In this document: positions 1 to 64,000 of the stretch, piece by piece
How positions within the stretch are numbered: position 1 is the first letter of the stretch
Layout: every line of letters starts with the position of its first letter
Origin: Clostridia bacterium
GTDB taxonomy: Bacteria > Bacillota > Peptococcia > Peptococcales > BICA1-8
Direction of reading: 5' to 3'
DNA length: 64,000 bases
Assembly (NCBI GenBank): GCA_012720075.1
Contig: JAAXZE010000030.1
Location: forward strand, 24,734-88,733
Translations under genes and position numbers: made by a program
The notes under the pieces: generated by a model
What the model was told of the DNA's origin: nothing
Database searches by the model: none
Seen by the model: only the letters and a program-made list of their open reading frames with translations

Positions 1-905
1 GGGCCTGGGCCGGCCAAATTGCTGCCCTGGCCGGACAAGTGATAAATATTACCCCCGATAAGGGCGTATTGGTGATTTTTAACCATCGCATCACCAACCG
101 GGTTTTGAATCATTTGCGTCCTCCCGGTGACGGCGATATTTTTGTGCCCCACGGCAGTGTGACCGTTTTCGGCACAACTTCCAAAATGACGGATAATCCT
201 GAGGATAATGAAGCCAGCCGGGAAGAAGTTTTAGCCCTTTTGGACGAGGGAACCCATTTAATACCGGAATTAAAAGATATACGCCTGATCAGGGCTTTTG
301 CCGGGGTGCGGCCCCTTTATCAACCTGATGGCGGGGAAGTGGGAAGAGAGGCTACCCGTGATTTTTCCATCATCGACCATCAGGCCCTGACCGGGCTGGA
401 AGGCATGATTTCCGTAGTGGGGGGCAAGCTGACAACCTACCGGCTGATGGCTAAGGCCGCTGTTGATAAGGTTGCGCCCTTTTTAGGCAATGATAAACCT
501 TGTATTACCCATAAGGAAAGGATTTATGCGCCTGTACCCAAAAATACGGGAAAGGATGCCCACTACCTTTGTCAGTGTGAAAGGGTAACCAAAAAAATGC
601 TGGACCAGGCCGTGCAAAACAAAGAGCGGTTTTCCCTAAGTGATGTACGGCGATTGACCCGTCTGGGTATGGGTCCCTGCCAAGGCACTTTCTGTACCTT
701 TAGAGCCGGAGCCTATTACCATGAAACTCGGGGTTTAAGCCCGGAGGCAGCCAATAAACTTTTGAAGGACCATATTGAGGAACGGTGGAAAGGAAGCAAA
801 GCCATCCTTTGGGGACAACAAGCCCAGGAAGCCCAGCTTACCCGGGGTATCTATCTGGGGCTACTGAATTTGGAACGATTGGACAGTGATAGCCATGAAA
901 TATGA
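1..905 (+). CDS. glpA: anaerobic glycerol-3-phosphate dehydrogenase subunit A, C-terminal part (5' end outside window)
   Basis: Frame is open from base 3 to the stop at 903-905. GlpA-like core (PHGSVTVFGTTS, VGGKLTTYR) plus Cys-rich C-terminal segment (CQCERVT...GMGPCQGTFC). Followed by glpB and glpC. Confidence 0.8.
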   Translation, partial: AWAGQIAALAGQVINITPDKGVLVIFNHRITNRVLNHLRPPGDGDIFVPHGSVTVFGTTSKMTDNPEDNEASREEVLALLDEGTHLIPELKDIRLIRAFAGVRPLYQPDGGEVGREATRDFSIIDHQALTGLEGMISVVGGKLTTYRLMAKAAVDKVAPFLGNDKPCITHKERIYAPVPKNTGKDAHYLCQCERVTKKMLDQAVQNKERFSLSDVRRLTRLGMGPCQGTFCTFRAGAYYHETRGLSPEAANKLLKDHIEERWKGSKAILWGQQAQEAQLTRGIYLGLLNLERLDSDSHEI

Positions 906-2163
906 TGTAGTAGTAATCGGAGCAGGCTTAGCCGGATTTAGTTCTGCCTTGGCTGCCGTAGAACTGGGGAAAAAGGTTATTGTGGTGGCAAAAGGCCTGG
1001 GTAACCTTTATTCGTCTTCGGGTTATATTGACTTTTTAGGCTATTATCCCACCACCACCTCCTGGCCTGTTACAAATCCCCTGCAGGCTTTGGAAGGGCT
1101 TGTTTCCGAAAATCCGGAACACCCCTATGCTAAAGTGGGAAAAGAGAGTATTATTCGGTCCGTTAATGCTTTTCTCAAAGCCAGTGGGGAGATGGGGCTT
1201 TCTTATGCCGGTTCCCTGGATTCCAATCTTCTGATGCCCACTGCTGCCGGAGCCTTGTCCCCTACCTCCCTTTACCCCGGCGCTAACGGCAAAGATGTGA
1301 AAAAGGCCCGGGAGATGGTAGTTGTTGGTATTAAAGAATTGATTGACTTTTATCCTCTAATTGTAGCCCAAAACTTAGAAAGACAATTAGGGAAAAAAGT
1401 TGAAGCCCTTTGGGTAGAGTTAGGCCTTGATTTAGGCCGGGAATTAAACAGCTATGACCTGGCTTTAACTCTGGAACAAGAAAAAAATGTCATTGGATTA
1501 ATAAATAAACTTAAAAGTTGGGGCGTAAAAGACAAACTTGTGCTTATTCCGGCTGTTTTGGGTATTAAAGACTGGCAACAGGTAATTAATAGGCTGGAAA
1601 GCCAGCTTGAGTGCCAGGTTATGGAGATCCCCACTCTTCCTCCTTCGGTAATGGGGTATCGTCTGGCCCAGAGTTTTATGCACTACCTTAAGAAAAAAGG
1701 GGTTGAGTTTATTATCGGTCACCCCGTTGTCCATGTGGATTGCCGGGCGGGCCGATGCAGAGAAATAGCCATTGAAACGGCTGCCCATAGGCTGAAAAAA
1801 ATTGCCGGAGAGGCTTTTTGCCTGGCTACCGGCGGTATCTTGGGCGAGGGGCTCCAGGTCTTTCCCAAAGGCATTAGGGAAGTTGTTTTTAACCTTCCGG
1901 TAAAAACGGCGGAAACTCATTCCTTGGAGGATTTCTTCAGCCTGGAGGAACAGCCCTTGGCTTTGGCGGGGGTTATGACAAATGAGTTTTTGCAGCCGGT
2001 TGACGTTGAGACCGGAGAAGCGGCACTTACCAACGTCTTTGTTGCCGGGGCAACCTTAGCCGGATATGACCCCTTTTTGGAAAAGAGCGGCAATGGGGTG
2101 GCCCTTGCCACCGGTTATAGAGCGGGGCAATTAGCAGCGGGAGGGGGGAAGGTTAATGAGTAA
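895..2163 (+). CDS. glpB: anaerobic glycerol-3-phosphate dehydrogenase subunit B
   Basis: N-terminal FAD dinucleotide fold MKYDVVVIGAGLAG. Sits between glpA and glpC and overlaps both. ATG 895 preferred over the ORF-track GTG 886. Confidence 0.75.
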   Translation: MKYDVVVIGAGLAGFSSALAAVELGKKVIVVAKGLGNLYSSSGYIDFLGYYPTTTSWPVTNPLQALEGLVSENPEHPYAKVGKESIIRSVNAFLKASGEMGLSYAGSLDSNLLMPTAAGALSPTSLYPGANGKDVKKAREMVVVGIKELIDFYPLIVAQNLERQLGKKVEALWVELGLDLGRELNSYDLALTLEQEKNVIGLINKLKSWGVKDKLVLIPAVLGIKDWQQVINRLESQLECQVMEIPTLPPSVMGYRLAQSFMHYLKKKGVEFIIGHPVVHVDCRAGRCREIAIETAAHRLKKIAGEAFCLATGGILGEGLQVFPKGIREVVFNLPVKTAETHSLEDFFSLEEQPLALAGVMTNEFLQPVDVETGEAALTNVFVAGATLAGYDPFLEKSGNGVALATGYRAGQLAAGGGKVNE

Positions 2164-3346
2164 TGAAAAAGAACGGAATCTGGACTATTGTCTGAAATGC
2201 AGTACCTGCCATACCCAGTGTCCTGTCGTAAAAAGTCACTTACCTTTCCCCGGTCCCAAGCAAATGGGTCCCGAACTGGAACGGCTTCGTTTAGCCAGGG
2301 GCAATAAAGAGACTCTGGAAATTGATGAGGCGCTCAATTATTGTACCAATTGCAAACGCTGTGATCTGGCTTGTCCCCATGGTGTCAAACCTTCCTTTTA
2401 TAATTTGAAGAACAAAGGGAAATTGCAAAACAAATTTTTGATAAGATTTAGAGACTGGATTTTGGCTCATAATGTCTGGTGGAGTAAAATGGCCGGCAGG
2501 GTTCCTGCCCTAGCCAATTTAGCCTTGAGGCTTTCTTTAACTAAAAGGGCAATGGGGATGGTAGGCATTGCTGACCGGGATTTCCCCATTTATCGCAAAC
2601 ATCCTATTAAAATAAGTAAAGCGGTGCGGGATAAAAAGGCCTTATATTATGCCGGCTGTTATGCCTCCTATAATGAGCCTCAAATCATTCAGGCCGCCGT
2701 TAATATACTGGAGTCCTGCGGTTATCAAGTGGAATTGGCCCCGGTAGCCTGCTGCGGTACTCCCATGGTCAGCAACGGACTTTGGGATGAAACGGCCCGA
2801 TTAGCCGGGAAGAATACCGATATTTTCTTAAAATATATCGAGCAGGGCTATAAAATTGTTACCACCTGCCCCAGCTGCGGTTTGGCCCTCAAGGAGGAAT
2901 ATGAGCAAATTATCCCCGGGGAAAAATCCAAAATCCTTAAAGCCAATGTCTGGGAGTTGTTTGAACTTTTGGAGGAAGAGGATAATTTGCCCTTTGAACC
3001 TGCTGAAAAATTGGCTGATAAAGCTTATTATCACGTTCCTTGCCATTTGAAGGCCCAGGGTATAGGAATTCCCGCTGCCAATCTCTTAAAGGATTTAGCC
3101 GTCGATGAACTGGTAGTCGATGACAATTATTGTTGCGGTATCTCGGGCACCTATGGCTTTAAGAAAGAAAAGTATCCTATAGCCATGGATATTGGCAAGC
3201 CGTTATTTGATGATATTAAAAAAAGCCGGGCAACATTAGTCATTTCCGACTGCGGGACATGTAAGCTGCAAATAGTCCACGGTACAGGAATAGAAGTCAA
3301 ACACCCGGCCGAAATATTGGCCCGGTATCTTAAAAAGGCACAGTAA
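2156..3346 (+). CDS. glpC: anaerobic glycerol-3-phosphate dehydrogenase subunit C (Fe-S/CCG-domain protein)
   Basis: Two 4Fe-4S motifs (CLKCSTCHTQCP, CTNCKRCDLACP) and two Cys-rich CCG-type halves. GGGGGAAGG RBS. Confidence 0.85.
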   Translation: MSNEKERNLDYCLKCSTCHTQCPVVKSHLPFPGPKQMGPELERLRLARGNKETLEIDEALNYCTNCKRCDLACPHGVKPSFYNLKNKGKLQNKFLIRFRDWILAHNVWWSKMAGRVPALANLALRLSLTKRAMGMVGIADRDFPIYRKHPIKISKAVRDKKALYYAGCYASYNEPQIIQAAVNILESCGYQVELAPVACCGTPMVSNGLWDETARLAGKNTDIFLKYIEQGYKIVTTCPSCGLALKEEYEQIIPGEKSKILKANVWELFELLEEEDNLPFEPAEKLADKAYYHVPCHLKAQGIGIPAANLLKDLAVDELVVDDNYCCGISGTYGFKKEKYPIAMDIGKPLFDDIKKSRATLVISDCGTCKLQIVHGTGIEVKHPAEILARYLKKAQ

Positions 3347-3364
3347 CTGCTGTGCCTTTTTTTA
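3337..3364 (+). terminator. intrinsic terminator after glpC
   Basis: Stem GGCACAG/CTGTGCC, 6-nt loop, then TTTTTTTA. Overlaps the stop codon. Confidence 0.8.
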
Positions 3365-3409
3365 TGGTTTTTTCAACGGGTTATTCCCGATTTTTTGCAA
3401 TAATTTTTA

Positions 3410-3438
3410 TTGAACTTTTTGGTATTTTATGTTATCAT
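3410..3438 (+). promoter_or_regulatory. sigma-A-type promoter for the his operon
   Basis: TTGAAC, 17 nt, TATCAT. Lies 55 nt upstream of the hisZ ATG. Confidence 0.6.
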
Positions 3439-3493
3439 CTAACTAATATAATAACACTTTAATATGATAAATTATTAAACGGAGTGGGTACAT

Positions 3494-4498
3494 ATGCCTG
3501 TCAATTTCGAAAAACCCATTGGTACAGGTGATGTTTTACCGGAAAAGCTTAAATTAATCAAAAAAGTATCCTTTGATATTAAAGAAATTCTGGAGCGGTG
3601 GGGATATGAGGAAATAGATACGCCTCTTATTGAGTATCAAAAGACCGTAGGCCTTTTTTCGAAAATTCCTGATGAAAAGCTGATAAAATTCTTGGATCCC
3701 CTGGGTAATACGGTAATCTTAAGGCCGGACTTTACTACACCCATTGCCAGGTTTGTAGCTTCCACTTATAAGGATGTGGAGTTTCCAATAAGGCTCATGT
3801 ATCAGGGCAAGGTTTATACCAATTTGGGCCGCAGGGGAATCAACGAAAAGAATCAGATAGGGCTGGAACTGATTGGTTTATCTTCTTTGGAAGGGGATGC
3901 GGAAGTAATCAGCTTGGCAGTCCAGATTTTTCTAAAGACCACGGGGACCCGGTTTAAGGTTGCGGTAGGGCATACAAATTTTTTGCGACTCCTTTTAAAA
4001 GAGGTAGGATGTGAATTTTCTGTTTATGAGAATTTATCCCAAGCTTTACTGGAACGCGATTATGTAGCTTATAGAAATCTGGTAAATAACCTTGAATTAA
4101 GTGAATTTTTAAAAGACCGTCTATTAAGAATATTAAAAATGCGAGGCAGTCTGGAGAGTATCTGGGAGGGGAGAAGCTGGTTTGACTCCTTAAAATGGCA
4201 GTCGGTTTTTAAGGAGTTCTCCGGGTTGTGGGCCATACTTGGAAAATATCAGGCTACTGATTATGTTAATTTTGATTTAAGTCTGATGGGGCAACAAAAT
4301 TATTACACCGGCATGATTTATCACGTTTACTGCGAGGGTCATCCTCGGCCTGTTTGTTCCGGAGGAAGATATGATAACCTTTTGGAAAATTTCGGTCGTC
4401 CCGGCCCGGCAACCGGGATGGCCGTAAATCTGGATGACCTTCTGGCAGTAATAATAAAGGGAAAGGGAGTAAGTAATGTTAACGATAGCCATTCCTAA
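3494..4498 (+). CDS. hisZ: ATP phosphoribosyltransferase regulatory subunit
   Basis: 334-aa HisRS-like protein overlapping a short-form hisG by 23 nt. RBS GGAGTGGG. Confidence 0.8.
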
Positions 4499-5096
4499 AG
4501 GGAGAATTTTGGAAGAAGCCAATGAACTGTTAATATGTTCCGGAATTATTAAAAACTCCGTCAAAGAAAGCCGAAAATTGGTTATCGAAAGTCCGGAAGA
4601 AAAAATTCGCTTTATCCTGGCTAAGCCCCTAGACGTACCCATATATGTAAGGTACGGAGTTGCCGATGTAGGCATTGTCGGAAAAGATGTTCTTCTGGAA
4701 GATAACGAGGGTTTGTATGAGGTGATGGATTTGGGGATAGGCGCCTGCCGCTTATCTATCTGTTCCCGGCCCGGCACGGTTTGTCAGCGGGGAGAATTGC
4801 CCAGGGTAGCCACCAAATACCCCAAAACATCCTTGAGATACTTTTGGGAAAAAGGAGAACAGGTAGAAATAATTAAACTTAACGGTTCTGTTGAATTAGC
4901 CCCCCTCCTTGGTTTAAGTCATTATATTGTGGATATAGTTTCTACCGGACGGACTTTAAAAGAAAATGGATTGGTAGAGCTGGAAGTAATTGAGGAGATC
5001 ACTTGCAGGCTGATAGTGAATCAGGCAACATTTCATTTGAAAAATACCGTTATTGAAGATTTAATTGAAAGATTAGAAGCGGGTGTAAAGGTATGA
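4476..5096 (+). CDS. hisG: ATP phosphoribosyltransferase, short form
   Basis: 206 aa. [11 protein letters not shown]-terminus and [10 protein letters not shown] motif. Confidence 0.9.
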
Positions 5097-5695
5097 TTGG
5101 CATTATTGATTGCGGTGCAGGAAATATCTTTAGCCTTCAGGCGGCTTTTGAAAGGCTGGGAACCAGCCATAGGCTGATAACAAAAAGAGCGGATGTTTTA
5201 GATTTGCGGGCTTTGGTTTTGCCCGGCGTAGGCGCCTTTGGTGATGCTATTCATAGTTTAAAAGCAAATGGGATGGATGAGGTTATTTTGGAATGGATAG
5301 GCTGGGGGAAACCCCTCTTGGGCATTTGCCTGGGAATGCAGCTCTTATTTGAAAAAAGCGAGGAACATGGAGTTCATGAGGGGCTGAAAATTCTGCCTGG
5401 AACCATTAGAAAAATTACCGGTCCGGTTAAGGTGCCCCATATGGGATGGAACCGGTTGAATATTAGGCAAAGCCATACACTCTTTCAGGATTTTACAGAA
5501 GGTTATGTCTATTTCGTCCATTCCTACTATGCTGCTACCATCCCGGAGGTAATTTTGGCAACCACAAAATATAGTGAGGAGATGCCGGTTATTGTGGGCA
5601 AAGATAATGTTTTGGGCATGCAGTTTCATCCGGAGAAAAGCGGTCCCGTCGGAATGAGATTGTTAAGCAATTGGCTTAAGTTGGTAGAAGGATGA
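5093..5695 (+). CDS. hisH: imidazole glycerol phosphate synthase, glutaminase subunit
   Basis: GICLGMQ nucleophile elbow and FHPEKS motif. 200 aa. Confidence 0.9.
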
Positions 5696-5720
5696 CGGTT
5701 AAGGTTAAAGGGGGTATATT

Positions 5721-6458
5721 ATGTCTTTTACAATCTATCCTGCCGTCGATATCAAAGACGGTAAATGTGTTCGGCTTTTTCAAGGAGATTATAACCTGGA
5801 AAGCAGATATTTTGAAAATCCCCTGGAAGCGGCGGAAAAATGGTGCCAAGGGGGGGCCCGTTGGCTGCATATTGTTGATTTGGATGGCGCCAAAACAGGC
5901 AAACCGGATAATATGGATTTAATCAGAGAAATCCTGGCTAGATTTAAAATAAACATTCAGGTCGGGGGCGGCATAAGAAATTTAGAAACCGTTGAGTCCT
6001 ACCTTAAAAGTGGGGCGGCCAGGGTCATTATCGGCTCTCAGGCTTTAAAGGATATTAAATTTGTGGAGGAACTGCTGGCCCTTTACGGAGCAGAGAAAAT
6101 TGTAGTTTCTTTAGACGGCAGAAGTAACCAGGTTTTTAGTGACGGTTGGTTAAAGGATACCGGTGATAATTTGTTCAGCATGGCCCGGAAATTAACCATG
6201 GCCGGAGTTAAGCGGTTTATTTACACCGATATAGAAAAGGACGGCACCTTAACCGGCCCCAATATTACCCAGGCTTTGAACCTGGCTGCTTTCACCAATC
6301 AAGAAATCATAGTTGCCGGGGGAATTAGTGATATTAACGATGTTTTGGCCTTGGCCAGATATTACAATTTGGGTATCAGAGGGGCTGTTATCGGTCGAGC
6401 TCTTTATACCGGCGATATAAACCTGCAGTCTTTAATTTCTCAGCTGGGGAGTGCTTAA
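5721..6458 (+). CDS. hisA: ProFAR isomerase
   Basis: [16 protein letters not shown]-terminus and GGGIR motif. 245 aa. Confidence 0.9.
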
Positions 6459-7228
6459 TGATGTTAACCAAAAGGATTATTCCCTGTCTGGATGTCAAAG
6501 AAGGAAGGGTTGTCAAAGGAGTAAGTTTCGCCAATCTCAGGGATGCCGGTGACCCTGTGGCTCTGGCAGCTTATTATGACCTCGGCGGTGCTGATGAATT
6601 GGTGTTTCTTGATATTTCAGCCAGCATCGAAGGCCGAAAAACCATGCTGGAGATTGTCAAAAGAACGGCCCAAGCTATCAGCATTCCTTTTACCGTCGGC
6701 GGGGGAATCAACAGTACGGAAGATATGAAAAAGGTCCTGCGGTCCGGAGCCGATAAAGTAAGCTTAAATACCGCCGCCGTTCATAAACCCCGGCTTATTA
6801 CGGAAGGGGCTCATATCTTTGGCAACCAGTGTATTGTAGTTGCTATTGACGCCAAATTCAATGATGCTTGGGGACCCTGGGAAGGTTATACCCACGGCGG
6901 TACACGCCCTACCGGGCTTAGAGTGCTGGACTGGGCTTGTGAAGCCGTTGAGAGAGGAGCCGGAGAAATCCTTTTAACCAGTATGGATTGTGACGGCCAT
7001 AAAAAAGGCTTTGATTTGGAACTGACCAGAGCTGTAGGAAAAATGGTGCCGGTGCCGGTGATTGCATCCGGTGGTGCCGGTGCTAAAGAGGATTTTCTGG
7101 AGGTTTTCCAAGAAGCCGGTGCTGATGCTGCCCTGGCGGCTTCCATTTTTCATTATCAGGAAACATCCATAAAAGAGATAAAAAGGTATTTGAAAGACAG
7201 GGGGGTACCGGTAAGATGGATAGATTAA
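6458..7228 (+). CDS. hisF: imidazole glycerol phosphate synthase, cyclase subunit
   Basis: [27 protein letters not shown] and ASGGAG motifs. Confidence 0.95.
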
Positions 7229-7818
7229 AAACAGCGGAAATCAACTGGAACACAGAAGGCTTAATTCCTGCAGTGATCCAGGATTATCTGACGGGTCAGG
7301 TATTGATGGTAGCCTATATGGATGAAGAAGCTCTGCAAAGGACCGTGGAGACGGGAGAAACATGGTTTTGGAGCAGGTCCCGGAAGGAACTTTGGCATAA
7401 AGGCTCCACTTCAGGAAATATTCAAAAGGTAATCAATGTTGGGCTGGATTGCGACCGGGACACCTTATTGATTGAAGTGGAACCCCGGGGGCCGGCCTGT
7501 CACTTGGGTACTGACAGTTGTTTTAACGAAGACAGCAGCACATTTCTGGATTCTTTACAAAGAGTAATAAAAGAGAGAAAACAAGAAAGGCCCGAAGGTT
7601 CGTATACTGCTTATCTTTTTGAGCGGGGACTGGACAAAATCCTCAAAAAGGTAGGGGAAGAAGCGGCAGAGGTTATTATCGCCGCCAAAAATCCAGACCC
7701 CAAGGAATTAATCAGAGAATCTGCCGATCTGCTTTATCATTTGCTGGTTCTCTTGGAAGAGCGGCAAATTGCTTTTCGGGATGTTCTCGGTGAATTAAAG
7801 GACAGAAGAAACCGCTGA
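7216..7818 (+). CDS. hisI: bifunctional phosphoribosyl-AMP cyclohydrolase / phosphoribosyl-ATP pyrophosphatase
   Basis: N-terminal HisI ([23 protein letters not shown]) fused to C-terminal HisE ([17 protein letters not shown]). Confidence 0.9.
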
Positions 7819-7879
7819 TTGACGGGAATTAATTGTTGTTGAGTTAAATTGGAAGTATTGGGGAAGGGATGATTGATAA

Positions 7880-9169
7880 ATGAAGATATATAGATGGACC
7901 CAAATGAGTGAGAGAGAGAAAGAACGGTTGCTTAGAAGGGCTGAATTGGATATCAGCCAACAAATGCCGGTAGTCCTGAACATTATTGATGAGGTCAAAA
8001 AAGGCGGAGATAAAGCTCTTTGTAGGTTCACGCAGCAATTTGATCAGGTTTCTTTGACCCCTGAAAACCTTAAGGTCACTGCAGAGGAAATTGACAAGGG
8101 GTACGAAAGGGTAAGCGAAGCTTTTCAACAAACTCTCCGGTTTGCCGCTAATAATATAAGGAAGTTTCACGCCCAACAGATGCCCAAACCCCTTTGGTTT
8201 ACTGAAACAGCCCCAGGGGTAATGGTCGGGGAACAAACTAACCCTATTCCTGACGTATGCATCTATGTTCCCCGGGGAAAAGGCAGTTTTCCTTCGGTAC
8301 TTTTAATGCTGGCCATACCGGCTGTGGTGGCCGGTGTTCCCCGGGTGGTAGTGGTGACCCCGCCCAACTCAGACGGCAATTTGGACGATGCTGTATTGGC
8401 GGCGGCTAAAGTTGCCGGAATCTCTGAAATTTATAAGGTAGGGGGTGCCCAGGCGGTAGCTGCCGTTGCTTATGGTACTGAGACCATACCTCGCTTAAGT
8501 AAAATCATTGGACCGGGAAATTCTTATGTCACGGCCGCTAAAAGAATATTGAACGGCGTCCTAGATGTAGGCCCTCCGGCGGGACCCAGTGAAGCAATCA
8601 TTCTGGCCGACGAAACGGCTCAACCCCAAAAAGTGGCTTTGGACTTAATGATTGAGGCTGAACACGGGCCCGATTCCGCCAGCTTGTTGGTAACCCATGT
8701 CTCTGCATTGGCCGAAAAAGTGCCGGCAATAATTGAAGAACAACTGGCTAAGCTTTCGGAAAAAAGAAAGAGCTTTGTCAGTACGGTTTTTAACAGCTAT
8801 GGGGGAATAATTTTAACCGAAAGCTTGGAGGAATCTATTGACGTTGTAAATCGTTACGGTCCGGAGCATATGGAGATTATGACCGGGGACCCCTGGGCTG
8901 TGTTACCCAAAATCAAAAATGCCGGGGAAATTTTATTAGGACAAAACACTCCTATCACTTTAGCCAACTTCCTTTTAGGACCTAATGCCATTTTGCCTAC
9001 CGGAGGCTTTGCCAGGACATATTCCAGTGTTTCGGTTTTTGACTTTTTAAAACGTTCTTCGGTAGGTTATGTAACTGAAACGGGCTTTCAAAAACTTAAA
9101 GATATGGCTGCCCTTTTTGCTCGGCAGGAAGGTTTTGAAACCCATGCCTTAGCTGTGGAAGAAAGATGA
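7880..9169 (+). CDS. hisD: histidinol dehydrogenase
   Basis: 429 aa. GPGNSYVTAAK and IEAEHGPDS motifs. Confidence 0.9.
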   Translation: MKIYRWTQMSEREKERLLRRAELDISQQMPVVLNIIDEVKKGGDKALCRFTQQFDQVSLTPENLKVTAEEIDKGYERVSEAFQQTLRFAANNIRKFHAQQMPKPLWFTETAPGVMVGEQTNPIPDVCIYVPRGKGSFPSVLLMLAIPAVVAGVPRVVVVTPPNSDGNLDDAVLAAAKVAGISEIYKVGGAQAVAAVAYGTETIPRLSKIIGPGNSYVTAAKRILNGVLDVGPPAGPSEAIILADETAQPQKVALDLMIEAEHGPDSASLLVTHVSALAEKVPAIIEEQLAKLSEKRKSFVSTVFNSYGGIILTESLEESIDVVNRYGPEHMEIMTGDPWAVLPKIKNAGEILLGQNTPITLANFLLGPNAILPTGGFARTYSSVSVFDFLKRSSVGYVTETGFQKLKDMAALFARQEGFETHALAVEER

Positions 9170-9235
9170 GCTTTTTGGTTGGGCGGTAAAAAAGTCAGGC
9201 CAAAAGGCTACATACTAGTTAAAATGGAGGTTATT

Positions 9236-9871
9236 ATGCAAGTAAAAGTTAAAAGACAAACGGCGGAAACCAGGACGATTGTTATTCTGGATGACGGGCC
9301 CCGGGACCCCGAAGCTAAGAAAAAGCTTAAGACTCCCCTGGAATTTTTAAATCACATGCTGGAGCATATTGCCTGGCGCAGCGAGTTAAATATTGCCGTC
9401 GAAGTGGAGATGGACCACTTTTCTTTAAATCACCTGGTTGGAGAAGATGTTGGGATAACTTTGGGTCGGGCCTTTAAAGAGCTTTTAGAGCGAAGATTGG
9501 AACAGGGAGGTACCGGTTATGGTTTTGCCCTGGCCGCTATAGATGATTCGTTAGCCCGGGCCGTTGTCAGTTTTGAGGGGAGAGCTTATCTGGATCTTAA
9601 TTTCAACAACATTATTGTCCCAATGGCAACGGAAGGAGTAAACTCCGAGGATCTGGTGGCTTTTTGGGAAGGCTTTGTCCAGGGTGCTCAGGCTACTTTA
9701 CATCTGGATCTCCTTAAAGGGCGGGACAATCATGGCCATCATCATTGGGAAAGCCTTTTCAGGGCTGCCGGTCAAGCCTTAAGGGATGCCTTAAACATTC
9801 GCCCCTGGCGAAAAGACATGACGGCCGGAGTGGCCGGCAGGATTAATTTTTCCGTTGAAGTAAATCCATAA
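9236..9871 (+). CDS. hisB: imidazoleglycerol-phosphate dehydratase, divergent
   Basis: FLNHMLEH and NHGHHHWESLFRA resemble IGPD metal motifs, but the usual D-x-HH-x-x-ED reads LNHLVGED. ATG 9236 lies 5 nt after GGAGG. The ORF-track start 9179 looks too long. Confidence 0.65.
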   Translation: MQVKVKRQTAETRTIVILDDGPRDPEAKKKLKTPLEFLNHMLEHIAWRSELNIAVEVEMDHFSLNHLVGEDVGITLGRAFKELLERRLEQGGTGYGFALAAIDDSLARAVVSFEGRAYLDLNFNNIIVPMATEGVNSEDLVAFWEGFVQGAQATLHLDLLKGRDNHGHHHWESLFRAAGQALRDALNIRPWRKDMTAGVAGRINFSVEVNP

Positions 9872-10031
9872 ATGTCCGCAGGCTTTCCAAACTTTAGCCA
9901 ATTTAGACAATGATAAACCCATTTATTTTAAAAATGAAGCAAATGAACCCATGCAAAACCTGCCAAAACTTCTAATCATACCATTTTTTGTCAATAATAT
10001 AAGAAGAAATAATTACTTTGGAGGTTTTGTT

Positions 10032-10379
10032 ATGGAATACATGTTTTTTCTTATCTCCGTAATTACCATTTTCGGAGGGTTTAGTGTAGCCATTCTGGCC
10101 ATAGTAAGCGACCACAAGCAGAAAATGCTTTTAATTGAAAAAGGCTTAATCGAACAAAAGAAGACTTTGCCGGGGTTGCGCAGCGGACTGCTTTTTAGCT
10201 TTTTGGGCACTGTTTTTCTGCTTGTTTTCTGGGAATGGCGGAGTATGCTGGGAACAATTCCCTGGTATTCTGTGGGCGGTATCTTAATGGCTTTTGGACT
10301 GGCCCAACTTGGTTATTTTATCGTCTTAAAAAGAGAAGGCAGAAAATCCGGTAAAGAGCGGCCGGCATCAACTTTTTGA
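10032..10379 (+). CDS. small membrane protein, unknown function
   Basis: Three hydrophobic helices. GGAGG RBS before ATG 10032. Terminator follows. Confidence 0.5.
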   Translation: MEYMFFLISVITIFGGFSVAILAIVSDHKQKMLLIEKGLIEQKKTLPGLRSGLLFSFLGTVFLLVFWEWRSMLGTIPWYSVGGILMAFGLAQLGYFIVLKREGRKSGKERPASTF

Positions 10380-10401
10380 AAAATTTTGGGATAATAAGCT
10401 A

Positions 10402-10434
10402 AAACTATGCTTAGTCAGGCATAGTTTTTTTTTA
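10402..10434 (+). terminator. intrinsic terminator
   Basis: Stem AAACTATGC/GCATAGTTT, 8-nt loop, long T-run. Confidence 0.75.
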
Positions 10435-10480
10435 TTTACAAATAATATTTTAAAAATTAGCAAGGAGAGGAGGTAATATT

Positions 10481-11170
10481 TTGCGGGATAAGCTGCTGGT
10501 AAAAACTCTCACTGTTGTCTTACTTTTAACAATTTTCATCGTAATGGCGGGGATGGATTTTTTCAGCGTAATAGACAATAGAACTTTGCTATATGGTACA
10601 ACAGGGCAGGATGTGCAGGAACTCCAAATTAAATTGAAAGATCTGGGCTATTACACAGGGGAAGCCGATGGTATATTTGATCTTGAAACCCATAGTGCGG
10701 TGAAATGGTTTCAGAAAAGGTTTTGTCTTCGCAATGACGGAGTAGTTGATACTTTAACCTGGGCTATGTTAAATATTATTGGCCCGGGACAGGCCTTTGC
10801 CCAAAACAGCACAACCAGCAGTAATGATGTATATATATTGGCCAAGATGATTACCGGGGAAGCCCGAGGTGAGCCATACATAGGACAGGTTGCGGTAGGG
10901 GCGGTAATAATGAACCGGGTTAAGAGTTCCAAATTTCCTAACAGTGTTTATGCTGTCTGCTTTCAGCCGGGCGCTTTTGACGCCGTAAGAGACGGCCAGT
11001 ATTATTTGCCTCCTACTTCCACAGCCCTAAAAGCAGCCAGGGCAGCCATCAGCGGTTGGGATCCTACCAATGGCGCTTTATATTATTGGAATCCTGCCAC
11101 CGCTACATCTAAATGGATTTGGTCCAGAAGAATCTTGTTGCGGATAGGCAAGCACGTTTTCGGTATATAG
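10481..11170 (+). CDS. sleB: spore cortex-lytic enzyme (PG-binding domain + SleB/CwlJ hydrolase domain)
   Basis: PG_binding_1-like segment (QELQIKLKDLGYYTGEADGIFD) and cell-wall hydrolase segment (GEARGEPYIGQVAVGAVIMNR). Followed by ypeB. Confidence 0.8.
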   Translation: MRDKLLVKTLTVVLLLTIFIVMAGMDFFSVIDNRTLLYGTTGQDVQELQIKLKDLGYYTGEADGIFDLETHSAVKWFQKRFCLRNDGVVDTLTWAMLNIIGPGQAFAQNSTTSSNDVYILAKMITGEARGEPYIGQVAVGAVIMNRVKSSKFPNSVYAVCFQPGAFDAVRDGQYYLPPTSTALKAARAAISGWDPTNGALYYWNPATATSKWIWSRRILLRIGKHVFGI

Positions 11171-11184
11171 GGGAGGAATAACCT

Positions 11185-12537
11185 TTGCGAAAAATTATTA
11201 TTCCTGTTCTGTTAGGTTTGCTGCTTTGGACGGGTTATTTTGGGTATACTCAACACAAGATGAATGAGGATTTAGCCCGCAGGACTGAAAATCAGTACCA
11301 AAGAAGCTTTCATGAATTGGTATGGAATGTTGAAACTATTAACTCTCAGCTGGCTCAGACCTTAATTAGTTCCAGTCCTGAGCAGGTAATGTTAAGTTTA
11401 ACCAACCTTTGGCGGGAAGCCTTTGCCGCCAGTTCCAACCTGGGCGGGATACCTATTGCCATGGTTGAACTGGATAAAACTGAAGAATTAATTAATGATA
11501 TAGCCGATTATAGTTATTTTATCCTCAAAAAAAATAATTTGGAAAATAAAAAGCTGACGGAAAAAGAATGGGATAAGCTCCAGGAATTATACGAAAGGTC
11601 CCTGGTAGTCAGGGATGAGCTGCAAAAAATAGAGTCAACGGTATTAAACCGGGATCTGAGTTTTGTTGAAGTGGAAACCGTTGTTTTGCGTAACGGCAAG
11701 AAATTGGATGACAATACCATTGTTGAGGGGTTCCAAACTATTGAGCAAAAAGTCAAAGCTTTCCCTGATTTGCAATTTGATGAAGGTGTCCATAAAATTG
11801 AACCCGAACCGAGATCCATTGATGGCAAGGAAATAACGGAAGAAGAAGCCGTTCAAATCGCCCGCAGGTTTATGAATGATCATGACGGACCCATTGCTGC
11901 TGCTGAAATGAGTTTTAGCGCCGACGGCAAGATCCCTGTTTTTGGCGTAAAAACCGTTAAAGAAGGGGAGAAAATACCTACCTATCTGGAAATAACTAAA
12001 AAGGGCGGCCATGTTATCCAGATGTATATGGAGCGGGCCATTAACGAATCCAAGCTTGATTTCCGGGCCGCTGAAGAAAAAGCCCGCCAGTTCTTAGAGA
12101 AACATGATTTTAAAGATATTGATCTGGTGGACATCAATACTGATACCAATACCGCTATCTTTACCTTTGTGCCTACCCAAAAGGGTGTCCGTCTCTACTC
12201 GGATATGGTCAAGACCCATGTTGCGCTGGATAACGGGCAGGTAATCGCCTTTGACCAAACCAGTTATCTTTCCTATCACCATGAACGGAACATAGGGACC
12301 CCTAAAATCAGAGAAGAAGAGATCACTAAAAGTATGAACCCCAATTTTGAAGTGCAACAAATAGCTCTGGCCTATGTCCCTTCGGAATTTAAAAAGGGTC
12401 TTGAAGTTCTATGTTATGAGGTGAGGGGTAAAATAAAGGAAGAAAGATTTATCCTTTTTGTCAACGCCGATACCGGAGAAGATTTTCGGATTGTGCGAAT
12501 TACCAAACCCCGGGAATTTGAAGTAACAGTTCGTTAA
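11185..12537 (+). CDS. ypeB: germination protein YpeB
   Basis: 450 aa with N-terminal anchor, YpeB-like N-domain and C-terminal PepSY-like repeats. Classic sleB-ypeB pairing. Confidence 0.8.
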   Translation: MRKIIIPVLLGLLLWTGYFGYTQHKMNEDLARRTENQYQRSFHELVWNVETINSQLAQTLISSSPEQVMLSLTNLWREAFAASSNLGGIPIAMVELDKTEELINDIADYSYFILKKNNLENKKLTEKEWDKLQELYERSLVVRDELQKIESTVLNRDLSFVEVETVVLRNGKKLDDNTIVEGFQTIEQKVKAFPDLQFDEGVHKIEPEPRSIDGKEITEEEAVQIARRFMNDHDGPIAAAEMSFSADGKIPVFGVKTVKEGEKIPTYLEITKKGGHVIQMYMERAINESKLDFRAAEEKARQFLEKHDFKDIDLVDINTDTNTAIFTFVPTQKGVRLYSDMVKTHVALDNGQVIAFDQTSYLSYHHERNIGTPKIREEEITKSMNPNFEVQQIALAYVPSEFKKGLEVLCYEVRGKIKEERFILFVNADTGEDFRIVRITKPREFEVTVR

Positions 12538-12553
12538 AAATAAATACGAAAAA

Positions 12554-12585
12554 TAGCAAAAAAAGGGCCGGTTTCATACCGGCCC
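12554..12585 (-). terminator. intrinsic terminator for the minus-strand ORF (possibly bidirectional, also ending ypeB)
   Basis: Stem GGGCCGG/CCGGCCC, 7-nt loop. The A-run on the + side gives a T-run in minus sense. Confidence 0.65.
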
Positions 12586-12619
12586 AAAACTTTGCCTCAA
12601 AGGCCCACTAGCCTCAAAT

Positions 12620-12976
12620 TTATACTAAACCTTTGTTTTGTTTAATTATATTTACACATTCTTCAACCTTATCCTCTGAAGTGACAATGGTCAGCAGAAT
12701 ATTTCTTGAACCTATCCTTTCTCCGCTCAATCCACTGGAGGCAGTCGAAGCGGCCAATAAAGGTCCAACATCACCGGCTGTTCCCTGACCGCCCGTATGG
12801 GTTAGAGAAGCAAGTGAATAGGCTTCATTTATTGGACTGTTGTATCCTCCGGTATCTTCAGTTGGGACCTCGCTTATTCTGTCTATCTGGATTGTGTTTA
12901 TACCTTTTTCCTGCAGGATATTTTTTACCTTTTGCGCTGTTTCCATAGTTTCAAAAAAGGCCAGTATTGAGGACAA
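12620..12976 (-). CDS. hypothetical protein
   Basis: 118-aa ORF. TTG start lies 9 nt after GGAGG (complement of 12986-12990). A terminator follows in minus sense. No family recognised. Confidence 0.45.
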   Translation of the reverse strand: MSSILAFFETMETAQKVKNILQEKGINTIQIDRISEVPTEDTGGYNSPINEAYSLASLTHTGGQGTAGDVGPLLAASTASSGLSGERIGSRNILLTIVTSEDKVEECVNIIKQNKGLV

Positions 12977-13133
12977 TATTCATAACCTCCTTACAAAAAC
13001 GTTGGCTCTCGTCTATTAGTCATTATTGCTCCTTTATCTTTCCCCATATCTGATAAATTATCCCACAAATATCATCCATTTATGTTATTATTATTCTAAA
13101 AACGTAGTAGCAATAACAGGTGAGGTGATAGAG

Positions 13134-13415
13134 TTGTGGTTAATAGTGGGAGCTTTGGCCTTAGGAGTTTTAGTGGGTTATTCCGATATACTTCCCAATG
13201 GCATCTTTAAATGGAATAATAGAATTACAATGGTTGGTTTGGCCGTTCTTTTATTTACAATGGGAATTAGTATCGGCAGTAATAACGAAATAATAAGCAA
13301 CCTTGATACCCTTGGTTTAAAAGCCTTCTTGCTGGCCCTGGGCAGTGTCATAGGCAGTATTTTTTTGGCTTGGTTTTTACAAAATAACTTTTTTAGAGGT
13401 GGAGATAAGAGGTGA
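13134..13415 (+). CDS. LysO-family (DUF340) membrane protein, small subunit
   Basis: Hydrophobic 93-aa product. TTG 13134 follows GGTGAGGTG. Overlaps the larger DUF340 partner. The ORF-track start 13026 is implausible. Confidence 0.55.
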   Translation: MWLIVGALALGVLVGYSDILPNGIFKWNNRITMVGLAVLLFTMGISIGSNNEIISNLDTLGLKAFLLALGSVIGSIFLAWFLQNNFFRGGDKR

Positions 13416-14014
13416 TTTGGCTAATCTTAGGATCTTTATTTTTGGGAATGCTAATAGGTAAATTAGGAATGCCGGTAATCCTGGCCGGCCATTTAGACTT
13501 AATCAGTAATATGGCATTATATATTTTGTTATTCACCATCGGTTTGGACCTGGGACAAAACAAGGAAGCCTGGGTTAAAATAAAAGGCTTTGGCTACCGG
13601 ATCCTTTTATTGCCTTTAGGAATAGCCCTTGGCAGCATTTTAGGCGCTCTTGCCATTTGCCTGCTGATTAATTTTCCTTTTAATTACGGGGCCGCCGTAG
13701 GGGCTGGTTTTGGGTGGTATAGTCTTTCCGGAGTGCTTCTTAAGGAATTGGTAAATGTAGAATTGGGAACCATTGCCTTTCTGGCAAATGTCTTTAGAGA
13801 ACTAATGGCTGTGATAATAATTCCCTTTATTGCCTTGCATTTGGGGGGAATTACTGCAGTGGCTCCCGGAGGCGCTACTTCTATGGATACTACCTTGCCA
13901 ATAATTACAAAGACTGCGGGTGTTGATGTTGCGGTAATGGCCTTTATAAGCGGTGCCGTCTTATCAGGATTGGTGCCTATATTGGTGCCGTTATTGGTGA
14001 ATTTGCCTATTTAG
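13412..14014 (+). CDS. LysO-family (DUF340) membrane protein, large subunit
   Basis: 200-aa polytopic membrane protein. 4-nt overlap with the upstream small partner. Confidence 0.65.
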   Translation: MIWLILGSLFLGMLIGKLGMPVILAGHLDLISNMALYILLFTIGLDLGQNKEAWVKIKGFGYRILLLPLGIALGSILGALAICLLINFPFNYGAAVGAGFGWYSLSGVLLKELVNVELGTIAFLANVFRELMAVIIIPFIALHLGGITAVAPGGATSMDTTLPIITKTAGVDVAVMAFISGAVLSGLVPILVPLLVNLPI

Positions 14015-14032
14015 AAAAGTCTCCCCAGAATA

Positions 14033-14061
14033 TTGACAGAATAAAATCGTAATATTAAGCT
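14033..14061 (+). promoter_or_regulatory. possible promoter upstream of the C-A-B composite and argS
   Basis: Perfect TTGACA, 17 nt, weak TAAGCT. If real, the argS 5' UTR is about 340 nt of repeat modules. Confidence 0.3.
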
Positions 14062-14094
14062 AAAGGATATTGGATGGCAATTATATAATGTAAT

Positions 14095-14127
14095 AAGGTT
14101 AAGGTTTCACTTCGCTAGGTTAAGGTA
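14095..14127 (+). repeat. Family C block (GGTTAAGG..TTCGCT-TCGCTAGGTTAAGG)
   Basis: AAGGTTAAGGTTTCACTTCGCTAGGTTAAGGTA. Confidence 0.8.
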
Positions 14128-14153
14128 ATTGTGATATTGGGTATACATTAGAC

Positions 14154-14350
14154 AATGTATCCGATGAAAGTAGGTCTTTCGGGATGCATCAGCTTATATG
14201 CAAAATGCATGATGCATCCGATGAACGCCAATTAAAATTGATGCATCCGAAAAATATTACTTAAAAGATGATGCATCCTTTAAGCTAAACCTAGATGCAG
14301 ATGGGTCAGAGATAGTTTAACATTCATGAGATACATCCCAAAAAGTTTCC
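14154..14350 (+). repeat. Family A element, full copy (GATGCATC-rich imperfect palindrome, about 195 bp)
   Basis: Four exact GATGCATC boxes. Ends are inverted: ATGTATCCGATGAAAG at the 5' end, CATTCATGAGATACATCCC at the 3' end. About 88% identical by eye to the inverted copy at 17985-18190. Confidence 0.85.
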
Positions 14351-14358
14351 TTAAACCT

Positions 14359-14394
14359 AGTCACACTTACGCACTAACCCACTTACACACTTAA
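14359..14394 (+). repeat. Family B array (CACACTWA 8-mers) abutting the argS RBS
   Basis: AGTCACACTTACGCACTAACCCACTTACACACTTAA, then AATTGAGGTG and ATG. Confidence 0.8.
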
Positions 14395-14410
14395 TAATTG
14401 AGGTGTTGAA

Positions 14411-16087
14411 ATGAGTATTGTAGAAAAATTAAAAAATAATATCAAAGAGCGGATTATTAATGCCCTTGAATTAAACAGGGCGGAAGGCAAGCTGAATTTT
14501 AGTGAAATTCCCTCTTTTGTTTTGGAGGTTCCCCGGGAAAAGGCCCATGGCGATTTCGCCGCCAATGTTGCCATGCTGATGGCCAAAGAGGCCAAAATGA
14601 ATCCTCGGGCTATAGCCCAATTAATAGTCGACAAACTTTCATTAGAAGGAACCTGGGTGGAAAAGGTTGAAATTGCCGGACCGGGATTTATAAATTTTTA
14701 TTTGGATTTCCGGTGGCTTTATGATGTTTTGCCTTTGGTAGAAGAACAGGACGAGGATTACGGTTCCAGTTATGTAGGGCAAGGAACCAAAGTACAGGTT
14801 GAGTTTGTCAGTGCCAATCCTACCGGTCTCTTACATATGGGAAATGCCCGTGGGGCAGCTTTAGGTGATACTTTGGCCAATCTTTTAAAGAAAGCGGGCT
14901 AATCGGTGACCAAAGAATTATATTTTAATGATGCCGGCAATCAGATAGAAAACTTCGGCAAATCTTTGGAAGCCAGGTTTTTGCAGCAACTAGGATATGA
15001 TGTTCCTTTTCCTGAAGAGGGCTATCATGGGGAAGACATTATCGATACCGTAAAGAGAATTATTGAAAGGGACGGTCGGGTCTATTTAGAAATGGACCCC
15101 GAAGAACGGAGAAAGAAGCTGACTGAAATAGCCCTTGAGGAAAAAATTGCGGCAATAAAAGCCGCTTTGGAAAACTTCGGCGTCATTTATGATGTTTGGT
15201 TCAGTGAGAGTACTTTGCATCAATCAGGGGCCATTGATAAGGTTATTCAAGAATTAAAGGAAAAAGATTTAGTATATGAACATGAGGGGGCCTTGTGGTT
15301 CCGCTCCAGTCGTTTTGGGGCCGATGATAAAGATGAGGTAGTCGTCCGTTCCAACGGAGTGCCTACTTATTTTGCAGCCGATATTGCCTACCATAAAAAC
15401 AAATTTGAGCGGGGATTTGATTGGGTTATCAATATTTGGGGCGCTGACCACCATGGTCATGTTGCCAGGATGAAAGGTGCTTTGGAGGCAGTTGGCTATG
15501 ACCCCGACAAATTAACGGTTATACTGATGCAATTGGTTCGTCTTTTCCGGGGCGGGGATATTGTGAGAATGTCCAAGCGGACCGGCCAGTATGTCACTTT
15601 AACCGAATTGGTTGAAGAAGTAGGCAAAGATGCCGCCAGGTACTTCTTTGTAATGCGCAATCCCGACAGCCACCTGGACTTTGACCTGGATTTGGCTAAA
15701 CAGGAATCTTCGGAAAACCCTGTCTACTATGTTCAATATGCCCATGCCAGGATTTGCAGCATCTTAAAGTCCATAGGCCAAGAACAGCCGATGGCAGCCA
15801 ATACCAGGCTCGATCTTTTAAAAGAACCGGCCGAATTGGAATTGCTTAGAAAAATCGCCGATTTGCCTGATGAAATAGCTCAAGCGGCCAAAGCTTTGGA
15901 ACCCCATCGTATTGCCAGGTATGCCCACGATTTGGCCGGAGCTTTTCATACCTTTTATAACAGTTGTCGTGTACTGACTGATGATCAAGAGTTAAGGGAT
16001 GCCCGGCTGGTATTGGTTAATGCAACCAGGATTACCCTCCGCAACGTCTTAACCCTCTTAGGAGTCAGTGCTCCCGAAAGAATGTAA
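14411..16087 (+). pseudogene. argS: arginine--tRNA ligase interrupted by one in-frame TAA (14900-14902)
   Basis: ORFs 14411..14902 and 14906..16087 share one frame. Junction reads [23 protein letters not shown], where ArgS normally has Gly-Tyr-x-Val. HMGNARG (HIGH) and MSKR (KMSK) motifs are present. Confidence 0.85.
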
Positions 16088-16126
16088 TCTAAAATTTAGC
16101 GAGGTTTGGTAAAATCGTGAACATGG

Positions 16127-16169
16127 AGAGTGTACAAGCTGTTTTCAGTTTGTATACTCTACTTTTTTG
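16127..16169 (+). terminator. intrinsic terminator after argS
   Basis: 11-bp stem AGAGTGTACAA/TTGTATACTCT with one G-T pair, 11-nt loop, then ACTTTTTTG. Confidence 0.7.
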
Positions 16170-16192
16170 TGGTATAAACTAGCTATATATGC

Positions 16193-16221
16193 TTGACAGT
16201 ACAATTGCAGAAAGATAGAAT
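16193..16221 (+). promoter_or_regulatory. sigma-A-type promoter for pyrG
   Basis: TTGACA, 17 nt, TAGAAT. Confidence 0.75.
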
Positions 16222-16226
16222 TGTAA

Positions 16227-17885
<1,659 letters not shown>

Positions 17886-17891
17886 TCTAGG

Positions 17892-17918
17892 CCCTGGAGG
17901 AATTTTCTCCGGGGTTTT
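17892..17918 (+). terminator. probable terminator after pyrG
   Basis: Stem CCCTGGAG/CTCCGGGG with one wobble pair, 7-nt loop, TTTT. Confidence 0.5.
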
Positions 17919-17932
17919 CGCTATGTCCATTT

Positions 17933-17980
17933 GTCTGTGAGTGTGTTAGTGTGTAAGTGTGTTAGTGCGTAAGTGCGACT
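17933..17980 (-). repeat. Family B array, inverted
   Basis: The + strand reads GTGTGTTAGTGTGTAAGTGTGTTAGTGCGTAAGTGCGACT, the complement of CACACTWA words. Confidence 0.8.
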
Positions 17981-17984
17981 AGAA

Positions 17985-18190
17985 CTAAGGTAACTTATTA
18001 GGTTGCATCTCATGCATGCGAAATAATCCCTGACGCATCTGCATCTGGGGTTAGCTTAAAGAATGCATCATCTTTTTAGTAATATTTTTCGGATGCATCA
18101 ATTTAAATTGTCATTCATCGGATGCATCATGCATTTTGAGTATAAGCTGATGCATCCCAAAAGACCTATTTTCATCGGATACATCATTTA
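17985..18190 (-). repeat. Family A element, full copy, inverted orientation
   Basis: The reverse complement aligns end to end with 14154-14350, including the internal segment GATGCATCCGAAAAATATTACT.AAAAGATGATGCAT that the other copies lack. Confidence 0.85.
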
Positions 18191-18212
18191 ATGTCGCTTT
18201 CATGTTATTATA

Positions 18213-18316
18213 CTTACCTTAACCTAGCGAAGCGTAATCTAGTCAACGAAGTTGACGTAACCTTTGATCTACCTTTCCAACTCTTCCAACATTCCAACTT
18301 TTCCAACTGAAAATTT
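18213..18316 (-). repeat. Families C and F, inverted (with the B and A copies at 17933-18190 this completes an F-C-A-B composite read on the minus strand)
   Basis: CCTTAACCTAGCGAAGCG...GTCAACGAAGTTGAC, then CCTTTCCAACTCTTCCAACATTCCAACTTTTCCAACTGAAAAT. Confidence 0.8.
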
Positions 18317-18357
18317 GCGTTCTTGATTGAAAGTCTGAAAGGATGGTGGTAGTAATT

Positions 18358-19434
18358 ATGCAGGCCCGGTTAATCAATGAAAATGAACGAGAATATTTTA
18401 ACAATTTTGTGGCCTCCGTTCCGAAAGGACACGTTCTTCAGTCCTATGAATGGGGAGAGATTAAAGCAAAAACAGGATGGAAACCTTTAAGGATGATTGT
18501 TGAGGAGAACGGTCAACCAATTGCTGCCATTTCCATATTAAAGAGAACTATTCCGGGGCTGAAAAAAGCGATTTTTTATGCTCCTCGAGGTCCTGTTGTT
18601 GATATCAATAACCAAAAAGTTTTTGATTTTTTAATGGCTGAAGTAAAAAAACTGGCGCAAAAGCATAAGGCCATTTTTCTAAAAATTGACCCTGATATAC
18701 CGTCAGAAAATAAAGCTTTCAAAGAACTTCTTTTCTCCCGTGGGTTTCGTTCCGCTGAGAAAGGAGAAGGTTTTGAAGGAATTCAGCCCAAATATGTTTT
18801 TCGTTTGGACATTACCCCTGATGAAGAAACCCTATTAGCCAATATGCACAGTAAAACCCGCTATAATATCCGTTTGGCTGAGCGGAAGGGCGTAACAATA
18901 AAAACCGATTGCACTAAAGAAGATTTAAAGGTCTTTTATGACATTTTGTTGGAAACATGTGAAAGGGATAAATTCCTGGTCCGGTCTTACAGCTATTTTG
19001 AAGACATGTGGGATTTCCTGGTAGAACGGGGTTACGGCAAGTTGTTTTTGGCTCAATATGAAGGAAAATATATAGCAGGTACCCTTGCCTTAAATTTCGG
19101 CGAAAAGGCTTGGTACCTTTATGGAGCTTCCAGCAACAATTATCGCAATGTTATGCCCAATTATCTCATTCAATGGACCATGATAAAATGGGCCAAAGAA
19201 ATAGGCTGTACCCTGTATGATTTCCGTGGAGTTCCCGGCGACCTCTCAGAAGATAATCCTTTGTACGGTCTATATAAATTTAAAAAAGGTTTTAACGGTG
19301 TTTATACCGAATTTGTCGGTGAATATGATTTGATTTACTCTCCTTTTTATTATTGGTTATGGCATACCGCCGAACCTATCTATCAAAAAGGGATTCGAAA
19401 ATTTATAGCGTTGAAAAAGAAAATTAAAAAATGA
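18358..19434 (+). CDS. FemAB-family peptidoglycan interpeptide-bridge aminoacyltransferase
   Basis: About 360 aa. FemAB-like sequence (HSKTRYNIRLAERKG, WYLYGASS..YRNVMPNYL). Confidence 0.75.
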   Translation: MQARLINENEREYFNNFVASVPKGHVLQSYEWGEIKAKTGWKPLRMIVEENGQPIAAISILKRTIPGLKKAIFYAPRGPVVDINNQKVFDFLMAEVKKLAQKHKAIFLKIDPDIPSENKAFKELLFSRGFRSAEKGEGFEGIQPKYVFRLDITPDEETLLANMHSKTRYNIRLAERKGVTIKTDCTKEDLKVFYDILLETCERDKFLVRSYSYFEDMWDFLVERGYGKLFLAQYEGKYIAGTLALNFGEKAWYLYGASSNNYRNVMPNYLIQWTMIKWAKEIGCTLYDFRGVPGDLSEDNPLYGLYKFKKGFNGVYTEFVGEYDLIYSPFYYWLWHTAEPIYQKGIRKFIALKKKIKK

Positions 19435-19442
19435 AACTGTAT

Positions 19443-19539
19443 AAGATGCATCAGATGAATGTAAGTCTTTAGGGATGCATCTGCTTTTTAGAAAAAAGCA
19501 TGATGCATCCGATGCATGACCGGTAATTTTGATGCATCG
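19443..19539 (+). repeat. Family A element, 5' half only
   Basis: AAGATGCATCAGATGAATGTAAGTCTTTAGGGATGCATCTGC...CATGATGCATCCGATGCATG...TTGATGCATCG, then switches to family E. Confidence 0.75.
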
Positions 19540-19552
19540 ATTATCTACTATT

Positions 19553-19627
19553 TGACATCGTGTCATCGTGTCACAGTGACATCAATTTTTAGTTGGAAAA
19601 GTTAGAATGTCGGAAGAGTTGGAAAGG
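19553..19627 (+). repeat. Family E (GTGACATC/GTGTCATC/GTGTCACA) plus family F (GTTGGAAAA-type) arrays
   Basis: TGACATCGTGTCATCGTGTCACAGTGACATC, then AATTTTTAGTTGGAAAAGTTAGAATGTCGGAAGAGTTGGAAAGG. Confidence 0.8.
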
Positions 19628-19664
19628 AACATATTCTTTGTCATAGAATAATAGATACCTAAAA

Positions 19665-19803
19665 AATAATTCTCAACTCTCCACTCACACACTTAAATGT
19701 TCCAGTCACCAGTCACCAGTCACTAATTGGTAGATTACTGGGCACAGGGCACTGGTCACTTGGCACGGGACAAAAATTTTAACCCAAAAGTTCAGACAAG
19801 CCA
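19665..19803 (+). repeat. Composite G(inverted)-B-H-I upstream of alr
   Basis: AATTCTCAACTCTCCACTC; CACACACTTAA; CCAGTCACCAGTCACCAGTCACTAAT; TACTGGGCACAGGGCACTGGTCACTTGGCACGGGACAAAAATTTTAACCCAAAAG. Confidence 0.8.
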
Positions 19804-19826
19804 GCCCCTAATCCCTTAAAGAAGAG

Positions 19827-21017
19827 GTGTTCCTGTTGTACAAGTGGATAGAAATTGACTTGGATGCAATTAAAAATAACTTTTTACAGGTTAGGCAGTA
19901 TATAAATGCCCAAACTAAAATCTTAGGGGTTGTTAAAGCTGATGCCTATGGCCATGGATTGGTGGAGGTAAGCAAAGAATTGGAGCGGCAAGGCATTGAC
20001 TACCTGGGAGTTACGGAGATTGCCGAGGGTATTAAACTTAGAGAAGCCGGGGTAAAAACTCCCATCCTGGTCTTCGGTCCTTTTTTGCCCGAAGACGCCG
20101 GTTCTTTTCAGCAGTATCAGTTAACTGCCACTTTGTCCTCACTATCTATGGTCGAAAAGCTGATTGATTTGGGCTTGAGCCTGACGGTCCATTTAAAAAT
20201 AGAAACCGGTTTTGGCAGGACCGGATTAAAATATGCAGAATTGGATAGGCTTGTTGAACTGCTTAATAATAATGAAAACATAAATATTGAGGGGATCTAT
20301 TCCCACCTGGCGACCGGTATGTGGGCCAATCCTTCCTTTGCCAAACAACAGTTTAGTGTTTTTTTGCAAGCTGTTGAATTTTTAGAAGACAAAGGTTTAA
20401 TGATTCCCCTTAAACATATCTGTAACAGTGCAGCCTTGGTAAAATTCCCGGAGATGCACCTGGATATGGTCCGAGCCGGGACAATCCTTTATGGTCAAGA
20501 AGCGGCGGGTCGGGAAGATTTTAAAGGCCATTTGCAAAATGCCTGGAGTTTAAAAGGACAGGTTACATATATTAATGAATTGCCTAAAGGCCATTCTATC
20601 GGTTATGAGCGGACTCATATTTTAAAGGCTCCCTCCAAAACGGCTATTGTTCCCATAGGGTATAGCCATGGCTTTTCCGTAGAGCCTGTTCCCAAACCTA
20701 AGGGGGTTTTGGACTTAATAAAAGTTGTTGGTAAAATAATTCTCCGGTTTTTTGATCATCCAAAAGTTAAAGTTTATGCTCAAATAAGAGGTAAAAGTGT
20801 CCCTGTTCTGGGGAAGGTGGGCATGCAGATGACCGTTTTTGATGTTACCTCCATACCCGACTTGAAAATAGGGGAAATTGTCCAGCTCCCGGGAAGACGG
20901 ACCAATATAAGTCCCTTGCTGCCGAAGGTGTATTTAAAGGACAAAAAACCTGTGAGTGTCAGCAAAATCGATGAAAAATATGAGCAAATTGGTAATATTT
21001 TTTCTTTGCAGGATTAA
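19827..21017 (+). CDS. alr: alanine racemase
   Basis: GVVKADAYGHG PLP-lysine motif and W.EIDLDAIKNN N-terminus. Start is uncertain: GTG 19827 or TTG 19836. Confidence 0.85.
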   Translation: MFLLYKWIEIDLDAIKNNFLQVRQYINAQTKILGVVKADAYGHGLVEVSKELERQGIDYLGVTEIAEGIKLREAGVKTPILVFGPFLPEDAGSFQQYQLTATLSSLSMVEKLIDLGLSLTVHLKIETGFGRTGLKYAELDRLVELLNNNENINIEGIYSHLATGMWANPSFAKQQFSVFLQAVEFLEDKGLMIPLKHICNSAALVKFPEMHLDMVRAGTILYGQEAAGREDFKGHLQNAWSLKGQVTYINELPKGHSIGYERTHILKAPSKTAIVPIGYSHGFSVEPVPKPKGVLDLIKVVGKIILRFFDHPKVKVYAQIRGKSVPVLGKVGMQMTVFDVTSIPDLKIGEIVQLPGRRTNISPLLPKVYLKDKKPVSVSKIDEKYEQIGNIFSLQD

Positions 21018-21138
21018 TGAAATTTATCAAGAAATAATAACCCGGAAATGTCTCATATGTCATTGATTTGCCGCGACACAGAAAGGAAGTCGACTCTTCC
21101 AAAAAGTCTGTTCACCAGTCTAGCAAGGAGTGTTTGCA

Positions 21139-21501
21139 ATGAGTGGTAGAAAAAAAATCCTTGTCGTTGATGACCAATATGGAATTCGTGCTCTTTTGAC
21201 CATGGCTTTGGATAAATATGACGTCAAAGAGGCATGCAACGGTAGGCAGGCTTTGGAACTGGCAAGAACATGGGAACCCGACCTAATGATCATTGATATG
21301 AAAATGCCCATTTTAAACGGTGCAGAAACCATTATGAGCTTGAAAAATATCGACTGGAAATGTAAGGTATTGGTAATGACTGCCTACGATAATAATTACC
21401 GATTGGATAATTCTCAAATTTCCGGATTTATTAGCAAGCCCTTTGATATTGACGAATTAATATCCATGGTCGATGACATCTTGCAAAATTCCGAAGAGTA
21501 A
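21139..21501 (+). CDS. spo0F: single-domain response regulator, Spo0F-like
   Basis: KILVVDDQYGIR and SKPFDIDEL match Spo0F signatures as I recall them. Position upstream of fba-tal-glpX-rho matches Bacillus. AAGGAG RBS. Confidence 0.7.
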   Translation: MSGRKKILVVDDQYGIRALLTMALDKYDVKEACNGRQALELARTWEPDLMIIDMKMPILNGAETIMSLKNIDWKCKVLVMTAYDNNYRLDNSQISGFISKPFDIDELISMVDDILQNSEE

Positions 21502-21557
21502 GGCAGGAATTTAGGTTTGTATCAAGAATCTTTTAATGGAAAGGAGGTTGCCACAAG

Positions 21558-22226
21558 ATGATTATTTCCACCTATAAAACTATTGCCATTCGCTGTCCTC
21601 AGTGCGGGAAGATGGATTTTTATGCCTTGTCGCGGTTTAGTATGAGTGGAACTAGCGTAGCTTCCATAGATTGTGAATGTGGTACAAACCTCCTGAAGAT
21701 GGGACGTAATAAAGGAAAAAATTTTTGGCTTCAAGTTAAGTGCAGCATGTGTGAGGACACTCACTTATTTGTTTTTAATTATAAGGAATTATGGCTGGGT
21801 AATCTTCAGACATTGCTCTGCGAAGAAACGGGTGTGGAAATCGGCTTCATCGGAGAACGTGAACCTGTTCGGAAAAATGTGCAAAATATGAACAAATCGG
21901 TACAGGAAATGGCGGAAGAATTAGGCTATGGTGAATATTTCAACAATCCCGAAATCATGTACAGAGTATTGGAACACTTGCATTCCCTAGCCGATTCCGG
22001 CCGTCTCTATTGTGATTGCAATAATCACAATTTGGATGTTGAAGTATACCCCGATCGGATGGAGTTGCATTGCAATGATTGTGGAGCAACGGGGATAGTC
22101 TTTGCCGAATCCTTTAAAGATTGGGAAAATGTAAGACACCTGGGCGAAGTGGTGTTAAGCCAAGGAAGCTTTAAATATTTTGATGACAGGAAACCCAAAA
22201 AGCGCCGGAAAAGAATCAAAAAATAA
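21558..22226 (+). CDS. hypothetical Zn-ribbon protein with basic C-terminal tail
   Basis: Cys pairs CPQCG..CECG, CSMCE and CDCN..CNDCG. Tail is RKPKKRRKRIKK. AAGGAGG RBS. Confidence 0.55.
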   Translation: MIISTYKTIAIRCPQCGKMDFYALSRFSMSGTSVASIDCECGTNLLKMGRNKGKNFWLQVKCSMCEDTHLFVFNYKELWLGNLQTLLCEETGVEIGFIGEREPVRKNVQNMNKSVQEMAEELGYGEYFNNPEIMYRVLEHLHSLADSGRLYCDCNNHNLDVEVYPDRMELHCNDCGATGIVFAESFKDWENVRHLGEVVLSQGSFKYFDDRKPKKRRKRIKK

Positions 22227-22385
22227 AATAAATAAAATAAGAAATACTACTACTAGTGAAGAAAAGGGGCTTCTACGGCCTCTTTCTTAGGCTTTAAAGG
22301 GGGACTTAATACAAAATCATTCTTTTATCTAAGGAAGGATTTTGTTTTTATTTTGCTTATATTTAATTTTGAGGAGGAATTTCTT

Positions 22386-23240
22386 ATGCCATTAGTTAAT
22401 GTCGACCGGTTATTAAGCAAAGCGGAAGCAGAAGGATATGCGGTGGGAGCGTTTAACTGCAATAACATGGAAATAGTCCAGGCAATAGTTGCCGCAGCCG
22501 AAGCGGAAAAGGCTCCGGTAATAATTCAGGCCAGCCAGGGAGCAATAAAATATGCCGGCCTTAACTACATAGTAAAATTGGTAGAAGTTGCGGCAGACAG
22601 TGTATCAGTACCGGTTGCTTTGCATCTGGATCATGGTACCAGCTTTGAACAGGTAGTTAAATGTATTCGGTATGGTTTTTCTTCAGTAATGATTGACGGT
22701 TCTAAATTACCTTTGGAGGAGAATATAGCTATTACTAAGAAAGTATTGGAAGTTGCCAGACCTTTGGGTGTTTCCGTAGAAGCCGAATTGGGTAAAATCG
22801 GAGGAACGGAAGATGATATCAGTGTTTCGGAGAGAGAGGCCATGTTTACCGACCCCCAAGAAGCCAAAACTTTTGTTGAGGCAACGGGAGTAACTTCACT
22901 GGCTGTTGCTATCGGTACAGCCCACGGTCAGTATAAAGGCAAACCGGAACTGGATTTCGAAAGGTTGGAAAAAATAAAGAAACTGGTTGGAATTCCTATT
23001 GTTTTACACGGCTCCTCCGGTGTTCCCGATGCTGATATTCAAAAAGCTATCAAATTGGGAGTAAGAAAAGTAAATATTGATACTAATATTCGGGAAGCCT
23101 TTATGAAAGGAGTTAAAGATGCCTTAGCCAAGAACCCGGCTGAAATCGATCCCAGAAAAGTCTTAGGTCCTGCCCGGGAAGAAATGATAGCTATAGTTAG
23201 AGAAAAGATACGGATTTTTGGAAGCAGCGGAAAAGCATGA
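22386..23240 (+). CDS. fba: class II fructose-bisphosphate aldolase
   Basis: VALHLDHG and VLHGSSG motifs. ATG 22386 follows GAGGAGG. Confidence 0.9.
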   Translation: MPLVNVDRLLSKAEAEGYAVGAFNCNNMEIVQAIVAAAEAEKAPVIIQASQGAIKYAGLNYIVKLVEVAADSVSVPVALHLDHGTSFEQVVKCIRYGFSSVMIDGSKLPLEENIAITKKVLEVARPLGVSVEAELGKIGGTEDDISVSEREAMFTDPQEAKTFVEATGVTSLAVAIGTAHGQYKGKPELDFERLEKIKKLVGIPIVLHGSSGVPDADIQKAIKLGVRKVNIDTNIREAFMKGVKDALAKNPAEIDPRKVLGPAREEMIAIVREKIRIFGSSGKA

Positions 23241-23284
23241 TTATTTAAGGAAAATTTCTCCCTGTCACCAGGAAACTTTTCCGT

Positions 23285-23346
23285 GGCTACAGTTCCCGTT
23301 CTACAGTGCTAAAGAAAAAAGGTTAAGGTTTCGCTTCGCTAGGTTG
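23285..23346 (+). repeat. Family D (CTACAGTG-type 8-mers) plus family C block
   Basis: GGCTACAGTTCCCGTTCTACAGTGCTAAAG, then AAGGTTAAGGTTTCGCTTCGCTAGGTTG. Confidence 0.8.
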
Positions 23347-23538
23347 TATTCGATAAAAGCAAGTTTTTACAGATGCATCTGCTTTTAAGCAAAATGCATG
23401 ATGAATCCGATGCATGGCAATTTTAATTGATGCATCCCATAAATGTTATCCAAAGATGATGCATCCTTTAAGTTTTACTCGGATGCAGATGCGTCAGGGA
23501 TGGTTCAACATGCATTAGATACAACCCAATAAGTCACT
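23347..23538 (+). repeat. Family A element, full copy
   Basis: CAGATGCATCTGCTTTTAAGCAAAATGCATGATGAATCCGATGCATGGCAATTTTAATTGATGCATCCC...GGATGCAGATGCGTCAGGGATG...CATGCATTAGATACAACCCAATAAGTCAC. Confidence 0.85.
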
Positions 23539-23546
23539 TGAAACAA

Positions 23547-23603
23547 AGCCACACTTACACGCTATCACACTTAATTTACTAGTCACCAGTCACTAATCAC
23601 TAA
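23547..23603 (+). repeat. Family B plus family H (CAGTCAC 7-mers) abutting the tal RBS
   Basis: AGCCACACTTACACGCTATCACACTTAA, then CTAGTCACCAGTCACTAATCACTAA, then ATGGGAGG. Confidence 0.8.
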
Positions 23604-23618
23604 ATGGGAGGTCATTTA

Positions 23619-24266
23619 ATGAAACTCTTTCTGGATACCGCCAATGTTGAAGAAATTCGTCAGGCCGTGGAATTAGGCGTGATTTGCGGTGTTACCACAA
23701 ATCCTACTTTAATAGCTAGGGAAGGCCGTAATTTTAAAGAGGTTATTACCGAAATCGCCGGTATAATTGATGGTCCTATTAGTGCCGAGGTGGTAAGTGT
23801 AACAAAAGAAGAAATGGTTAAAGAGGCCCAGGAAATGGCAAAAATACATAAAAATATTGTTGTTAAAATTCCGCTGATTCCGGAAGGGTTAAAAGCCATA
23901 AACGAACTTTCCAAAAGAGGCATAAAGACCAACGCTACTTTAATTTTTACCGTTAATCAGGCAATTTTGGCCGCCAATGCCGGTGCAACCTATGTCAGTC
24001 CTTTTATCGGGAGACTGGATGATATCAGTCATGACGGTATGGATTTAATTGCCGATGTTTGTCAGGCCTTTGCCAATTACGCTTATGATACGGAGATCAT
24101 CGCGGCCAGCGTCCGGGACCCAATACATGTCGCCCAAGCCGCCAAGTTAGGAGTAGATATTGCTACCGTCCCTTATAAATTAATTCTCCAAATGGCCAAA
24201 CATCCTTTGACTGATTTAGGTCTGGCAGCTTTTCTTAAAGATTGGGAAAAGGTGAAGGATAAGTAG
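23619..24266 (+). CDS. tal: transaldolase / fructose-6-phosphate aldolase family (short TalC/Fsa type)
   Basis: [10 protein letters not shown]-terminus and VVKIP, VSPFIGR motifs. About 215 aa. Confidence 0.85.
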
Positions 24267-24272
24267 CATTAG

Positions 24273-24446
24273 TTAGGTTAAGGTTGTTGAGGTTAAGATA
24301 TATTGTAGTTCTGCGGTGCTACATTTCTACAGAAAGAATTAATTTAGATTAAAGGTTGGAGATTTCGCTCACTTTGTTCGCAAGCTTTTGCTTCGCTGGA
24401 TTTAAGTTTTCGACGCCACGGCGTCATGGTGACAAGATGACACGTC
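24273..24446 (+). repeat. Composite C-D-C'-E, paralogous to 38322-38520
   Basis: TTAGGTTAAGGTTGTTGAGGTTAAG; TTGTAGTTCTGCGGTGCTACATTTCTACAGAAAGAATTAATTT; GAGATTTCGCTCACTTTGTTCGCAAGCTTTTGCTTCGCTGGATTTAAG; GACGCCACGGCGTCATGGTGACAAGATGACACG. Confidence 0.8.
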
Positions 24447-24485
24447 TTTATCAGGCGCAAAATTTATATCAATAATAATAGTCTA

Positions 24486-24565
24486 TTCACTGGGCACAGG
24501 GCACAAGACCAAAAGTCTGGCCCTAAAGTACAAACATGTGCAGTCATTAGTCGCTTGTCACTAAT
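24486..24565 (+). repeat. Family I plus family H upstream of glpX
   Basis: TTCACTGGGCACAGGGCACAAGACCAAAAGTCTGGCCCTAAAGTACAAACATGTG, then CAGTCATTAGTCGCTTGTCACTAAT. Confidence 0.75.
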
Positions 24566-24589
24566 TATTAGTTATGGAGGAGACATAGA

Positions 24590-25561
24590 ATGGATAGAGA
24601 ATTAGCATTGGAGTTTGCCAGAGTAACGGAAGCTGCCGCTTTAAACTCCGCCCGTTGGATGGGCAAAGGTGATAAAATCGCCGCCGACGACGCGGCCGTT
24701 AAAGCCATGCGGGCCATGTTTGATACTATAAATATTGATGGTACTGTAGTAATTGGTGAGGGAGAAATGGATGAAGCCCCTATGCTTTATATCGGGGAAA
24801 AAGTGGGTTTAGGCAGAGGCCCTAAGGTCGACATAGCCGTTGATCCTTTAGAAGGAACCAATCTGGTAGCCAAAGGCATGAACGGTGCCATTGCGGTCTT
24901 GGCCGTTGCCGAGGAAAACGGTCTTCTTCATGCTCCCGACATGTATATGGAAAAAATCGCCGTGGGACCGGGAGCCAAGGGTGCCATCAGCTTGGCTTAC
25001 AGTGTTGAAGAAAATGTAATAAATGTCGCCAAGGCATTAGGTAAAAGTGTGCAAGATGTAACTGTTGTTTTGTTGGATCGTCCTAGGCATGAGAAGCAAA
25101 TTCAAGCTATAAGAAAATTAGGCGCAAGAATTAAGCTTATTAGCGATGGCGATGTTAACCCTGCGGTAGCTACAGCTTTCCCGGAATCCGGTGTGGATAT
25201 CCTTATGGGTATCGGCGGTGCTCCCGAGGGAGTGCTGGCTGCTGCTGCCTTAAAGTGTATGGGCGGCGATATGCAAGGCAGACTTGTTCCGGAAAATGAT
25301 GAAGATATTGCCAGGGCAAAGAAGCTCGGTATCGAGGATATTAATAAAATCCTTACTTTAGATGACTTGGTACGAACTGATGACGTAATCTTTGCCGCAA
25401 CGGGTATCACTGACAGTGAAATGTTGAGGGGAGTACGCTTTCATAAAGACAGAGCAACAACTCACACCGTAGTAATGCGGGGTCAAACCGGTACTGTCCG
25501 TTTCATTGAAGCCCAACATTTCTTTGCCAAAAAGCCCAAATATGTAAAAATGGAAGGGTAA
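24590..25561 (+). CDS. glpX: class II fructose-1,6-bisphosphatase
   Basis: GKGDKIAADDAAV, DPLEGT and GIGGAPEGV motifs. Confidence 0.9.
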   Translation: MDRELALEFARVTEAAALNSARWMGKGDKIAADDAAVKAMRAMFDTINIDGTVVIGEGEMDEAPMLYIGEKVGLGRGPKVDIAVDPLEGTNLVAKGMNGAIAVLAVAEENGLLHAPDMYMEKIAVGPGAKGAISLAYSVEENVINVAKALGKSVQDVTVVLLDRPRHEKQIQAIRKLGARIKLISDGDVNPAVATAFPESGVDILMGIGGAPEGVLAAAALKCMGGDMQGRLVPENDEDIARAKKLGIEDINKILTLDDLVRTDDVIFAATGITDSEMLRGVRFHKDRATTHTVVMRGQTGTVRFIEAQHFFAKKPKYVKMEG

Positions 25562-25568
25562 TTTATTA

Positions 25569-25600
25569 ATTGAGAATTGAGAATGGAGAGTTGAGAATTT
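25569..25600 (+). repeat. Family G array (GAGAATT/GAGAATG/GAGAGTT 7-mers)
   Basis: ATTGAGAATTGAGAATGGAGAGTTGAGAATTT. Confidence 0.85.
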
Positions 25601-25630
25601 AATTAAAAAGGAGGGCAAGACGGGGTCTTT

Positions 25631-25665
25631 TCCTGCTTCTTGCCTCCTGCATCTTGCTTCTTGAT
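25631..25665 (+). repeat. Family L array (TCYTGCN 7-mers) in the rho leader
   Basis: TCCTGCT TCTTGCC TCCTGCA TCTTGCT TCTTGAT, ending directly at the rho RBS AGGAGG. Confidence 0.8.
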
Positions 25666-25672
25666 AGGAGGT

Positions 25673-26935
25673 ATGAATGTGGCTTTTACCACCGCAGAGC
25701 TTGAAGCAAAAACCATTGCCGAGCTCTATAAAATAGCCCGTGAAATGGAATTGACGGGCTATTCTAAACTGAGAAAAAAGGAATTAATTTTTGAAATTCA
25801 AAAAGCCAGTACCCAAATGGATGGGCTGCTTCAAGCCCAGGGGGTTTTGGAGATAATGCCGGACGGTTACGGCTTCCTTCGACCTTTCGCGTATTTGCCC
25901 AGCCAGGATGATATCTACATATCGCCTTCCCAAATCCGCAAGTTTGACCTGAGAACCGGTGACAGGGTAGCGGGACTTGCCCGTAAACCTAAAGAAGGTG
26001 AGCGATATTTCGCGCTGCTGCGTGTAGAAGATGTTAACGGTGAACCTCCTGACAAATCTCCCGAGCGTTTGCATTTCGATGGTCTTACCCCCATTTATCC
26101 CCTTGAAAAACTCCACCTGGAAACTGATAACGACAGCATCTCACCGAGAATAATCGATCTTATCTCCCCTGTAGGCAAAGGACAAAGAGGGCTTATAGTG
26201 GCGCCGCCCAAAGCGGGAAAAACAGTACTTTTAAAGGAAATTGCCAACAGTATTTCTATAAACCATCCCGAGATTGAGATCTTAATTCTGTTAATCGATG
26301 AACGCCCGGAAGAAGTAACCGATATGCAGCGTTCTGTCAAAGGGGAGGTAATTAGTTCCACTTTTGATGAACCGCCGGAAAACCATGTAAAAGTGGCGGA
26401 AATGGTTTTGGAAAGGGCCAAGAGGCTGGTTGAGCATAAAAGAGATGTGGTAATCCTGATGGATAGCATTACAAGACTTGCCCGTGCCTATAATTTGGTA
26501 ATTCCTCCCAGTGGACGAACCTTATCGGGGGGAGTTGACCCCAGCGCCCTGCATAAACCCAAGCGTTTTTTTGGCGCTGCTCGGAATGTTGAGGAAGGGG
26601 GCAGTCTTACTATCCTTGCTACAGCTTTAGTGGATACCGGCAGCAGGATGGATGATGTAATTTTTGAGGAGTTTAAAGGAACCGGCAATATGGAGCTGAT
26701 TTTGGACAGAAAACTGGCTGAAAGAAGAATTTTCCCTGCCATAGATATCAAAAGATCAGGCACAAGAAAGGAAGAGTTGCTCCTCTCCAAAGAAGAGCTA
26801 ACTTTTGTCTGGCAGTTTAGGAAAACCTTTAGCAACTCCGATACGGTAGAAGTTGCGGAAATGCTGATTGATGCCTTGAAAAAGGGGAAAACCAACAAAG
26901 ATTTGGTTCGAGCCTGGCCTAAGCTGATGAAGTAG
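25673..26935 (+). CDS. rho: transcription termination factor Rho
   Basis: GYGFLR RNA-binding domain and Walker A PPKAGKT. Start is ATG 25673 or GTG 25679; the latter is better spaced from AGGAGG. Confidence 0.95.
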
Positions 26936-26946
26936 CTTAAATAGCT

Positions 26947-27078
26947 TTTGGGTGAAAATTATGGGTCGGCAGTAAATCTTCCGTGTAAAGTTCCGAGGTC
27001 AGTGTGACGGCTTACGGGTCAGGCTTTTGGGACGGTGTGACGTCTTCCGGGATAGTCTCACGGTCGGTCTTGGACACC
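26947..27078 (+). repeat. Family J array (core GGTCRGYRTGACGKCTTAC), left-arm orientation
   Basis: GGGTCGGCAGTAAATCTTCC..GAGGTCAGTGTGACGGCTTACGGGTCAGGCTTTTGGGACGGTGTGACGTCTTCCGGGATAGTCTCACGGTCGGTCTTGG. Confidence 0.7.
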
Positions 27079-27260
27079 ATTGCATCATACTGAACGAGGA
27101 ACGAGCAAAAGACCTAAACTCTTTATCCCTTTGGCCTTTGGAGATTGTTAGGTTGATGGCTTGCCTTTAGGTAGAATTTTCCAGGAATAATATGTATAAA
27201 ATCTCTGCTCTTCACCCCAAAATATTGAAGATGTTAATTTTTTTAAATGGAGTGAAGAGA

Positions 27261-28139
27261 ATGAAGAGTTTAAGAGTTAAAAGCAAGGGGATAATCCTGT
27301 TAATATTTTTATTTTTCCTGTTGGTGCCATTGGTAGTGGAGGCCAAGGAATATAAACCTCTGGTTTTGGACTTGCCGGCAGAGAGTCAAAATGAAGCCGG
27401 AACAGTAAAATATGTCATTAAAAAGGGAGATACCCTTTATAGCATCGGCCGCAAATTTAACTGTACCGCCGATCTGATTGCCGCTATTAATGGTATCAGC
27501 AATCCCCATCTAATCAAACCAAATCAGGAAATATTGATCCCCAAAATTATGGAGGTAACCCATGAGGTTACGGCCGGTGAAACAATCTGGAGTATTGCTG
27601 CTCTTTACGGTGTCTTACCCCAGCAAATAATATTTGCCAATGATATATGGTTTCCCGACCGGTTAGTACAGGGAACTTTTCTGGAAATCCCTATAACTGC
27701 TCAGGTTACTATTGCCGGCAATACCGTCAATAAAATTTCATCCCGTGAGAAAGGAAGCTTTATGTATACACCTACGGTGGGAGTTTTATCATCCGTTTTC
27801 GGATCTCGGGGGAAAGAATTTCATACAGGTATCGACTTGGCCAATAAGCAAGGTACGGCTATTAATGCTGCTCAGGCCGGAAAGGTAACCTTTGTCGGCT
27901 GGAAAGGAAATTACGGTTGGACCGTTGTCATAGACCATCTCAATGGCTATAAGACCCTTTATGGCCATAACAGTAAAATACTTGTCCAAAAAGGACAGTG
28001 GGTGGAGAAAGGTCAAAAGATAGCTTTAATGGGCAATACGGGACGTTCCACCGGTCCCCACCTGCATTTTGAAATTTACGAGAACGGTAAAGTGGTAGAT
28101 CCGTTAAAATATATTTATCTGAGGGACAATGACTATTAA
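27261..28139 (+). CDS. secreted LysM-domain M23 peptidase
   Basis: Signal peptide, two LysM repeats (YVIKKGDTLYSIG, HEVTAGETIWSIA) and M23 motifs (HTGIDLA, GPHLHFE). Confidence 0.8.
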   Translation: MKSLRVKSKGIILLIFLFFLLVPLVVEAKEYKPLVLDLPAESQNEAGTVKYVIKKGDTLYSIGRKFNCTADLIAAINGISNPHLIKPNQEILIPKIMEVTHEVTAGETIWSIAALYGVLPQQIIFANDIWFPDRLVQGTFLEIPITAQVTIAGNTVNKISSREKGSFMYTPTVGVLSSVFGSRGKEFHTGIDLANKQGTAINAAQAGKVTFVGWKGNYGWTVVIDHLNGYKTLYGHNSKILVQKGQWVEKGQKIALMGNTGRSTGPHLHFEIYENGKVVDPLKYIYLRDNDY

Positions 28140-28140
28140 A

Positions 28141-28252
28141 ATGAATGCCATTTTTTATTGATGCATCCGATGAAATCGGTCTCTTGGGATGCATCTACTA
28201 TTTAGTGATACTGAATGATGCATCCGATGAATGATAATTTTTTGGATGCATC
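28141..28252 (+). repeat. Family A element, rearranged partial copy
   Basis: Four GATGCATC boxes. Starts with the central box (ATGAATGCCATTTTTTATTGATGCATCC) followed by the 5' box. Confidence 0.7.
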
Positions 28253-28271
28253 TTACTAAAGAAGTTATCAT

Positions 28272-28331
28272 TGTACACTCATACACTAAAACACTTACAC
28301 ACTTAAGCACTAACATACTATCACACCAAAC
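28272..28331 (+). repeat. Family B array upstream of the radical-SAM gene
   Basis: TGTACACTCATACACTAAAACACTTACACACTTAAGCACTAACATACTATCACACCAAAC. Only a few G on the + strand. Confidence 0.8.
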
Positions 28332-28353
28332 ATTTTCGGAGGAGTAAGAAAAG

Positions 28354-29607
28354 ATGTTCCATTTTGTATATGCAGATGAACATGGCAACGCCTTTGACCA
28401 TCCCGGGCTATTTGCTTTAGGAAGATTAGGCAATTCCTTTGTAGAGCCGACGGAAGACGAATTTATTCCGATGCCTCAAGGCACTTCTCTGACATTGATC
28501 CCGAATCGTACCGCAGTAGTCATGGATAAAAAGGGACAATTTAAAAAATACCGGGGAAAAGGGTGGGCAGTGGGTGCACTATTGCCCCAAGGTTATACCA
28601 GGACTTTACTGCCGGCTTTTGTCAATGATGCAAAAGCCGGCCCTTTGCCTTTGTTTGGTTATACCGCAGTAGGCTATAAAGACGGACGTTTTTATGTAGC
28701 CGCTCGACCTACGGACATCGATGATAAATGGAACCCTAAACATTTTAATACCGCCGTTCTAAAAGAAAAAGTAAACCGATTAGTTGAAAAATTTCCGCAA
28801 AACCGCATTATCCGGCAATTAAGCTTTTGTGCCCTGGAATACGGCTGTTTTACTGCCCAAAATATTTTTTATGAGAGATGGGAAGGGGGTATCCCTGCTT
28901 CTCCTGCTTGTAATGCCCGATGTTTAGGCTGTATTTCCCTCCAGCCAGCGGAGTGTTGCCCTTCACCTCAAGCCAGGATTAATTTTGTGCCCGATGTCAA
29001 AGAAATTGTGGAGTTAGGTGTCCATCACCTTAATACTGCCCAGGAAGCCATCATCAGTTTTGGCCAGGGCTGCGAAGGCGAACCGTCCTTACAGGCTGAT
29101 ATAATTGTCCAATCTATCATTAAAATCCGGGAACAGACCGGTAACGGTACCATAAACATGAATACCAATGCCGGTTATACAAAAGGGATTGAGAAGATTT
29201 GCCGGGCAGGGATAAATTCTTTGCGGGTTAGTTTAAACAGTGCCCGAAAGGGAACTTATCATGCTTACTACAAACCCCAGAATTATACTTTTGAGGATGT
29301 CAAGGCCTCATTAAAGGAAGCGGACGGGCAAGGGGTTTATACATATCTTAATCTTTTGTTTTTCCCCGGCGTCAATGACTGTGAAGATGAAGTTGAAGCT
29401 CTCCTGGATTTGGTAAATACCACCGGTGTTAAAGCTATCCAAATCAGAAATCTTAATATTGACCCCGATTGGTTTTTAGCCAATATACCCCTTCCCCAGG
29501 GAGAGCCGCTAGGTGTTCCCGCCTTTTTGGAGGTTTTGAAACAAGAATTGCCCCATGTGGAAATTGGGAATTACACAAAACCGGTGGGGACATACAGAGA
29601 AGATTAA
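28354..29607 (+). CDS. radical SAM protein, unknown function
   Basis: CNARCLGC is a CxxxCxxC cluster motif. Also a GQGCEGEP glycine-rich motif. 417 aa. No partner genes nearby. Confidence 0.65.
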   Translation: MFHFVYADEHGNAFDHPGLFALGRLGNSFVEPTEDEFIPMPQGTSLTLIPNRTAVVMDKKGQFKKYRGKGWAVGALLPQGYTRTLLPAFVNDAKAGPLPLFGYTAVGYKDGRFYVAARPTDIDDKWNPKHFNTAVLKEKVNRLVEKFPQNRIIRQLSFCALEYGCFTAQNIFYERWEGGIPASPACNARCLGCISLQPAECCPSPQARINFVPDVKEIVELGVHHLNTAQEAIISFGQGCEGEPSLQADIIVQSIIKIREQTGNGTINMNTNAGYTKGIEKICRAGINSLRVSLNSARKGTYHAYYKPQNYTFEDVKASLKEADGQGVYTYLNLLFFPGVNDCEDEVEALLDLVNTTGVKAIQIRNLNIDPDWFLANIPLPQGEPLGVPAFLEVLKQELPHVEIGNYTKPVGTYRED

Positions 29608-29960
29608 GGGATGGCATTATGGCTTTGGGGTTAAAGAATCGGTCTGCTTGACGGCTAAAAGACCAATTTTTCTGGACCGCATGACGTCTTCTAAGCAAAA
29701 TTATAGGTCAGCATGACGTCTGCCGGGAAAACTTTTCCGTCAGCTTTTGTAATTCATTAAAATTAGATTTTTCGGTCGCTTCTTCCCCGGATAGCACACT
29801 GTTAACTGTATAAATTAAGGACCGACCCAGGGAATTAGCCTATAAGACGTCACACCGTCCTGCATTTTAACCCCAGAGCCGTCACACCGACCAAAAATTT
29901 AACCCGTAAGCCGTCATACCGACCTAAAAAATAACCCGAAAGGCATAATATCGGCCTGCA
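29608..29960. repeat. Family J inverted array (left arm about 29608-29745, right arm about 29815-29960; right arm has a 32-33 bp period)
   Basis: Left arm: TTGACGGCT, CGCATGACGTCTTCT, GGTCAGCATGACGTCTGCC. Right arm: GACGTCACACCGTCC..., then GTCACACCGACCAAAAATTTAACCCGTAAGCC, GTCATACCGACCTAAAAAATAACCCGAAAGGC and ATAATATCGGCCTGCAAAATAACCC, with cores at 29848, 29881, 29913 and 29945. Confidence 0.8.
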
Positions 29961-29992
29961 AAATAACCCATATAGGCCATAAGCACTCCCTC

Positions 29993-30021
29993 TTGACTCA
30001 TAAAAATAAAGAATATATAAT
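29993..30021 (+). promoter_or_regulatory. sigma-A-type promoter for rpmE
   Basis: TTGACT, 17 nt, TATAAT. Lies immediately downstream of the family J right arm. Confidence 0.8.
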
Positions 30022-30062
30022 GTAATAAGTGTTTTGATACCGATGGAAAGAGGTGAACCCGA

Positions 30063-30263
30063 ATGAAAGAAAATATTCATCCAAAATATGGTGTTGCTAA
30101 GGTTATTTGCGCCTGTGGTAATGAATTTGAAACCGGCTCTACTAAAAAGGAGTTAAGGGTTGAAATTTGTTCCAAGTGTCACCCTTATTTTACAGGAAAA
30201 CAGCGTACTGTTGCAGCTGCCGGTCGGGTAGAAGCATTTAAGAAAAAACATGGCATTCAATAA
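30063..30263 (+). CDS. rpmE: 50S ribosomal protein L31
   Basis: [10 protein letters not shown]-terminus with CxC..CxxCH zinc motif. Strong promoter and terminator. Confidence 0.95.
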
Positions 30264-30275
30264 AAGCATTTAATT

Positions 30276-30301
30276 CTGCCGACACTTGTCGGCAGTTTTT
30301 T
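30276..30301 (+). terminator. intrinsic terminator after rpmE
   Basis: Stem CTGCCGAC/GTCGGCAG, 4-nt loop, TTTTTTG. Confidence 0.85.
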
Positions 30302-30470
30302 GTTTATAACAATAGGAATGTTTTTATGCAAGCATACCAGGCAATTATATTTTTTTATTGGACTAAAAAAATTTTTTGTTTTTTTAATAAAAAAAGAAGG
30401 TATTTTTTGTTGTTTAGCAAATATTAAAATTAATTTTCTTTAACCCATTAATTGGATTTGGCTTCAAACA

Positions 30471-30500
30471 TTGACTCACAGCAAAGTTGTCTGTTATGCT
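30471..30500 (+). promoter_or_regulatory. candidate extended -10 promoter for the mrp cluster
   Basis: TTGACT, 18 nt including TGT, then TATGCT. About 190-nt AT-rich leader. Confidence 0.45.
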
Positions 30501-30695
30501 ATATTTGGTTTTTATCTTTTTTTTACCGGCCATGTTCCCAAGCTGGTTTTTTTCTTATTCGGGACAGGCATTTAAATAGATTTTTTATAATTTTATTTTA
30601 TTTATTTGGTGTGAAGGGAGGTAATATTTTATTTTTTCTTGCTGTAAAAAATTTTACAATAATTTAAAAACAACTTTATTTAGGTGGTAATGCGG

Positions 30696-31268
30696 ATGAA
30701 AAAAGTAAACAATTCTATTGGATCATCTAAAATAAAACACTGCATCGTTTTATCATTGGTTTTAATGGCTTTCTGGCTTTTATTGTCCGGAAAGACAGAA
30801 ATAAAATATTTATCGATGGGTGTGGCTACGGTATTGGTTACTGTCTGGGCCACATTACCCCTATTGCGCATACCTTCCGAGGATGGCAAAAAGTATTTTT
30901 ATGCTTTTGATTTTCCTTTTATAAAATATGCCCTTTACTGGATTTATTTATCTAAAGAAATTGCAAAAGCCAGTATTGATGTTGCCAAAATAGTGTTAGA
31001 CCCTAAACTTCCAATTAATCCTCAGGTTGTTCAATTCAAGCGGCCTATGGATAATCCTTTGGCCCATGTAACCTTAGCTAACTCCATTACTCTGACTCCC
31101 GGAACAATTACTATGGATATCGATAACGGGGTATATACAATTCATGCCCTCAGTGATGGTGCGGCAGAAGGTTTGGAAAACGGACAAGCTGAAATGATGC
31201 AACGGGTCAGCGCTGTTTTCGGCGAGAATCAGGAAGGCAGTTATAAAGAAAGGGGGCATGTCAAGTGA
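30696..31268 (+). CDS. mnhE: Na+/H+ antiporter subunit E (MrpE/MnhE, MbhA-like)
   Basis: MnhE-like membrane protein. First gene of an E-F-G-B-C-D ordered cluster. Confidence 0.7.
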   Translation: MKKVNNSIGSSKIKHCIVLSLVLMAFWLLLSGKTEIKYLSMGVATVLVTVWATLPLLRIPSEDGKKYFYAFDFPFIKYALYWIYLSKEIAKASIDVAKIVLDPKLPINPQVVQFKRPMDNPLAHVTLANSITLTPGTITMDIDNGVYTIHALSDGAAEGLENGQAEMMQRVSAVFGENQEGSYKERGHVK

Positions 31269-31540
31269 CCATGGATCACTTTTTTATGGCTTTAATAGTG
31301 GGAATAGGCATAGTAATTTTTGCTATGATGTTTCGTGTTTTTCAGGGACCCAGTGTCTATGACAGATTAAATGGTCTGGGAGTAATCGGTGCCGACACAA
31401 TACTGTTGCTAATTCTCATTGGTTTTATTGACAAGCGCCCCGATATGTATGCCGATATATCTATTTCGTATGCCATATTGGGTTTTATCAGCTTAGTTGT
31501 CATAGCTAAATATGTTGGAAGGAAGGGGGATGCGGAATGA
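31265..31540 (+). CDS. mnhF: antiporter subunit F (MrpF/MnhF)
   Basis: 91-aa three-helix membrane protein. Overlapping starts and stops suggest translational coupling. Confidence 0.7.
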   Translation: MTMDHFFMALIVGIGIVIFAMMFRVFQGPSVYDRLNGLGVIGADTILLLILIGFIDKRPDMYADISISYAILGFISLVVIAKYVGRKGDAE

Positions 31541-31839
31541 TTAGCACTATTATTGCTATAATTTTTCTTTTGGCAGGTTTTTTCTTTATAGCCGTAGCTG
31601 CCATTGGAGTCCTACGCCTTCCGGATTTTTATTCCCGTTTACACGCCTCAGGTAAAAGTGAAACATTGGGTATGATGCTCTGTTTTACCGGTTTAGCTAT
31701 CTATGAGGGACTCAGTATTACCAGTGTGAAATTTTTGATCATAGCTTTCTTTATACTTTTTGCTAATCCCATTGGTACCCATATTATTTGTCGGGAAGCT
31801 TACAGATCGGGTCTTAAACCGTGGACGAAGGGGGATTAG
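31537..31839 (+). CDS. mnhG: antiporter subunit G (MrpG/MnhG)
   Basis: 100 aa. LRLPDFYSRLHA motif is typical of MnhG. Confidence 0.75.
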   Translation: MISTIIAIIFLLAGFFFIAVAAIGVLRLPDFYSRLHASGKSETLGMMLCFTGLAIYEGLSITSVKFLIIAFFILFANPIGTHIICREAYRSGLKPWTKGD

Positions 31840-31843
31840 GCAA

Positions 31844-32086
31844 ATGCATGTTTTTATTATTGAAACAATTCTCTTGCTATTGTTAATTGCGACCGGTATT
31901 TTTGCTTTAACTTCAAAGGACCTTTTAGCTTCCATCATCCTCTTTGGTGGCTTTAGCTATTTTGCGGTGCTTACCTATTTGATTGTCGGAGCGGCAGACG
32001 TGGCCTTTACCGAGGCAGTGGTTGGCGTCGTTTCAACTATCTATCTGGTCACCGCCCTCAATAAACTTAAGAGGAGGTGCCGCTAA
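31844..32086 (+). CDS. DUF4040 / MrpA-C-terminal-like (MbhD-like) membrane subunit
   Basis: 80-aa hydrophobic product from ATG 31844. The ORF-track start 31760 overlaps mnhG implausibly. Confidence 0.6.
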   Translation: MHVFIIETILLLLLIATGIFALTSKDLLASIILFGGFSYFAVLTYLIVGAADVAFTEAVVGVVSTIYLVTALNKLKRRCR

Positions 32087-32374
32087 ATGAAAAAATATGC
32101 AGCATTGTTAACTATCGCTTTAGCTTTTGTATTTTTTTATGCAGCCGGTGATTTGCCTCAGATAGGAGATAAAGATTCACCTGCCAATGTTCATGTTTCT
32201 CCCAGGTATATCGAAGATGCCATGGAGGAAATCGGTTCACCTAACCTTGTTACCGGTGTTCTGGCTGACTACAGGGGCTATGATACTTTAGGTGAAACTA
32301 CTGTTATCTTTATAGCCGGTATTGCAACCGCTATGATCTTACGGGGCAAAAAGGAAGGTGACGATGCAGAATGA
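32087..32374 (+). CDS. MnhB-related small subunit (MbhE-like)
   Basis: NLVTGVLADYRGYDTLGE motif is typical of the MnhB family. Confidence 0.6.
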   Translation: MKKYAALLTIALAFVFFYAAGDLPQIGDKDSPANVHVSPRYIEDAMEEIGSPNLVTGVLADYRGYDTLGETTVIFIAGIATAMILRGKKEGDDAE

Positions 32375-32820
32375 AACCGGGTTTCATTAGTTTTGTTTTA
32401 GATACCGCCTTTAGGGTCCTTGTACCTTTTACCCTTGTCTATGGGGTGTACGTTTTGATTTTCGGTGAATATGGCCCTGGCGGAGGATTCCAAGCCGGAA
32501 CAGCTCTGTCTGTCGGCGTAATTTTGTCCAAGCTTATTCAAGGAAAGGAAAAAGCCCAGTTTAACATCAGAGGCAGCATGGCTTTAATTCTGGCAGGTAT
32601 AGGTACTTTTATTTATGCTGCTGTAGGTTTTACCACGATGATCTTTGGCGGGAAGTTTTTAGAATATGAATTTTTGCCTATTCCGGTACACGAACTGACT
32701 GAATTGCATGTCTGGGGCATTTTAGGAATAGAAATCGGCGTAACCATTTGCGTCATGACTACCTTTATTGCTATTTTTTCAGCCTTAACAGGAGAGGAGG
32801 GGCCTTTTAAAGATGCTTGA
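32371..32820 (+). CDS. mnhB: antiporter subunit B (MrpB/MnhB)
   Basis: 149-aa polytopic protein with GPGGGFQAG motif. Confidence 0.7.
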   Translation: MKPGFISFVLDTAFRVLVPFTLVYGVYVLIFGEYGPGGGFQAGTALSVGVILSKLIQGKEKAQFNIRGSMALILAGIGTFIYAAVGFTTMIFGGKFLEYEFLPIPVHELTELHVWGILGIEIGVTICVMTTFIAIFSALTGEEGPFKDA

Positions 32821-33178
32821 CTTTCTAACAAACTCTCTTATTTACTGGCTTTTTGCCATACTCTTCTTGTTAGGATTTTTCGGGATTTTGGCCAATAACA
32901 ATTTTATGAAAAAACTAATGGCCATGAACATTATGCAGGTGGCAGTTATCATATTTTTCTTGCTTTTGGGTCAAAAACTAGGAGGAACTTTACCTGTTAT
33001 TTGGGGCACTGATTATGTTGTCGAACATTATATTAATCCACTTCCCCATGCTTTAATGCTGACGGCTATCGTTGTTAGCTTAAGCACTACCGGTGTTGCT
33101 TTGGCTCTGATGATGAGGATCCAAGACCATTACGGAGATTTGGAGGAAGATGAAATTCTACGGAGGATGAACAAATGA
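32813..33178 (+). CDS. mnhC: antiporter subunit C (MrpC/MnhC, NuoK-like)
   Basis: 121 aa, NuoK-like, with conserved-looking LTAIVV segment. Confidence 0.75.
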   Translation: MLDFLTNSLIYWLFAILFLLGFFGILANNNFMKKLMAMNIMQVAVIIFFLLLGQKLGGTLPVIWGTDYVVEHYINPLPHALMLTAIVVSLSTTGVALALMMRIQDHYGDLEEDEILRRMNK

Positions 33179-34659
33179 GAGAACAATTTCCGTCATTAAT
33201 TGTTGTTGTGCCCCTGGCGGCTGCCCTCCTATCTCCTTTTATAGCCTATTTTTCAAAAACTCTGGTCAGATGGCTGGCAATAGCTGCGCTTTTGGTCTCC
33301 AATATAAGTGCAGTAGCTGTATTGATACGTGTCCTAAATGGCGGTGTCTGGCACTATCATTTTGGCGGATGGGCACCACCGTGGGGCATTGAATATGTTT
33401 TAGATCCACTGTCCGCAACCATGGCTATTTTAGTATCCTTTGTTGCGCTTGTCGTGGCCATTTATTCAGGACCATATGTCAAGGATTACGCAAAGCTAAA
33501 AGCGGGAATTTTTTATTCGCTGTTTTTGCTATTATCTGTTGGTCTAGTAGGGATGATGATTACCGGTGACGTCTTTAACCTCTATGTATTTTTGGAGATT
33601 TCTTCTCTCGCCGGTTATACTTTGATAGCTGCCGGAGGTAATAAGGCGACGGTAGCGGCATTCAGGTATTTATTAGTTGGAACTATCGGCGCTTCTTTTT
33701 ACCTTTTAGGTATTGGGTTTTTATATGCGGTTACCGGCTCTCTAAATATGGTGGATTTAGCCGAAAGGCTTCTCCCGTTATTGGATTCAAGGGTCGTGAT
33801 TGTAGCTATTGTAATGATTATGTTGGGATTTGGCATTAAAATGGCAGCTTTTCCCCTTCATGGATGGCAGCCTGATGCTTACACCTATTCCCATCCGGCG
33901 GCAACACCGTTAATCGCCGGAGTAATGGGTAAAGTACCGGCTTATGCCGCCCTAAGATTTTTCTTTTTCATCATGCCTGCTACTGCCGGTCCGGTCCATA
34001 AAGCTTTACAGGTAATGGGCATATTGGCTGCAGCGGGGATTATCATTGGTTCCGTTATGGCTATAGCCCAGAAAGATTTTAGAAGGATGCTGGCATACTC
34101 CAGTGTGGCTCAGATAGGCTATATCGTGGTTGGTTTAGCCATTGGCAATTCTTTGGCTCTCATTGGGGGAGTGCTGCACATTATTAACCATGCTTTCATG
34201 AAAAGCTGTTTGTTTGTGGTCGCCGGCGGCATAAGGTGGCGTACCGGTGAATACCGAATAGATAACTATATGGAACTTAATAAAAAAATGCCGTTAACTA
34301 TGGGAGCATTGATTATAGCCGCTCTTTCCATGGTTGGTCTTCCCCCGACAGCGGGCTTCTTCAGTAAATGGTATCTGGTATTGGGTGCCATTGAAGAGGG
34401 CATGTGGTTTTATGTGGCTATAATAATTATCAGTAGTTTATTAAACGCTATTTATTTCTTCAGGGTTCTTGAAAATATTTATATGAAAAAAGCCGAAAAA
34501 GAATATAAGGATATCTATAAAGGCAGAAAATTGGAGTTGCCTTTACAGATGTTAGTTCCTGTTGTTGTTTTAGGTATAGGTATTTTAGTCTTAGGCATCT
34601 TCAATGAAAGTCTTGTTACACAGGTAATACAGTTTGCTATTCCAGGGGGTGGACTATAG
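33175..34659 (+). CDS. mnhD: antiporter-like subunit D (MrpD/NuoN family), copy 1
   Basis: 494-aa proton-conducting membrane transporter fold (PLHGWQPDAY, HIINHAFMKS). Confidence 0.8.
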   Translation: MREQFPSLIVVVPLAAALLSPFIAYFSKTLVRWLAIAALLVSNISAVAVLIRVLNGGVWHYHFGGWAPPWGIEYVLDPLSATMAILVSFVALVVAIYSGPYVKDYAKLKAGIFYSLFLLLSVGLVGMMITGDVFNLYVFLEISSLAGYTLIAAGGNKATVAAFRYLLVGTIGASFYLLGIGFLYAVTGSLNMVDLAERLLPLLDSRVVIVAIVMIMLGFGIKMAAFPLHGWQPDAYTYSHPAATPLIAGVMGKVPAYAALRFFFFIMPATAGPVHKALQVMGILAAAGIIIGSVMAIAQKDFRRMLAYSSVAQIGYIVVGLAIGNSLALIGGVLHIINHAFMKSCLFVVAGGIRWRTGEYRIDNYMELNKKMPLTMGALIIAALSMVGLPPTAGFFSKWYLVLGAIEEGMWFYVAIIIISSLLNAIYFFRVLENIYMKKAEKEYKDIYKGRKLELPLQMLVPVVVLGIGILVLGIFNESLVTQVIQFAIPGGGL

Positions 34660-36177
34660 ATGGCACCGGAAATTGTACTCGATTACAGGCCCTTATGGGC
34701 AGTCTTGATCTCCCTTGTGGCGGCAGTACTGATTCTTTTGACCGGAGAAAAAAATAGAAATCTCCGGGAAACCTGGACCATATTGGCGGCCTTTGGCAAA
34801 GTAGCCATAGTATTTTCCATGCTACCCATGGTTTTGGGAGGACAGGTGCTGGAAAGCGCTCCTCTCTATGTTGCTAAAGGAATTGTTCTTCAGTTGAGGG
34901 CCGATACGGCGGGAATGCTGTTTGCAGCTTTAGCCTCCTTTTTATGGGTGATAACATCTTTTTATTCCATCGGCTATATGCGGGGTCATCACGAAAAGCA
35001 CCAAACAGGCTATTTTGCCGCATTTGCCGTTTGTTTATCGGCAACTATGGGTATAGCCTTTGCCGCTAACCTTCTGACATTCTTTGTTTTTTATGAAATC
35101 TTGACTATTGCAACCTATCCTCTGGTAATTCATAAACGTAATCCGGAGGCAATCAGGTCCGGTCGAAAATATTTGGCTTATACCTTAATTTCCGGACAGC
35201 TGTGTTTAATTGCCATTATCTGGACTTATGTTGTTGTAGGTCATGGCAACTTCCAGGCCGGCGGGTTTTTGACACTGGACCACGCTTCCCGCGGGATGCT
35301 GCAGTTTATGTTTTTCATGATGAGTATTGGTGCAGCCGTTAAAGCCGGCGTAATGCCCTTGCATGGCTGGTTGCCTGACGCTATGGTTGCTCCTACTCCC
35401 GTTAGTGCCTTACTACATGCCGTGGCCGTAGTTAAAGCCGGAGCCTTTGGTATTTTAAGGGTAGTTGGTTATGTTTTTGGACCCGAACTGTTAAAACAAA
35501 TCGGAACCGCTGAGGTTTTAGCCTGGTTTGCAGCTTTTACCATCATAGCATCCTCTCTGATTGCAATGAATCAGGATAATTTAAAAAGGAGATTGGCTTT
35601 CTCTACCGTTGGTCAGTTGTCTTATGTGGTATTGGGAGTATCACTGTTATCTCCCCTCGGTTTGTTAGGTGGCATGTTTCATATTATTGCCCATGCTTTC
35701 ATGAAGATTACCCTCTTCTTCTGTGCCGGCGCCATTTATGTCACAACTCATAAAGAAAATATCAGTGAGATGCATGGAATCGGCAAGCAGATGCCTATAA
35801 CCATTGGAGCCTTTACCATAGCTTCTTTAGGTATTGCCGGGGTTCCCTTTATTGTAGGTTTCATCAGCAAATGGAACATTGCATTGGGCGCATTACAGAC
35901 AGGACAATGGCTTTATATCGTTGTCTTAATTGCCAGTGCCATGTTGGCTTCTACCTATTTGCTGCCGTTGGGTTATCTGGGCTTCTTTAAGAAATCGGAC
36001 AAATTTACTCATTACGGTGAAGCCCGCAAGGATATGCTGATACCTATTGTAATAACTGCCACCTTTTCCATAGTGTTAGGTATTTTACCCAACTTTGGAG
36101 CGCATTTTTATGATCTGGCAGCAATGTCGGCGCAGAGCATTATCGATGGTATCCAGTTGATAGGGGGAGGGTGGTAA
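34660..36177 (+). CDS. antiporter-like subunit (MrpD/NuoM family), copy 2
   Basis: 505 aa. PLHGWLPDAM and HIIAHAFMK motifs. Confidence 0.8.
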   Translation: MAPEIVLDYRPLWAVLISLVAAVLILLTGEKNRNLRETWTILAAFGKVAIVFSMLPMVLGGQVLESAPLYVAKGIVLQLRADTAGMLFAALASFLWVITSFYSIGYMRGHHEKHQTGYFAAFAVCLSATMGIAFAANLLTFFVFYEILTIATYPLVIHKRNPEAIRSGRKYLAYTLISGQLCLIAIIWTYVVVGHGNFQAGGFLTLDHASRGMLQFMFFMMSIGAAVKAGVMPLHGWLPDAMVAPTPVSALLHAVAVVKAGAFGILRVVGYVFGPELLKQIGTAEVLAWFAAFTIIASSLIAMNQDNLKRRLAFSTVGQLSYVVLGVSLLSPLGLLGGMFHIIAHAFMKITLFFCAGAIYVTTHKENISEMHGIGKQMPITIGAFTIASLGIAGVPFIVGFISKWNIALGALQTGQWLYIVVLIASAMLASTYLLPLGYLGFFKKSDKFTHYGEARKDMLIPIVITATFSIVLGILPNFGAHFYDLAAMSAQSIIDGIQLIGGGW

Positions 36178-36179
36178 GA

Positions 36180-36416
36180 ATGAGTACTAAAAAAGTAATT
36201 ACTATTGCTTCACTTGTGCTTATACTCTCGATAATTGTAGAAGTACTATTTGTTCACCCCCATGCGGAGTTTTGGTGGCACGAGGTAATCGGCTTTGATA
36301 TGATTTTTGGTTTTTTGGGCTGCCTGCTATTGATAGTAGGAGCCAAGACCTTTGGGAAGGAATTTGTTCAACGGCCTGAAGACTATTACGCAGGAGGTGA
36401 AGAAGACCATGACTAA
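36180..36416 (+). CDS. small membrane protein of the mrp cluster
   Basis: 78 aa, two helices, acidic tail. Its 8-nt overlap with the next gene suggests coupling. Confidence 0.5.
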   Translation: MSTKKVITIASLVLILSIIVEVLFVHPHAEFWWHEVIGFDMIFGFLGCLLLIVGAKTFGKEFVQRPEDYYAGGEEDHD

Positions 36417-38127
36417 TTTACATCCAGGGTTGATTTTAATCATAGGCGGTTTGTTAGCGGGGATATTGCCTAAACGCCTCCGCCAGTTGGTTATGGTTTC
36501 GGCACCTGCTTTAGCTATTTTCACTGTTTTCAACACTCCGTTAGGAACGGTATGGACCATCCCTTTTATTAATGATTTAGAACTTACGCTGCTGAAAGTG
36601 GATCGTTTATCTTGGGTTTTTTCTCTAATTTTCACCATCATAGCCTTCTTGGGCAATATTTATGCTTTGCATAATGAAAACCGCGGAGAGGCAACGGCCA
36701 GCCTTCTTTATGCCGGGAGTTCCCTGGGCGTGGTTTTCGCCGGTGATTGGGTAACCCTCATTTTCTTCTGGGAACTGATGGCTGCTTCCTCGGTCTTTCT
36801 GATTTGGTATCGGGGTACTGCTCAGTCCCGTAAAGCCGGCTTTAGATATTTATTGATCCACTTGTTTGGGGGAAATCTGCTGTTAGCCGGGATATTCCTC
36901 AAAGTATATCAAGGTTTGCCGGAAATAACCAGTCTTACCGGAACCGGAGATGCCGCCTTTTGGTTGATTTTACTGGGGGTTAGCATTAACGCTGCTATTC
37001 CGCCTCTTCATTCCTGGTTAACCGATGCTTATCCGGAAGGGACTATTACCGGAAGTGTATTCCTGAGTTCCTTTACAACTAAAGTTGCAGTTTATTGTTT
37101 GCTGAGAATTTTCCCTGGCACCACCTTACTACTATGGGCCGGATGCATCATGGCTTTATATGGGGTAATTTTCGCCATATTGGAAAATGATATCCGTCGC
37201 CTTCTGGCTTATCACATAGTCAGTCAGGTCGGCTTCATGGTTGCCGGTGTCGGAATGGGTACGGAGTTAGCCATTAATGGTGCGACTGCCCATGCTTACA
37301 GCCACATTCTATATAAGTCCCTGCTCTTTATGGGAGCCGGTGCTGTAATTTATGCCACGGGGTACAGAAAGCTTACCGAATTGGGCGGTTTATATAAGAA
37401 AATGCCCTGGGTTACTTTGTTTTTTGCCATTGCCGCATTCTCCATTTCCGGGATACCTATTTTCAACGGGTTTATCAGTAAGTCCATGACTATTTCGGCT
37501 GCGGCTGAAGCCCATTTGCCAACGGCAGAGTTATTGTTGTACTTGGCAAGCATAGGTACCTTCCTCTCTATTGCTTTAAAACTGCTTTACTTTATGTTCT
37601 TTGGAAAAGATAAAGGTTTAGAGACAGTTAAGATACCAATGAATATGAACGTAGCTATGGCCGGAGGAGCATTGCTGTGTACCCTGTACGGGGTTGTACC
37701 CGACCTTCTCTATAGATATTTGCCGTATCCCGTGGATTACCATCCCTATTCCTTAAACCATATTATTGATACGGTGCAGTTATTAACTGCGGCTTTGATT
37801 GTGTTCTGGATTTTCTTACCCAAATTAAAAACCCACGATACTATTTCCCTGGACACCGATTGGGTCTTAAGAAAGCCTTTCAAAGCAACGGTTTATGGTT
37901 TAGTGAACATTGTCTGTTATATCCGGGAGTTTTCGGCAGCCAAATTACTGCTGGCTTTAAAGAGCACCTTGCCTTTCTTTGCTAATCCTGTTAAATGGGC
38001 TGCTCAAACAGCGGCAGGTCCTAAAGAACTATATGATGAGGATCGTTATCGTTTCCCCATTGGAATGACGGTAATGATGAGCATTGTTGTGTTCCTGGTT
38101 ACATTCTCATATATTGTGTTTGTTTAA
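36409..38127 (+). CDS. antiporter-like subunit (MrpA/D, NuoL family), copy 3
   Basis: About 570 aa. PPLHSWLTDAYPEG and AHAYSHILYKS motifs. ATG 36409 preferred over ORF-track 36352. Confidence 0.8.
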   Translation: MTNLHPGLILIIGGLLAGILPKRLRQLVMVSAPALAIFTVFNTPLGTVWTIPFINDLELTLLKVDRLSWVFSLIFTIIAFLGNIYALHNENRGEATASLLYAGSSLGVVFAGDWVTLIFFWELMAASSVFLIWYRGTAQSRKAGFRYLLIHLFGGNLLLAGIFLKVYQGLPEITSLTGTGDAAFWLILLGVSINAAIPPLHSWLTDAYPEGTITGSVFLSSFTTKVAVYCLLRIFPGTTLLLWAGCIMALYGVIFAILENDIRRLLAYHIVSQVGFMVAGVGMGTELAINGATAHAYSHILYKSLLFMGAGAVIYATGYRKLTELGGLYKKMPWVTLFFAIAAFSISGIPIFNGFISKSMTISAAAEAHLPTAELLLYLASIGTFLSIALKLLYFMFFGKDKGLETVKIPMNMNVAMAGGALLCTLYGVVPDLLYRYLPYPVDYHPYSLNHIIDTVQLLTAALIVFWIFLPKLKTHDTISLDTDWVLRKPFKATVYGLVNIVCYIREFSAAKLLLALKSTLPFFANPVKWAAQTAAGPKELYDEDRYRFPIGMTVMMSIVVFLVTFSYIVFV

Positions 38128-38129
38128 AT

Positions 38130-38151
38130 AACGCCTTCGGGCGTTTTTTTT
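38130..38151 (+). terminator. intrinsic terminator after the mrp cluster
   Basis: Stem AACGCC/GGCGTT, TTCG loop, T-run. Confidence 0.85.
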
Positions 38152-38165
38152 ATAGCCGTTTTCCC

Positions 38166-38194
38166 TTGCAAAAATTCTAGGCCATGTATATACT
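38166..38194 (+). promoter_or_regulatory. candidate promoter upstream of the prfA repeat composite
   Basis: TTGCAA, 17 nt, TATACT. Lies just after the mrp terminator. Confidence 0.5.
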
Positions 38195-38267
38195 ATAGTT
38201 TAGATATTTATGACCGATCCGCCAGGGTCGGTCATTCTAAATAATGGATTAATGATAAAACACTATA

Positions 38268-38606
38268 TTGTGACACCTAGACATCAATTTTCAGTTGGAA
38301 GGCTTGGAAAAATAGATAATAGTAAGATTAAGGTTTCGCTTCGCTAGGTTGAGGGTAATAAATGTAGTTCCACAGTGCTAAAGTTCTACCGTTCTACAGA
38401 AAGAATTAATTAAGTTTAAAGATTAGAGATTTCGCTCACTTTCGTTCGCTAGTTTCCGCTTCGCTAGATTCAAGCTTTAGATGTCACAGTGTCACAATGA
38501 CACTATGGAACGATGTCACGAAATCCTGGTCACTGGACACGGAACCAAACAATTTAACCTGAGGGTCACTTAAACACTCACACACTTTCAAACTAAAACA
38601 CTTAAC
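38268..38606 (+). repeat. Composite E-F-C-D-C'-E-I-B filling the prfA upstream region
   Basis: TTGTGACACCTAGACATC; AATTTTCAGTTGGAAGGCTTGGAAAAA; GATTAAGGTTTCGCTTCGCTAGGTTGAGGG; TGTAGTTCCACAGTGCTAAAGTTCTACCGTTCTACAG; GAGATTTCGCTCACTTTCGTTCGCTAGTTTCCGCTTCGCTAGATTCAAG; GATGTCACAGTGTCACAATGACAC; CTGGTCACTGGACACGGAACCAAACAATTTAACCTGAG; CACTTAAACACTCACACACTTTCAAACTAAAACACTTAAC. Confidence 0.85.
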
Positions 38607-38639
38607 ATGCCAGTCGCGGACAGGAAGGTCGGTGAAATA

Positions 38640-39707
38640 ATGTTTGACAAACTACAACATCTCGAAGATAGATATGAAGAATTAAATGCTCTGATGAGTA
38701 ATCCTGAGATAATTAACAATCCTGTTGAACTGCAAAAACATGCCAAAGCCCAGGCTGAATTGACTGATATAGTTGAAACTTTCCGTAACTATAAAAAAGT
38801 TGTAAACGAATTGGATGAAGCCAAAGCTATGTTAGATGAAAAACTTGAGCCGGAAATGAAAGAAATGGTCCAGCAGGAGATTGAAGAATTAGAAGAAAAA
38901 AGGGAAAAACTGGAGGAAGAATTAAAGATCTTGCTCTTACCTAAAGACCCCAATGATGAAAAGAACGTTATCATGGAAATCAGGGCAGGAGCCGGCGGCG
39001 AGGAGGCCGGTCTTTTTGCCGGTGACTTGTACCGGATGTATACCCGTTACGCTGAAAATAAAGGTTGGAAAACCGAGTTAATGAGTGCCCATTATTCCGA
39101 TCTGGGAGGTTTTAAAGAAGTCATATTTTTAGTTCAGGGGCAGGGTGCCTATAGTAAGCTGAAGTTTGAAAGCGGTGTGCACAGGGTACAACGGGTTCCA
39201 ACCACGGAATCTGGGGGCAGGATCCATACCTCAACGGCTACGGTAGGCGTTTTACCGGAAGCTGAGGAAGTAGACGTGCAGATTGATCCCAATGATTTAA
39301 GAATAGATGTCTTTTGTTCCAGTGGTCCGGGTGGACAGTCGGTTAATACTACCCAATCGGCCGTCCGGGTCACTCATATTCCAACCGGTTTGGTAGTATC
39401 CTGTCAGGACGAAAAGTCCCAACACAAAAACAAGGATAAGGCTTTAAAGGTTTTGAGGGCCAGACTTTTGGAAAGGGCTCAAAGCGAACAGGCCGGTGAA
39501 CTGGCTCAAGCAAGAAAAAGTCAGGTCGGTACAGGGGACAGAAGTGAGAGAATTCGCACTTATAATTTCCCCCAAGGTCGGGTAACGGACCATCGGATAG
39601 GTTTAACCCTGCATAAACTGGACCAAGTTCTTTTGGGGGAATTGGATGAAATAATAGATGCTTTAATAACTACCGATCAAGCTGAAAAATTAAAGCAAGT
39701 GGAATAG
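38640..39707 (+). CDS. prfA: peptide chain release factor 1
   Basis: MFDKLQ N-terminus, [12 protein letters not shown] (PxT) and SGPGGQSVN (GGQ) motifs. Confidence 0.95.
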
Positions 39708-39709
39708 TA

Positions 39710-39791
39710 TTAATGGAGAGTTGAGAATTGAGAATGGAGAATTATTAAAAATAATTGAAAGTGGTGAATGGAGAACTGAGAGAGAGTTGAT
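39710..39791 (+). repeat. Family G array (long) between prfA and prmC
   Basis: TTAATGGAGAGTTGAGAATTGAGAATGGAGAATTATT...GTGGTGAATGGAGAACTGAGAGAGAGTTGAT. Confidence 0.85.
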
Positions 39792-39819
39792 ATATAGACC
39801 TTGAGCAATAGCGAAAGGA

Positions 39820-40692
39820 ATGACAGATTTGATGAAAAACCAAAATAAGCCGCAAACTGTTCAGCAATGGTTACAGTGGGCGGCTATTTTTTTAGGAACG
39901 GAAAAAAGAATAGAAGCAGAGCTGTTATTAGCTAAGGCCACAGGTTTTTCCCGGGCTAAATTACTGGCTTATCCCGAATTAAAATTAGCTGACAATGAGG
40001 CAGCACGGTTCAGGAAGCTTATTGAACTCAGGAAAAATGACGAGCCTTTGCAGTATCTGCTAGGGCAGACCAGCTTTATGGGGTTGGATTTTATAGTTAA
40101 TAAACATGTTTTAATACCCCGCTCCGATACCGAAGTTCTGGTAGAGCACACTCTAAACTTAGCGGCAGAGACGGAAGGCCCATTATCTATTCTGGATTTA
40201 TGCACCGGAAGCGGTGCCATAGCCATAAGTCTTGCCAAATATCTTCCTCAGGCTTTAGTAACCGCCGTGGATATTTCACCGGCAGCTTTGGAGGTAGCCA
40301 AAAGCAATGCCCGACTGAATGGCGTTGCGGATCGAGTTCAATTTCTCCAGGGTGATTTATTTGCTCCCGTAGTGGAGAATAGTTTTAATATAATAACCGC
40401 TAACCCTCCTTATATTTCCTCGGCTGAAATGGCAGACCTTCCCGGTGATGTAAAAAAAGAGCCTGCTCTTGCCCTTTGGGGCGGAACGGATGGATTGGAT
40501 TTTTATCGTAGAATAACCGGCGAAGGCAAAAAGTTTTTGGCAAATCACGGATGGTTAATCATGGAAATCGGCTGGAAACAAGGGCGGAAAGTTAAAGAGA
40601 TGCTTATTAACAACGGGTTTACCCATTGCCAGGTTATCCGGGATTGGGCCGGGCATGACCGGGTTGTTTCCGGCAAAATACATCATTTTTGA
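39820..40692 (+). CDS. prmC: release factor glutamine N5-methyltransferase
   Basis: ILDLCTGSG SAM motif and ITANPPY catalytic motif. Start may instead be 39832. Confidence 0.9.
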   Translation: MTDLMKNQNKPQTVQQWLQWAAIFLGTEKRIEAELLLAKATGFSRAKLLAYPELKLADNEAARFRKLIELRKNDEPLQYLLGQTSFMGLDFIVNKHVLIPRSDTEVLVEHTLNLAAETEGPLSILDLCTGSGAIAISLAKYLPQALVTAVDISPAALEVAKSNARLNGVADRVQFLQGDLFAPVVENSFNIITANPPYISSAEMADLPGDVKKEPALALWGGTDGLDFYRRITGEGKKFLANHGWLIMEIGWKQGRKVKEMLINNGFTHCQVIRDWAGHDRVVSGKIHHF

Positions 40693-40710
40693 TAAAAACC
40701 CCTGTTAACC

Positions 40711-40739
40711 TTGTTTATCTTTCAACTAATTCGTATAAT
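40711..40739 (+). promoter_or_regulatory. sigma-A-type promoter for the GntR/TrkA-C gene
   Basis: TTGTTT, 17 nt, TATAAT. About 125-nt leader. Confidence 0.6.
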
Positions 40740-40871
40740 ATAGAAAGACTAACTCACATGTCCAGGGAATAAGCTTCTGTTTGCCCAAGTAGGCTCATTC
40801 CTGATAGATTACCGCTGGGGCTTGTTCGCGGATAAAGTGGAGTTAATTTCTTTGAATTTGAGGAGGAAATT

Positions 40872-41507
40872 ATGAGCCAGTATAAGGATTTAACCGAAGT
40901 CGCACGGTACGAACAAATTGCGGTAGATTTGGCTTCCAAGATTGCCCATAATGAATATAAGCAAGGAACCAAATTATATGGCCGTTCCACTTTGGCGGGG
41001 CAATATAATGTATCCCCGGAGACTATCCGGCGGGCGGTAGCTTTATTGCAAAGCATGAATATTGTTGAGGTAGTAGCGGGAAGAGGAATAATCGTTTTGG
41101 ATGCTGAAGCAGCCAAACAGTATATAGAAAACTTTAACCAGAGGAGGGTATTGGCCCAGGCCCAACAGGAATTTACCGAGTTATTGGAAAAGCGGCGGGA
41201 GTTGGATATTGCCATCGAAAACCAGATTAAAAAGATTATGACCTTTAGCTCCCGGCTGATTAATATTTTGCCCAAAGTGGATGAGGTTCAAATAACGAAG
41301 GGTTCTCCGCTCATTAATAAAAGTTTAAAAGAGGTAAATTTCCGTTTCCATACCGATGCCACCGTGCTGGCTGTTGAAAGAAGCGGCGAAGAGTATCTTT
41401 CCCCCAATTCCGATATGATTATCCGAGAAGGGGATATTCTGGTTTATATTGGCCCAGAAGGTTCAAAAGAAAAGGTCGATGCTTTTGTTACAGGAAAACT
41501 CACTTAG
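40872..41507 (+). CDS. GntR-family wHTH regulator fused to a TrkA-C domain
   Basis: N-terminal GntR HTH (LYGRSTLAGQYNVSPETIRRAV), a coiled linker, and a C-terminal TrkA-C-like segment (GSPLINKSLKEVNFR..GDILVYIG). Confidence 0.7.
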   Translation: MSQYKDLTEVARYEQIAVDLASKIAHNEYKQGTKLYGRSTLAGQYNVSPETIRRAVALLQSMNIVEVVAGRGIIVLDAEAAKQYIENFNQRRVLAQAQQEFTELLEKRRELDIAIENQIKKIMTFSSRLINILPKVDEVQITKGSPLINKSLKEVNFRFHTDATVLAVERSGEEYLSPNSDMIIREGDILVYIGPEGSKEKVDAFVTGKLT

Positions 41508-41585
41508 TTTTTTAATAGATTTTTGACTTATTGGCCATGTTTTTGAATGAACAAAAACTAATGGCCTATAGGTCTGTTTTTCTCT

Positions 41586-41616
41586 AAAAAAAATCGCTCC
41601 GGGGCGATTTTTTTTA
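41586..41616 (+). terminator. intrinsic (bidirectional-looking) terminator after the GntR/TrkA-C gene
   Basis: A-run, stem AAATCGC/GCGATTT, then TTTTTT. Confidence 0.8.
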
Positions 41617-41623
41617 TTTAAAG

Positions 41624-41632
41624 TGATATAAT
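41624..41632 (+). promoter_or_regulatory. extended -10 element (TGaTATAAT) upstream of tsaC
   Basis: TGATATAAT directly after the terminator. No good -35. Confidence 0.45.
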
Positions 41633-41659
41633 ATTTAAGATTAATTAAAGAAAATTCAG

Positions 41660-42721
41660 TTGGTGATGGACCAAATGGAAACGAAAATCTGGAAGATCCG
41701 GGGTGAGGGAACCGATTTGGCTAAACTCAGTGAGGCCGCAGAACTTTTAAAAGCGGGGGAAGTGATAGCATTTCCTACCGAAACGGTTTATGGCTTGGGA
41801 GCTAATGCCCTGGATGAAAAGGCTGTGGAGAAGATTTTTCTGGCTAAAGGCAGGCCCGGTGATAATCCCCTTATCGTACATATTTGTTCCGTTGATAACG
41901 TCCGGCAATTAGCCAGTGATATTCCTGAGAAAGCTATAAAAATAATGGAGGTTTTTTGGCCCGGACCTTTAACCCTGGTTCTGCCAAAAGCCGAGATAAT
42001 TCCAGATATTGTAACGGCGGGCTTAGATACGGTGGGTATTCGTTTTCCCTCTCACCCGGTGGCTATAAAATTGATAGAATTGGCCAAGTGCCCGATAGCG
42101 GCTCCCAGTGCTAATCTGTCAGGCAAGCCCAGTCCCACTACGGCCGAGCATGTCTGGCAGGACTTAAACGGAAAGATTGCCGGCATTGTTGATGGAGGCA
42201 AAGCCAATGTCGGTGTGGAGTCAACGGTTTTAGACGTAACGGGCTCAGTGCCTGTTATTTTAAGACCCGGTGGAATAACCAGAGAGCAGTTAGAGAGTGT
42301 CATCGGGGAAGTAAAACTGGATGCAGTCCTCCATGATTTAGATGCCGTGCCAAGGGCACCGGGAATGAAATATACCCATTATTCCCCGGAAGCCGATGTT
42401 TATATACTTAAAGGCTCAACCCGGGAAAAGGTTGATAAAATAATGAACATATTGGAGAGCTCAAAAGGGAAGGGTATCGGCATCATGGCTTCTCAGGAAT
42501 TAATTGGAGCATTGCCCAAAGATTTGCCTGAGAATGTTTTGACCAAGGTTTTAGGCAGTGAGCATGATTTGGAAACTATAACCGCTAATCTTTTTGATAC
42601 TTTGCGCTGGTTTGACCAAAAAAAGGTTGAAGTAATTTATGGGGAAAGTTTTCCCGATAATAATATCGGCGCGGCTTTGATGAATCGACTCATCAAAGCG
42701 GCAGGGGGAAAAACTATTTAA
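41660..42721 (+). CDS. tsaC: L-threonylcarbamoyladenylate synthase (Sua5/YwlC type, with Sua5 C-domain)
   Basis: PTETVYGLGANA and SANLSGKPSPT motifs. Start is ambiguous: TTG 41660, ATG 41666 or ATG 41675. Confidence 0.85.
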   Translation: MVMDQMETKIWKIRGEGTDLAKLSEAAELLKAGEVIAFPTETVYGLGANALDEKAVEKIFLAKGRPGDNPLIVHICSVDNVRQLASDIPEKAIKIMEVFWPGPLTLVLPKAEIIPDIVTAGLDTVGIRFPSHPVAIKLIELAKCPIAAPSANLSGKPSPTTAEHVWQDLNGKIAGIVDGGKANVGVESTVLDVTGSVPVILRPGGITREQLESVIGEVKLDAVLHDLDAVPRAPGMKYTHYSPEADVYILKGSTREKVDKIMNILESSKGKGIGIMASQELIGALPKDLPENVLTKVLGSEHDLETITANLFDTLRWFDQKKVEVIYGESFPDNNIGAALMNRLIKAAGGKTI

Positions 42722-42724
42722 GAA

Positions 42725-42956
42725 AAGTGACATTGTGTCATCGTGCCATCGTGACATCGATTTTCAGTTGGAAAAGTGGGATGTTGGAAGAGTTGGAAAA
42801 GAAGATTAAAGGTTACGTCAACTTCGTTGACTAGTTTTTGCTTCGCTAGGTTGAGGTTGACTAATTGTATTAGGGCAGCGAACAAAAAGCCAGTCACAGG
42901 GCACAAGACCAAAAACATAGCCCAAAAGTACAAACAAGCTCGGTCACCAGTCACAG
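42725..42956 (+). repeat. Composite E-F-C-I-H upstream of mntP
   Basis: AAGTGACATTGTGTCATCGTGCCATCGTGACATCG; ATTTTCAGTTGGAAAAGTGGGATGTTGGAAGAGTTGGAAAAG; AAAGGTTACGTCAACTTCGTTGACTAGTTTTTGCTTCGCTAGGTTGAGG; CAGTCACAGGGCACAAGACCAAAAACATAGCCCAAAAG; GGTCACCAGTCACAG. Confidence 0.85.
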
Positions 42957-42972
42957 ATTTTAGGGGGTCATT

Positions 42973-43533
42973 ATGAATCTTATTACGATTATTGCCATAG
43001 CTTTTGCTTTAGGAATAGATGCCTTTTCTCTTTCCATCGGGATAGGCTTATGTGGGATAAAAAGAGGGCAAATATACCTTGTTTCCGGAGTTGTGGCTAT
43101 TTTCCATGTAATAATGCCATTGACGGGATTATTCCTGGGGCAGATTTTAGGGAAAATTATCGGGCCCATTGCCAGTAGTTTTGGAGCAATAGTTCTGATT
43201 TTTATCGGAGCCCACACCATCTGGAAGAAGATTAAAGAAAGCAGGGATCCTTCCTGTGGTTCCGGTTTTGATTGTATTTCAATTAGTCATCCCCTTAGTC
43301 TTATTTTGATGGCTATAAGTGTATCTTTGGATGCCTTAACCGTTGGTTTGGGTTTAGGGGCTTTAAACTTTGATTTAACTCTGACTGTTATAATAATGGG
43401 TATTGTAGCCGGTTTAATGACTTTCGGCGGTCTGGTCTTTGGCAAAAGGCTTAGCTGTACCGTAGGAGAGAAAGCCGAGATGCTAAGCGGATTAATTTTA
43501 ATTGCCATAGGTATAAAGCTTCTCTTTATGTAA
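42973..43533 (+). CDS. mntP: manganese efflux pump MntP
   Basis: 186 aa. Duplicated DAFS / DALTVG half-motifs typical of MntP. Confidence 0.8.
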   Translation: MNLITIIAIAFALGIDAFSLSIGIGLCGIKRGQIYLVSGVVAIFHVIMPLTGLFLGQILGKIIGPIASSFGAIVLIFIGAHTIWKKIKESRDPSCGSGFDCISISHPLSLILMAISVSLDALTVGLGLGALNFDLTLTVIIMGIVAGLMTFGGLVFGKRLSCTVGEKAEMLSGLILIAIGIKLLFM

Positions 43534-43583
43534 ATTTATCAATTACAATGACCGGATTACAGGGTTACCCCGGGAACGGATCC

Positions 43584-43630
43584 AGCACACTCAAAAACTT
43601 AAACACTAGCACACTTTTACACTTCATAAC
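43584..43630 (+). repeat. Family B array abutting the ywlE RBS
   Basis: AGCACACTCAAAAACTTAAACACTAGCACACTTTTACACTTCATAAC, then AAGGAGG. Confidence 0.75.
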
Positions 43631-43642
43631 AAGGAGGTATAT

Positions 43643-44131
43643 ATGGCTACGAAAATCCTTTTCGTCTGTACGGGAAATACTTGCAGAAGCAGTATGGCTG
43701 AAGCAATCGCTTTTAAATTAATTGCCGAAAACAGAGAAAAGTTTAAAGACCTTTTTGTGACTTCGGCAGGAACTTTTGCCTGGGAAGGCAGTTCAGCATC
43801 TGCTAATGCCATAAAAGTAGCCCAAGAAAAAGGAACGAGCCTGGAAAATTTCAGGTCTAAGCCTGTTACTCCTGAATTAGTAAAAGAGGCTGATATAATT
43901 TTTACCATGGGTAATTCCCACAAACAGCAAATCTTGGCAATGGTCCCTGAAGCAAAAGATAAGGTTTTCCTTTTGAAGGAATATATAAATGAAAAGGGAA
44001 ATTTAGAGATCAGCGACCCCTTTGGGCAACCTCTGGAAGGTTACCGTGCGTGTTATCATGAATTATATGAGGCTATTGAAAAAGCCTTCAACAAAATTGT
44101 GGGGGACGGGTCCCAAAACGATGTAAAATAA
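43643..44131 (+). CDS. ywlE: low-molecular-weight protein phosphatase (YwlE-type arginine/tyrosine phosphatase)
   Basis: ILFVCTGNTCRS P-loop and DPFG motif. Bacillus ywlE position. Confidence 0.8.
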   Translation: MATKILFVCTGNTCRSSMAEAIAFKLIAENREKFKDLFVTSAGTFAWEGSSASANAIKVAQEKGTSLENFRSKPVTPELVKEADIIFTMGNSHKQQILAMVPEAKDKVFLLKEYINEKGNLEISDPFGQPLEGYRACYHELYEAIEKAFNKIVGDGSQNDVK

Positions 44132-44261
44132 GCAGTTTCCCAAGCACCCAGGGGCTTTGTAATTACTGAGAAATGCTTGATATCAAGACGTCTTAAGACG
44201 TCATTAATATATAAAGAATTTTATTACCAGTCGTTGGTAACTTTTTAGAGGGGGTGATTTA

Positions 44262-44702
44262 ATGCGTATAGCACTAGGTTCTGATCATGGAGGGTTTCTT
44301 TTAAAAGAAGAAATCAAAAAATATTTGGAGAAAAAAGGAATAGAGTACAAGGATTTTGGCACCAACAGCACCGATTCCTGCGATTATCCTGATATAGCCC
44401 TTCCGGCAGCTCAAGCCGTAGCTTCCGGTCAGTTCGATCGAGGGATTTTAATCTGCGGGACCGGTATCGGGATCGGTATAGCCGCCAATAAGGTTCCTGG
44501 GATTAGAGCCGCTTTATGCCATGATACTTTTTCCGCCCGGGCCAGCAGAGAACATAATAATGCCAATATTTTAACTATGGGGGAAAGAGTTATCGGCAGG
44601 GGACTGGCCCTTGATATTGTAGACGTCTGGCTTAATACTGAATTCGCCGGGGGCCGCCACCAAAGAAGGGTGGAAAAGATTCATCAGATTGAAAATAAAT
44701 AA
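44262..44702 (+). CDS. rpiB: ribose-5-phosphate isomerase B
   Basis: GSDHGG, LICGTGIG and HNNANIL motifs. Confidence 0.9.
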   Translation: MRIALGSDHGGFLLKEEIKKYLEKKGIEYKDFGTNSTDSCDYPDIALPAAQAVASGQFDRGILICGTGIGIGIAANKVPGIRAALCHDTFSARASREHNNANILTMGERVIGRGLALDIVDVWLNTEFAGGRHQRRVEKIHQIENK

Positions 44703-44721
44703 GCCAAGGCTTATTTATTTT
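44692..44721 (+). terminator. hairpin overlapping the rpiB stop, possible terminator
   Basis: Perfect 14-bp AT-rich palindrome AAAATAAATAAGCC-AA-GGCTTATTTATTTT. Confidence 0.5.
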
Positions 44722-44722
44722 C

Positions 44723-44828
44723 AAAGGTTAAGGTTCCGCTCACTTCGTTTCGCTAGGTTAAGGTAAAAGGTAAACATAATTTTTGGTTACTGAATATTGG
44801 GCACGGTCCCGAAAAATGCCGTCAAAGG
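44723..44828 (+). repeat. Family C block plus a degenerate family I unit
   Basis: AAAGGTTAAGGTTCCGCTCACTTCGTTTCGCTAGGTTAAGGTAAAAGGTAAAC, then GGTTACTGAATATTGGGCACGGTCCCGAAAAATGCCGTCAAAGG. Confidence 0.7.
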
Positions 44829-44845
44829 ATATATGGGGTGAGAAT

Positions 44846-45394
44846 ATGTTTAGCCTTGAGCATATAAAATCTGACACCCAAAAGGCTGTAAAAGAATTAT
44901 TAAAGGTAGCAAATCTTAAGGCCGGCCAGGTCCTGGTAGTGGGGTGCAGTACCAGTGAAATAGCCGGTCAAAAAATAGGTTCGGCCGGCAGTATCGAAAT
45001 CGCTGAAGCGGTTTTTTCCGGTTTGCTGACTTATCTTTGTGAACAAGGCATTTATTTGGCTGTTCAGTGCTGTGAGCACTTAAACAGGGCCTTGGTTGTA
45101 GAACAAGAGGCCCAGGAAAAGTATGGCTGGGAAGAGGTAACCGTTGTACCCCATCAAAAAGCAGGTGGATCCCTGGCAACAGTTGCGTATAGAAAATTTG
45201 AAAAGCCTGTTGTGGTAGAAGAAATAAAAGCTCATGCAGGTATAGATATCGGAGATACTTTTATTGGTATGCATTTAAGGAAAGTAGCGGTACCGGTTCG
45301 CTCTGAGATAAAATCCATTGGCCATGCCCATTTGACCATGGCTCGAACTCGTCCTAAGTTAATCGGCGGTGAGAGAGCAAAATATTGTTTGTAG
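44846..45394 (+). CDS. ywlG: TIGR01440/YwlG-family protein
   Basis: VVGCSTSEI and QCCEHLNRAL motifs. Bacillus ywlG position. ATG 44846 follows GGGGTGAG. Confidence 0.7.
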   Translation: MFSLEHIKSDTQKAVKELLKVANLKAGQVLVVGCSTSEIAGQKIGSAGSIEIAEAVFSGLLTYLCEQGIYLAVQCCEHLNRALVVEQEAQEKYGWEEVTVVPHQKAGGSLATVAYRKFEKPVVVEEIKAHAGIDIGDTFIGMHLRKVAVPVRSEIKSIGHAHLTMARTRPKLIGGERAKYCL

Positions 45395-45412
45395 CTTTTT
45401 GGTCATCATTGA

Positions 45413-45769
45413 GCGACAGACAACTGCTTCTTGGTTAATTTGTCCCGTCAGACAATTGCTCTTAGGTTTTCATTTTGCGACAGACAATGGCGCTAGGTTA
45501 ACATATTCCGTTAGACAATTTCTACTAGGTTTTAATTTATTCCGTCAGACCATTGCTTAAGGGTTGATTTTTCCGTCTGACAATCTGGTATTTGGTTTGA
45601 AATATGATAACTGTAGAAATATCTGACGGAATAAACAGTCCAAATATTATATCAGACGCAAAAATATGGCAATATAGAAAATCTGACGGAATAGTAAGAC
45701 GTAAGGGTATGTCTGACCTAATAGCAAAGTTTAAAAGCAAAGTCAGACGTAAAAGCTTAACCCAATGAG
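45413..45769. repeat. Family K inverted array: about 5 left-arm units (CGTCAGACAAttgc...) and about 5 right-arm units (cTGACGgaa/caaaa...), period about 30-33 bp
   Basis: Left unit starts near 45413, 45446, 45478, 45509 and 45543. Turn at 45574-45622. Right unit starts near 45623, 45653, 45683, 45713 and 45742. The last unit, GTCAGACGTAAAAGCTTAACCCAATGAG, runs into the glyA RBS. Confidence 0.85.
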
Positions 45770-45790
45770 TAAAAAAAGGAGGATACCATT

Positions 45791-47029
45791 TTGGACTACA
45801 TAAAAGAATTTGTATTGCCTACAGATCCTGAATTAGCTGAAGCGATTTTTAAGGAGGAGGAGAGGCAGCATAACAAAATTGAATTGATTGCGTCCGAGAA
45901 TTTTGTCAGCAAAGCGGTCATGGCCGCCCAAGGTTCGGTAATGACCAATAAATATGCCGAAGGATATCCCGGCAAAAGATACTATGGCGGTTGCGAGTTT
46001 GTTGATATAGCTGAAAACCTGGCCAGAGAGAGGGCCAAAAAGCTTTTCGGAGCGGAACATGTTAATGTGCAGCCCCATTCGGGGGCCCAGGCCAATACTG
46101 CCGTATATTTTGCCATTCTTAAACCTGGTGATACGGTATTAGGAATGAATTTGAGCCATGGCGGTCACCTGACCCATGGAAGTCCTGTCAACCTTTCGGG
46201 TATGTATTTTAATTTTGTGGCCTATGGCGTTGATAAAGAAACGGAAACCATTGATTATGATCAGGTAATGGCTATTGCCAAAGAAGCAAAACCAAAACTC
46301 ATTGTTGCCGGGGCCAGCGCTTACCCCCGGGTAATCGATTTTGCCAAGTTCAGAGAAATTGCTGATGCCGTTGGAGCTTATTTAATGGTGGATATGGCCC
46401 ATATCGCGGGATTGGTTGCGGCGGGACTTCATCCCAGTCCCATTCCCTATGCCCATTTTGTGACTACTACAACCCACAAAACCTTAAGGGGTCCCCGGGG
46501 CGGCATAATCCTTTGCAAAGAAGAGTTTGCCAAGGATATTGATAAGGCCATCTTCCCGGGAATTCAAGGGGGACCGCTGATGCATGTCATTGCCGCCAAA
46601 GCGGTAGCCTTCCATGAGGCATTGCAACCGGAATTTAAAAAATACCAGCAACGGATATTGGAAAATGCGCAGGCTTTGGCTCAAAATCTTCAGGAAAAAG
46701 GTTTCCGGCTGGTTTCCGGTGGTACCGACAACCATCTTATGCTGGTAGATTTAAGACCTAAGGGGCTAACCGGCAAAGAAGCCGAAAAATTATTGGATGA
46801 AGCCGGAATCACCGTAAATAAAAATACAATTCCTTTTGACACGGAAAGTCCCTTTGTGACCAGCGGCATCCGCATTGGTACACCGGCGGTAACAACGCGG
46901 GGTATGGGAACTGCCGAGATGGCTGAAATAGCTAATCTAATCAACACCGTTCTTGTTGAGAAAAAAATTGATGAAGCCAAAGCAGGTGTCAAGGCCCTGA
47001 CCCAGAAATTCCCACTGTTTCAATACTAG
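45791..47029 (+). CDS. glyA: serine hydroxymethyltransferase
   Basis: ELIASENF and [14 protein letters not shown] (PLP-lysine) motifs. TTG start after AAGGAGG. Confidence 0.95.
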
Positions 47030-47032
47030 CTA

Positions 47033-47067
47033 TAGTGATATTGTGTCACCGCAACACCGTGACATAG
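47033..47067 (+). repeat. Family E block
   Basis: TAGTGATATTGTGTCACCGCAACACCGTGACATAG, i.e. TGTCAC N9 GTGACA. Confidence 0.7.
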
Positions 47068-47076
47068 AAAGGTAGC

Positions 47077-47250
47077 ATTAACGGATGCATCCGATGAAAG
47101 TAAGCCTTTGAGGATGCATCTGCTTACAAGGAAGATGCATGATGCATCCGATGAATGCCAATTTAAATTGATGCATCCTTTAAGCTATACTCAGATGCAG
47201 ATGCGTCAGGGATGATTTTCATGCATGAGATACAACCCAATAAGTCACCT
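47077..47250 (+). repeat. Family A element, full copy with short internal deletion
   Basis: CGGATGCATCCGATGAAAGTAAGCCTTTGAGGATGCATCTGC...ATGCATGATGCATCCGATGAATGCCAATTTAAATTGATGCATCC...CAGATGCAGATGCGTCAGGGATG...CATGCATGAGATACAACCCAATAAGTCACC. Confidence 0.85.
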
Positions 47251-47254
47251 AAAT

Positions 47255-47276
47255 CCAGTCACACTTAAACACTTTT
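47255..47276 (+). repeat. Family B, short, upstream of upp
   Basis: CCAGTCACACTTAAACACTTTT. Confidence 0.6.
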
Positions 47277-47303
47277 TTCAGTTACCAAGAAGGAGGTAAA
47301 ATT

Positions 47304-47933
47304 ATGTCCCAAGTATTTGTATTAGATCACCCTATGATTCAACATAAACTTACCTATATTCGTTCAGAAGAAACCGGTCCCAAGGAATTCCGTGAATTGG
47401 TTGAAGAAGTAGCTATGTTGATGGCTTATGAAGTAACGCGGGATTTGCCTCTGGAGGATGTTGTTGTAAAGACTCCCGTTGGTGAAGCAAAATGCAAAGT
47501 AATATCGGGCAGGAAGGTGGCTTTTGTACCTATTTTACGGGCAGGTTTAGGTATGGTCGGCGGTATGCTGAAACTTATTCCTGCCGCAAAAGTCGGTCAT
47601 ATAGGGTTATACCGGGATCCGGAAACCTTGGAGCCTGTTGAATATTACTGCAAATTGCCAACCGATTTAACAGAACGGGAATTAATCGTTATTGATCCTA
47701 TGCTGGCCACAGGAGGCTCAGCTGCAGCGGCAATCAGGTTCCTTAAAGAACGGGGTGTCAAAAATATTAAGCTTACATGTTTGATTGCCGCTCCGGAGGG
47801 AATCAAAAGAGTGCAGGACGAGCATCCCGATGTCAATATCTATGTAGCAGCCGTTGATGAGAAGCTTAATGATCATGGTTACATAGTACCGGGCTTGGGT
47901 GATGCAGGGGATAGGCTTTTCGGAACCAAATAG
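47304..47933 (+). CDS. upp: uracil phosphoribosyltransferase
   Basis: [17 protein letters not shown] and DPMLATGGS motifs. Confidence 0.95.
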
Positions 47934-47935
47934 CT

Positions 47936-48173
47936 CACGGGTTAATTTTTTGGTCAGCATGACGGCTTAAGGGATATTTATTTGGGTCAGCATGACGGCT
48001 TACCGGTTAAAATGCACGTCAGCGATTAAGTTTTTTATATTAATACTGAAGCTATTCCTTTAAATATCGGGCTGACGGAAAATATAAACCACAGAGACGT
48101 CATGCTGACATTCTGAATAGCTTAGGAGACGTCAGGCGGACCCAAAATGTTAGCCCAGAAGTAAAAACGGGGG
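47936..48173. repeat. Family J inverted array between upp and comEB
   Basis: Left arm: GGTCAGCATGACGGCTTAAGGG (47952) and GGGTCAGCATGACGGCTTACCGG (47984). Right arm: CTGACGGAAAATATAAACC, GACGTCATGCTGAC (48096) and GACGTCAGGCGGACCCAAAATGTTAGCCCAGAAG, which runs into the RBS. Confidence 0.85.
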
Positions 48174-48180
48174 TGCTTTT

Positions 48181-48624
48181 ATGCGTCCTGATTGGGATGA
48201 ATATTTTTTAGAGATAACGCAGGTGGTGGCCAAAAGGTCCACTTGTCTGAGGAGACAGGTGGGAGCGCTGATTGTCAAGGATAAGCATATCCTGTCTTCC
48301 GGCTATAACGGCGCCCCTTCAGGTCTCTTGCACTGCTCGGAGACAGGTTGCACTCGTGAACAAATGCACATTCCTAGAGGAGAGCGGCATGAGCTTTGCC
48401 GGGGTATCCACGCCGAACAAAACGCCATTATTCAGGCTGCAGTCCATGGCGTCAGCATAAAGGGGGCTACCCTGTATACGACAACCTTTCCCTGTGTATT
48501 GTGCGCCAAAATGCTAATCAATGCGGGAATAGTAAAAATAGTATATCAGACTGGCTATCCGGATAAGCTTTCTTTAGATATTCTAAAAGAAGCAAAAATT
48601 GCGATACAAGAATGGGGCAAATAA
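48181..48624 (+). CDS. comEB: dCMP deaminase (ComEB type)
   Basis: HAEQNA and PCVLCAKM zinc motifs. 147 aa. Confidence 0.85.
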
Positions 48625-48638
48625 GGGTGATGTTAAAA

Positions 48639-48825
48639 TTGTAGTCCTACAGTGCTACAGTTCTACCGTTCTACAGTAAAAAAGGTTGAGGTTTCGCTAC
48701 GCTAGATTAAGGTTGAGAATTCACACTAACACACTAACACACTTAATTATTACTGGGTACTGGTCACTGGACACTGGGCACAAGACCAAAAAAGTTAACA
48801 CATAAGTCCGGCCACCGGTCACTAA
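48639..48825 (+). repeat. Composite D-C-B-I-H upstream of the MazG-like gene
   Basis: TTGTAGTCCTACAGTGCTACAGTTCTACCGTTCTACAG; AAGGTTGAGGTTTCGCTACGCTAGATTAAGGTTGAG; TCACACTAACACACTAACACACTTAA; TACTGGGTACTGGTCACTGGACACTGGGCACAAGACCAAAAAAGTTAACACATAAG; CCGGTCACTAA. Confidence 0.85.
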
Positions 48826-48841
48826 AAAGGGGTGAATACCA

Positions 48842-49153
48842 TTGGAACACAAAGTTATAGCATTGCCGAAACTTAATAATCTCGCTCCTACCATGGAGTC
48901 AACAGCCCTAAAGCTAATGGAGGAAGCCGGGGAACTGGCTCAAGCCATAGGAAAGTTTCGGGGATTAAGCGGTGAGTCGAATGTTGTTTCCGAAGAAGAA
49001 GTTATGAAGATGATAACCAGGGAGCTTTTGGATGTTGCCCAGACCGCTGTTTCTATGATGTATGTGCTGGAGGAATATTATAACGTGGATATAGGCGCTA
49101 TGCTGGAAGAACATATTCAAAAGCTCATTAACAAAGGATATCTCACCAGGTAA
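48842..49153 (+). CDS. MazG-like nucleotide pyrophosphohydrolase domain protein
   Basis: 103-aa all-alpha protein with EEAGEL..E..D acidic pattern. TTG start after GGGGTG. Confidence 0.55.
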   Translation: MEHKVIALPKLNNLAPTMESTALKLMEEAGELAQAIGKFRGLSGESNVVSEEEVMKMITRELLDVAQTAVSMMYVLEEYYNVDIGAMLEEHIQKLINKGYLTR

Positions 49154-49200
49154 TTGCAGATTGAGAACAATGCTTTGTATCTACATTGCCGCAGAGAATA

Positions 49201-49347
49201 AGATTGAAGATTAAGATTTCGCCAACTTTGTCGGCTAGTTTACGCTTCGCTAGGTTGAGGTTGAGAACTTAAATAATTCTCAACTCTCCATTCTCAATTC
49301 TCAATTAATCTTAAGCACTTACACACTAACACACTCACACACTAAAA
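49201..49347 (+). repeat. Composite C-G(inverted)-B upstream of wecB
   Basis: GATTAAGATTTCGCCAACTTTGTCGGCTAGTTTACGCTTCGCTAGGTTGAGGTTGAG; AATTCTCAACTCTCCATTCTCAATTCTCAATT; CTTAAGCACTTACACACTAACACACTCACACACTAAAA. Confidence 0.85.
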
Positions 49348-49361
49348 TAAGGAATGATTCT

Positions 49362-50516
49362 ATGACCCGGAAGAAAATAATGAGTATTTTCGGCACCAGG
49401 CCGGAAGCAATTAAAATGGCCCCTTTAATAAAAGCCCTGGAAAAGGAAAAAGATTTTCAAAGCATTGTGGTGGTTAGTGCTCAACATCGGGAAATGCTGG
49501 ACCAGGTCTTGGACCTTTTTCAAATAAAGCCCCAGTATGATTTAAACATTATGCAGGCAGGTCAAACCCTTTCCGACATCACCTGTCGGGTGTTAAAAGG
49601 TCTGGAACCGGTACTGGAAAAAGAAAAACCAGATATGATTTTAGTCCACGGCGATACCACTACCACCTTTGCCGCGGCCCTGGCCGCCTTCTACCATAAA
49701 ATTCCGGTAGGCCATGTGGAGGCCGGGCTGCGGTCCGGCAACATGTATTCTCCATTCCCTGAAGAAATTAACCGCAAGCTGACGGCAGGTTTGACGACTT
49801 TGCATTTTGCGCCTACACCTACTGCCAAAGAAAACCTCATTGGTGAAGGTGTAAGGGAAGAGCAAATTTTCGTTACCGGTAATACTGTTATTGATGCTCT
49901 GTTGGCTACCGTAAAACCCGATTATAAATTTAACCATTCTGAACTTCAGGCCATTGATTTTGCTAATAAGCGGGTAATTTTGGTTACCGCTCACCGACGG
50001 GAAAACTTAGGAGAGCCTATGAAAAATATTTTTCAAGCTCTGGTCCAATTGCATGAAGAATTTAACGATATAGAAATTATTTTTCCCGTCCATAAAAATC
50101 CCGCAGTGCGAAATTTGGCCTTTGAAATTTTAGGAGATTATAAAAGGATTCATCTTATAGAGCCTTTAGATTATGAGCCTTTTGCCAACCTTTTGGCCAA
50201 GTGTTATTTTATTCTGACCGATTCGGGAGGATTGCAGGAAGAAGCTCCTGCATTGGGCAAACCTGTACTGGTTTTAAGGGAAAACACCGAAAGGCCGGAA
50301 GCCGTTGCCGCGGGTACCGTAGCACTGGTCGGTACCCAAAAGCAAAAAATCTTTTATCATTCTTATAATCTACTGGTAAATCTAGAAATTTATGCTAAAA
50401 TGGAAAGGGCCGTAAATCCATACGGTGATGGAAAATCATGTTCCAGAATTATTGAAGCCCTGAAGTTTTATTTTAAATTTATAAGAATTCGTCCAAGAGA
50501 TTGGTTTTGTTTGTGA
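49362..50516 (+). CDS. wecB: UDP-N-acetylglucosamine 2-epimerase (non-hydrolysing)
   Basis: FGTRPEAIKMAPL, VHGDTTT and TDSGGLQEEAP motifs. Confidence 0.9.
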   Translation: MTRKKIMSIFGTRPEAIKMAPLIKALEKEKDFQSIVVVSAQHREMLDQVLDLFQIKPQYDLNIMQAGQTLSDITCRVLKGLEPVLEKEKPDMILVHGDTTTTFAAALAAFYHKIPVGHVEAGLRSGNMYSPFPEEINRKLTAGLTTLHFAPTPTAKENLIGEGVREEQIFVTGNTVIDALLATVKPDYKFNHSELQAIDFANKRVILVTAHRRENLGEPMKNIFQALVQLHEEFNDIEIIFPVHKNPAVRNLAFEILGDYKRIHLIEPLDYEPFANLLAKCYFILTDSGGLQEEAPALGKPVLVLRENTERPEAVAAGTVALVGTQKQKIFYHSYNLLVNLEIYAKMERAVNPYGDGKSCSRIIEALKFYFKFIRIRPRDWFCL

Positions 50517-50611
50517 AAACCTGTACAAATTGTTTAAAATGTGCTAAATTATAACTTGACATTTAAAATTAGTTTGATAATTTTATCTTGTAATAAAATT
50601 TGGAGGAAAAG

Positions 50612-50842
50612 ATGGCTAATAACAAAGGGGCATTCAAGTATGTTCACTTTGGCCTCTCCTTCGGCTCAACCATGGCTGTCAGTATTTATTTTGGTTTTAA
50701 GGGCGGCATGTGGTTAGACAATTATTTTAATTCCGAGCCCCTTTTTTTGATTTTAGGTATACTGCTGGGGATAGGTGCTTCATTTAGAAGCCTGTTGGAA
50801 AATCTAAAAAGATTGGATAGGAAAAATAAAAGTCAAAATTAA
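50612..50842 (+). CDS. atpZ: AtpZ/AtpI-family small membrane protein of the F-ATPase operon
   Basis: 76 aa, two helices. GGAGG 5 nt upstream of ATG 50612. Confidence 0.65.
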   Translation: MANNKGAFKYVHFGLSFGSTMAVSIYFGFKGGMWLDNYFNSEPLFLILGILLGIGASFRSLLENLKRLDRKNKSQN

Positions 50843-50860
50843 GGAATAGATTTTAACGGT

Positions 50861-50930
50861 TATCGCGTCACAGTATGTTGTGGTTGTGAAGTGAATTTAC
50901 ATATCTAAATTACCGGCCACAGGACACAGG
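50861..50930 (+). repeat. Degenerate E/I-like words inside the atp operon (atpZ-atpI spacer)
   Basis: TATCGCGTCACAGTATGTTGTGGTTGTGAAGTG ... CCGGCCACAGGACACAGG. Confidence 0.35.
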
Positions 50931-50958
50931 AAATTGGCTAAGAGTCATAAAAAATGGG

Positions 50959-51252
50959 ATGATAGTCATGTTAACCTCGTTTATTATAGGTTTCAGTTTG
51001 GGACTAGCCGGGAGCCTTGTTAATCATTGGCTTTCCCTCCGGTCTTTAAAAAAACTGGATAAAAATTCTCCCACCATAAAAATAAAGAGGGGCTTTACCG
51101 GCGATTTTATACTACGACAGTTCATCAATGTCTTTGTCCTATTTTTGGTTCGCAAGGATGTAACTATGTTAGTTGCAGCCGCCATTGGTTTAACTATGGT
51201 TAAAAACTATTTGTTAGTATATTACACTTTAGGCAGGAAAGGGGTGAGATAA
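50959..51252 (+). CDS. atpI: ATP synthase protein I
   Basis: 97-aa hydrophobic protein immediately upstream of atpB. Confidence 0.6.
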   Translation: MIVMLTSFIIGFSLGLAGSLVNHWLSLRSLKKLDKNSPTIKIKRGFTGDFILRQFINVFVLFLVRKDVTMLVAAAIGLTMVKNYLLVYYTLGRKGVR

Positions 51253-51254
51253 TT

Positions 51255-51968
51255 TTGTTTGGGGCAAAGGCTGCTTATGCTGCAGAAGCAGGCGGAGATC
51301 ATGGTCCGCAAATTTTATTTAACTTATTTGGTTTGCCTGTCACCAGTGAAGTCACAACCACATGGGGAATTATTCTAATTTTAGGCTTAGCTTCTTATTT
51401 TGCCACCCGTAATATGAAAAGGATACCATCCGGCATTCAAAATGTGATGGAATATGCTGTTGAATCATTAATCAAACTCTTTGCCGGAGTAATGGGTGAG
51501 AAAAAGGCTAAAAGGTTTTTACCTTTATTGGGAACCCTGTTTCTTTTTATATTACTGTCTAATTATTCCGGTTTATTGCCGGGAGCCGGCCATACACCCG
51601 GATTGAAAGCGCCTACCAGCACCTGGAGTGTTACTCTGGGATTGGCATTGGTGGTAATAATTTCGGTGCAAATTTATGGTGTTAAAGAACGGGGATTGGA
51701 TTATTTCAAGCATTTTGTTCAACCTATACCTGTAATGTTGCCGATGAATATTATTGAACAGTTTACGAGACCATTATCCCTTTCTTTGCGTCTTTTCGGT
51801 AATGTTTATGGAGAAGAAATGGTTGTAGCCGGATTGTTTGCTTTGGTACCGCTGATTTTACCTTTACCAATGATGTTTCTGGGGCTTCTCTTTGGTTTTA
51901 TACAGGCTTTTGTATTTACTTTATTAGCAACTGTTTATATTGCGGAAGCCACTGAAACTCATCATTAA
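51255..51968 (+). CDS. atpB: F0F1 ATP synthase subunit a
   Basis: LSLRLFGN motif with the essential Arg. 237 aa. Confidence 0.9.
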   Translation: MFGAKAAYAAEAGGDHGPQILFNLFGLPVTSEVTTTWGIILILGLASYFATRNMKRIPSGIQNVMEYAVESLIKLFAGVMGEKKAKRFLPLLGTLFLFILLSNYSGLLPGAGHTPGLKAPTSTWSVTLGLALVVIISVQIYGVKERGLDYFKHFVQPIPVMLPMNIIEQFTRPLSLSLRLFGNVYGEEMVVAGLFALVPLILPLPMMFLGLLFGFIQAFVFTLLATVYIAEATETHH

Positions 51969-52008
51969 TATTGCAATACCAGTAATAGTTTTGACTGCAA
52001 TTTGATAA

Positions 52009-52263
<255 letters not shown>

Positions 52264-52281
52264 GGTAAAAGGGCCTAGGGC

Positions 52282-52308
52282 AGGCGATTGGAGCTTTTCC
52301 AATCGCCT
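52282..52308 (+). promoter_or_regulatory. stable hairpin between atpE and atpF (no T-run)
   Basis: Perfect 10-bp stem AGGCGATTGG/CCAATCGCCT with a 7-nt loop. Candidate mRNA-stabilising or processing element. Confidence 0.5.
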
Positions 52309-52349
52309 CCGTGATATTTTAAAGCCCGGTAACGAGAGGGGGTCAATTA

Positions 52350-52835
52350 ATGAGCATTCATGTTCCTGACATAGTATGGGCTATCATAAACTTTCTTATT
52401 TTGGTAGCCGTTTTAAATAAATTCCTCTACAAACCAGTAGTTAAAATGCTGGACGATCGAAAGAATGAAATTGTCGGCAACCTGGACCAGGCAGCCCAAG
52501 CAAAAGTGGAAGCAGAAAAATTAAAAGAAGAATATATGACTCATTTGCAGAATGCTAAAGCGGAGGCCCAGGAAATAATTTCCCGAGCTAATAAAATAGG
52601 TGAAGAAACTAAGAATGAAATAATTGCCCAGGCCAAGGCTGAAGCTCAAAAAGTCAGTGCTAAAGCCCAGGAAGAAATTCGCTTGGAGAAGGCCAAGGCT
52701 TTAGCCCAATTAAGGGACGAAGTAGCGTCTTTAGCTGTTTTAGCCGCTGAAAAGATAATAGCCAAGAGCATAGATATCAACGATCATGAAAAGATGGTCA
52801 AAGACTTTGTTAAAGAGGTAGGGGAAATACAGTGA
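52350..52835 (+). CDS. atpF: F0F1 ATP synthase subunit b
   Basis: N-terminal anchor plus a long charged helix. Operon position. Confidence 0.85.
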   Translation: MSIHVPDIVWAIINFLILVAVLNKFLYKPVVKMLDDRKNEIVGNLDQAAQAKVEAEKLKEEYMTHLQNAKAEAQEIISRANKIGEETKNEIIAQAKAEAQKVSAKAQEEIRLEKAKALAQLRDEVASLAVLAAEKIIAKSIDINDHEKMVKDFVKEVGEIQ

Positions 52836-53389
52836 ATAACAAAACGGTAGCTAAACGCTATGCACAAGCCCTCCTCCAGATTGCCCATGAAAAAGATGCC
52901 ATTGACCTTTATGAAAAAGATTTAAATGACTGTCTTAATGCAATAAATTCCGATGAACATCTTCAACATATTTGGTACAGCCAACAGGTATTATCGGAAG
53001 ATAAAAAGAAAGTAGTTAAGGACTTATTGGCAAAAAATTTATCCAACATGGTGGCTAACCTATTGATGCTGATTATTGATAAAAAGCGGGAAGCTTTTCT
53101 TCCGGATATAGTTTCCGAGTACAAAAAGCAGGCTGATATCACCCGCAATATTATTAATGCGGAAGTCCGGTCGGCTGTAGCTCTTACCGATAAGGACTTT
53201 AATGAACTGGTGGAAAAACTTTCGGCGATGAGCGGTAAAAAGGTCCGTCTTCATTCCGTTGTAGACCCCAGTTTGATAGGCGGTTTGGTAGTGAAAATGG
53301 GTGATAAAGTAATCGACGGCAGTGTTATCAAACGCTTAAGCATTTTAAAGAAAAACTTGAGTAATATACAGTTTTCAAGATTGGGGTGA
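52832..53389 (+). CDS. atpH: F0F1 ATP synthase subunit delta
   Basis: OSCP-like. AKRYAQAL N-terminus and IGGLVVKMGDKVIDGS C-terminus. Confidence 0.85.
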   Translation: MNNKTVAKRYAQALLQIAHEKDAIDLYEKDLNDCLNAINSDEHLQHIWYSQQVLSEDKKKVVKDLLAKNLSNMVANLLMLIIDKKREAFLPDIVSEYKKQADITRNIINAEVRSAVALTDKDFNELVEKLSAMSGKKVRLHSVVDPSLIGGLVVKMGDKVIDGSVIKRLSILKKNLSNIQFSRLG

Positions 53390-53397
53390 GGGACTAA

Positions 53398-54912
<1,515 letters not shown>

Positions 54913-54944
54913 CCTTGAAGCCCCATGAGAAGGTGGTGAAATGA

Positions 54945-55802
54945 TTGGCAACCGTTAGTGATATTAAAAGAAGGATACGCAGTGTAAAAAGCACCCAACA
55001 GATTACCAAGGCTATGAAGATGGTGGCCGCAGCCAAGCTTAGAAGAACTCAAACGGCGGTTGTGGCTGCTCGGCCATATTCGGCCAAATTAAAAGAAGTT
55101 CTGTCCCGTTTAGTGGCTTCCTCGCCTGATTTCAAGGATCCTCTGTTAGAAGTGCGGGAGCCAAAGAAAGTCGGCTTTGTTGTGGTTTCAGCCAATAAAG
55201 GCTTGTCCGGCGGCTACAATGCCAATGTTATCAAAAAAGCGGTTGTAGCCATGGCCCAGCACCGGGATCAGGAAGTCGGCATCCTGGCAGTAGGTAGAAA
55301 AGCCAGGGATTTTTTCCGCAAGAGAAACTACCGGATAGAAGGTGAATTCTTGGGCATCTCCGATGTTCCTACTGTGGTTGAAGCCAAAGAATTGGCTGAG
55401 GTGGTAAAAACCTTTTATACGGAAGGCATATATGACGAAGTATATATTGTGTATACCGAGTTTATTAATGCCATATCCCAAAGACCGACTATTAAAAAAC
55501 TGTTACCAATAGAAGCCCCTCAGGAAAAAACCGAGGGAGAACTGGATTACCTCTTTGATCCTAATCCTCAATTGGTTTTAAACCAATTACTTCCGTTATA
55601 TCTTATCAATCAAATATTTAGTGCTTTGATGGAAGCCAAAGCCAGTGAGCATGGTGCAACCATGACTGCTATGGGTTCGGCTACCGACAATGCTGCTGAA
55701 TTAATTGAACAGTTGACCTTAAGCTTCAACAGGGCTCGTCAAGCCGCCATTACCCAAGAAATTGCCGAAATTGTCGGCGGTGCCAATGCCCTTTCCGGTT
55801 AG
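54945..55802 (+). CDS. atpG: F0F1 ATP synthase subunit gamma
   Basis: IKRRIRSVKSTQQITKAMKMVAAAK N-terminus and ITQEIAEIVGGA C-terminus. TTG start. Confidence 0.9.
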   Translation: MATVSDIKRRIRSVKSTQQITKAMKMVAAAKLRRTQTAVVAARPYSAKLKEVLSRLVASSPDFKDPLLEVREPKKVGFVVVSANKGLSGGYNANVIKKAVVAMAQHRDQEVGILAVGRKARDFFRKRNYRIEGEFLGISDVPTVVEAKELAEVVKTFYTEGIYDEVYIVYTEFINAISQRPTIKKLLPIEAPQEKTEGELDYLFDPNPQLVLNQLLPLYLINQIFSALMEAKASEHGATMTAMGSATDNAAELIEQLTLSFNRARQAAITQEIAEIVGGANALSG

Positions 55803-55908
55803 CAGGCCTAAGACCAAAGCTAAAGTGGGCTGAATGCCGAAAAACTGGATAGTTTCTTAAACACAGAAAAACTCTGAATTGTGTTTTTTTAGTGACAACT
55901 AGTAGCTA

Positions 55909-57394
<1,486 letters not shown>

Positions 57395-57397
57395 AGC

Positions 57398-57805
57398 GTG
57401 ATGGCTGGCAAAACCCTCAGGTTGGAGGTTGTGACTCCAGAACGCATGGTATTATCGGAAGAAATTGTTTCTTTAATTGTACCTGCTATTGAAGGCTATA
57501 TGGGTATCTTACCTAACCATGCTCCTATCATTTCCGGTTTAGAGCCGGGAGTAGTAAAATATAAAGTTGACGGCAATTATAAAAAGATGGCTATTAGCGG
57601 CGGTTTCCTGGAGGTTTCCGACAATAAGGCCACTATTTTGGCCAATACCGCTGAGTTGGCCGAAGAAATTGATGTCAAACGAGCCCAGGCTGCTAAAGAA
57701 CGGGCTGAAAAAAGGTTGCACGACAAAGGGGACATAGACGTATTAAGGGCTGAATTGGCCTTAAAACGGGCTTTGGCAAGACTTAAGGCAGCGGGGCAAG
57801 GTTAA
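57398..57805 (+). CDS. atpC: F0F1 ATP synthase subunit epsilon
   Basis: 135 aa, beta-sandwich plus helical hairpin. Last gene of the operon. Confidence 0.9.
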   Translation: MMAGKTLRLEVVTPERMVLSEEIVSLIVPAIEGYMGILPNHAPIISGLEPGVVKYKVDGNYKKMAISGGFLEVSDNKATILANTAELAEEIDVKRAQAAKERAEKRLHDKGDIDVLRAELALKRALARLKAAGQG

Positions 57806-57865
57806 TTGTTTTTAGCAAAGGAAAATATTCCTTGAAGGGATATTTGTAAATTTAATAGAATAAAA

Positions 57866-57950
57866 AATTGCTTATTGTGCTAAGCAATTAGCCTAAAACA
57901 GATACACCGCAGTCTATATATATAGACTGCGGTATATCTGTTTTAGGTTT
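57866..57950 (+). terminator. tandem hairpins after atpC (9-bp stem, then a 56-bp near-perfect palindrome)
   Basis: AATTGCTTA/TAAGCAATT at 57866-57889. CCTAAAACAGATACACCGCAGTCTATAT / ATATAGACTGCGGTATATCTGTTTTAGG at 57892-57947 with one mismatch, then TTT. Confidence 0.55.
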
Positions 57951-57985
57951 AAAACCAATACTAATTATATAAATAAAAAACAAAA

Positions 57986-58107
57986 GGCTGACGGAAAATG
58001 AAACCAATTAGCCGTCATGCAGACCCCAAAAATGGCTTCCAAGTTGTCATGCGGACTTGAAAAGTTTGCGTGAAAGCCGTCATGCCGACCCCATAATAAC
58101 CCGAAAG
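57986..58107 (+). repeat. Family J right-arm array (4 units) upstream of the yueI-like gene
   Basis: GGCTGACGGAAAATGAAACCAATTAG / CCGTCATGCAGACCCCAAAAATGGCTTCCAAGTT / GTCATGCGGACTTGAAAAGTTTGCGTGAAAG / CCGTCATGCCGACCCCATAATAACCCGAAAG. Confidence 0.8.
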
Positions 58108-58124
58108 AAATATGGGAGGATACA

Positions 58125-58487
58125 ATGGAAAAATCCGAACTGGAGAAATTTTTAGAAGTAGGAATTCATGGAACCCCTGAACTAAAAAGTGAAGAAAAAA
58201 AGATTTATCTCGGGTGCTTCCGGGAAAGGATTCTTAAGGTTCTAACCAAGAAGCAAGTGACGGAGAAAGGAACATATAAAGAAATTTTAGACGCCATTCG
58301 GGACAAGCGGGCTAAAAGACTGATTGTTTCCAATGACGTTCAGCTTTCGTCCGCCATGGATTATATAAACCTTGCAAAAGATAACGGTTTGGAATTTACG
58401 CTGGTAGACGGTGATGATTATACCGGTGATATTGGCTTGGTGGTTGTCAGTGATACTGCGGTGGATGAAGAAAACATTTTTGTCTAA
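58125..58487 (+). CDS. YueI-like (DUF1694) protein
   Basis: 120 aa. FLEVGIHGTPELKSEEKK..LG.FRERI pattern is recalled from the DUF1694 family. Confidence 0.55.
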   Translation: MEKSELEKFLEVGIHGTPELKSEEKKIYLGCFRERILKVLTKKQVTEKGTYKEILDAIRDKRAKRLIVSNDVQLSSAMDYINLAKDNGLEFTLVDGDDYTGDIGLVVVSDTAVDEENIFV

Positions 58488-58501
58488 TAGGTTAAAGTTT
58501 T

Positions 58502-58848
58502 CCGACAGATAATTACTCTGGGGTTAAATATCCCGTCAGACAACTGCATTTGCTTAAAGTTATCGGGACAGACATGGCTAAAGGGTCAAACTCTTGCGTC
58601 TGACAAGGCTTCTTCGCAGATAATTACTTGTCAGACCCAAAATGTTCACTGAGCAGTAAGTTAGACGGAAAAGTAGTTATATTTTTTTGTTAGACGCGAA
58701 AATAAAACCTGTCAGTCAATGTCAGACCCAATATGTTAACCGTAAAGGTAAATGTCAGACGCAAAAGCTAAACCTATAAGTCAAATCTGACTAAATATAA
58801 TAATCATAAAGTATTTATCTGACGCAAAATCTAAACCCACAAGTACCC
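58502..58848. repeat. Family K inverted array (about 3-4 left-arm units, 7 right-arm units) between convergent genes
   Basis: Left arm: CCGACAGATAATT.., CCGTCAGACAACTGC.., GGGACAGACATGGC.. . Turn: CGTCTGACAAGG. Right unit starts near 58630, 58662, 58691, 58721, 58754, 58787 and 58819, e.g. GTCAGACCCAATATGTTAACCGTAAAGGTAAAT. Confidence 0.85.
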
Positions 58849-60384
58849 TCATTCTATCTTTATAGTCACTTCCGGCACTACCTTTGCTTCAAAGGTCCTG
58901 CTCCAAGGCAGTTCAATAAGGGCTGAAATATTTTCCACCCGGAATTTTATCTTTCCTATAGTATATTCCCCTAGAAAAACCTGTCTTAACTTTTCCTCAT
59001 AAGGAATAAATAATTCAGCCAGGATTTTATTGCCGGTGCTGTGTTTTTCACCTATATTAAGGGGATCAATATTTAATTGGGTCAATCTTTCATTTAATTC
59101 TTGCCGTAATATTCCCTGGTATATTAAATCTTCCGCCAACCTAATATATCTAAACTTTATATAAGCCTCCAGAGCTTCAATTTGTTCCTTCTTAGTAAAT
59201 CTTGGGTATCTTTCCTCCAAATATTGATAGGCGGCTGCATGGGATAATTCGGTCCCTATGGTATTTCCGGCAGTGTTCCATCCTGCATACCCTTTCACCT
59301 TTGGCCAATTATCCGGAGAAAGCAAAATTTCCAGCAACTCGATATCTCCTTTATTGGTAAAGGCAATATCCATAACACCCAGATAAGAAGCTTGGCTTTT
59401 CTCCAGCATATGTAGCAAGGCATCGACCTTTTGGGGGTCGGTATGAACAATGAAGTTTACATCCGCTCCGACATCTTTGGAAAAACCTAAATAATCAAGT
59501 TTTGTATTGATTACTTCCTCCAATGGAGCAGCCTCAAAAGGAAAATAAACATTTAGGAATTCTTTATTGGTATAGCCCGGGGTAAAATTTGGTTTTTCTT
59601 TAAAGGCAAGCTCCCGGACTAAAGCCAGCATGGTCAGTTCATCGGCACCATGGACAAATCGTACCTTTTCGTTAAACAGGGGCTTTAAATCCCGGATTAT
59701 TTTGTTGCTTAAGCCGTATTGTTCCGCATCATCCTGACCTATTAGGTAATGGTCGATTAAACCTTCTTCCGTAAATTCAATTAAACTCTTTACTAAGTCA
59801 TAGGTATTTTCATAAATACTAAAATACTCTTTCCAAATATTTTCCGGCAATTGCCCGGGAATATCAGGAAAAGGTTTTCCCTCCAGGCTGTTTTTATCTA
59901 TTTGCTGAGCGTAATCAATTAAAAGCTCTTGATAATCCCAAAGATGGGTAAATTGACTGGGCAGCAATCTGGGAAGAATGGTTATTACGATAATCTTTTT
60001 CCCCCTGTTTTGCCTGCAGAAAGCTTCCAGCCGGGATATTTTTCCCTTTATTTCCGTATAGGATTGGGGTTCACGGGAGGCAATAAGACCGCCGTTAAAA
60101 AGTTGGTTTGTATTAATGATAATTTTTTCAAAACTTTTCCCGTTTGCTTCCAACCACGACCAGAGACTTTCAGTCTCGGCAGGCTCTAAAAAGTTATCTA
60201 AATAATTGTAGGGAATAACAATTTGTTTATTGGTCATCTGACCCAGGAGCTCAGGAAATTGGGTATTGCAGGGCCTGCTATCCAGAGGAATCAAAGCCAC
60301 TTTCTCCGGGGCCTGTTTCCATAACCCATAGCCTATGGATATGATAAAAAATAAGACAAGCAATGTAATTACTAATTTTTTCAT
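58849..60384 (-). CDS. DUF4127-family protein with N-terminal signal/anchor
   Basis: About 510 aa from ATG 60384 (MKKLVITLLVLFF), after GGAGTG. The ORF-track start 60495 lacks an RBS. The family call is from memory. Confidence 0.55.
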   Translation of the reverse strand: MKKLVITLLVLFFIISIGYGLWKQAPEKVALIPLDSRPCNTQFPELLGQMTNKQIVIPYNYLDNFLEPAETESLWSWLEANGKSFEKIIINTNQLFNGGLIASREPQSYTEIKGKISRLEAFCRQNRGKKIIVITILPRLLPSQFTHLWDYQELLIDYAQQIDKNSLEGKPFPDIPGQLPENIWKEYFSIYENTYDLVKSLIEFTEEGLIDHYLIGQDDAEQYGLSNKIIRDLKPLFNEKVRFVHGADELTMLALVRELAFKEKPNFTPGYTNKEFLNVYFPFEAAPLEEVINTKLDYLGFSKDVGADVNFIVHTDPQKVDALLHMLEKSQASYLGVMDIAFTNKGDIELLEILLSPDNWPKVKGYAGWNTAGNTIGTELSHAAAYQYLEERYPRFTKKEQIEALEAYIKFRYIRLAEDLIYQGILRQELNERLTQLNIDPLNIGEKHSTGNKILAELFIPYEEKLRQVFLGEYTIGKIKFRVENISALIELPWSRTFEAKVVPEVTIKIE

Positions 60385-60570
60385 GGTTCGCACTCCGGTT
60401 TTCTTTTTCGCTTTTCCAATACCAACCTCTGTTTTGCTTGCTGCTATCGGTAATATTAACACATTTTTTTCTTTGTACGCACCGTTTAATTCCAATAAAG
60501 TAATTATAATAAATAGTCTGCCCTTTTTCTATTAGATTTTGAATAATATAGCAATTAATGGAAAGAATAA

Positions 60571-60610
60571 GATAATGGAGAATGGAGAATTGAGAATGGA
60601 GAGTTAAAAG
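60571..60610 (+). repeat. Family G array
   Basis: GATAATGGAGAATGGAGAATTGAGAATGGAGAGTTAAAAG. Confidence 0.85.
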
Positions 60611-60634
60611 ATTTAATTTTGAAGACTGTTAAGG

Positions 60635-61393
60635 TTGGTGTTTGTTGTGAAAAGCTACTCCTCGGTTATTGCATTTTTAGGAATTTTAACCTTAATATTT
60701 TTTCCCCTTTATGAGTACAATTCTTCCCATCAGGATTATTTAGACATTGTTACTAAAAGTTTTCATGCTACCCAAGGGGATTTTTACGAATTATATATTG
60801 AAGCCTGGGCACAAATAAAAAAAGAGGGTATCTCCGAAAAAGAATTATTAGCCCTATCTGAGGAAATCTTGAATAAATGGGGCTTAAGCTTGGCCGACTG
60901 CACCATCGACCGGTATGCTGATTTTATAAGTGTCTATTGTTCTGAGGTGCTGGACGATAACGCTTATTTTCAGTTATCCTTGCAAAGCCTCCAATGGGAA
61001 GGCGCAGAATCCGGAACGTTTATGGGAATTCAAGTCATTCTTGATGATTTGAAAAACGGCAGAAAATATTATCAACTGGTAAATCAAGTGTTTCAGGAAC
61101 AAAACATAAGAACTGATGTGGGAGTTACAATTGTCGGAACATTAGCCGGTCAATTAACCCAAGAAGATTTACAAGCACAAGCGGATTTAGCCTTTAATGC
61201 CGTAGAGGCCAGGGTTAAGGAGGGGATTTTCACCCATGAGCTATTAAGCTTGAGCGGCTTCACCCCTTATTGCCATAAATACTTAGATGTAGAAGGTAAA
61301 AAAATTAATTTAAATGTTGCCTTGCGCTATCATTCAATGGATGATACTACTTATATACACATCGGAGCCCCCCTTATCTTTCAGGAATACTGA
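60635..61393 (+). CDS. ywmB: YwmB-like (TATA-box-binding-fold) protein
   Basis: About 250 aa with an N-terminal anchor. Lies between the atp operon and murA, as Bacillus ywmB does. Confidence 0.55.
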   Translation: MVFVVKSYSSVIAFLGILTLIFFPLYEYNSSHQDYLDIVTKSFHATQGDFYELYIEAWAQIKKEGISEKELLALSEEILNKWGLSLADCTIDRYADFISVYCSEVLDDNAYFQLSLQSLQWEGAESGTFMGIQVILDDLKNGRKYYQLVNQVFQEQNIRTDVGVTIVGTLAGQLTQEDLQAQADLAFNAVEARVKEGIFTHELLSLSGFTPYCHKYLDVEGKKINLNVALRYHSMDDTTYIHIGAPLIFQEY

Positions 61394-61443
61394 TAATCGC
61401 ATTTTTCAGGAAGGATTTGGATTGATTTTAACGAATATTATTC

Positions 61444-61472
61444 TTGACATAACCAAGCAAATATCACATACT
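61444..61472 (+). promoter_or_regulatory. candidate promoter upstream of the G-B modules and murA
   Basis: TTGACA, 17 nt, CATACT. Confidence 0.4.
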
Positions 61473-61494
61473 TATCACGAATGCCAATTCTTAA

Positions 61495-61573
61495 AATAAT
61501 TGAGAATTGGAGAGTTGAGAATGGAGAATTCCAATTTCTATACACTAACTCACTTAAACACTCACACACTAAT
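61495..61573 (+). repeat. Family G plus family B upstream of murA
   Basis: AATAATTGAGAATTGGAGAGTTGAGAATGGAGAATTCC, then TATACACTAACTCACTTAAACACTCACACACTAAT. Confidence 0.85.
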
Positions 61574-61643
61574 ATTAGGGAAGGAGGTGCAACCTGTAGC
61601 AAAACCATTCATTTTTTGCGGGTTTTGTAAGCAGGAATAATTA

Positions 61644-62894
61644 TTGGATAAAATCATCGTTACAGGCGGCGCCAGATTGGAAGGCAAAATTACTATCAGC
61701 GGTGCAAAAAATGCCGTATTACCTATTATTGTGGCCTCATTATTATCCTCCGGAAAATGCAAGATACAAGATGTTCCCCGGTTGGCTGATGTCAGCACAA
61801 TAACAGAAGTTTTGGAGATCTTAGGGGCAAAGGTAATCAGTGAGGGGAACACTTTGGATATAGATAGTAGTAGTGTAAATAATTTTGAAGCCCCTTATGA
61901 GTATGTACGAAAAATGCGTGCCAGTGTTCTCGTAATGGGACCATTATTGGCCCGCATGGGCAAAGTGAAAATTTCCATGCCGGGTGGATGCGCTATAGGC
62001 ACAAGACCCATTGATTTGCATCTGAAAGGTCTGGAGGCATTGGGAGCGACTATTTCCCTGGATCACGGAACTATTGAAGCCCGGGCTGATAAACTGACCG
62101 GAACCAAAATCTACCTTGATTTTCCCAGTGTTGGCGCAACGGAAAACATTATGATGGCAGCTGTTTTAGCCGAAGGTACCACTATTATAGAAAATGCCGC
62201 TGAAGAACCGGAAATAGTTGATTTGGCTAATTTTTTAAACAGCATGGGCGGTAAAGTAAAAGGGGCAGGCACCAATGTCATCAGAATTGAAGGTGTAAAG
62301 GAGTTGGGTGAGACAACCCATACCGTCATTCCAGACAGAATTGAAGCCGGAAGCTATTTGGTTGCCGGGGCTATGACCGGAGGCAATCTGCTTCTCGATA
62401 ATGTTATTATTGATCACCTTAAACCCGTAATTGCCAAGCTCAAAGAGTGCGGTGCCCAAATTTATGAGGAAGGCAATTGTTTGAGGATAATCGGAAGTGA
62501 ACAAATTAAAGCAGTTGATATTAAAACTTTGCCTTATCCGGGCTTTCCTACCGACATGCAGGCTCAGTTTATGGCCCTAATGACTAAAGCCAATGGTACA
62601 AGCCTTATTACCGAAACGGTGTTTGAAAACCGTTTCATGCATGCCGATGAATTAAAAAGAATGGGTGCAGATATTAAAATTGAGGGCAGAAGCGCTGTAG
62701 TAGAAGGAACTAAAAAACTTTACGGTTGTCCGGTCAAAGCTACCGACCTGCGGGCCGGTGCAGCCCTTATTATCGCTGCTTTGGCTGCTGAAGGTGATAC
62801 TGAAATCAACGGTGTTCATCATATCGACCGGGGCTATGAAAATATTGTTGACAAACTGCGCTCGGTAGGAGCAAAAATTGAAAGGATTGACTAA
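61644..62894 (+). CDS. murA: UDP-N-acetylglucosamine 1-carboxyvinyltransferase
   Basis: [11 protein letters not shown], catalytic PGGCAIG and [11 protein letters not shown] motifs. TTG start. Confidence 0.95.
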
Positions 62895-62910
62895 GTAATG
62901 CATGGCATTA

Positions 62911-62980
62911 TTTAGGTTAAGGTTTCGCTGCGCTAGGTTAAGGTTAATATTAACGTGATTTCGTGTTGCCTGTGACATCG
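62911..62980 (+). repeat. Family C block plus family E fragment downstream of murA
   Basis: TTTAGGTTAAGGTTTCGCTGCGCTAGGTTAAGGTTAA, then CGTGATTTCGTGTTGCCTGTGACATCG. Confidence 0.75.
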
Positions 62981-62990
62981 AAAGGAATTA

Positions 62991-63165
62991 TTAAATGATG
63001 CACCCGATGAAAGTTAATCTTTGGAGATGCATCTGCTCTTAAGTAAAATGCATGATGTATCCATTGCATGCCAATTTAAATTGATGCATCCCTTTAAGTA
63101 ATTCCAAGGAGCAGATGCGTCAGGAAATATTTAACATCCATGAGATACATCCCAATAAGTTTACT
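62991..63165 (+). repeat. Family A element, degenerate full copy between the murA stop and its terminator
   Basis: Same box order as the other copies, with point changes (GATGCACC, GATGTATCC). Followed by the intrinsic terminator at 63194-63219. Confidence 0.8.
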
Positions 63166-63193
63166 CAAACCCATTTACTAGTGACAAAAAAAT

Positions 63194-63219
63194 GGCCTAC
63201 TTATGTAGGCCGTTTTTTT
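63194..63219 (+). terminator. intrinsic terminator downstream of murA and the family A element
   Basis: Stem GGCCTAC/GTAGGCC, TTAT loop, then GTTTTTTT. Confidence 0.85.
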
Positions 63220-63325
63220 ATTCTATTTTACGGATTACATTCATAGAATTAATAGACAACCTTAACCAAACCTAGCGAGGTAGAAGGGCAGGTTTCTCTA
63301 CATGCCCTTCTGCCAAGGGAAACCT

Positions 63326-63350
63326 AACAAAATTGCATTACAATTTTGTT
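63326..63350 (+). promoter_or_regulatory. hairpin immediately upstream of the spoIID RBS
   Basis: Perfect 10-bp AT-rich stem AACAAAATTG/CAATTTTGTT with a 5-nt loop, ending 2 nt before the AACGAGGTGG RBS region. Confidence 0.4.
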
Positions 63351-63363
63351 AACGAGGTGGCTT

Positions 63364-64000
63364 ATGGGTAGATATATGGGTAAATATAGTAGATATATGT
63401 TATGGGGAATTATTTTTATGGTTTTTATAGTTATCATTATCCCGCTTCTAACCATATCTTTTCTGGAAAAGAATTATACCAAGGTGGAGATAGAAAAAAT
63501 GGGAAAAACAATAAATGTTTTTGATTACCAAACTAATAAGCTAATGACTTTGGATTTGGAAGAATATATTGTGGGGGTAGTAGCAGCCGAAATGCCCGCA
63601 GTTTTCGACATAGAAGCCTTAAAGGCCCAGGCGGTGGCAGCCCGGACATACGCTTATAAACGGCTTCTCGAGCCTGACCCAACAATCAGGCAATACCATC
63701 CCCTGGCCGATGTCATTACTAACCCAGCCATCTGTCAGGCTTGGGCCGGTGATGATGAACTAAAAGAAAAATGGGGCCGGCTCAATTATATTAAATACAA
63801 AAAGAAAATTGTTGAAGCCGTGGAAGCTACAAAGGGACAAATTCTCCTTTTTGAGGATAAACCCATTGACCCGGTCTATCATGCCAGTTGTGGCGGGTTA
63901 AGGACCGAAGATTCCGGAGATGTCTGGAAATATAGTTTTCCATATCTAAAGAGTGTTCCCTGTTCAGGTCATGAAGACAAACATATCCGTGATACCAAAA
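63364..64000 (+). CDS. spoIID: stage II sporulation protein D (3' end outside window)
   Basis: My own translation from ATG 63364 (not in the ORF track): MGRYMGKY...VGVVAAEMPAVFDIEALKAQAVAARTYA...YHASCGG. Open to the window end. GAGGTGG RBS. Confidence 0.85.
   Translation, partial: MGRYMGKYSRYMLWGIIFMVFIVIIIPLLTISFLEKNYTKVEIEKMGKTINVFDYQTNKLMTLDLEEYIVGVVAAEMPAVFDIEALKAQAVAARTYAYKRLLEPDPTIRQYHPLADVITNPAICQAWAGDDELKEKWGRLNYIKYKKKIVEAVEATKGQILLFEDKPIDPVYHASCGGLRTEDSGDVWKYSFPYLKSVPCSGHEDKHIRDTK

Follow-up and report, generated by a model that had tools for sequence, protein, structure and literature searches.

What fills the long gaps between genes in this Clostridia DNA, unique sequence or a vocabulary that recurs from gap to gap? 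The window, i.e., the whole 64-kb stretch that was analysed, derived from a metagenome-assembled genome (MAG) of an uncultured 'Clostridia bacterium' whose kin are Clostridiaceae bacterium BRH_c20a and Peptococcaceae bacterium BICA1-8. In the source genome and its relatives, most long gaps between genes were composed of a shared, ordered vocabulary: arrays of 6-8-base words, arrays of ~31-base units, and an element of ~250 bases. Of the source genome, the analysis covered the 64-kb window; genome-wide spread was established in relatives.

The initial annotation had proposed that spacers from 14 kb onward are built of recurring words, and this was found to hold far above chance. Among the 36 spacers that lie beyond 14 kb and measure 60 nt or more, 25 contained modules belonging to ~12 recurring families, all composites quoted as examples were recovered in place (Table 1), and coding sequence was almost free of modules. 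A repeat search of the window returned 33 direct families and 32 inverted pairs, and TRF detected arrays with periods of 7, 8, and 31-32 at the annotated places. Strict fuzzy mapping of the window yielded 95 merged module matches, with none before position 14,000. As lower bounds, these matches accounted for 30% of the total spacer sequence and for 41-65% of the main composite spacers. Dinucleotide shuffles served as the chance baseline for word counts; observed versus shuffled counts were: A core pattern, 6 vs 0.00; C, 8 vs 0.01; B, 20 vs 0.32; H, 6 vs 0.04; G, 10 vs 0.04; I-tail, 6 vs 0.05; and L, 5 vs 0.85, all L words lying in one array.

Table 1. Repeat modules and associated sites in the window (module letters denote families; SD, Shine-Dalgarno).
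Position	Strand	Feature	Detected by
14034..14062	+	argS promoter-like site TTGACA-N17-TATTAA, 5' of C-A-B composite	direct reading
14097..14391	+	C-A-B composite, argS leader; stops 20 nt short of start codon	repeat search, fuzzy mapping
17932..18314	-	inverted composite (B-A-C'-F on minus strand), 3' of pyrG terminator; A-B 87% identical to 14k copy, F-C' 88% to 42.8k copy	
19437..19790	+	partial A-E-F-inverted G (19668-19686)-B-H-I-tail	
23293..23600	+	D-C-A-B-H, between fba and tal; same-strain contigs from other samples terminate within it	repeat search, fuzzy mapping
24276..24560	+	GGTTAAG words-D-C'-E-I-tail-H-like words, tal/glpX	
25568..25599	+	G heptamer array GAGAATT/GAGAATG/GAGAGTT, rho upstream region	TRF, shuffle count
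25631..25664	+	L heptamer array TCYTGCN x5, abuts 5' side of rho SD	shuffle count
26997..27068	+	J-type ~32-nt units (GGTCAGTGTGACGGCTTA...)	repeat search, fuzzy mapping
28141..28328	+	partial A, then B octamer array	repeat search, TRF, fuzzy mapping
29641..29745	-	J units, left block, reversed (orientation set by tail)	repeat search, fuzzy mapping
29844..29969	+	J/tail units, right block, period 32, 3.1 copies; 5' of rpmE promoter at 29993	TRF
38255..38606	+	E-F-C-D-C'-E-I-B; promoter-like TTGCAA-N17-TATACT 5' of it (~38163-38192)	repeat search, fuzzy mapping
39711..39797	+	G heptamer arrays	repeat search, TRF, shuffle count
42727..42954	+	E-F-C'-I-tail-H	repeat search, fuzzy mapping
43586..43632	+	B octamer array, 5' of SD	repeat search, fuzzy mapping
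44725..44763	+	C module alone, long form	direct reading, fuzzy mapping
45413..45581	-	K-type left block, ~31-32-nt units, reversed tails	repeat search, TRF, fuzzy mapping
45618..45770	+	K-type right block, ~30-nt units (TCTGACGGAAT..., GTCAGACGTAAAAGCTTAACCC)	repeat search, direct reading
47035..47273	+	E-A-B; MFE z = -5.4	repeat search, fuzzy mapping
47934..48165	.	J units, two inverted blocks (47952-48023, 48093-48147) plus tails; MFE z = -3.3	
48639..48825	+	D-C-B-I-tail-H	repeat search, TRF, fuzzy mapping
49213..49345	.	C' (+), inverted G (49275-49309; 100% complementary to 25565-25599), B (+)	repeat search, TRF, fuzzy mapping
55925..55955	+	H heptamer array, atpG-atpD spacer, 5' of SD	TRF
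57980..58110	-	J-type units (GCCGTCATGC.GACCCC..AA)	direct reading, fuzzy mapping
58486..58846	.	K-type spacer: left reversed-tail units, right forward GTCAGACCCAAAATGTT... units; MFE z = -5.7	
60571..60602	+	G heptamer array	TRF, shuffle count
61498..61572	+	G then B arrays; TTGACA promoter-like site 5' of them, near 61440	direct reading, TRF, shuffle counts
62915..63170	+	C-A composite, 3' of gene ending at 62894	repeat search, fuzzy mapping

A, J, K, and the I-tail proved not to be independent kinds: all were arrays of ~29-32-nt units with a near-palindromic head word and a 'AAAAnnTTAACCCnnAAG'-like tail. Head words were palindromic or nearly so (GATGCATC, GTCAGAC/GTCnGAC, GACGTC-containing, and ACTAGT), and the period of the K unit was strict (31 +/- 1 nt, ~three helical turns). 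Spacers with A or J/K had MFE z values of -2.4 to -5.7, and spacers with word arrays only were unstructured (MFE z ~0). The strict K period and the head words, palindromic like dimer binding sites, would suit a cis-regulatory code, in which each array of words or 31-nt units would be a platform where an oligomeric protein binds DNA or RNA in a sequence-specific manner and ordered modules would exert global or combinatorial control of housekeeping genes.

The proposed order, in which C, D, E, and F lie distally, A in the middle, and B, H, and I proximally, was obeyed by 71 module pairs and broken by 3, and most pairs agreed with it in each of the 11 informative spacers. Orientation in the window was strongly plus (C 16:1, D 13:0, H 6:0, B 27:5, I 12:2, G 8:2), and the inverted composite and both inverted G arrays were present as annotated (Table 1). 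Modules had been said to lie nearly always on the same strand; this was true of the window but not of the relatives, in which orientation was coupled to position, the G-rich orientation lying near the left gene and the C-rich near the right gene. Median relative positions in the spacer (forward/reverse) were: H, 0.82/0.14; K, 0.72/0.36; I, 0.71/0.25; C, 0.38/0.60 (p = 1e-5 to 8e-7 for these four); and D2, 0.81/0.15 (p = 0.0035). Order and orientation were thus non-random.

As to array composition, 51 of the 66 arrays close to stops had more G than C, and 33 of the 50 close to starts had more C than G. Stop-adjacent arrays contained 31% G and 12% C on the sense strand and were therefore C-rich on the antisense strand; start-adjacent arrays were C-rich in sense. 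Such a composition would suit Rho-dependent insulators, where polymerase entering a gene from either side would first transcribe a C-rich, G-poor, unstructured Rho-loading tract, which would curb read-through and antisense transcription and attenuate leaders, including that of rho itself. In B. subtilis and E. coli, Rho is established to attenuate its own gene and to suppress antisense RNA. A rho gene was present, its leader in the window carried a C/U-rich heptamer array where relatives had other C-rich word arrays, and the lack of structure in word-only spacers agrees with this reading. We nevertheless consider it improbable: the whole-spacer GC-skew gradient was weak (+0.16 to -0.03), the start-proximal families I, D2, and G were not G-poor, and arrays of 20-40 nt fall below the typical length of a rut site.

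Several composites lay 3' of conserved promoters or 5' of terminators, and modules are therefore probably transcribed, judging from the positions of these signals. The argS composite was downstream of a conserved argS promoter (TTGACA-N17-TATTAAT also preceded argS in loci L003, L005, and L007 of relatives), and in L005 and L007 modules lay between the argS stop codon and the conserved argS terminator. The H array lay within the atp operon. A generic promoter and terminator scan gave no excess over shuffles.

A MAG source, together with in-frame stop codons in two essential genes of the window, could point to an assembly or binning artefact. This is extremely improbable: same-strain contigs from two other samples reproduced a spacer at 99.5-99.7% identity; loci L005, L006, and L009, from ENA, JGI, and GenBank, were identical; and independent assemblies, one of them a closed genome, showed equivalent repeats.

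Beyond the window, a search of 185,579 species genomes located the C-family pattern in only 3; its matches in three related MAG species fell in 94 8-kb tiles spread over dozens of contigs. Words of the A, H, I, B, D, G, and K types were found again in syntenic relatives, whose orthologous spacers were of the same type and had much vocabulary in common, with differing module sets. In an array census of 898 kb (ORFs = 81%), arrays with periods of 6, 7, and 8 numbered 99, 183, and 99 in intergenic DNA vs 31, 23, and 23 in ORFs, and arrays with periods of 30-32 numbered 27 vs 0. The C core occurred at 184 intergenic and 5 coding sites. At least 60 distinct heptamer units were present. The outgroup Desulfonispora had compact spacers and no arrays. 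Rfam gave no match at gathering or E-value threshold, plasmids, phages, and viral contigs contained no matches, and literature searches returned no description of such a repeat system in Firmicutes. The proposal of a BIME/STRR-like mosaic of interchangeable modules, undescribed in Firmicutes, was thus supported: the families extended beyond the window, no described family matched them, and the long spacers of relatives used the same vocabulary instead of unique sequence.

Between BRH_c20a and BICA1-8 (~90% identical species), array indels comprised whole words (7, 8, 12, 14, and 24 nt) or whole units (31 and 32 nt). Tandem arrays of these two species were 0.779 identical, about the synonymous rate (0.749 at 4-fold degenerate sites). 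Dispersed non-tandem modules, with the ascertained motif removed first, were 0.887 identical (CI 0.854-0.917) and are conserved well above the synonymous rate. The vocabulary was common to lineages only ~77% identical in coding DNA, while positions turned over.

This conservation and shared vocabulary also speak for a regulatory code, as do the K arrays held by the femX-alr spacer in four lineages and the UAG or CAG recurring every 7 nt in many start-proximal arrays. HutP reads UAG every 7 nt, TRAP binds triplet arrays, and CtsR binds heptad direct repeats; authors on Nostoc and Beggiatoaceae heptamers likewise postulate a binding protein. We still judge regulation by such a protein to be unlikely, since short-word arrays diverged at about the synonymous rate, orthologous spacers placed different words upstream of the same gene (e.g., argS and rho), so many heptamer units would require very many readers, no candidate protein was identified, and copy-number polymorphism was not seen among strains. 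Weighing against the explanation favoured below, the conservation of dispersed modules above synonymous sites, and a vocabulary kept across lineages close to synonymous saturation, are as compatible with functional binding sites as with tolerated repeats.

Copies at 14102-14391 and 17948-18240 were 84-87% identical, B-array irregularities included, and the 18k copy was mosaic, with one half like the 42.8k copy and the other like the 14k copy. Paralogous copies were mostly 70-90% identical, and the window held no recent copies (best pair, 87%). Neither a mobilising enzyme nor a terminal inverted repeat nor a target-site duplication was found, which leaves 'copying' without a known mechanism. 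Miniature transposable elements, MITE- or REP/BIME-like, could be the origin of the arrays, with inverted 31-nt unit blocks providing a non-autonomous element with multiple sites for transposase binding and word arrays as decayed or slipped remnants. In K and J spacers, a reversed block indeed preceded the centre and a forward block followed it regardless of flanking-gene strand, the centre lying either way round; blocks of 89-149 nt were gained or lost between species; copies were confined to intergenic DNA; and metagenome contigs broke within modules. The age of the copies, the failure to find defined termini or an autonomous partner, and the absence of matches in plasmids, phages, and viral contigs make this origin improbable, as does the non-complementarity of left and right short-word arrays of one spacer (3.8% vs 4.9% for random pairs).

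The explanation that we favour, with slightly better than even confidence, is an old population of modular, non-coding intergenic repeats, specific to the clade, spread genome-wide, shaped by slippage and copying or recombination and tolerated or selected in UTRs. Three kinds would make up this population: (i) minisatellite-like arrays of 6-8-nt words, growing and shrinking by whole words through slippage and otherwise drifting near-neutrally; (ii) the 29-32-nt unit arrays, often laid out as reversed block, centre, and forward block; and (iii) composites of modules, e.g., C-A-B of ~300 nt. The mosaic would have arisen as composites were copied from one spacer into another and underwent recombination where they had modules in common. 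Because housekeeping genes carry the modules in their 5' leaders, in their 3' trailers, and between cistrons, the modules would be co-transcribed. The orientation surviving at each position would be constrained, the G-rich strand reading from the flanking gene to the spacer centre and C-rich, G-poor words adjoining the ribosome-binding site. Selection on the transcript or gene boundary, as opposed to a gene-specific switch, may impose this constraint; candidate bases are an unstructured leader beside the ribosome-binding site, RNA hairpins formed by the structured A/J/K parts, and possibly tracts rich in C onto which Rho loads.

By analogy, the window repeats resemble cyanobacterial STRR heptamers mixed with BIME/BOX-like mosaics. 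STRR/heptamer arrays of Nostoc and Microcystis, with proposed roles in transcript stability or translational coupling, are likewise intergenic tandem 7-nt words of several families per genome; they often adjoin a promoter or start codon or separate two cistrons, in some cases form hairpins, and vary by 7-nt-step indels between close strains. Cyanobacteria, however, are another phylum and the words are not the same: one-mismatch resemblance to GACYAAT and to STRR1-3, the latter reportedly described by Mazel and colleagues in 1990, was only ~2x chance expectation. In addition, 6- and 8-nt words were as common here as 7-nt words, and words were combined with 31-nt unit arrays and the ~250-nt element in conserved order.

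E. coli REP/BIME are co-transcribed intergenic mosaics of few motif types with alternating orientation and defined order, located between cistrons or after genes. Motif mosaicism, defined order, and location are shared with the window repeats, whereas REP units are imperfect palindromes, which K and J units are not, and REP/BIME lack short-word arrays and any sequence similarity. Pneumococcal BOX (boxA-boxB(n)-boxC), intergenic and in either orientation, is similarly a composite in which modules follow a fixed order and internal units vary in number, but has only three modules, no common sequence, and no heptamer or octamer arrays.

Marine Beggiatoaceae carry TAACTGA repeats of sporadic lineage distribution and suspected RNA-level role (MacGregor 2015, PMC4679880). 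These are also forward heptamer arrays just 5' of the starts of unrelated genes, including housekeeping genes (PMC4679880). Beggiatoaceae use one word that overlaps and replaces the Shine-Dalgarno, whereas here dozens of words are followed by a canonical one; the data set contained no TAACTGA arrays. As summarised in PMC4679880, LSSR (Mrazek et al. 2007) are arrays of 5-11-nt units enriched in particular lineages, with heptamers the commonest class and slippage the proposed origin; the LSSR-rich genomes listed there were Burkholderia, cyanobacteria, actinobacteria, and Xanthomonas, Firmicutes not being among those listed. Lineage enrichment and proposed slippage are common to both systems, but LSSR as summarised are arrays only, and the repeats described here form an ordered multi-family mosaic.

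The modular repeat mosaic in the spacers of the window was confirmed. Every composite quoted in the initial annotation, which had described a combinatorial mosaic of at least 12 degenerate short-word families filling the spacers from 14 kb on, was found where it had been placed, and that reading was supported with amendments. The G+C content of the window is ~42%, and nearly all of its genes lie on the + strand. A repeat search of the window returned 33 direct repeat families, including an octamer family with 15 copies, and 32 inverted pairs, while TRF detected arrays with periods of 7, 8 and 31-32. Family consensuses were counted against dinucleotide shuffles of the window: the A element (6 matches; shuffle mean 0.00), the C pattern (8; 0.01), the B octamers (20; 0.32), the H and G heptamers (6; 0.04 and 10; 0.04), the I tail (6; 0.05) and the L heptamer (5; 0.85). 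A strict fuzzy map of the window yielded 95 merged module hits, none of them before 14 kb. Of 36 spacers with a length of 60 nt or more, 25 contained at least one module, and modules covered 41-65% of the main composite spacers.

The A element is ~250 nt long and was found in seven copies, full or partial. It is an array of ~29-nt units, each opened by the palindrome GATGCATC, and two copies lack exactly one unit. J arrays, K arrays and the "tail" of I follow one design, a near-palindromic head word and then a AAAAnnTTAACCCnnAAG-like tail. The K unit of the relatives is GTCAGACGCAATATnTTnACCCAnAAGTAnT and recurs strictly every 31 +/- 1 nt. In 55 K units aligned in register the GTCnGAC head was present and an internal inverted repeat was absent. 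J/K spacers are laid out as a reversed block, a center and a forward block, without strict alternation. The word arrays include (CACACTTA)n and (CCAGTCA)n.

Relative to shuffles, MFE z was -2.4 to -5.7 for spacers with A or inverted J/K blocks and ~0 for spacers with word arrays only. For K, structure arose only from inverted blocks and not from single units, and hairpin pairing held only in J/K/A spacers and in some spacers of the relatives. A reading of the A element as a structured RNA family found no support, as the family had no compensatory pairs (covariation term +4.56). Rfam returned no match at the gathering threshold, and at E<=1 only sub-threshold terminator-like matches. A structured cis-regulatory RNA (riboswitch, T-box or leader) was likewise not supported by these two results.

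The order claimed for the modules places C, D, E and F distal, A central and B, H and I proximal. Of the 74 module pairs that were informative, 71 followed it, as did all 11 informative spacers. Inside the window the modules also favored one strand (+:- ratios of 16:1 for C, 13:0 for D, 6:0 for H and 27:5 for B). This same-strand preference does not extend to the relatives, in which both orientations were about equally common (C 59:69).

A census of arrays covered 898 kb (the window and the other loci), of which 81% of bases were ORFs. Arrays of period 6, 7 and 8 numbered 99, 183 and 99 between ORFs versus 31, 23 and 23 within ORFs; for period 30-32 the counts were 27 and 0. Family motifs were likewise nearly all intergenic. 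In place of a same-strand rule, position within the spacer was coupled to orientation. Median relative spacer positions of forward and reverse copies were 0.82 and 0.14 for H, 0.72 and 0.36 for K, 0.71 and 0.25 for I, 0.81 and 0.15 for D2, and 0.38 and 0.60 for C (p = 0.0035 for D2 and between 1e-5 and 8e-7 for the other four).

On the sense strand, arrays adjoining the upstream stop were G-rich (G>C, 51 versus 15) and those adjoining the downstream start were C-rich (33 versus 17). The GC-skew gradient over whole spacers was weak, and the polarity is a property of arrays and families. It bears on a rival explanation, that the repeats are Rho-loading insulators: arrays next to a start are C-rich. 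The rule as a whole is symmetric under reverse complementation, so that it is not assignable to a direction of transcription from the bases alone. Pairing does not explain the polarity either, because left and right short-word arrays were no more complementary than random pairs (same spacer 3.8%, across a gene 3.0%, random 4.9%). This test rejected the hairpin model as a general rule for short-word arrays. Two other rules, that stop codons occur in all frames and that start codons or SD-like words are avoided, were contradicted by common families on inspection and dropped. Permitted position and orientation are constrained, probably at the level of the transcript or the gene boundary.

The host belongs to an uncultured lineage of Bacillota/Clostridia. 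Its fba protein is identical to one of "MAG: Clostridia bacterium." Clostridiaceae bacterium BRH_c20a and "Peptococcales" MAGs are among the relatives with 88-93% identity; Desulfonispora stands at 81%. An exact-protein search with three window proteins gave no match, and for fba only two short contigs. Two short contigs of the window's strain from other samples (L001 and L002) are 99.5-99.7% identical to it; both end inside modules, as expected if these are multi-copy genome-wide. An assembly artefact was excluded because independent assemblies agree.

Word arrays and 31-nt unit arrays likewise filled the spacers in syntenic loci from four relatives. Orthologous spacers differed in module content and in length (the fba-tal spacer measured 363, 55, 123 and 294 nt). 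CP045798.1, a closed genome at a greater distance (fba 81%), has a vocabulary of its own: (TAGTAAC)7, CAACTAA, CCAACTG, 8-mers and a 100-nt x7 array. Desulfonispora spacers were compact and held no arrays. The A pattern had no match in 185,579 species genomes, a survey that did not include the window's own genome, and 2 matches only in metagenome contigs. The C pattern matched 94 8-kb tiles on dozens of contigs, all from three MAG species (BRH_c20a, BICA1-8 and a Peptococcales MAG), and none in viral contigs. Plasmids and phages showed no similarity to the repeats, and two-unit matches of K in viral contigs were unrelated coding repeats. An A-like element was seen inside the his operon of a distant relative (his genes 68-72% identical). 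The word arrays on its two sides, (CAGGAGG/AAGAAGC)n and (GCTTCCT)n, are complementary. No modules occur in the his operon of the window. Searches of the literature on these organisms and on repeats turned up no earlier description of these repeats.

Orthologous DNA of BRH_c20a (LADT01) and BICA1-8 (JUEF01) is ~90% identical. Intergenic indels between them correspond to whole words (7, 8, 12, 14 or 24 nt), to whole units of 31-32 nt, or to blocks measuring 89-149 nt. Between these species, identity was 0.749 at 4-fold degenerate sites, 0.779 in tandem arrays, 0.867 in unique intergenic DNA and 0.887 (CI 0.854-0.917) in dispersed non-tandem modules, the last computed with the ascertained motif taken out. 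A regulatory code read by proteins is the rival explanation on which these values bear: the dispersed modules were better conserved than the 4-fold sites, and the tandem arrays lay close to those sites. Paralogous copies were mostly 70-90% identical, which indicates that the families are old. The composite inverted at 18 kb joins two halves in a mosaic, one of them 42.8k-like (88%) and the other 14k-like (87%), B-array irregularities included, which argues for copying and recombination of composites over local regrowth. At 99.5-100% identity, a small sample of comparisons (the window against L001 and L002, and L003 against L004 and L115-L118) contained no word or unit indels, and strain-level slippage was thus not seen in that sample.

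An argS promoter, TTGACA-N17-TATTAAT, was kept in four genomes and lies upstream of the window's C-A-B composite. In the syntenic relatives L005 and L007, the stretch from the argS stop to the conserved argS terminator contains modules. Promoter-like sites were also found upstream of two further composites, and the atp operon contains an H array. A generic scan for promoters and terminators gave no excess over shuffles and was set aside; only individually conserved sites were used. These sites suggest that the composites lie in transcribed DNA. In the rho leader, a G heptamer array is followed by the SD-like decoy GGAGGGCAAGA, then by (TCYTGCN)x5, which is complementary to the decoy, and then by the real SD and ATG. 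Relatives carry other C-rich arrays at this position. The longest rho ORF call begins inside the array, which places the true start further downstream. In the syntenic loci of four relatives argS and pyrG are intact; as both genes are essential, the in-frame TAA codons of the window are either MAG consensus error or real decay.

Positions of repeat features and of other observations in the window and in two related sequences
Feature	Sequence	Position	Observation
C-A-B composite	Window	14097-14391	argS leader
Inverted composite	Window	17932-18314	Mosaic of two halves
Inverted pair	Window	14145-14391 and 17948-18194	247 nt, 87% identity; best pair of the window
In-frame TAA, argS	Window	14903-14905	Conserved Tyr in relatives (KAGYSVT)
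In-frame TAA, pyrG	Window	16740-16742	Conserved Glu in relatives (LPYLEAIRQ)
Extra TTGAA	Window	22367/22368	Carried by L001 and L002, upstream of fba start codon
End of L002	Window	23311	Inside module C
End of L001	Window	23502	Inside module A
rho leader	Window	25568-25680	Arrays and SD-like decoy
Longest rho ORF call	Window	25640	TTG
True rho start	Window	~25674	
Small gene (rpmE), below 100-aa ORF filter	Window	30055-30260	Not a repeat spacer
Small genes (mrp/mnh-like cluster)	Window	31269-32370 and 36178-36351	Below 100-aa ORF filter; fill apparent spacers, which are not repeat spacers
Small gene (atpE), below 100-aa ORF filter	Window	51969-52349	Not a repeat spacer
Promoter-like sites	Window	38.2 kb and 61.4 kb	Upstream of composites
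Palindrome	Window	57892-57947	28+28 nt without loop, 96% complementary; downstream of atpC, outside all repeat families
Tandem array	CP045798.1 (L103)	12711-13410	~100-nt unit, seven tandem copies; C-rich 8-mer words, then complementary G-rich words
A-like element	L105	1200-1560	Inside his operon

The repeats are read as a clade-specific, old and genome-wide population of modular intergenic repeats. The mechanism behind them is partly resolved: word arrays would change through slippage and drift almost neutrally, and unit arrays and composites would be copied, recombined and conserved. It is unlikely that this ordered vocabulary, constrained in orientation, amounts to a nucleic-acid "grammar" shared by the clade and served by an active molecular reader (oligomeric DNA- or RNA-binding proteins) or writer (an enzyme adding templated repeats). 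Were there a reader, proteins would read word and 31-nt unit arrays and set housekeeping gene expression. A writer would add templated 6-8-nt repeats to 3' ends at breaks, which would explain why the G-rich strand always runs from the gene to the spacer center and why left and right arrays are not complementary.

Essential genes (argS, fba, tal, glpX, rho and atp) have the repeats in their leaders and intercistronic spacers, so any effect on transcription, RNA stability or translation would be global. Near-neutral word arrays versus conserved dispersed modules offer a measurable contrast within the clade, and with it comparative leverage on repeats as junk, structural RNA spacers, Rho/insulator tracts or binding platforms. 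In practice, assemblies of this subsurface clade from metagenomes break at the repeats, which could also act as lineage markers.

Among known systems, CRISPR differs in having identical repeats and unique spacers, whereas the 31-nt units here are contiguous and degenerate, and the "spacer" part of the unit is itself a conserved tail. Phase-variable contingency repeats were rejected, as a small sample of close strains showed no unit-number polymorphism. MITEs have terminal inverted repeats and a target-site duplication at discrete boundaries. That the repeats are MITE- or BIME-type mobile elements is a rival explanation consistent with the inverted blocks; neither discrete boundaries nor duplications emerged when filled and empty orthologous spacers were compared, and MITE families consist of near-identical recent copies, unlike the divergent copies here.

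The REP/BIME unit is a stem-loop-forming imperfect palindrome of 20-40 nt. It occurs in transcribed DNA outside genes, where units alternate in orientation and have specific linkers, and a RAYT (Y1 transposase) gene is flanked by REPs. The K units differ in lacking an internal inverted repeat, and the J/K block layout stands in place of strict alternation; a transcribed location is presumed here. The repeats had no similarity to any curated RNA or repeat family in Rfam, and it was at the level of Rfam families that BOX (boxA, boxB, boxC) was compared. REP/BIME and BOX are nonetheless counted among the closest analogues, together with cyanobacterial STRR and other heptamer arrays, the TAACTGA arrays of Beggiatoaceae, and LSSR (5-11-nt units). 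With LSSR the window repeats have in common tandem arrays of short units that exceed chance in both length and frequency.

With STRR the window repeats share tandem 7-nt arrays between genes. STRR are found in (heterocystous) cyanobacteria, whereas the host here belongs to the Bacillota/Clostridia. The STRR1-3 units are CCCCAGT, TTGGTCA and CAACAGT. Among 62 units none was identical to these, and one-mismatch matches (ACCAGTC, ACTGGGC, ACCAGTG) numbered ~17 against ~8 by chance; a resemblance not above ~2x chance led to identity with the cyanobacterial heptamers being rejected. The heptamer-type intergenic arrays of cyanobacteria and Beggiatoaceae have gone unexplained for decades, and the same habit now appears in a second, unrelated lineage with many families, a strict module order and a position/orientation rule. 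The habit is common to the analogues and the window repeats; the sequences, the taxon and the simplicity of a single family are not. The window repeats are an undescribed variety of an intergenic repeat system already known in other lineages.

Follow-up and report, generated by a model that had tools for sequence, protein, structure and literature searches.

A modular, palindrome-headed intergenic repeat family in an uncultured Bacillota lineage

What kind of element gathers the palindromic octamer GATGCATC (the box) into dense intergenic clusters? The question arises from the 64-kb stretch of bacterial DNA analysed here (the window), in which exact boxes number 25 vs 0.61 expected from dinucleotide-preserving shuffles (shuffle maximum 2). 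This ~40-fold over-representation simply reflects, for the most part, the presence of seven copies of a multi-box element, designated Family A. The original prediction of roughly two dozen exact boxes, all within the elements, is accurate in number and nearly so in placement: 24 of the 25 sit in seven intergenic clusters, but one (37142) stands alone within a coding region, about as expected by chance. Each cluster harbors four to seven boxes (exact or with one mismatch) at a start-to-start spacing of 28-31 bp. Searched with an nhmmer profile derived from 12 full copies, the window yields precisely the seven sites first proposed and no others. The element is a small interspersed extragenic repeat in kind; it is neither a new RNA gene nor a classical MITE.

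The window genes are typical of a spore-forming Firmicute and nearly all share one strand; among them are argS, pyrG, femX, alr, fba, glpX, and SleB/YpeB, together with the his, mrp, and atp operons. GlyA is 100% identical to a protein of a 'Clostridia bacterium' MAG and 88% identical to that of Clostridiaceae bacterium BRH_c20a and Peptococcaceae bacterium BICA1-8. The host belongs to an uncultured Bacillota lineage whose relatives include BRH_c20a and Peptococcaceae MAGs. A cyanobacterial origin, first suspected from the tandem heptamers described below, was rejected in view of the Firmicute-type genes (SleB/YpeB, FemX), the strand bias, and GlyA identities of 88-100% to Clostridia and Peptococcaceae MAGs. 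Two otherwise intact essential genes, argS and pyrG, are each split by one in-frame TAA (14900-14902 and 16737-16739), and the equivalent codons in a related locus (L025) are TAT (Tyr) and GAA (Glu). These stops could be pseudogene mutations, MAG consensus errors, or population variants. An alternative genetic code was rejected: only two in-frame TAA codons are found, in place of the relatives' TAT and GAA, and there is no recoding signal.

Architecture of the element

Family A was originally described as a simple 190-bp palindrome. Alignment of the seven window copies shows instead a periodic modular array (28-29 bp), in which ordered modules of ~29 bp (28-30 bp), each with a box at its head, follow one another as A1-B-A2-(optional C)-D-E, the E module being an A-type unit inverted. 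This order is common to the seven window copies and to 12 copies from five or more genomes. From the alignment of the window copies, the modules read as follows.

Module A1: box, then linker CGATGAAAGTAGGTCTTTNGG
Module B: box, then TGCTT...AAATGCAT
Module A2: box, then CGATGAATGCCAATTTAAATT
Module C (optional; in three of the five full window copies): box, then CGAAAAATATTACTNAAAAGAT
Module D: box, then CTTTAAGC...GATGCA, followed by the variant box GATGCGTC
Module E (inverted A type): CATKCATGA, then GATACAWC

The element measures 100-190 bp. Of the window copies, five are full and the remaining two break off after the fourth box.

14154..14350, forward strand: full copy (focal) with C module, between a LysO-family exporter gene and argS; box cluster 14183-14337
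17985..18190, reverse strand: full copy with C module, inverted, between pyrG and femX, downstream of the pyrG terminator hairpin; box cluster 18002-18185
19443..19541, forward strand: truncated copy (A1-B-A2-box4), beginning directly after the femX stop codon; box cluster 19445-19538
23344..23538, forward strand: full copy with C module, between fba and fsa; box cluster 23372-23495
28141..28254, forward strand: truncated copy (A1-B-A2-box4), adjoining the stop of an M23 peptidase gene (28137-28139); box cluster 28160-28252
47077..47250, forward strand: full copy without C module, between glyA and upp; box cluster 47084-47207
62991..63165, forward strand: full copy without C module, downstream of the 61644-62894 gene, with the most degenerate boxes (two exact); box cluster 62997-63151

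The focal copy illustrates the arrangement.

14154-14161: degenerate box1 AATGTATC; linker A1 at 14162-14182
14183-14190: box2; linker B at 14191-14210
14211-14218: box3; linker A2 at 14219-14239
14240-14247: box4; optional linker C at 14248-14269
14270-14277: box5; linker D at 14278-14299
14300-14307: D box GATGGGTC; linker E (inverted A type) at 14308-14329
14330-14337: E box GATACATC; tail to 14350

The inverted orientation first assigned to the copy at 17985-18190 is confirmed by both the copy alignment and nhmmer. In contrast, the copy at 28141-28252, initially read as rearranged, is truncated right after its fourth box, as is the 19443 copy. The copy boundaries were also drawn too tightly, the conserved element reaching ~20 nt further at each end. 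At its 5′ end, the 23344 copy is fused to a hairpin repeat (GGTTAAGG...GCTAGGTT), and the join deletes the first bases of box1. Both truncated copies start at, or within a few bases of, stop codons, namely those of femX (19434-19452) and the M23 peptidase gene (28137-28167). In the latter, an A-type linker (28140-28159) follows the stop codon immediately, and the element may therefore have supplanted the gene's own 3′ end.

The box is self-complementary, which accounts for the occurrence of modules in both orientations. The presence or absence of C is an indel of exactly one box and one linker (30 nt), bounded by boxes. Inverted-repeat ends, as first proposed, are real but weak: the 5′ GATGYATCCGATGAAAG matches the reverse complement of the 3′ CATKCATGAGATACAWC at ~11 of 15 positions, read by eye off the window-copy alignment, and this repeat amounts to the inverted A-type module at the 3′ end. 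Terminal pairing is perfect in the 14154 copy only, and the terminal boxes differ in cross-species copies.

The element harbors no ORF. When preceded by T, the 29-nt unit reads ATG...TGA (nine codons); these mini-ORFs lack a ribosome-binding site (RBS) and were dismissed as a trivial result of box spacing. Type III antitoxin-like and CRISPR-like arrays were likewise set aside, as the linkers fall into a few conserved types, the arrays are dispersed, and no toxin or cas gene adjoins them.

Distribution, turnover, and mobility

The distribution of Family A was searched with the exact pattern box-CGATGAA-(12-15 nt)-box. Among 185,579 species representatives, matches are limited to Peptococcaceae UBA3933, Clostridiaceae BRH_c20a, and Bacillota Betzabe_MAG005, apart from one chance match inside a Lachnospiraceae coding region; a further 19 metagenome contigs carry the pattern. 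Viral contigs have no match to it, and plasmid and phage collections gave no BLAST match to the element, on which grounds a plasmid, phage, or viral source was rejected. Full-text literature searches with the 8-mer, the 8-mer plus repeat terms, and the MAG names returned nothing relevant.

In the element-bearing sources, all 45 of 45 arrays are intergenic, lying between ORFs in both orientations. Of 66 non-redundant pairs of neighbouring boxes, drawn from the window and all loci retrieved, 49 are spaced by 28 or 29 bp and five by 57-59 bp. Copies from other species keep the core order B-A2-D-E, contain an additional 3′ module, and have the B unit multiplied. The B module of Family A resembles a GTCAGCAT-headed unit that dominates the arrays of UBA3933-type species. 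Locus L017 harbors a 10-box array that changes orientation part-way and includes three tandem 57-bp double units.

Insertion polymorphism, with empty sites in relatives, was among the checks named at the outset, and it is borne out at orthologous spacers in loci of relatives syntenic with the window. Between pyrG and femX, the window holds an inverted copy and L004 a forward copy, while L025 and L035 have a terminator hairpin followed by an RBS and no copy. At fba-fsa, the full copy seen in the window has a variant array as its counterpart in L025 and L035 and no counterpart in L004. Between glyA and upp, a full copy in the window corresponds to a variant array with a C module in L043 (92% GlyA identity), to a 30-nt spacer in L040 and L044 (91% GlyA identity), and to other repeats without boxes in L017 and L018. 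The region upstream of argS and the femX-alr spacer are occupied in the window only. Conversely, the region upstream of atp harbors the 10-box array in L017 and none in the window.

Since occupancy differs among orthologous spacers of relatives, the family turns over quickly. Judged from these comparisons, it behaves as a dispersed element whose gain and loss keep pace with species divergence. The glyA-upp distance is 274 nt in the window (47030-47303) vs 30 nt in L040 (3912-3941) and L044 (2204-2233), where the junction contains no terminator. Thus, it looks as if repeat insertion has split an apparent glyA-upp operon junction in the window. The window copies are only 78-89% identical to one another in pairwise comparison, which gives little sign of very recent transposition. 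Recombination among repeat-rich spacers, rather than transposition, could in principle produce fast spacer turnover. Even in the closest relatives (90-92% GlyA identity), the spacers are unalignable, and no exact excision footprint is definable.

The original prediction of a non-coding element with no transposase in the window holds: Pfam or NCBIfam scans of 30 window ORFs, which represent housekeeping genes, yield none. Clustering of the ORFs from all loci reveals no transposase or other recurrent mobility gene beside the arrays, only syntenic housekeeping genes; the recurrent neighbours are lyase-family paralogues and identical contigs from different metagenomes. Searches with the E. coli RayT (tblastn and phmmer) against the window and 45 related loci (~474 kb) return nothing better than E = 1.5, a weak negative limited to that DNA. 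No insertion sequence (IS) with matching ends is found in the window, beside arrays in the fetched loci, or in plasmid, phage, and viral collections. Copy borders share no common direct repeat, the flanks themselves being mostly other repeats, and when the filled glyA-upp spacer of the window is set against its empty 30-nt counterpart in L040 and L044, no duplication is seen, although such repeat-laden flanks weaken the comparison. The designation MITE/ERIC-like is therefore apt in the broad sense of a dispersed, non-coding, intergenic repeat but not in the strict sense of a MITE, as neither a target-site duplication nor a cognate transposase is found.

Box conservation, folding, and competing explanations

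The conserved part of the element is the box. Across species, box columns are 0.89 identical vs 0.62 for linker columns, and within the window type the corresponding values are 0.94 and 0.79. As box identity exceeds linker identity, the box is constrained beyond the shared ancestry of the copies, the very excess whose absence was to have told against the original reading. This conservation would fit a host function equally well. One such function has the palindromic 8-mers serving as sites for a dimeric DNA-binding protein (nucleoid-associated, a global regulator, or partition-type), with the host keeping the arrays for chromosome organisation or gene control. That the perfect 8-bp palindrome is the best-conserved part is what such a protein would lead one to expect, as are the regular 28-29 bp spacing, the location of several arrays 50-150 nt upstream of start codons, and the palindromic heads of the sister families described below (GTCWGAC and GTCAGCATGAC). 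However, occupancy of orthologous spacers is not conserved even at housekeeping genes, which is unexpected for regulatory sites, and with a period of 28.5 bp, neighbouring sites fall on different sides of the helix. Dispersed copies moreover share their linker types and the order of these, which a pure site array does not need, and there is no candidate protein. A binding-site array is thus considered unlikely. A methyltransferase or repair bias that enriches GATGCATC, in the manner of the cyanobacterial HIP1, would make the box an iterated palindrome linked to restriction-modification. The box is indeed a perfect palindrome, over-represented as noted, that contains ATGCAT and two opposed GCATC, the cores of the NsiI and SfaNI sites, respectively. 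Nevertheless, a genome-wide bias would also enrich genes, whereas all boxes but one occupy seven fixed-linker arrays rather than being spread over coding DNA; copies of one modular element account for the excess. This explanation is very improbable.

A cis-acting structured RNA has also been considered, in which box-box hairpins are selected for mRNA stabilisation or processing or for titration of an RNA-binding protein, as in REP stabilisers and Csr-type sponges. When single-stranded, the element will certainly form hairpins, and the predicted minimum free energy (MFE) of single-copy RNA lies at z -3.0 to -4.0 relative to full shuffles. In co-directional spacers, from which duplicate contigs were removed by hand, 16 copies are sense and seven antisense. 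The glyA-upp copy is probably co-transcribed, as a relative has an operon junction of 30 nt at the position it occupies, and its spacer has no terminator-like site. In addition, the D box is consistently GATGCGTC, which allows G-U wobble pairing with box4 on the sense strand only. Against this, the native energy is barely better once boxes are kept and only linkers are shuffled (z +0.2 to -4.2, median near -1.5). The MFE structures also vary among copies: in the 47077 copy, a nested hairpin is built from the first four boxes, while in the 14154 copy it is the terminal modules that pair. The single long hairpin or cruciform first envisaged is not upheld by these differing structures, nor by the box-preserving shuffles, which indicate little complementarity beyond the boxes.

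RNAalifold on 12 copies predicts three stems, each between boxes (box1-E, box2-box3, and box4-D box), that consist almost wholly of invariant boxes, such that these stems are uninformative either way. Covariation, the check proposed for a selected structure, is essentially absent from the 12 copies, with a compensatory change in one of 25 pairs and an unfavourable covariation term of +0.92. In the 23347 copy, what looked like compensation in the terminal boxes was traced to its fusion with the neighbouring GGTTAAGG repeat and was discarded. The orientation bias is mild and not significant (binomial estimate, two-sided p ~0.09), with ~30% of copies antisense. A known ncRNA was ruled out with Rfam, which has no match at gathering thresholds in the whole window and only noise in a permissive search of 14050-14420 (E 4-9, 10-17 bits). 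Promoter-like and terminator-like motifs are not enriched. Nothing indicates selection on a particular RNA structure, and a conserved RNA gene is not suggested; a selected cis-acting RNA is accordingly regarded as distinctly unlikely. Each of the three alternatives is thus weakened by one of these observations: non-conserved site occupancy, absence of covariation, and restriction of the boxes to arrays.

The explanation that probably applies is a lineage-specific, non-coding, non-autonomous mosaic extragenic repeat of an uncultured Bacillota clade, similar in kind to BIME and BOX. A putative trans-acting enzyme would copy the whole module string to new intergenic sites. The shared order of distinct modules argues against arrays arising de novo at each site by local duplication. 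Since the boxes are the conserved part, they are probably the part recognised by this enzyme or by a host protein, perhaps as duplex palindromes or as 8-bp hairpin stems in single-stranded DNA. Arrays may grow, shrink, and be truncated through slippage or unequal recombination between identical boxes, as suggested by the box-bounded C indel and by truncations that end at a box. A copy inside a transcription unit, such as that between glyA and upp, would add a strongly folded segment to the mRNA. Decay or read-through of the mRNA may thereby be altered, as with REP, BOX, and ERIC, although this would be a side effect and not the purpose of the element.

Relation to known repeats and to the surrounding intergenic DNA

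With modules of 28-30 bp, each headed by the same perfect 8-bp palindrome, Family A differs from BOX, the modules of which measure 45-59 nt. The two nevertheless share a modular, non-coding, composite design with fixed end modules and variable internal tandem modules. In Family A, these features are evident from the order A1-B-A2-(C)-D-E, the multiplication of B, and the double units of L017. Similar to BOX in S. pneumoniae and S. suis, Family A has partly complementary ends and strong predicted folding, is intergenic and clustered with other repeats, and resides in a Firmicute host. BOX consists of boxA, a variable tandem array of boxB, and boxC (67-637 bp), and it clusters with other repeats (PMC3049150). 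Its length varies between strains via gain and loss of modules, which is a further likeness (PMC3049150). For BOX, terminal inverted repeats that resemble ISSpn2 ends and target-site duplications have been reported (PMC3049150), whereas no target-site duplication or matching IS was found for Family A. The resemblance appears to be one of architecture only, and Family A is accordingly kept apart from the BOX elements.

REP units are imperfect palindromes of 20-40 nt with a stem of 5-13 bp and an unpaired GTAG or CGTC end tag; they form inverted dimers and clusters, and some superfamilies (CGTC type) have no dedicated transposase (PMC3733652). The text of that survey of tagged REPs does not contain the word Firmicutes (PMC3733652). 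Like REP, BIME, and REPIN sequences, Family A comprises dense extragenic palindromic units in clusters and inverted pairs able to form larger hairpins, mostly between co-directional genes and in lineage-specific families (PMC3733652, PMC3337134). It is extragenic and multicopy, as seen from its seven arrays in 64 kb, and its clusters and inverted pairs are exemplified by the inverted 3′ A units and the mixed orientation in L017. The unit itself is different, being a perfect palindrome of just 8 bp with a linker of 20-21 nt and no constant GTAG or CGTC flank; GTAG/GCAG is present only before the D box. A hairpin thus requires two neighbouring boxes 20-21 nt apart, in contrast to the usual short REP loop, and the box-linker-box hairpin, with an 8-bp stem and a 20-nt loop, lies at the edge of the published REP range (PMC3733652). 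A further difference is the lack of a RAYT in the ~474 kb searched.

MITEs and ERIC display insertion polymorphism and can be co-transcribed with neighbouring genes (PMC3049150). Family A resembles them, including Correia of Neisseria and Nezha of cyanobacteria, in being shorter than 200 bp, non-coding, and intergenic, with inverted ends and insertion polymorphism. However, its terminal inverted repeat is short, imperfect, and itself an internal module, no target-site duplication or IS with matching ends was found for it, and its internal tandem periodicity is foreign to both MITEs and ERIC.

Architectural parallels also extend to unrelated hosts. In Drosophila foldback (FB) elements, tandem subrepeats of 10-31 bp, variable in number, make up long inverted arms. 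Two sister families in the window (29607-29970 and 45414-45743) are similarly built: units run forward in the left arm and are inverted in the right one. In Nostoc-type genomes, intergenic DNA is filled by tandem heptamers (STRR) and small dispersed repeats (SDR), and here too it is filled with tandem and dispersed repeats. The hosts are unrelated and there is no sequence similarity; hence, these are analogies of architecture only. A broader and rather doubtful proposal is that Family A and its sister arrays constitute an undescribed superfamily of prokaryotic foldback-type elements in a class-level uncultured Firmicutes lineage. The elements would be propagated or bound by a putative protein that recognises short palindromic heads at a period of ~30 bp, a system distinct from RAYT/REP and DDE/MITE. 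Such a dedicated recogniser, if it exists, would amount to a novel activity in mobilisation or DNA organisation.

Proteobacteria (REP/BIME, ERIC, and Correia) and streptococci (BOX and RUP) have furnished well-studied examples of small interspersed extragenic repeats. To our knowledge, such repeats have hardly been described in anaerobic spore-forming Firmicutes. Here, several periodic repeat families pack the intergenic DNA of an uncultured subsurface and bioreactor lineage and turn over between species at ~90% protein identity. The arrays break short-read assemblies and affect MAG quality, could be used as strain-typing markers in the manner of BOX and REP PCR, and may change operon expression where tight junctions such as glyA-upp are split.

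Family A is only one of the repeats that load the intergenic DNA of this clade to an unusual degree. The first sister family, located upstream of glyA (45414-45743), consists of ~32-bp units headed by the near-palindrome GTCWGAC. Six forward units are followed by inverted ones (ATCTGACGG...), forming a long foldback, and an orthologous array occupies the same spacer in L040 (2253-2672; 91% GlyA identity). In the other (29607-29970), whose palindromic head is GTCAGCATGAC, the units again measure ~32 bp; left-arm units carry the head GGTCAGCATGACG(G/T)CT, and right-arm units are inverted (AGCCGTCACACCGACC). This second sister family recurs in L040 (4572-4935) and in the fba-fsa spacer of L025 and L035. 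The resemblance of its unit to the B module of Family A suggests a common origin.

A dispersed hairpin repeat, GGTTAAGGTTTCGCTTCGCTAGGTTAAGG, is present at five positions.

14097-14125: GGTTAAGGTTTCGCTTCGCTAGGTTAAGG hairpin repeat
23321-23345: GGTTAAGGTTTCGCTTCGCTAGGTTAAGG hairpin repeat
38326-38354: GGTTAAGGTTTCGCTTCGCTAGGTTAAGG hairpin repeat
48684-48712: GGTTAAGGTTTCGCTTCGCTAGGTTAAGG hairpin repeat
62915-62943: GGTTAAGGTTTCGCTTCGCTAGGTTAAGG hairpin repeat

It precedes four of the five full copies of Family A at a distance of 0-45 nt and is fused to the 23347 copy, where the junction is lost. Intergenic DNA in the window also holds a hairpin repeat of the GGTTAAGG...CCTTAACC type, and in other species CCTTAACC-type repeats come after the element instead.

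Tandem 7- and 8-mers (CACACTTA, AATTGAG, CCAGTCA, ACTGGGC, GTGACATC, and AGTTCTAC) occupy the DNA immediately upstream of ribosome-binding sites, as in the following examples.

14362-14393: tandem 7-/8-mers
17936-17975: tandem 7-/8-mers
19702-19766: tandem 7-/8-mers
25568-25599: tandem 7-/8-mers
39712-39743: tandem 7-/8-mers
42727-42759: tandem 7-/8-mers
48643-48781: tandem 7-/8-mers
60574-60602: tandem 7-/8-mers

The heptamers recall the STRR of heterocystous cyanobacteria, although the host here is a Firmicute. Octamers of the CACACTTA type come after the 3′ end of most Family A copies.

What the first reader, a model, noticed from the sequence alone, without database searches (positions are those of the whole stretch)
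14900..14902. In-frame TAA inside argS at a conserved position, in an otherwise intact gene
The two argS ORFs (14411..14902 and 14906..16087) are in the same frame and separated only by TAA. The junction reads LLKKAG[18 protein letters not shown]. From memory, ArgS proteins have Gly-Tyr/His-x-Val there, so a single change from TAY to TAA explains it.
The HIGH-like and KMSK-like motifs, the RBS and a good terminator (16127-16169) are all intact. This does not look like an old decaying pseudogene.
I see no second argS in the window. ArgS is essential, so there are four options: sequencing or assembly error, a very recent lesion complemented elsewhere, ochre suppression, or readthrough.
Basis: partly seen in the sequence, partly recalled or inferred. 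Interest (0 to 1): 0.6.

Follow-up and report, generated by a model that had tools for sequence, protein, structure and literature searches.

The report
Two isolated nonsense codons, argS and pyrG
Two neighbouring essential genes (arginyl-tRNA synthetase and CTP synthase) each carry one premature TAA stop made by a single base change, in otherwise well-preserved genes; nothing indicates a special decoding mechanism, so this is most likely a sequence error or a very recent private mutation.

Summary
In detail: argS (14411..16087) has an in-frame TAA at 14900-14902. In 119 related loci the argS site is Tyr 86, Phe 18, Trp 6, Asn 1, and the pyrG site is Glu 63/63. No relative has a mid-gene stop. 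The closest relatives have TAT and GAA, so each lesion is one transversion (T>A, G>T).

The two stops replace different amino acids. TAA is the commonest genuine terminator in the window (28/59 genes, including argS itself). RF1 and PrmC are intact. No tRNA, RNA family or unusual RNA structure was found. All other genes in the window are intact. Both broken genes keep every invariant residue apart from the stop and one V>I, and they show no relaxed selection.

Code reassignment, conserved programmed readthrough, old pseudogenes and a local burst of random errors are all rejected. What remains is two clean point lesions. They are most likely consensus errors or mutations private to the sequenced clone or molecule; a smaller chance is real lesions tolerated through an ochre suppressor or a second gene copy elsewhere. 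No other sequence of this species exists in any searched collection, so only the reads can decide. Interest is low.

The parts
14411..16087 (+). argS (arginine--tRNA ligase), 558 codons including one internal stop; ends in a genuine TAA
   Evidence: Full-length alignment, up to 89% identical, to proteins named arginyl-tRNA synthetase that carry PF03485/PF00750/PF05746; translation
14900..14902 (+). in-frame TAA at argS codon 164; relatives have Tyr (TAT in the closest ones), so a T>A change at the third codon position
14906..14908 (+). GTG 3 nt after the stop, with a moderate SD-like match upstream (AAAGAAAG); the only conceivable re-initiation point for a C-terminal ArgS fragment
   Evidence: -7.7 kcal/mol; real starts have median -10.1, background -2.9
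14400..14405 (+). argS ribosome-binding site GAGGTG
16127..16170 (+). argS intrinsic terminator (15-pair stem, T-run)
16193..16221 (+). pyrG promoter-like site, TTGACA-17-TAGAAT (11 of 12 matches)
16254..17885 (+). pyrG (CTP synthase) with one internal stop; the true start is probably TTG 16272, preceded by GGGAGGGG
   Evidence: E=1.5e-206 to solved CTP synthases; translation; start context
16737..16739 (+). in-frame TAA in pyrG at the position of E. coli CtpS Glu155; relatives have Glu 63/63 (GAA in the closest ones), so a G>T change at the first codon position
38607..39707 (+). prfA (RF1, reads UAA/UAG), intact, with PTT (PxT form) and GGQ motifs; relevant as a negative control for recoding
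39820..40692 (+). prmC (release-factor glutamine methyltransferase), intact

Best explanation
The window carries two independent single-base nonsense substitutions, TAT>TAA in argS and GAA>TAA in pyrG, in two adjacent, otherwise well-preserved essential genes. TAA is an ordinary stop codon in this organism. The lesions are not a decoding feature. They are most likely errors in the deposited consensus: wrong base calls, or variants taken from a low-coverage or damaged template. Next most likely, they are mutations private to the sequenced clone or molecule that selection has not yet removed. In the living population both genes are expected to read Tyr and Glu at these codons. Shown: the two stops, their single-nucleotide origin, their absence from all relatives, the intactness of everything else, and normal use of TAA as a terminator. 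Inferred: that the cause is an error or a transient variant rather than a tolerated lesion.
For: Each stop is one nucleotide from the codon of the closest relatives. The stops replace different amino acids, Tyr and Glu. No relative has a stop at these sites or anywhere mid-gene: 0/111 argS, 0/60 pyrG, 320 neighbouring orthologs clean. ArgS deviates at 0/62 invariant columns; PyrG deviates only at the stop and one V>I of 188. The window lineage shows no significant excess of amino-acid changes: N/S 32/124 against 20/123 in the sister lineage, p=0.17, and 38/119 in intact control genes. So the lesions have no evolutionary age. TAA terminates 28 of 59 genes, argS included, and the internal stops lie in TAAT and TAAG, the usual terminator contexts. 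RF1 and PrmC are intact. Downstream RNA structure is unremarkable, z from -1.05 to +0.80. The window has no tRNA and no Rfam family. TAA-terminated genes are not enriched for backup stops. The literature lists sequencing errors and short-lived polymorphisms among the sources of in-frame stops in bacterial records (PMC7918605).
Against: The rest of the 64-kb window looks like a high-quality assembly: no frameshift or other broken gene among about 60 genes and no ambiguous bases. A general error-prone assembly is therefore not evident. If only two random substitutions occurred, the chance that both are nonsense is about 0.002. The chance that two random sites in 64 kb fall within 1.84 kb is about 0.06. 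A local burst of random errors is rejected: about 7.8 amino-acid changes would be expected at invariant columns, and 1 was seen, P=0.004. So the error model needs either ascertainment (the window was picked because of the stop) or a non-random source. No reads or second assembly could be examined.
Confidence: 0.6

Rival explanations
1. The stops are real and are tolerated because the genome encodes, outside this window, an ochre suppressor tRNA (anticodon UUA) or otherwise has raised UAA readthrough. Full-length ArgS and CTP synthase are then made at a reduced level.
For: Both genes are essential, yet both are otherwise perfectly preserved, as expected if they still function. Two nonsense lesions with no accompanying missense damage is what relaxed selection against stops specifically would give. 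A Tyr-inserting suppressor would restore wild-type ArgS. In E. coli CtpS the equivalent residue tolerates replacement: E155K can be purified and is described as defective only in CTP feedback inhibition (PMC4126345). Belinky et al. argue that some in-frame stops in bacterial genes are read through (PMC7918605).
Against: The window has no tRNA. TAA is the most used terminator (28/59), and TAA genes have no more backup stops than TGA or TAG genes. The stop contexts TAAT and TAAG are those of normal terminators. Only 2 of about 61 genes are affected, and they are adjacent rather than scattered. Glu at the pyrG site is invariant in 63/63 relatives. RF1 is normal. An efficient ochre suppressor is costly, because UAA is read by both release factors and ends about half of the genes here.
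Confidence: 0.13
2. The stops are real, very recent inactivating mutations of this locus, and the cell lives on second copies of argS and pyrG elsewhere in the genome, for example a recent segmental duplication or an acquired copy.
For: It would explain how two essential genes can be broken at once. Adjacency fits a duplicated argS-pyrG segment. The absence of decay fits recency.
Against: This locus is the ancestral, syntenic one: his operon ... lysE-argS-pyrG-femX-alr ... rho, as in relatives. The window holds no paralog. No relative was seen with two HSPs that would indicate duplicated argS or pyrG nearby. It needs a duplication plus two nonsense hits and no other change, all within a very short time.
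Confidence: 0.08
3. The genes work as split proteins. Translation stops at TAA and re-initiates just downstream, and the two fragments assemble non-covalently.
For: In argS a GTG lies 3 nt after the stop, with a moderate SD-like match (-7.7 kcal/mol). Split and fragment-complemented class I synthetases are known from the literature (own knowledge, not tested here).
Against: In pyrG the next in-frame start is 15 codons downstream with a poor SD (-5.0). Using it would delete the conserved [14 protein letters not shown] segment. Both breaks lie inside folded catalytic domains, not at domain boundaries. No relative is split.
Confidence: 0.03
4. TAA has been reassigned to a sense codon, or is subject to conserved programmed recoding, in this organism.
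For: In-frame TAA at conserved positions in two essential genes.
Against: The stops align to two different amino acids. TAA ends 28/59 genes, argS included. RF1 is intact. The stops are not conserved in any of 119 related loci. No cis RNA structure was found. Only 2 genes are affected.
Confidence: 0.01

Closest known systems
In-frame stop codons in annotated bacterial genes: sequencing errors, short-lived nonsense polymorphisms, 'internal stop' pseudogene calls (Belinky et al. 2021, PMC7918605)
   Same: A single nonsense substitution in an otherwise conserved gene. There is no divergence around it, so it is evolutionarily very young. The same four candidate sources apply: annotation artefact, sequencing error, pseudogene, premature stop in a functional gene.
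   Different: Here two such stops lie in adjacent, universally essential genes. They are not shared with any other genome, whereas Belinky et al. kept only stops shared by two or more species in order to exclude errors.
Classical ochre (UAA) nonsense mutations suppressed by ochre suppressor tRNAs (E. coli supB/supC/supG type; own knowledge)
   Same: UAA arises by a single change from Tyr (UAU) and Glu (GAA) codons. Viability of an essential-gene ochre mutant would need such a suppressor.
   Different: No suppressor tRNA is visible, and TAA use as a terminator shows no adaptation. Natural, stably maintained ochre suppression is not documented for this clade.
Stop-codon reassignment in bacteria and phages (UGA>Trp code 4, UGA>Gly code 25, UAG/UGA recoding in phages)
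   Same: In-frame stop codons at conserved sense positions of essential genes.
   Different: The codon here is UAA. It corresponds to two different amino acids, remains the main terminator, occurs in only 2 genes, and RF1 is intact.
Naturally split aminoacyl-tRNA synthetases (for example two-piece LeuRS of Aquifex, split AlaRS of Nanoarchaeum; own knowledge)
   Same: Two consecutive ORFs together cover one synthetase.
   Different: Those splits are conserved, lie at tolerated boundaries, and each piece has its own start signals. Here the split is unique to this sequence, is a single point change, and lies inside the Rossmann fold.

Membership tests
Arginine--tRNA ligase (class I aaRS, ArgS) | Full-length similarity to ArgS with the Arg_tRNA_synt_N, tRNA-synt_1d and DALR_1 domains; HIGH-like and KMSK-like motifs | tested here: met
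   Colinear 558-residue alignment, 89% identity, to proteins carrying PF03485/PF00750/PF05746. HMGN at residue 142 and MSKR at residue 387.
CTP synthase (PyrG) | Full-length similarity to solved CTP synthases, covering the synthetase domain and the GATase domain | tested here: met
   E=1.5e-206 to 9kao and 7.5e-197 to E. coli 1s1m over residues 7-536. GICLGMQ, the probable GATase nucleophile motif (function from own knowledge), is present.
Stop-codon reassignment (alternative genetic code) | The in-frame stop aligns to one consistent amino acid across genes | tested here: not met
   Tyr/Phe/Trp in argS against invariant Glu in pyrG.
Stop-codon reassignment (alternative genetic code) | The reassigned codon is no longer used, or only rarely used, as a terminator | tested here: not met
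   TAA ends 28 of 59 genes, including argS.
Stop-codon reassignment (alternative genetic code) | Many genes carry the in-frame codon | tested here: not met
   Only 2 of about 61 genes in 64 kb.
Stop-codon reassignment (alternative genetic code) | Loss or alteration of the cognate release factor(s) | tested here: inconclusive
   RF1 is intact with PTT and GGQ, and PrmC is intact. RF2, which also reads UAA, is not in the window.
Stop-codon reassignment (alternative genetic code) | A tRNA with an anticodon cognate to the stop (UUA) | not testable with these tools
   The window has no tRNA gene, and the rest of the genome is unavailable.
Programmed readthrough or recoding (Sec/Pyl-like) | The stop is conserved at the same position in orthologs | tested here: not met
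   0/111 argS and 0/63 pyrG relatives have a stop there.
Programmed readthrough or recoding (Sec/Pyl-like) | A cis-acting RNA structure next to the stop | tested here: not met
   MFE z-scores of -1.05, +0.23, -0.67 and +0.80 for 91-nt windows; no Rfam hit.
Decaying pseudogene | Relaxed selection (raised N/S) and additional lesions such as frameshifts, further stops or lost motifs | tested here: not met
   One stop per gene and no frameshift. 0/62 and 1/188 deviations at invariant columns. N/S 0.26 against 0.16 in the sister lineage (p=0.17) and 0.32 in control genes. A lesion of zero age cannot be excluded.
Naturally split gene | The split is conserved in relatives, and the downstream part has its own start and RBS | tested here: not met
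   No relative is split. argS has GTG plus a moderate SD, but pyrG has no usable start.
Sequencing or consensus error | Reads or an independent assembly show a sense codon (TAT/TAC, GAA/GAG) | not testable with these tools
   No reads are available. No same-species sequence turned up in the genome, metagenome or protein collections.

The most novel reading that the evidence does not exclude
Both TAAs are real and fixed, and the organism keeps two essential genes alive through a natural ochre suppressor tRNA or strongly raised UAA readthrough encoded elsewhere, possibly on a mobile element, which would make the host dependent on it. This would be a natural case of essential-gene dependence on UAA suppression in a free-living Bacillota (Peptococcales-related) bacterium.
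Probability: 0.06. Interest if true: 0.7.

Novelty: not a real feature. Interest (0 to 1): 0.15.

Why it matters
If the stops are errors or private mutations, the practical point is annotation. argS and pyrG of this genome would be wrongly called pseudogenes, which would affect completeness and metabolic reconstructions; the record should be checked against its reads. If both stops proved real and fixed, two essential genes would depend on UAA suppression while UAA still ends half the genes. That would be a surprising natural example of tolerated ochre codons and worth experimental follow-up. The window gives no positive evidence for it.

Tried and rejected
1. Finding the same organism elsewhere, to see TAT versus TAA. 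Exact look-ups of both ArgS fragments, the PyrG C-terminal fragment and two intact neighbours found nothing. The best ArgS homolog is 89% identical and the best FemX 87%. The genome scan reached 82% at best. The metagenome junction pattern gave 0 hits, and the metagenome protein-guided scan reached 80% at best. This route led nowhere.

2. Code reassignment. Rejected: different amino acids at the two sites, TAA as the main terminator, RF1 intact.

3. Conserved programmed readthrough. Rejected: no relative has the stop, and there is no RNA structure or Rfam family.

4. Old pseudogene. Rejected by the invariant-column and relative-rate tests.

5. Local burst of random errors or hypermutation. Rejected: about 7.8 changes expected at invariant columns, 1 seen.

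6. Generally poor assembly. Not supported: all other genes are full length, with no frameshifts and no ambiguous bases.

7. Ribosomal bypass from GGC (14897) to the in-frame GGC at 14942. Considered from the sequence and rejected, because it would delete 15 residues that align colinearly with all relatives.

8. Split protein by re-initiation. Possible only for argS, not for pyrG.

9. Whole-codon replacement. Unlikely, since both stops are exactly one nucleotide from the relatives' codons.

10. The other same-frame ORF pairs in the window (hisD/hisB, the mrp subunits, atpD/atpC) are ordinary adjacent genes, not split genes.

Full report
OBSERVATION

ORFs 14411..14902 and 14906..16087 lie in one frame and are separated only by TAA at 14900-14902. 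The junction reads ...[20 protein letters not shown].... The product is ArgS. It aligns colinearly over all 558 residues, at up to 89% identity, with proteins named arginyl-tRNA synthetase that carry PF03485, PF00750 and PF05746.
- HIGH-like motif HMGN, 14834-14845
- KMSK-like motif MSKR, 15569-15580
- RBS GAGGTG, 14400-14405
- 15-pair terminator with T-run, 16127-16170

The window contains no second argS and no tRNA gene.

The next gene downstream, pyrG (CTP synthase, 16254..17885; E=1.5e-206 to solved CTP synthases), is interrupted in the same way. An in-frame TAA at 16737-16739 sits inside the invariant ...[13 protein letters not shown]... segment, 1837 bp from the argS stop. A six-frame scan for same-frame ORF pairs found no other split gene. 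The other pairs (hisD/hisB, the mrp subunits, atpD/atpC) are ordinary neighbouring genes.

COMPARISON WITH RELATIVES

Seventy-one genome loci and 42 metagenome loci encoding ArgS relatives were fetched, plus six contigs of the closest homologs. They come from Peptococcales/Clostridia MAGs of the BRH_c20a and BICA1-8 group (80-89% identity), and from Heliobacteria, Syntrophomonadaceae and others (about 60-65%). Synteny around the locus is conserved, from the his operon through lysE, argS, pyrG, femX, alr and on to rho, so this is the ancestral locus.

| Site | Residues in relatives | Codon in closest relatives | Change in window |
|---|---|---|---|
| argS codon 164 | Tyr 86, Phe 18, Trp 6, Asn 1 | TAT | T>A, third position |
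| pyrG stop codon | Glu 63/63 | GAA | G>T, first position |

No relative has a stop at either site, or anywhere else mid-gene: 0 of about 111 full-length argS and 0 of about 60 pyrG. Across 320 orthologs of the 20 surrounding genes, the only '*' characters were alignment artefacts. In-frame stops are therefore not a trait of this clade, and their base rate in these genes in public assemblies is below 1%.

IS TAA DECODED DIFFERENTLY HERE?

No evidence points that way.
- The two stops stand for different amino acids.
- TAA is the most common genuine terminator in the window (TAA 28, TGA 18, TAG 13 of 59 genes) and ends argS itself.
- The internal stops lie in TAAT and TAAG, the same tetranucleotides that most natural TAA terminators use here.
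- TAA-terminated genes have no more in-frame backup stops (11/28) than TGA (7/18) or TAG (6/13) genes.
- The window happens to include prfA (RF1) and prmC. Both give full-length domain matches, and RF1 keeps a PxT-type tripeptide (PTT) and GGQ.
- The 91-nt windows around and after each stop fold no better than shuffled sequence, with z from -1.05 to +0.80.
- Rfam finds nothing in the window.

ARE THE GENES DECAYING, OR IS THE SEQUENCE POOR?

Neither. ArgS matches the relatives at all 62 invariant columns. PyrG departs from 188 invariant columns only at the stop and at one conservative V>I.

In a three-taxon relative-rate test, the window lineage has 32 unique amino-acid changes against 124 synonymous ones in argS plus pyrG. 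The sister lineage has 20 against 123 (p=0.17). Four intact neighbouring genes in the window have 38 against 119. There is no significant relaxation, and N/S stays far below neutral.

All other genes in the 64-kb window give full-length Pfam matches or match their orthologs' lengths. The small genes in the ORF-poor gaps (rpmE, atpE, mrpF) are intact. There are no frameshifts and no ambiguous bases.

Only 4.4% of random substitutions in this coding sequence produce a stop. Two stops produced by a local burst of random errors would therefore imply about 46 substitutions in 3.3 kb and about 7.8 amino-acid changes at invariant columns. One is seen, so P=0.004. The lesions are two clean, isolated point changes.

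WHAT IT MOST LIKELY IS

Reassignment, conserved recoding, old pseudogenes and a dirty region are all excluded. The remaining question is whether the two bases are wrong in the record or truly present in a cell.

I could not test this. Exact look-ups of five window proteins or fragments found nothing. The closest ArgS and FemX homologs are 89% and 87% identical. A junction pattern with a free third base found nothing in metagenomes. The best related loci are 82% (genomes) and 80% (metagenomes) identical. No independent sequence of this species is available.

I judge consensus error, or a variant private to the sequenced clone or molecule, the most likely cause (about 0.6). Nonsense alleles of argS and pyrG should be lethal, they have no evolutionary age, and nothing in the window shows adaptation to UAA suppression. 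Belinky et al. (PMC7918605) list sequencing errors among four sources of in-frame stops in bacterial genes and find that such stops persist only on a polymorphism timescale.

The weak points of this reading are these. The rest of the window looks accurate. Two of two random changes being nonsense has probability about 0.002. Two random sites in 64 kb falling within 1.84 kb has probability about 0.06. Ascertainment softens the first figure, because the window was flagged for its stop. A shared low-coverage stretch or a single damaged template would explain the clustering.

RIVALS

(a) Real lesions rescued by an ochre suppressor or raised readthrough encoded elsewhere (about 0.13). A Tyr-inserting suppressor would restore wild-type ArgS. 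The pyrG site corresponds to E. coli CtpS Glu155, where E155K gives a purifiable enzyme described as defective in CTP-binding feedback inhibition (PMC4126345), so some replacements may be tolerated. Against this: TAA usage, stop contexts, backup stops, only two affected genes, and an invariant Glu.

(b) Very recent inactivation covered by second copies elsewhere (about 0.08). This is the syntenic ancestral locus, and the scenario needs several rare events in a short time.

(c) Split proteins through termination and re-initiation (about 0.03). argS has a GTG 3 nt after the stop with a moderate SD-like match (-7.7 kcal/mol against a median of -10.1 for real starts). pyrG has no usable start for 15 codons. 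Both breaks lie inside catalytic domains.

(d) Reassignment of TAA (about 0.01). The window itself refutes it.

A ribosomal bypass from GGC 14897 to GGC 14942 was considered. It was rejected because the skipped residues are conserved and colinear in all relatives.

NOVELTY AND VERDICT

It matches the known, ordinary category of isolated in-frame stops in bacterial genome records. No new decoding mechanism is supported. I file it as most likely not a real biological feature, with low interest (0.15).

The one reading that would be remarkable is natural dependence of two essential genes on UAA suppression, in an organism that still uses UAA as its main terminator. It has about 6% probability on present evidence. 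Read pile-ups at 14902 and 16737, a genome-wide tRNA scan for a UUA anticodon, and a count of in-frame TAA in conserved genes would settle it.

Noticed in passing
window 16737-16739: A second in-frame TAA lies in the adjacent essential gene pyrG, at the position of E. coli CtpS Glu155 (Glu in 63/63 relatives).
   Followed up: yes
window 16254-16275: The longest-ORF start of pyrG (ATG 16254) has a poor SD. A TTG at 16272, preceded by GGGAGGGG, gives MTKYIF... and a 537-codon gene, the length called in the closest relatives. This is probably the true start.
   Followed up: partly
window 38607-40692: prfA (RF1) and prmC lie in the window and are intact. The RF1 codon-recognition tripeptide reads PTT (PxT form), and GGQ is at residue 242.
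   Followed up: yes
window 14015-14410: The 396-nt non-coding leader upstream of argS gives no Rfam hit at gathering threshold, so no T-box was detected, although T-boxes are common upstream of aaRS genes in Bacillota (own knowledge). The more sensitive E-value threshold was not tried.
   Followed up: partly
window 29608-30056 and 30264-30683: Two ORF-free, AT-rich stretches of about 420-450 nt flank the small rpmE gene (30057-30263), between a radical-SAM gene and the mrp operon. No Rfam family was found and the function is unknown.
   Followed up: no
window 30684-38127: A large Mrp/Mbh-type multisubunit cation:proton antiporter-like cluster (MnhE, MnhF, MnhG, MbhD, MnhB, NuoK-like, and three Proton_antipo_M subunits) sits between rpmE and prfA.
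   Followed up: partly
all collections: The species is absent from the genome, metagenome and protein collections: best ArgS 89% and best FemX 87% identity. Its nearest relatives are uncultured Peptococcales/Clostridia MAGs (BRH_c20a and BICA1-8 group).
   Followed up: yes

Follow-up and report, generated by a model that had tools for sequence, protein, structure and literature searches.

Convergent arrays of a polar 31-bp repeat in the intergenic spacers of related Bacillota genomes

Introduction

Intergenic repeats of the REP/BIME, BOX and NIME kinds are common, and both their function and their upkeep are largely unsettled. In Proteobacteria, REP/BIME clusters reportedly occur with RAYT transposases of the Y1 type. 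The arrays described here, called K arrays after the family letter given in a preliminary description of the same DNA, work most like such clusters or like multi-site transposon ends. They share with REP/BIME clusters a high copy number, an extragenic location, clustering of units in opposite orientations, a copy number per cluster that varies between relatives while the consensus is kept over the long term, a position mostly between co-directional or convergent genes, and recognition by a protein, which for K is putative. The REP unit, however, is an imperfect palindrome with a GTAG-type head and alternating orientation, whereas K units have no fold of their own and form two homogeneous blocks with strict 31-bp phasing. 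Because K units are not palindromic, the defining feature of a REP is absent, and a RAYT gene flanked by K units was found neither in about 45 K loci nor in the window, by which we mean the whole 64-kb stretch of DNA analysed here. Work on REPINs (PMC3116915) belongs to the literature on such clusters.

Other systems resemble the K arrays in narrower respects. The ends of Mu-, Tn7- and IS21-type elements likewise consist of polar sites of about 22-30 bp, direct within an end and inverted between ends, that are read as duplex by a multi-domain protein (again putative for K), but K arrays lack cargo, show no target duplication, have up to 13 sites per arm at a regular three-turn spacing, and are conserved vertically at orthologous positions. 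Pneumococcal BOX elements (boxA-boxB(n)-boxC) and mycobacterial MIRUs are also intergenic and modular, with a variable number of tandem middle units, a predicted stem-loop and a frequent location inside operons; BOX, however, joins three different modules where K has two inverted blocks of one unit, and MIRUs are direct repeats with small ORFs, which K units cannot be since 31 bp is not a multiple of 3. The foldback (FB) elements of Drosophila have long inverted arms of short tandem repeats, including a 31-bp unit, but are eukaryotic elements of kilobase scale whose mobility has been demonstrated. Cyanobacterial STRR heptamer arrays and small dispersed repeats, reportedly described in 2008, resemble the K-bearing genomes in their tandem-heptamer spacers, nested small conserved repeats and restriction to one coherent clade, but belong to another phylum and have other sequences; we know of no 31-bp phased arrays among them.

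Here we describe the anatomy, distribution and divergence of the K arrays. With a probability that we put at about 0.42, K units are read as double-stranded DNA by a putative, possibly transposase-derived protein, the hairpin that the arms can form being a by-product. This reading is favored because three tests found no selection for pairing between the arms.

Results

The first array fills the spacer between a DUF436 gene of the YwlG family and glyA (Table 1). Its first unit adjoins the DUF436 stop codon at 45392-45394, and its right end lies 7 nt 5′ of the glyA Shine-Dalgarno sequence (AAGGAGG, 45777-45783), where the preliminary description had the final unit running into the ribosome-binding site. 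The glyA start codon, TTG at 45791, agrees with the BRH_c20a orthologue, which has MDYIKEY at the same place. The preliminary description had counted about five units in each of two opposed arms and placed the turn at 45574-45622; the opposition and the turn both stand, with the counts corrected to six and five units and the turn to 45579-45623 between core centers. Units repeat every 30-34 bp, against the 30-33 bp first read, and core and inter-core sequence are semi-conserved as had been stated, the conserved unit being longer than the earlier core and divided into three blocks. It was fair to call the array one large degenerate palindrome; folded as RNA, it is predicted to form a long bulged hairpin. 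The only public contig that encodes exactly this GlyA (Logan contig SRR31940690_93749) begins inside the array at window position 45532, from which it appears that the array breaks short-read assemblies.

The same architecture had been reported at 58502-58848. A second array is indeed present there, starting slightly further to the left, but it is not symmetrical, with four forward and seven reverse units. It exactly occupies the gap between the stop codons of the convergent DUF1694 and DUF4127 genes. A scan of the 64-kb window with a position matrix built from the 22 units of both arrays detected no third K array.

Table 1. Coordinates of the K arrays, their neighboring genes and other repeats. 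Positions are those of the window unless a locus of another contig is named.
Feature	Positions	Strand	Remarks
K array 1, whole	45393..45770	.	6 forward units, turn, 5 reverse units
Array 1, forward arm	45393..45583	+	six 31-34 bp units (..GGTTaa..T.TTsCGTCWGACAA); matrix scores 20.0-27.5 bits; core centers 45418, 45450, 45482, 45513, 45547, 45578
Array 1, turn	45584..45618	.	no unit; 46 bp between innermost cores
Array 1, reverse arm	45619..45770	-	five 30-31 bp units; matrix scores 16.3-25.7 bits; core centers 45624, 45654, 45684, 45714, 45745
DUF436 gene (YwlG family)	44783..45394	+	upstream of array 1; PF04260, 2.3e-81
glyA (serine hydroxymethyltransferase)	45777..47029	+	Shine-Dalgarno included; PF00464
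K array 2, whole	58482..58848	.	4 forward and 7 reverse units
Array 2, forward arm	58482..58606	+	core centers 58507, 58538, 58570, 58601; 16.6-27.4 bits
Array 2, reverse arm	58628..58848	-	seven units, 9.9-29.6 bits; core centers 58633, 58663, 58692, 58724, 58757, 58788, 58820
DUF1694 gene	58125..58487	+	ends at left edge of array 2
DUF4127 gene	58849..60495	-	ends at right edge of array 2
Further 32-bp-period arrays	29640-29990; 47935-48165; 57980-58110		variant cores
Tandem-repeat spacers, window	19540-19830; 42727-42960; 48640-48800; 49190-49345		and many further Tandem Repeats Finder rows
Tandem-repeat spacers, BRH_c20a L047	1990-2200; 6190-6510; 7160-7340
Dispersed GATGCATC-rich repeat	47079-47239; 63026-63154; 28163-28260; 14181-14277; 19430-19540
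Long near-perfect hairpin	57893-57950		downstream of atpC
MFS transporter gene, BICA1-8 L044	4205-5570		between two copies of one K unit
K unit, BRH_c20a L035	5900-5950		one copy of the same unit
Extra sequence after K array, L012	4785-5834		about 1 kb
Palindromic insert, BRH_c20a L033	1975-2070		at turn of array 2 orthologue
Y1_Tnp + Bac_DnaA_C copies, BRH_c20a L148	7378-8343; 11168-12133		identical, 3.8 kb apart
Y1_Tnp-like ORF, L083	6440-7134		157 aa
High-GC arrays	L074 1592-2632; L055 6170-6447; L100 2826-3084		and about 24 other CXWL01 loci

The K unit is polar and non-palindromic, with a conserved span of about 28 bp composed of the three blocks TACT, GGGT.AA and T.TTGCGTCWGACA (TACTt..gGGT.AA..T.TTGCGTCWGACA). 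The consensus over 290 units is TACTt..gGGT.AA..T.TTGCGTCTGACA, with about 20 informative positions, and is identical in both arms and across five genomes. The TACT block lies outside the detection matrix and so confirms the consensus independently. The only symmetry inside the unit is the 7-bp GTCWGAC, and single units folded as hairpins reach 0 to -2.2 kcal/mol, no better than shuffles. Chance does not account for the arrays: CGTCAGAC occurs 3 times in the window against 0.39 expected, GTCWGAC 10 times in 64 kb against 2.1 expected with all 10 occurrences inside the two arrays, and a spaced pattern of three cores matches twice in the window, at these arrays and nowhere else, against 0.00 in 100 shuffles. 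Tandem Repeats Finder independently reported a period of 31-32 with 4.5 copies. The periodicity holds once units are aligned computationally, with a centre-to-centre spacing within arms of 31.06 +/- 0.92 bp (n = 191; range 29-34 bp). Small ORFs running through the arrays are ruled out, as a 31-bp unit shifts the frame at each repeat. In the spacer upstream of glyA, the polar 31-bp repeat genuinely forms an array whose two arms point at each other.

The three-core pattern matches 53 loci in species-representative genomes. About 42 of these belong to four MAGs of related, uncultured Bacillota (Clostridiaceae bacterium BRH_c20a, with 24 loci alone, Peptococcaceae bacterium BICA1-8, Clostridia bacterium DJKA51_ANT-F21_bin.3 and Bacillota Betzabe_MAG005), the others being scattered singletons; metagenome contigs also contain K arrays. 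The preliminary description would have been refuted had no further arrays existed elsewhere; about 45 could be scored in the four MAGs. The forward block precedes the reverse block in every scored cluster, including 26 two-armed arrays at a stricter cut-off, and the opposite order has 0 cases in about 60 clusters. Unequal arms are frequent (6/13, 7/1 and 4/7 units), one-armed arrays occur, and an arm may hold up to 13 sites. The full-text literature returned no description of these arrays. The family looks like a lineage-specific intergenic repeat of the same general kind as REP/BIME clusters, and as far as the literature can be searched it appears to be undescribed.

In the window and in BRH_c20a, tandem repeats of 6-8 bp make up nearly every spacer as a mosaic with nested inverted arms, built on motifs such as CAGTCAC, CACACTTA, AATTGAG, GTGACATC and GGTTAAGG, and small GC-rich hairpins are also nested as inverted pairs in the spacers that hold K arrays. 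Further arrays with a 32-bp period in the window keep the K scaffold (core, AAAA, AACC) around other cores, GGTCAGCATGACG / CCGTCACACCGACC and GTCATGCAGAC, and their units form either inverted arms or a right arm that leads into a ribosome-binding site. A further repeat, about 100-160 bp long and with many GATGCATC motifs, is dispersed over the window and recurs at two BRH_c20a loci (L021 and L013).

The preliminary description offered a second reading, in which a transcript that reads through the spacer folds into a long bulged hairpin. Such an RNA might be processed by RNase III, stabilize 3′ or 5′ ends, insulate one cistron from the next or, where genes converge, terminate transcription in both directions. 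This is indeed the predicted minimum-energy fold of both arrays, with modest z-scores of -2.7 and -4.8, but a long hairpin is the automatic consequence of inverted arms, and the selection for pairing that the proposal implies did not appear in register, strand or G.U tests whose power is limited by their 193 units and about 250 transitions. Opposite-arm units in matching register resemble each other no more than unmatched units do (0.447 versus 0.431). The sense strand folds no better than the antisense strand (13 versus 7 arrays, mean difference -2 kcal/mol), and the variant array at 29630-29995 folds far better on the non-coding strand, at -121 kcal/mol for the minus strand versus -81 for the plus strand on which both flanking genes lie. 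The transcribed strand has no excess of transitions that a G.U pair would tolerate (odds ratio 1.16, p = 0.59). In array 2, GTCAGAC stands on the same strand in both arms, which places an A.A mismatch in most core pairs. Unequal or single arms are common and yet their units are conserved, a partnerless arm of four units being about 93% identical between two species, and the specific unit sequence that is kept is one that a plain stem would not need.

Scans for known RNA elements and signals gave no support to a transcript-level role. Rfam had no matches at gathering score in the whole window and, at a permissive threshold in the array, only two eukaryotic families at chance level. A riboswitch or T-box upstream of glyA is ruled out by the lack of a curated covariance-model match, and an intrinsic terminator by the lack of a G+C-rich stem with a T run in or at the edge of either array; promoter and terminator scans gave matches at background level only. 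Elsewhere in the window, a long near-perfect hairpin downstream of atpC (cctaaaacagatacaccgcagtctatatatatagactgcggtatatctgttttagg) is a candidate for a conventional terminator, which indicates that the genome also uses ordinary stem-loops.

Several features nonetheless speak for an RNA element. The arrays abut a stop codon on one side and a ribosome-binding site or second stop codon on the other, and 30 of the 36 arrays whose flanking contexts were recorded lie between co-directional genes, with 4 between convergent and just 2 between divergent ones. Foreign inserts sit at array centers, where the loop would be. Counting against the duplex reading, K arms share their spacers with unrelated 7-8-mers and GGTTAAGG hexamers in nested inverted pairs, a pattern expected if a hairpin of RNA or single-stranded DNA were the selected or generating structure. 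We consider an RNA element unlikely, and since K arms and unrelated repeats nest in this way we keep an RNA or single-strand hairpin as a serious rival to recognition of the duplex.

Comparison of orthologous sites bears on how the arrays are maintained. Two loci of one BRH_c20a contig (L047 and L033) are syntenic with the window at 40.9-48.6 kb and at 56.9-63.8 kb, their nucleotide identity to it being about 76%, and the two spacers that hold arrays in the window are both occupied in BRH_c20a with different unit numbers. Orthologous K sites were also found between DJKA51 and BICA1-8, BRH and DJKA51, and BRH and BICA1-8, and none of the sites compared was empty in either species. Between BRH_c20a and BICA1-8, identity is 0.96-0.97 at codon positions 1+2, 0.80 at third positions and 0.876-0.927 in the K arrays, the last figure resting on about 300 aligned array bases. 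Identity outside the core is 0.52 within an arm, 0.49 between arrays of one genome, 0.45 between genomes and lowest, at 0.43, between opposite arms of one array. Array identity above that of third positions, together with the evenness of the non-core similarity, implies that the unit sequence is constrained or continually homogenized; concerted evolution by gene conversion could mimic purifying selection on the units. Judged from these alignments, the arrays are old residents of their sites rather than recent insertions.

The two species differ mainly by insertions or deletions of whole units or of three units (96 bp). Such changes, together with higher-order repeats, would be natural in a passive minisatellite, in which neutral slippage and inverted duplication generate the arrays and nothing recognizes the unit, and the same may be said of the mosaics of short tandem repeats that make up almost all spacers in the window and its relatives, and of the recombination between units that seems to have removed or added a gene. 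Neutral drift is harder to reconcile with some 20 informative positions kept in five genomes whose third codon positions have diverged far more, with units of different arrays and genomes that are nearly as similar as neighbors, with spacing confined to 29-34 bp, and with an invariant order of the arms. We hold a minisatellite of this sort to be improbable.

Individual loci record other changes. In BICA1-8 two copies of one K unit (GTGTCAGACGCAATATTTTTnCCC) enclose an MFS transporter gene, and the BRH_c20a counterpart has one copy of that unit and no transporter gene; going by the sequences, the difference probably arose by gain or loss of the gene through recombination between K units. About 1 kb of extra sequence directly follows the K array at locus L012, where DJKA51 (L037) has about 70 bp. 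The orthologue of array 2 in BRH_c20a is interrupted precisely at its turn by a palindromic, GC-rich insert (gtcattgcgaagg...cgcgatgac) and has GGTCCCT heptamer repeats at its right edge.

Analogous arrays occur in about 27 metagenome contigs (CXWL01 loci) of an organism of 65% GC that is betaproteobacterium-like in gene content. The unit there is a 25-bp TGGTGTCAGGTCTGACATTCGGACA followed by a 6-bp linker at an exact 31-bp spacing, with 2-4 direct copies, a unique center of 70-130 bp and 2-4 inverted copies. The linkers are A4 or T4 tracts, in one orientation or the other, and such tracts matter for DNA shape, not for RNA pairing. The GTCTGACA core common to the K and high-GC families was imposed by the search pattern and is therefore no evidence of common descent. 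The gene that lies between the two arms at L074 encodes a 296-aa protein with a C-terminal helix-turn-helix and a Y1 transposase domain (PF01797, 2e-12); this protein scores 72.5 bits against the NCBIfam model for REP-associated tyrosine transposases (cut-off 80). This layout can thus belong to a REP/RAYT-like system, and the high-GC arrays may be an undescribed REP/RAYT variant with non-hairpin units. A scan of viral contigs with the high-GC unit gave zero matches, and BLAST of a high-GC array against 72,556 plasmids gave none.

A cognate K transposase was sought by homology to the high-GC RAYT. A gene combining Y1_Tnp and Bac_DnaA_C domains, present in BRH_c20a, BICA1-8 and relatives, was rejected because it has its own ends and no K flanks; it forms an IS-like element with terminal inverted repeats GGGGTCAGGCTTTTATAA, also seen at L175 and at L177, where the ends are tandemly duplicated, and BRH_c20a has two identical copies. 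Members of this family are common across Clostridia (867 homologues at E <= 1e-20). A small Y1-like ORF (L083) with a weak Pfam match was rejected as well, being accompanied by GTAG-type GC-rich hairpins and not flanked by K units; the hairpins (GTAGGGGCG...-type), which lie before and within the ORF, look like classical REPs, and the ORF itself has an MreB-like gene on one side and, on the other, a K right arm that precedes a flagellar rod gene. As neither candidate is flanked by K units, the link between Y1 transposases and K was dropped. Neither a binding protein nor a gene with K arms on both sides turned up among about 45 K loci or in the 64-kb window.

With their repeated polar sites the inverted arms look like multi-site transposon ends, many copies of the family exist, and the analogous high-GC family flanks a Y1 transposase gene, all of which would suit a classical MITE or foldback element inserted whole and moved by a transposase encoded elsewhere in the genome, but we regard this as very improbable, as neither window array shows a target-site duplication (the edges are stop codons or a ribosome-binding site), copies share neither center nor inter-core sequence, every orthologous site compared is occupied, viral contigs scanned with the K pattern and a BLAST of one K array against 72,556 plasmids gave zero matches, and the ORFs adjoining K arrays include no recurrent transposase. 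A CRISPR array is ruled out by semi-conserved inter-core sequence and by units in two opposed blocks. The Tn3 38-bp inverted repeat (which shares TCTGACGC), the Neisseria DNA-uptake sequence (CCGTCTGA), GntR/DasR operators (GTCTAGAC) and Spo0A, SpoIIID, ECF-sigma and CggR sites are short chance matches or have the wrong spacing.

Discussion

Recognition of K units as duplex DNA is the reading that best accommodates these observations. The conservation of a long polar sequence at a three-turn spacing marks an array of sites recognized in duplex form, and the K arrays have polar sites at integral helical turns with a sequence kept independently of pairing. The high-GC arrays, with their like layout and exact 31-bp spacing, provide an independent parallel. 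The preliminary description proposed that three-turn phasing would place a bound protein on one face of the DNA; the spacing, the polarity of the unit and its slow divergence all fit that proposal, and the binding itself we infer. The working part would be the polar three-block unit of 31 bp, TACT-GGGT.AA-T.TTGCGTCWGACA, rather than the hairpin, read as duplex by a putative sequence-specific protein, most plausibly of a transposase-derived kind. With a unit every three helical turns, the bound proteins would be aligned on one face of each arm, and the arms, always head to head with their GACA ends toward the center, would be laid out like the multi-site ends of Mu- and Tn7-type transposons. 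Arrays keep their intergenic position over very long times, change in size by whole units through slippage or unequal recombination, and accept other small repeats at their center. The complex might serve the host by structuring or insulating DNA locally, or might amount to the mere maintenance of selfish DNA.

A broader proposal is that the K units and the variant 32-bp units make up an undescribed chromosomal cis-element, in which polar, non-hairpin modules for protein recognition form convergent phased arrays that have kept their intergenic positions since before the lineages split, either as a system that structures or insulates host DNA or as an anciently domesticated transposon-end system. 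We advance this as a doubtful possibility. If it were true, the high-GC family with its Y1 and helix-turn-helix gene would be a REP/RAYT-type system in a duplex-read form.

The K family is unusually clean, with a long, polar and non-palindromic unit, exact three-turn phasing and invariant head-to-head arms, and its arrays persist at orthologous sites across deep divergence with no selection for RNA or DNA pairing detected. It thereby separates recognition of the unit from any importance of the hairpin, two properties that are confounded in REP elements. The arrays also appear to act as recombination substrates for the gain and loss of genes. In sum, should a binding protein be found, the K arrays would represent a new DNA-organizing or transposon-derived system in an uncultured subsurface lineage of Bacillota.
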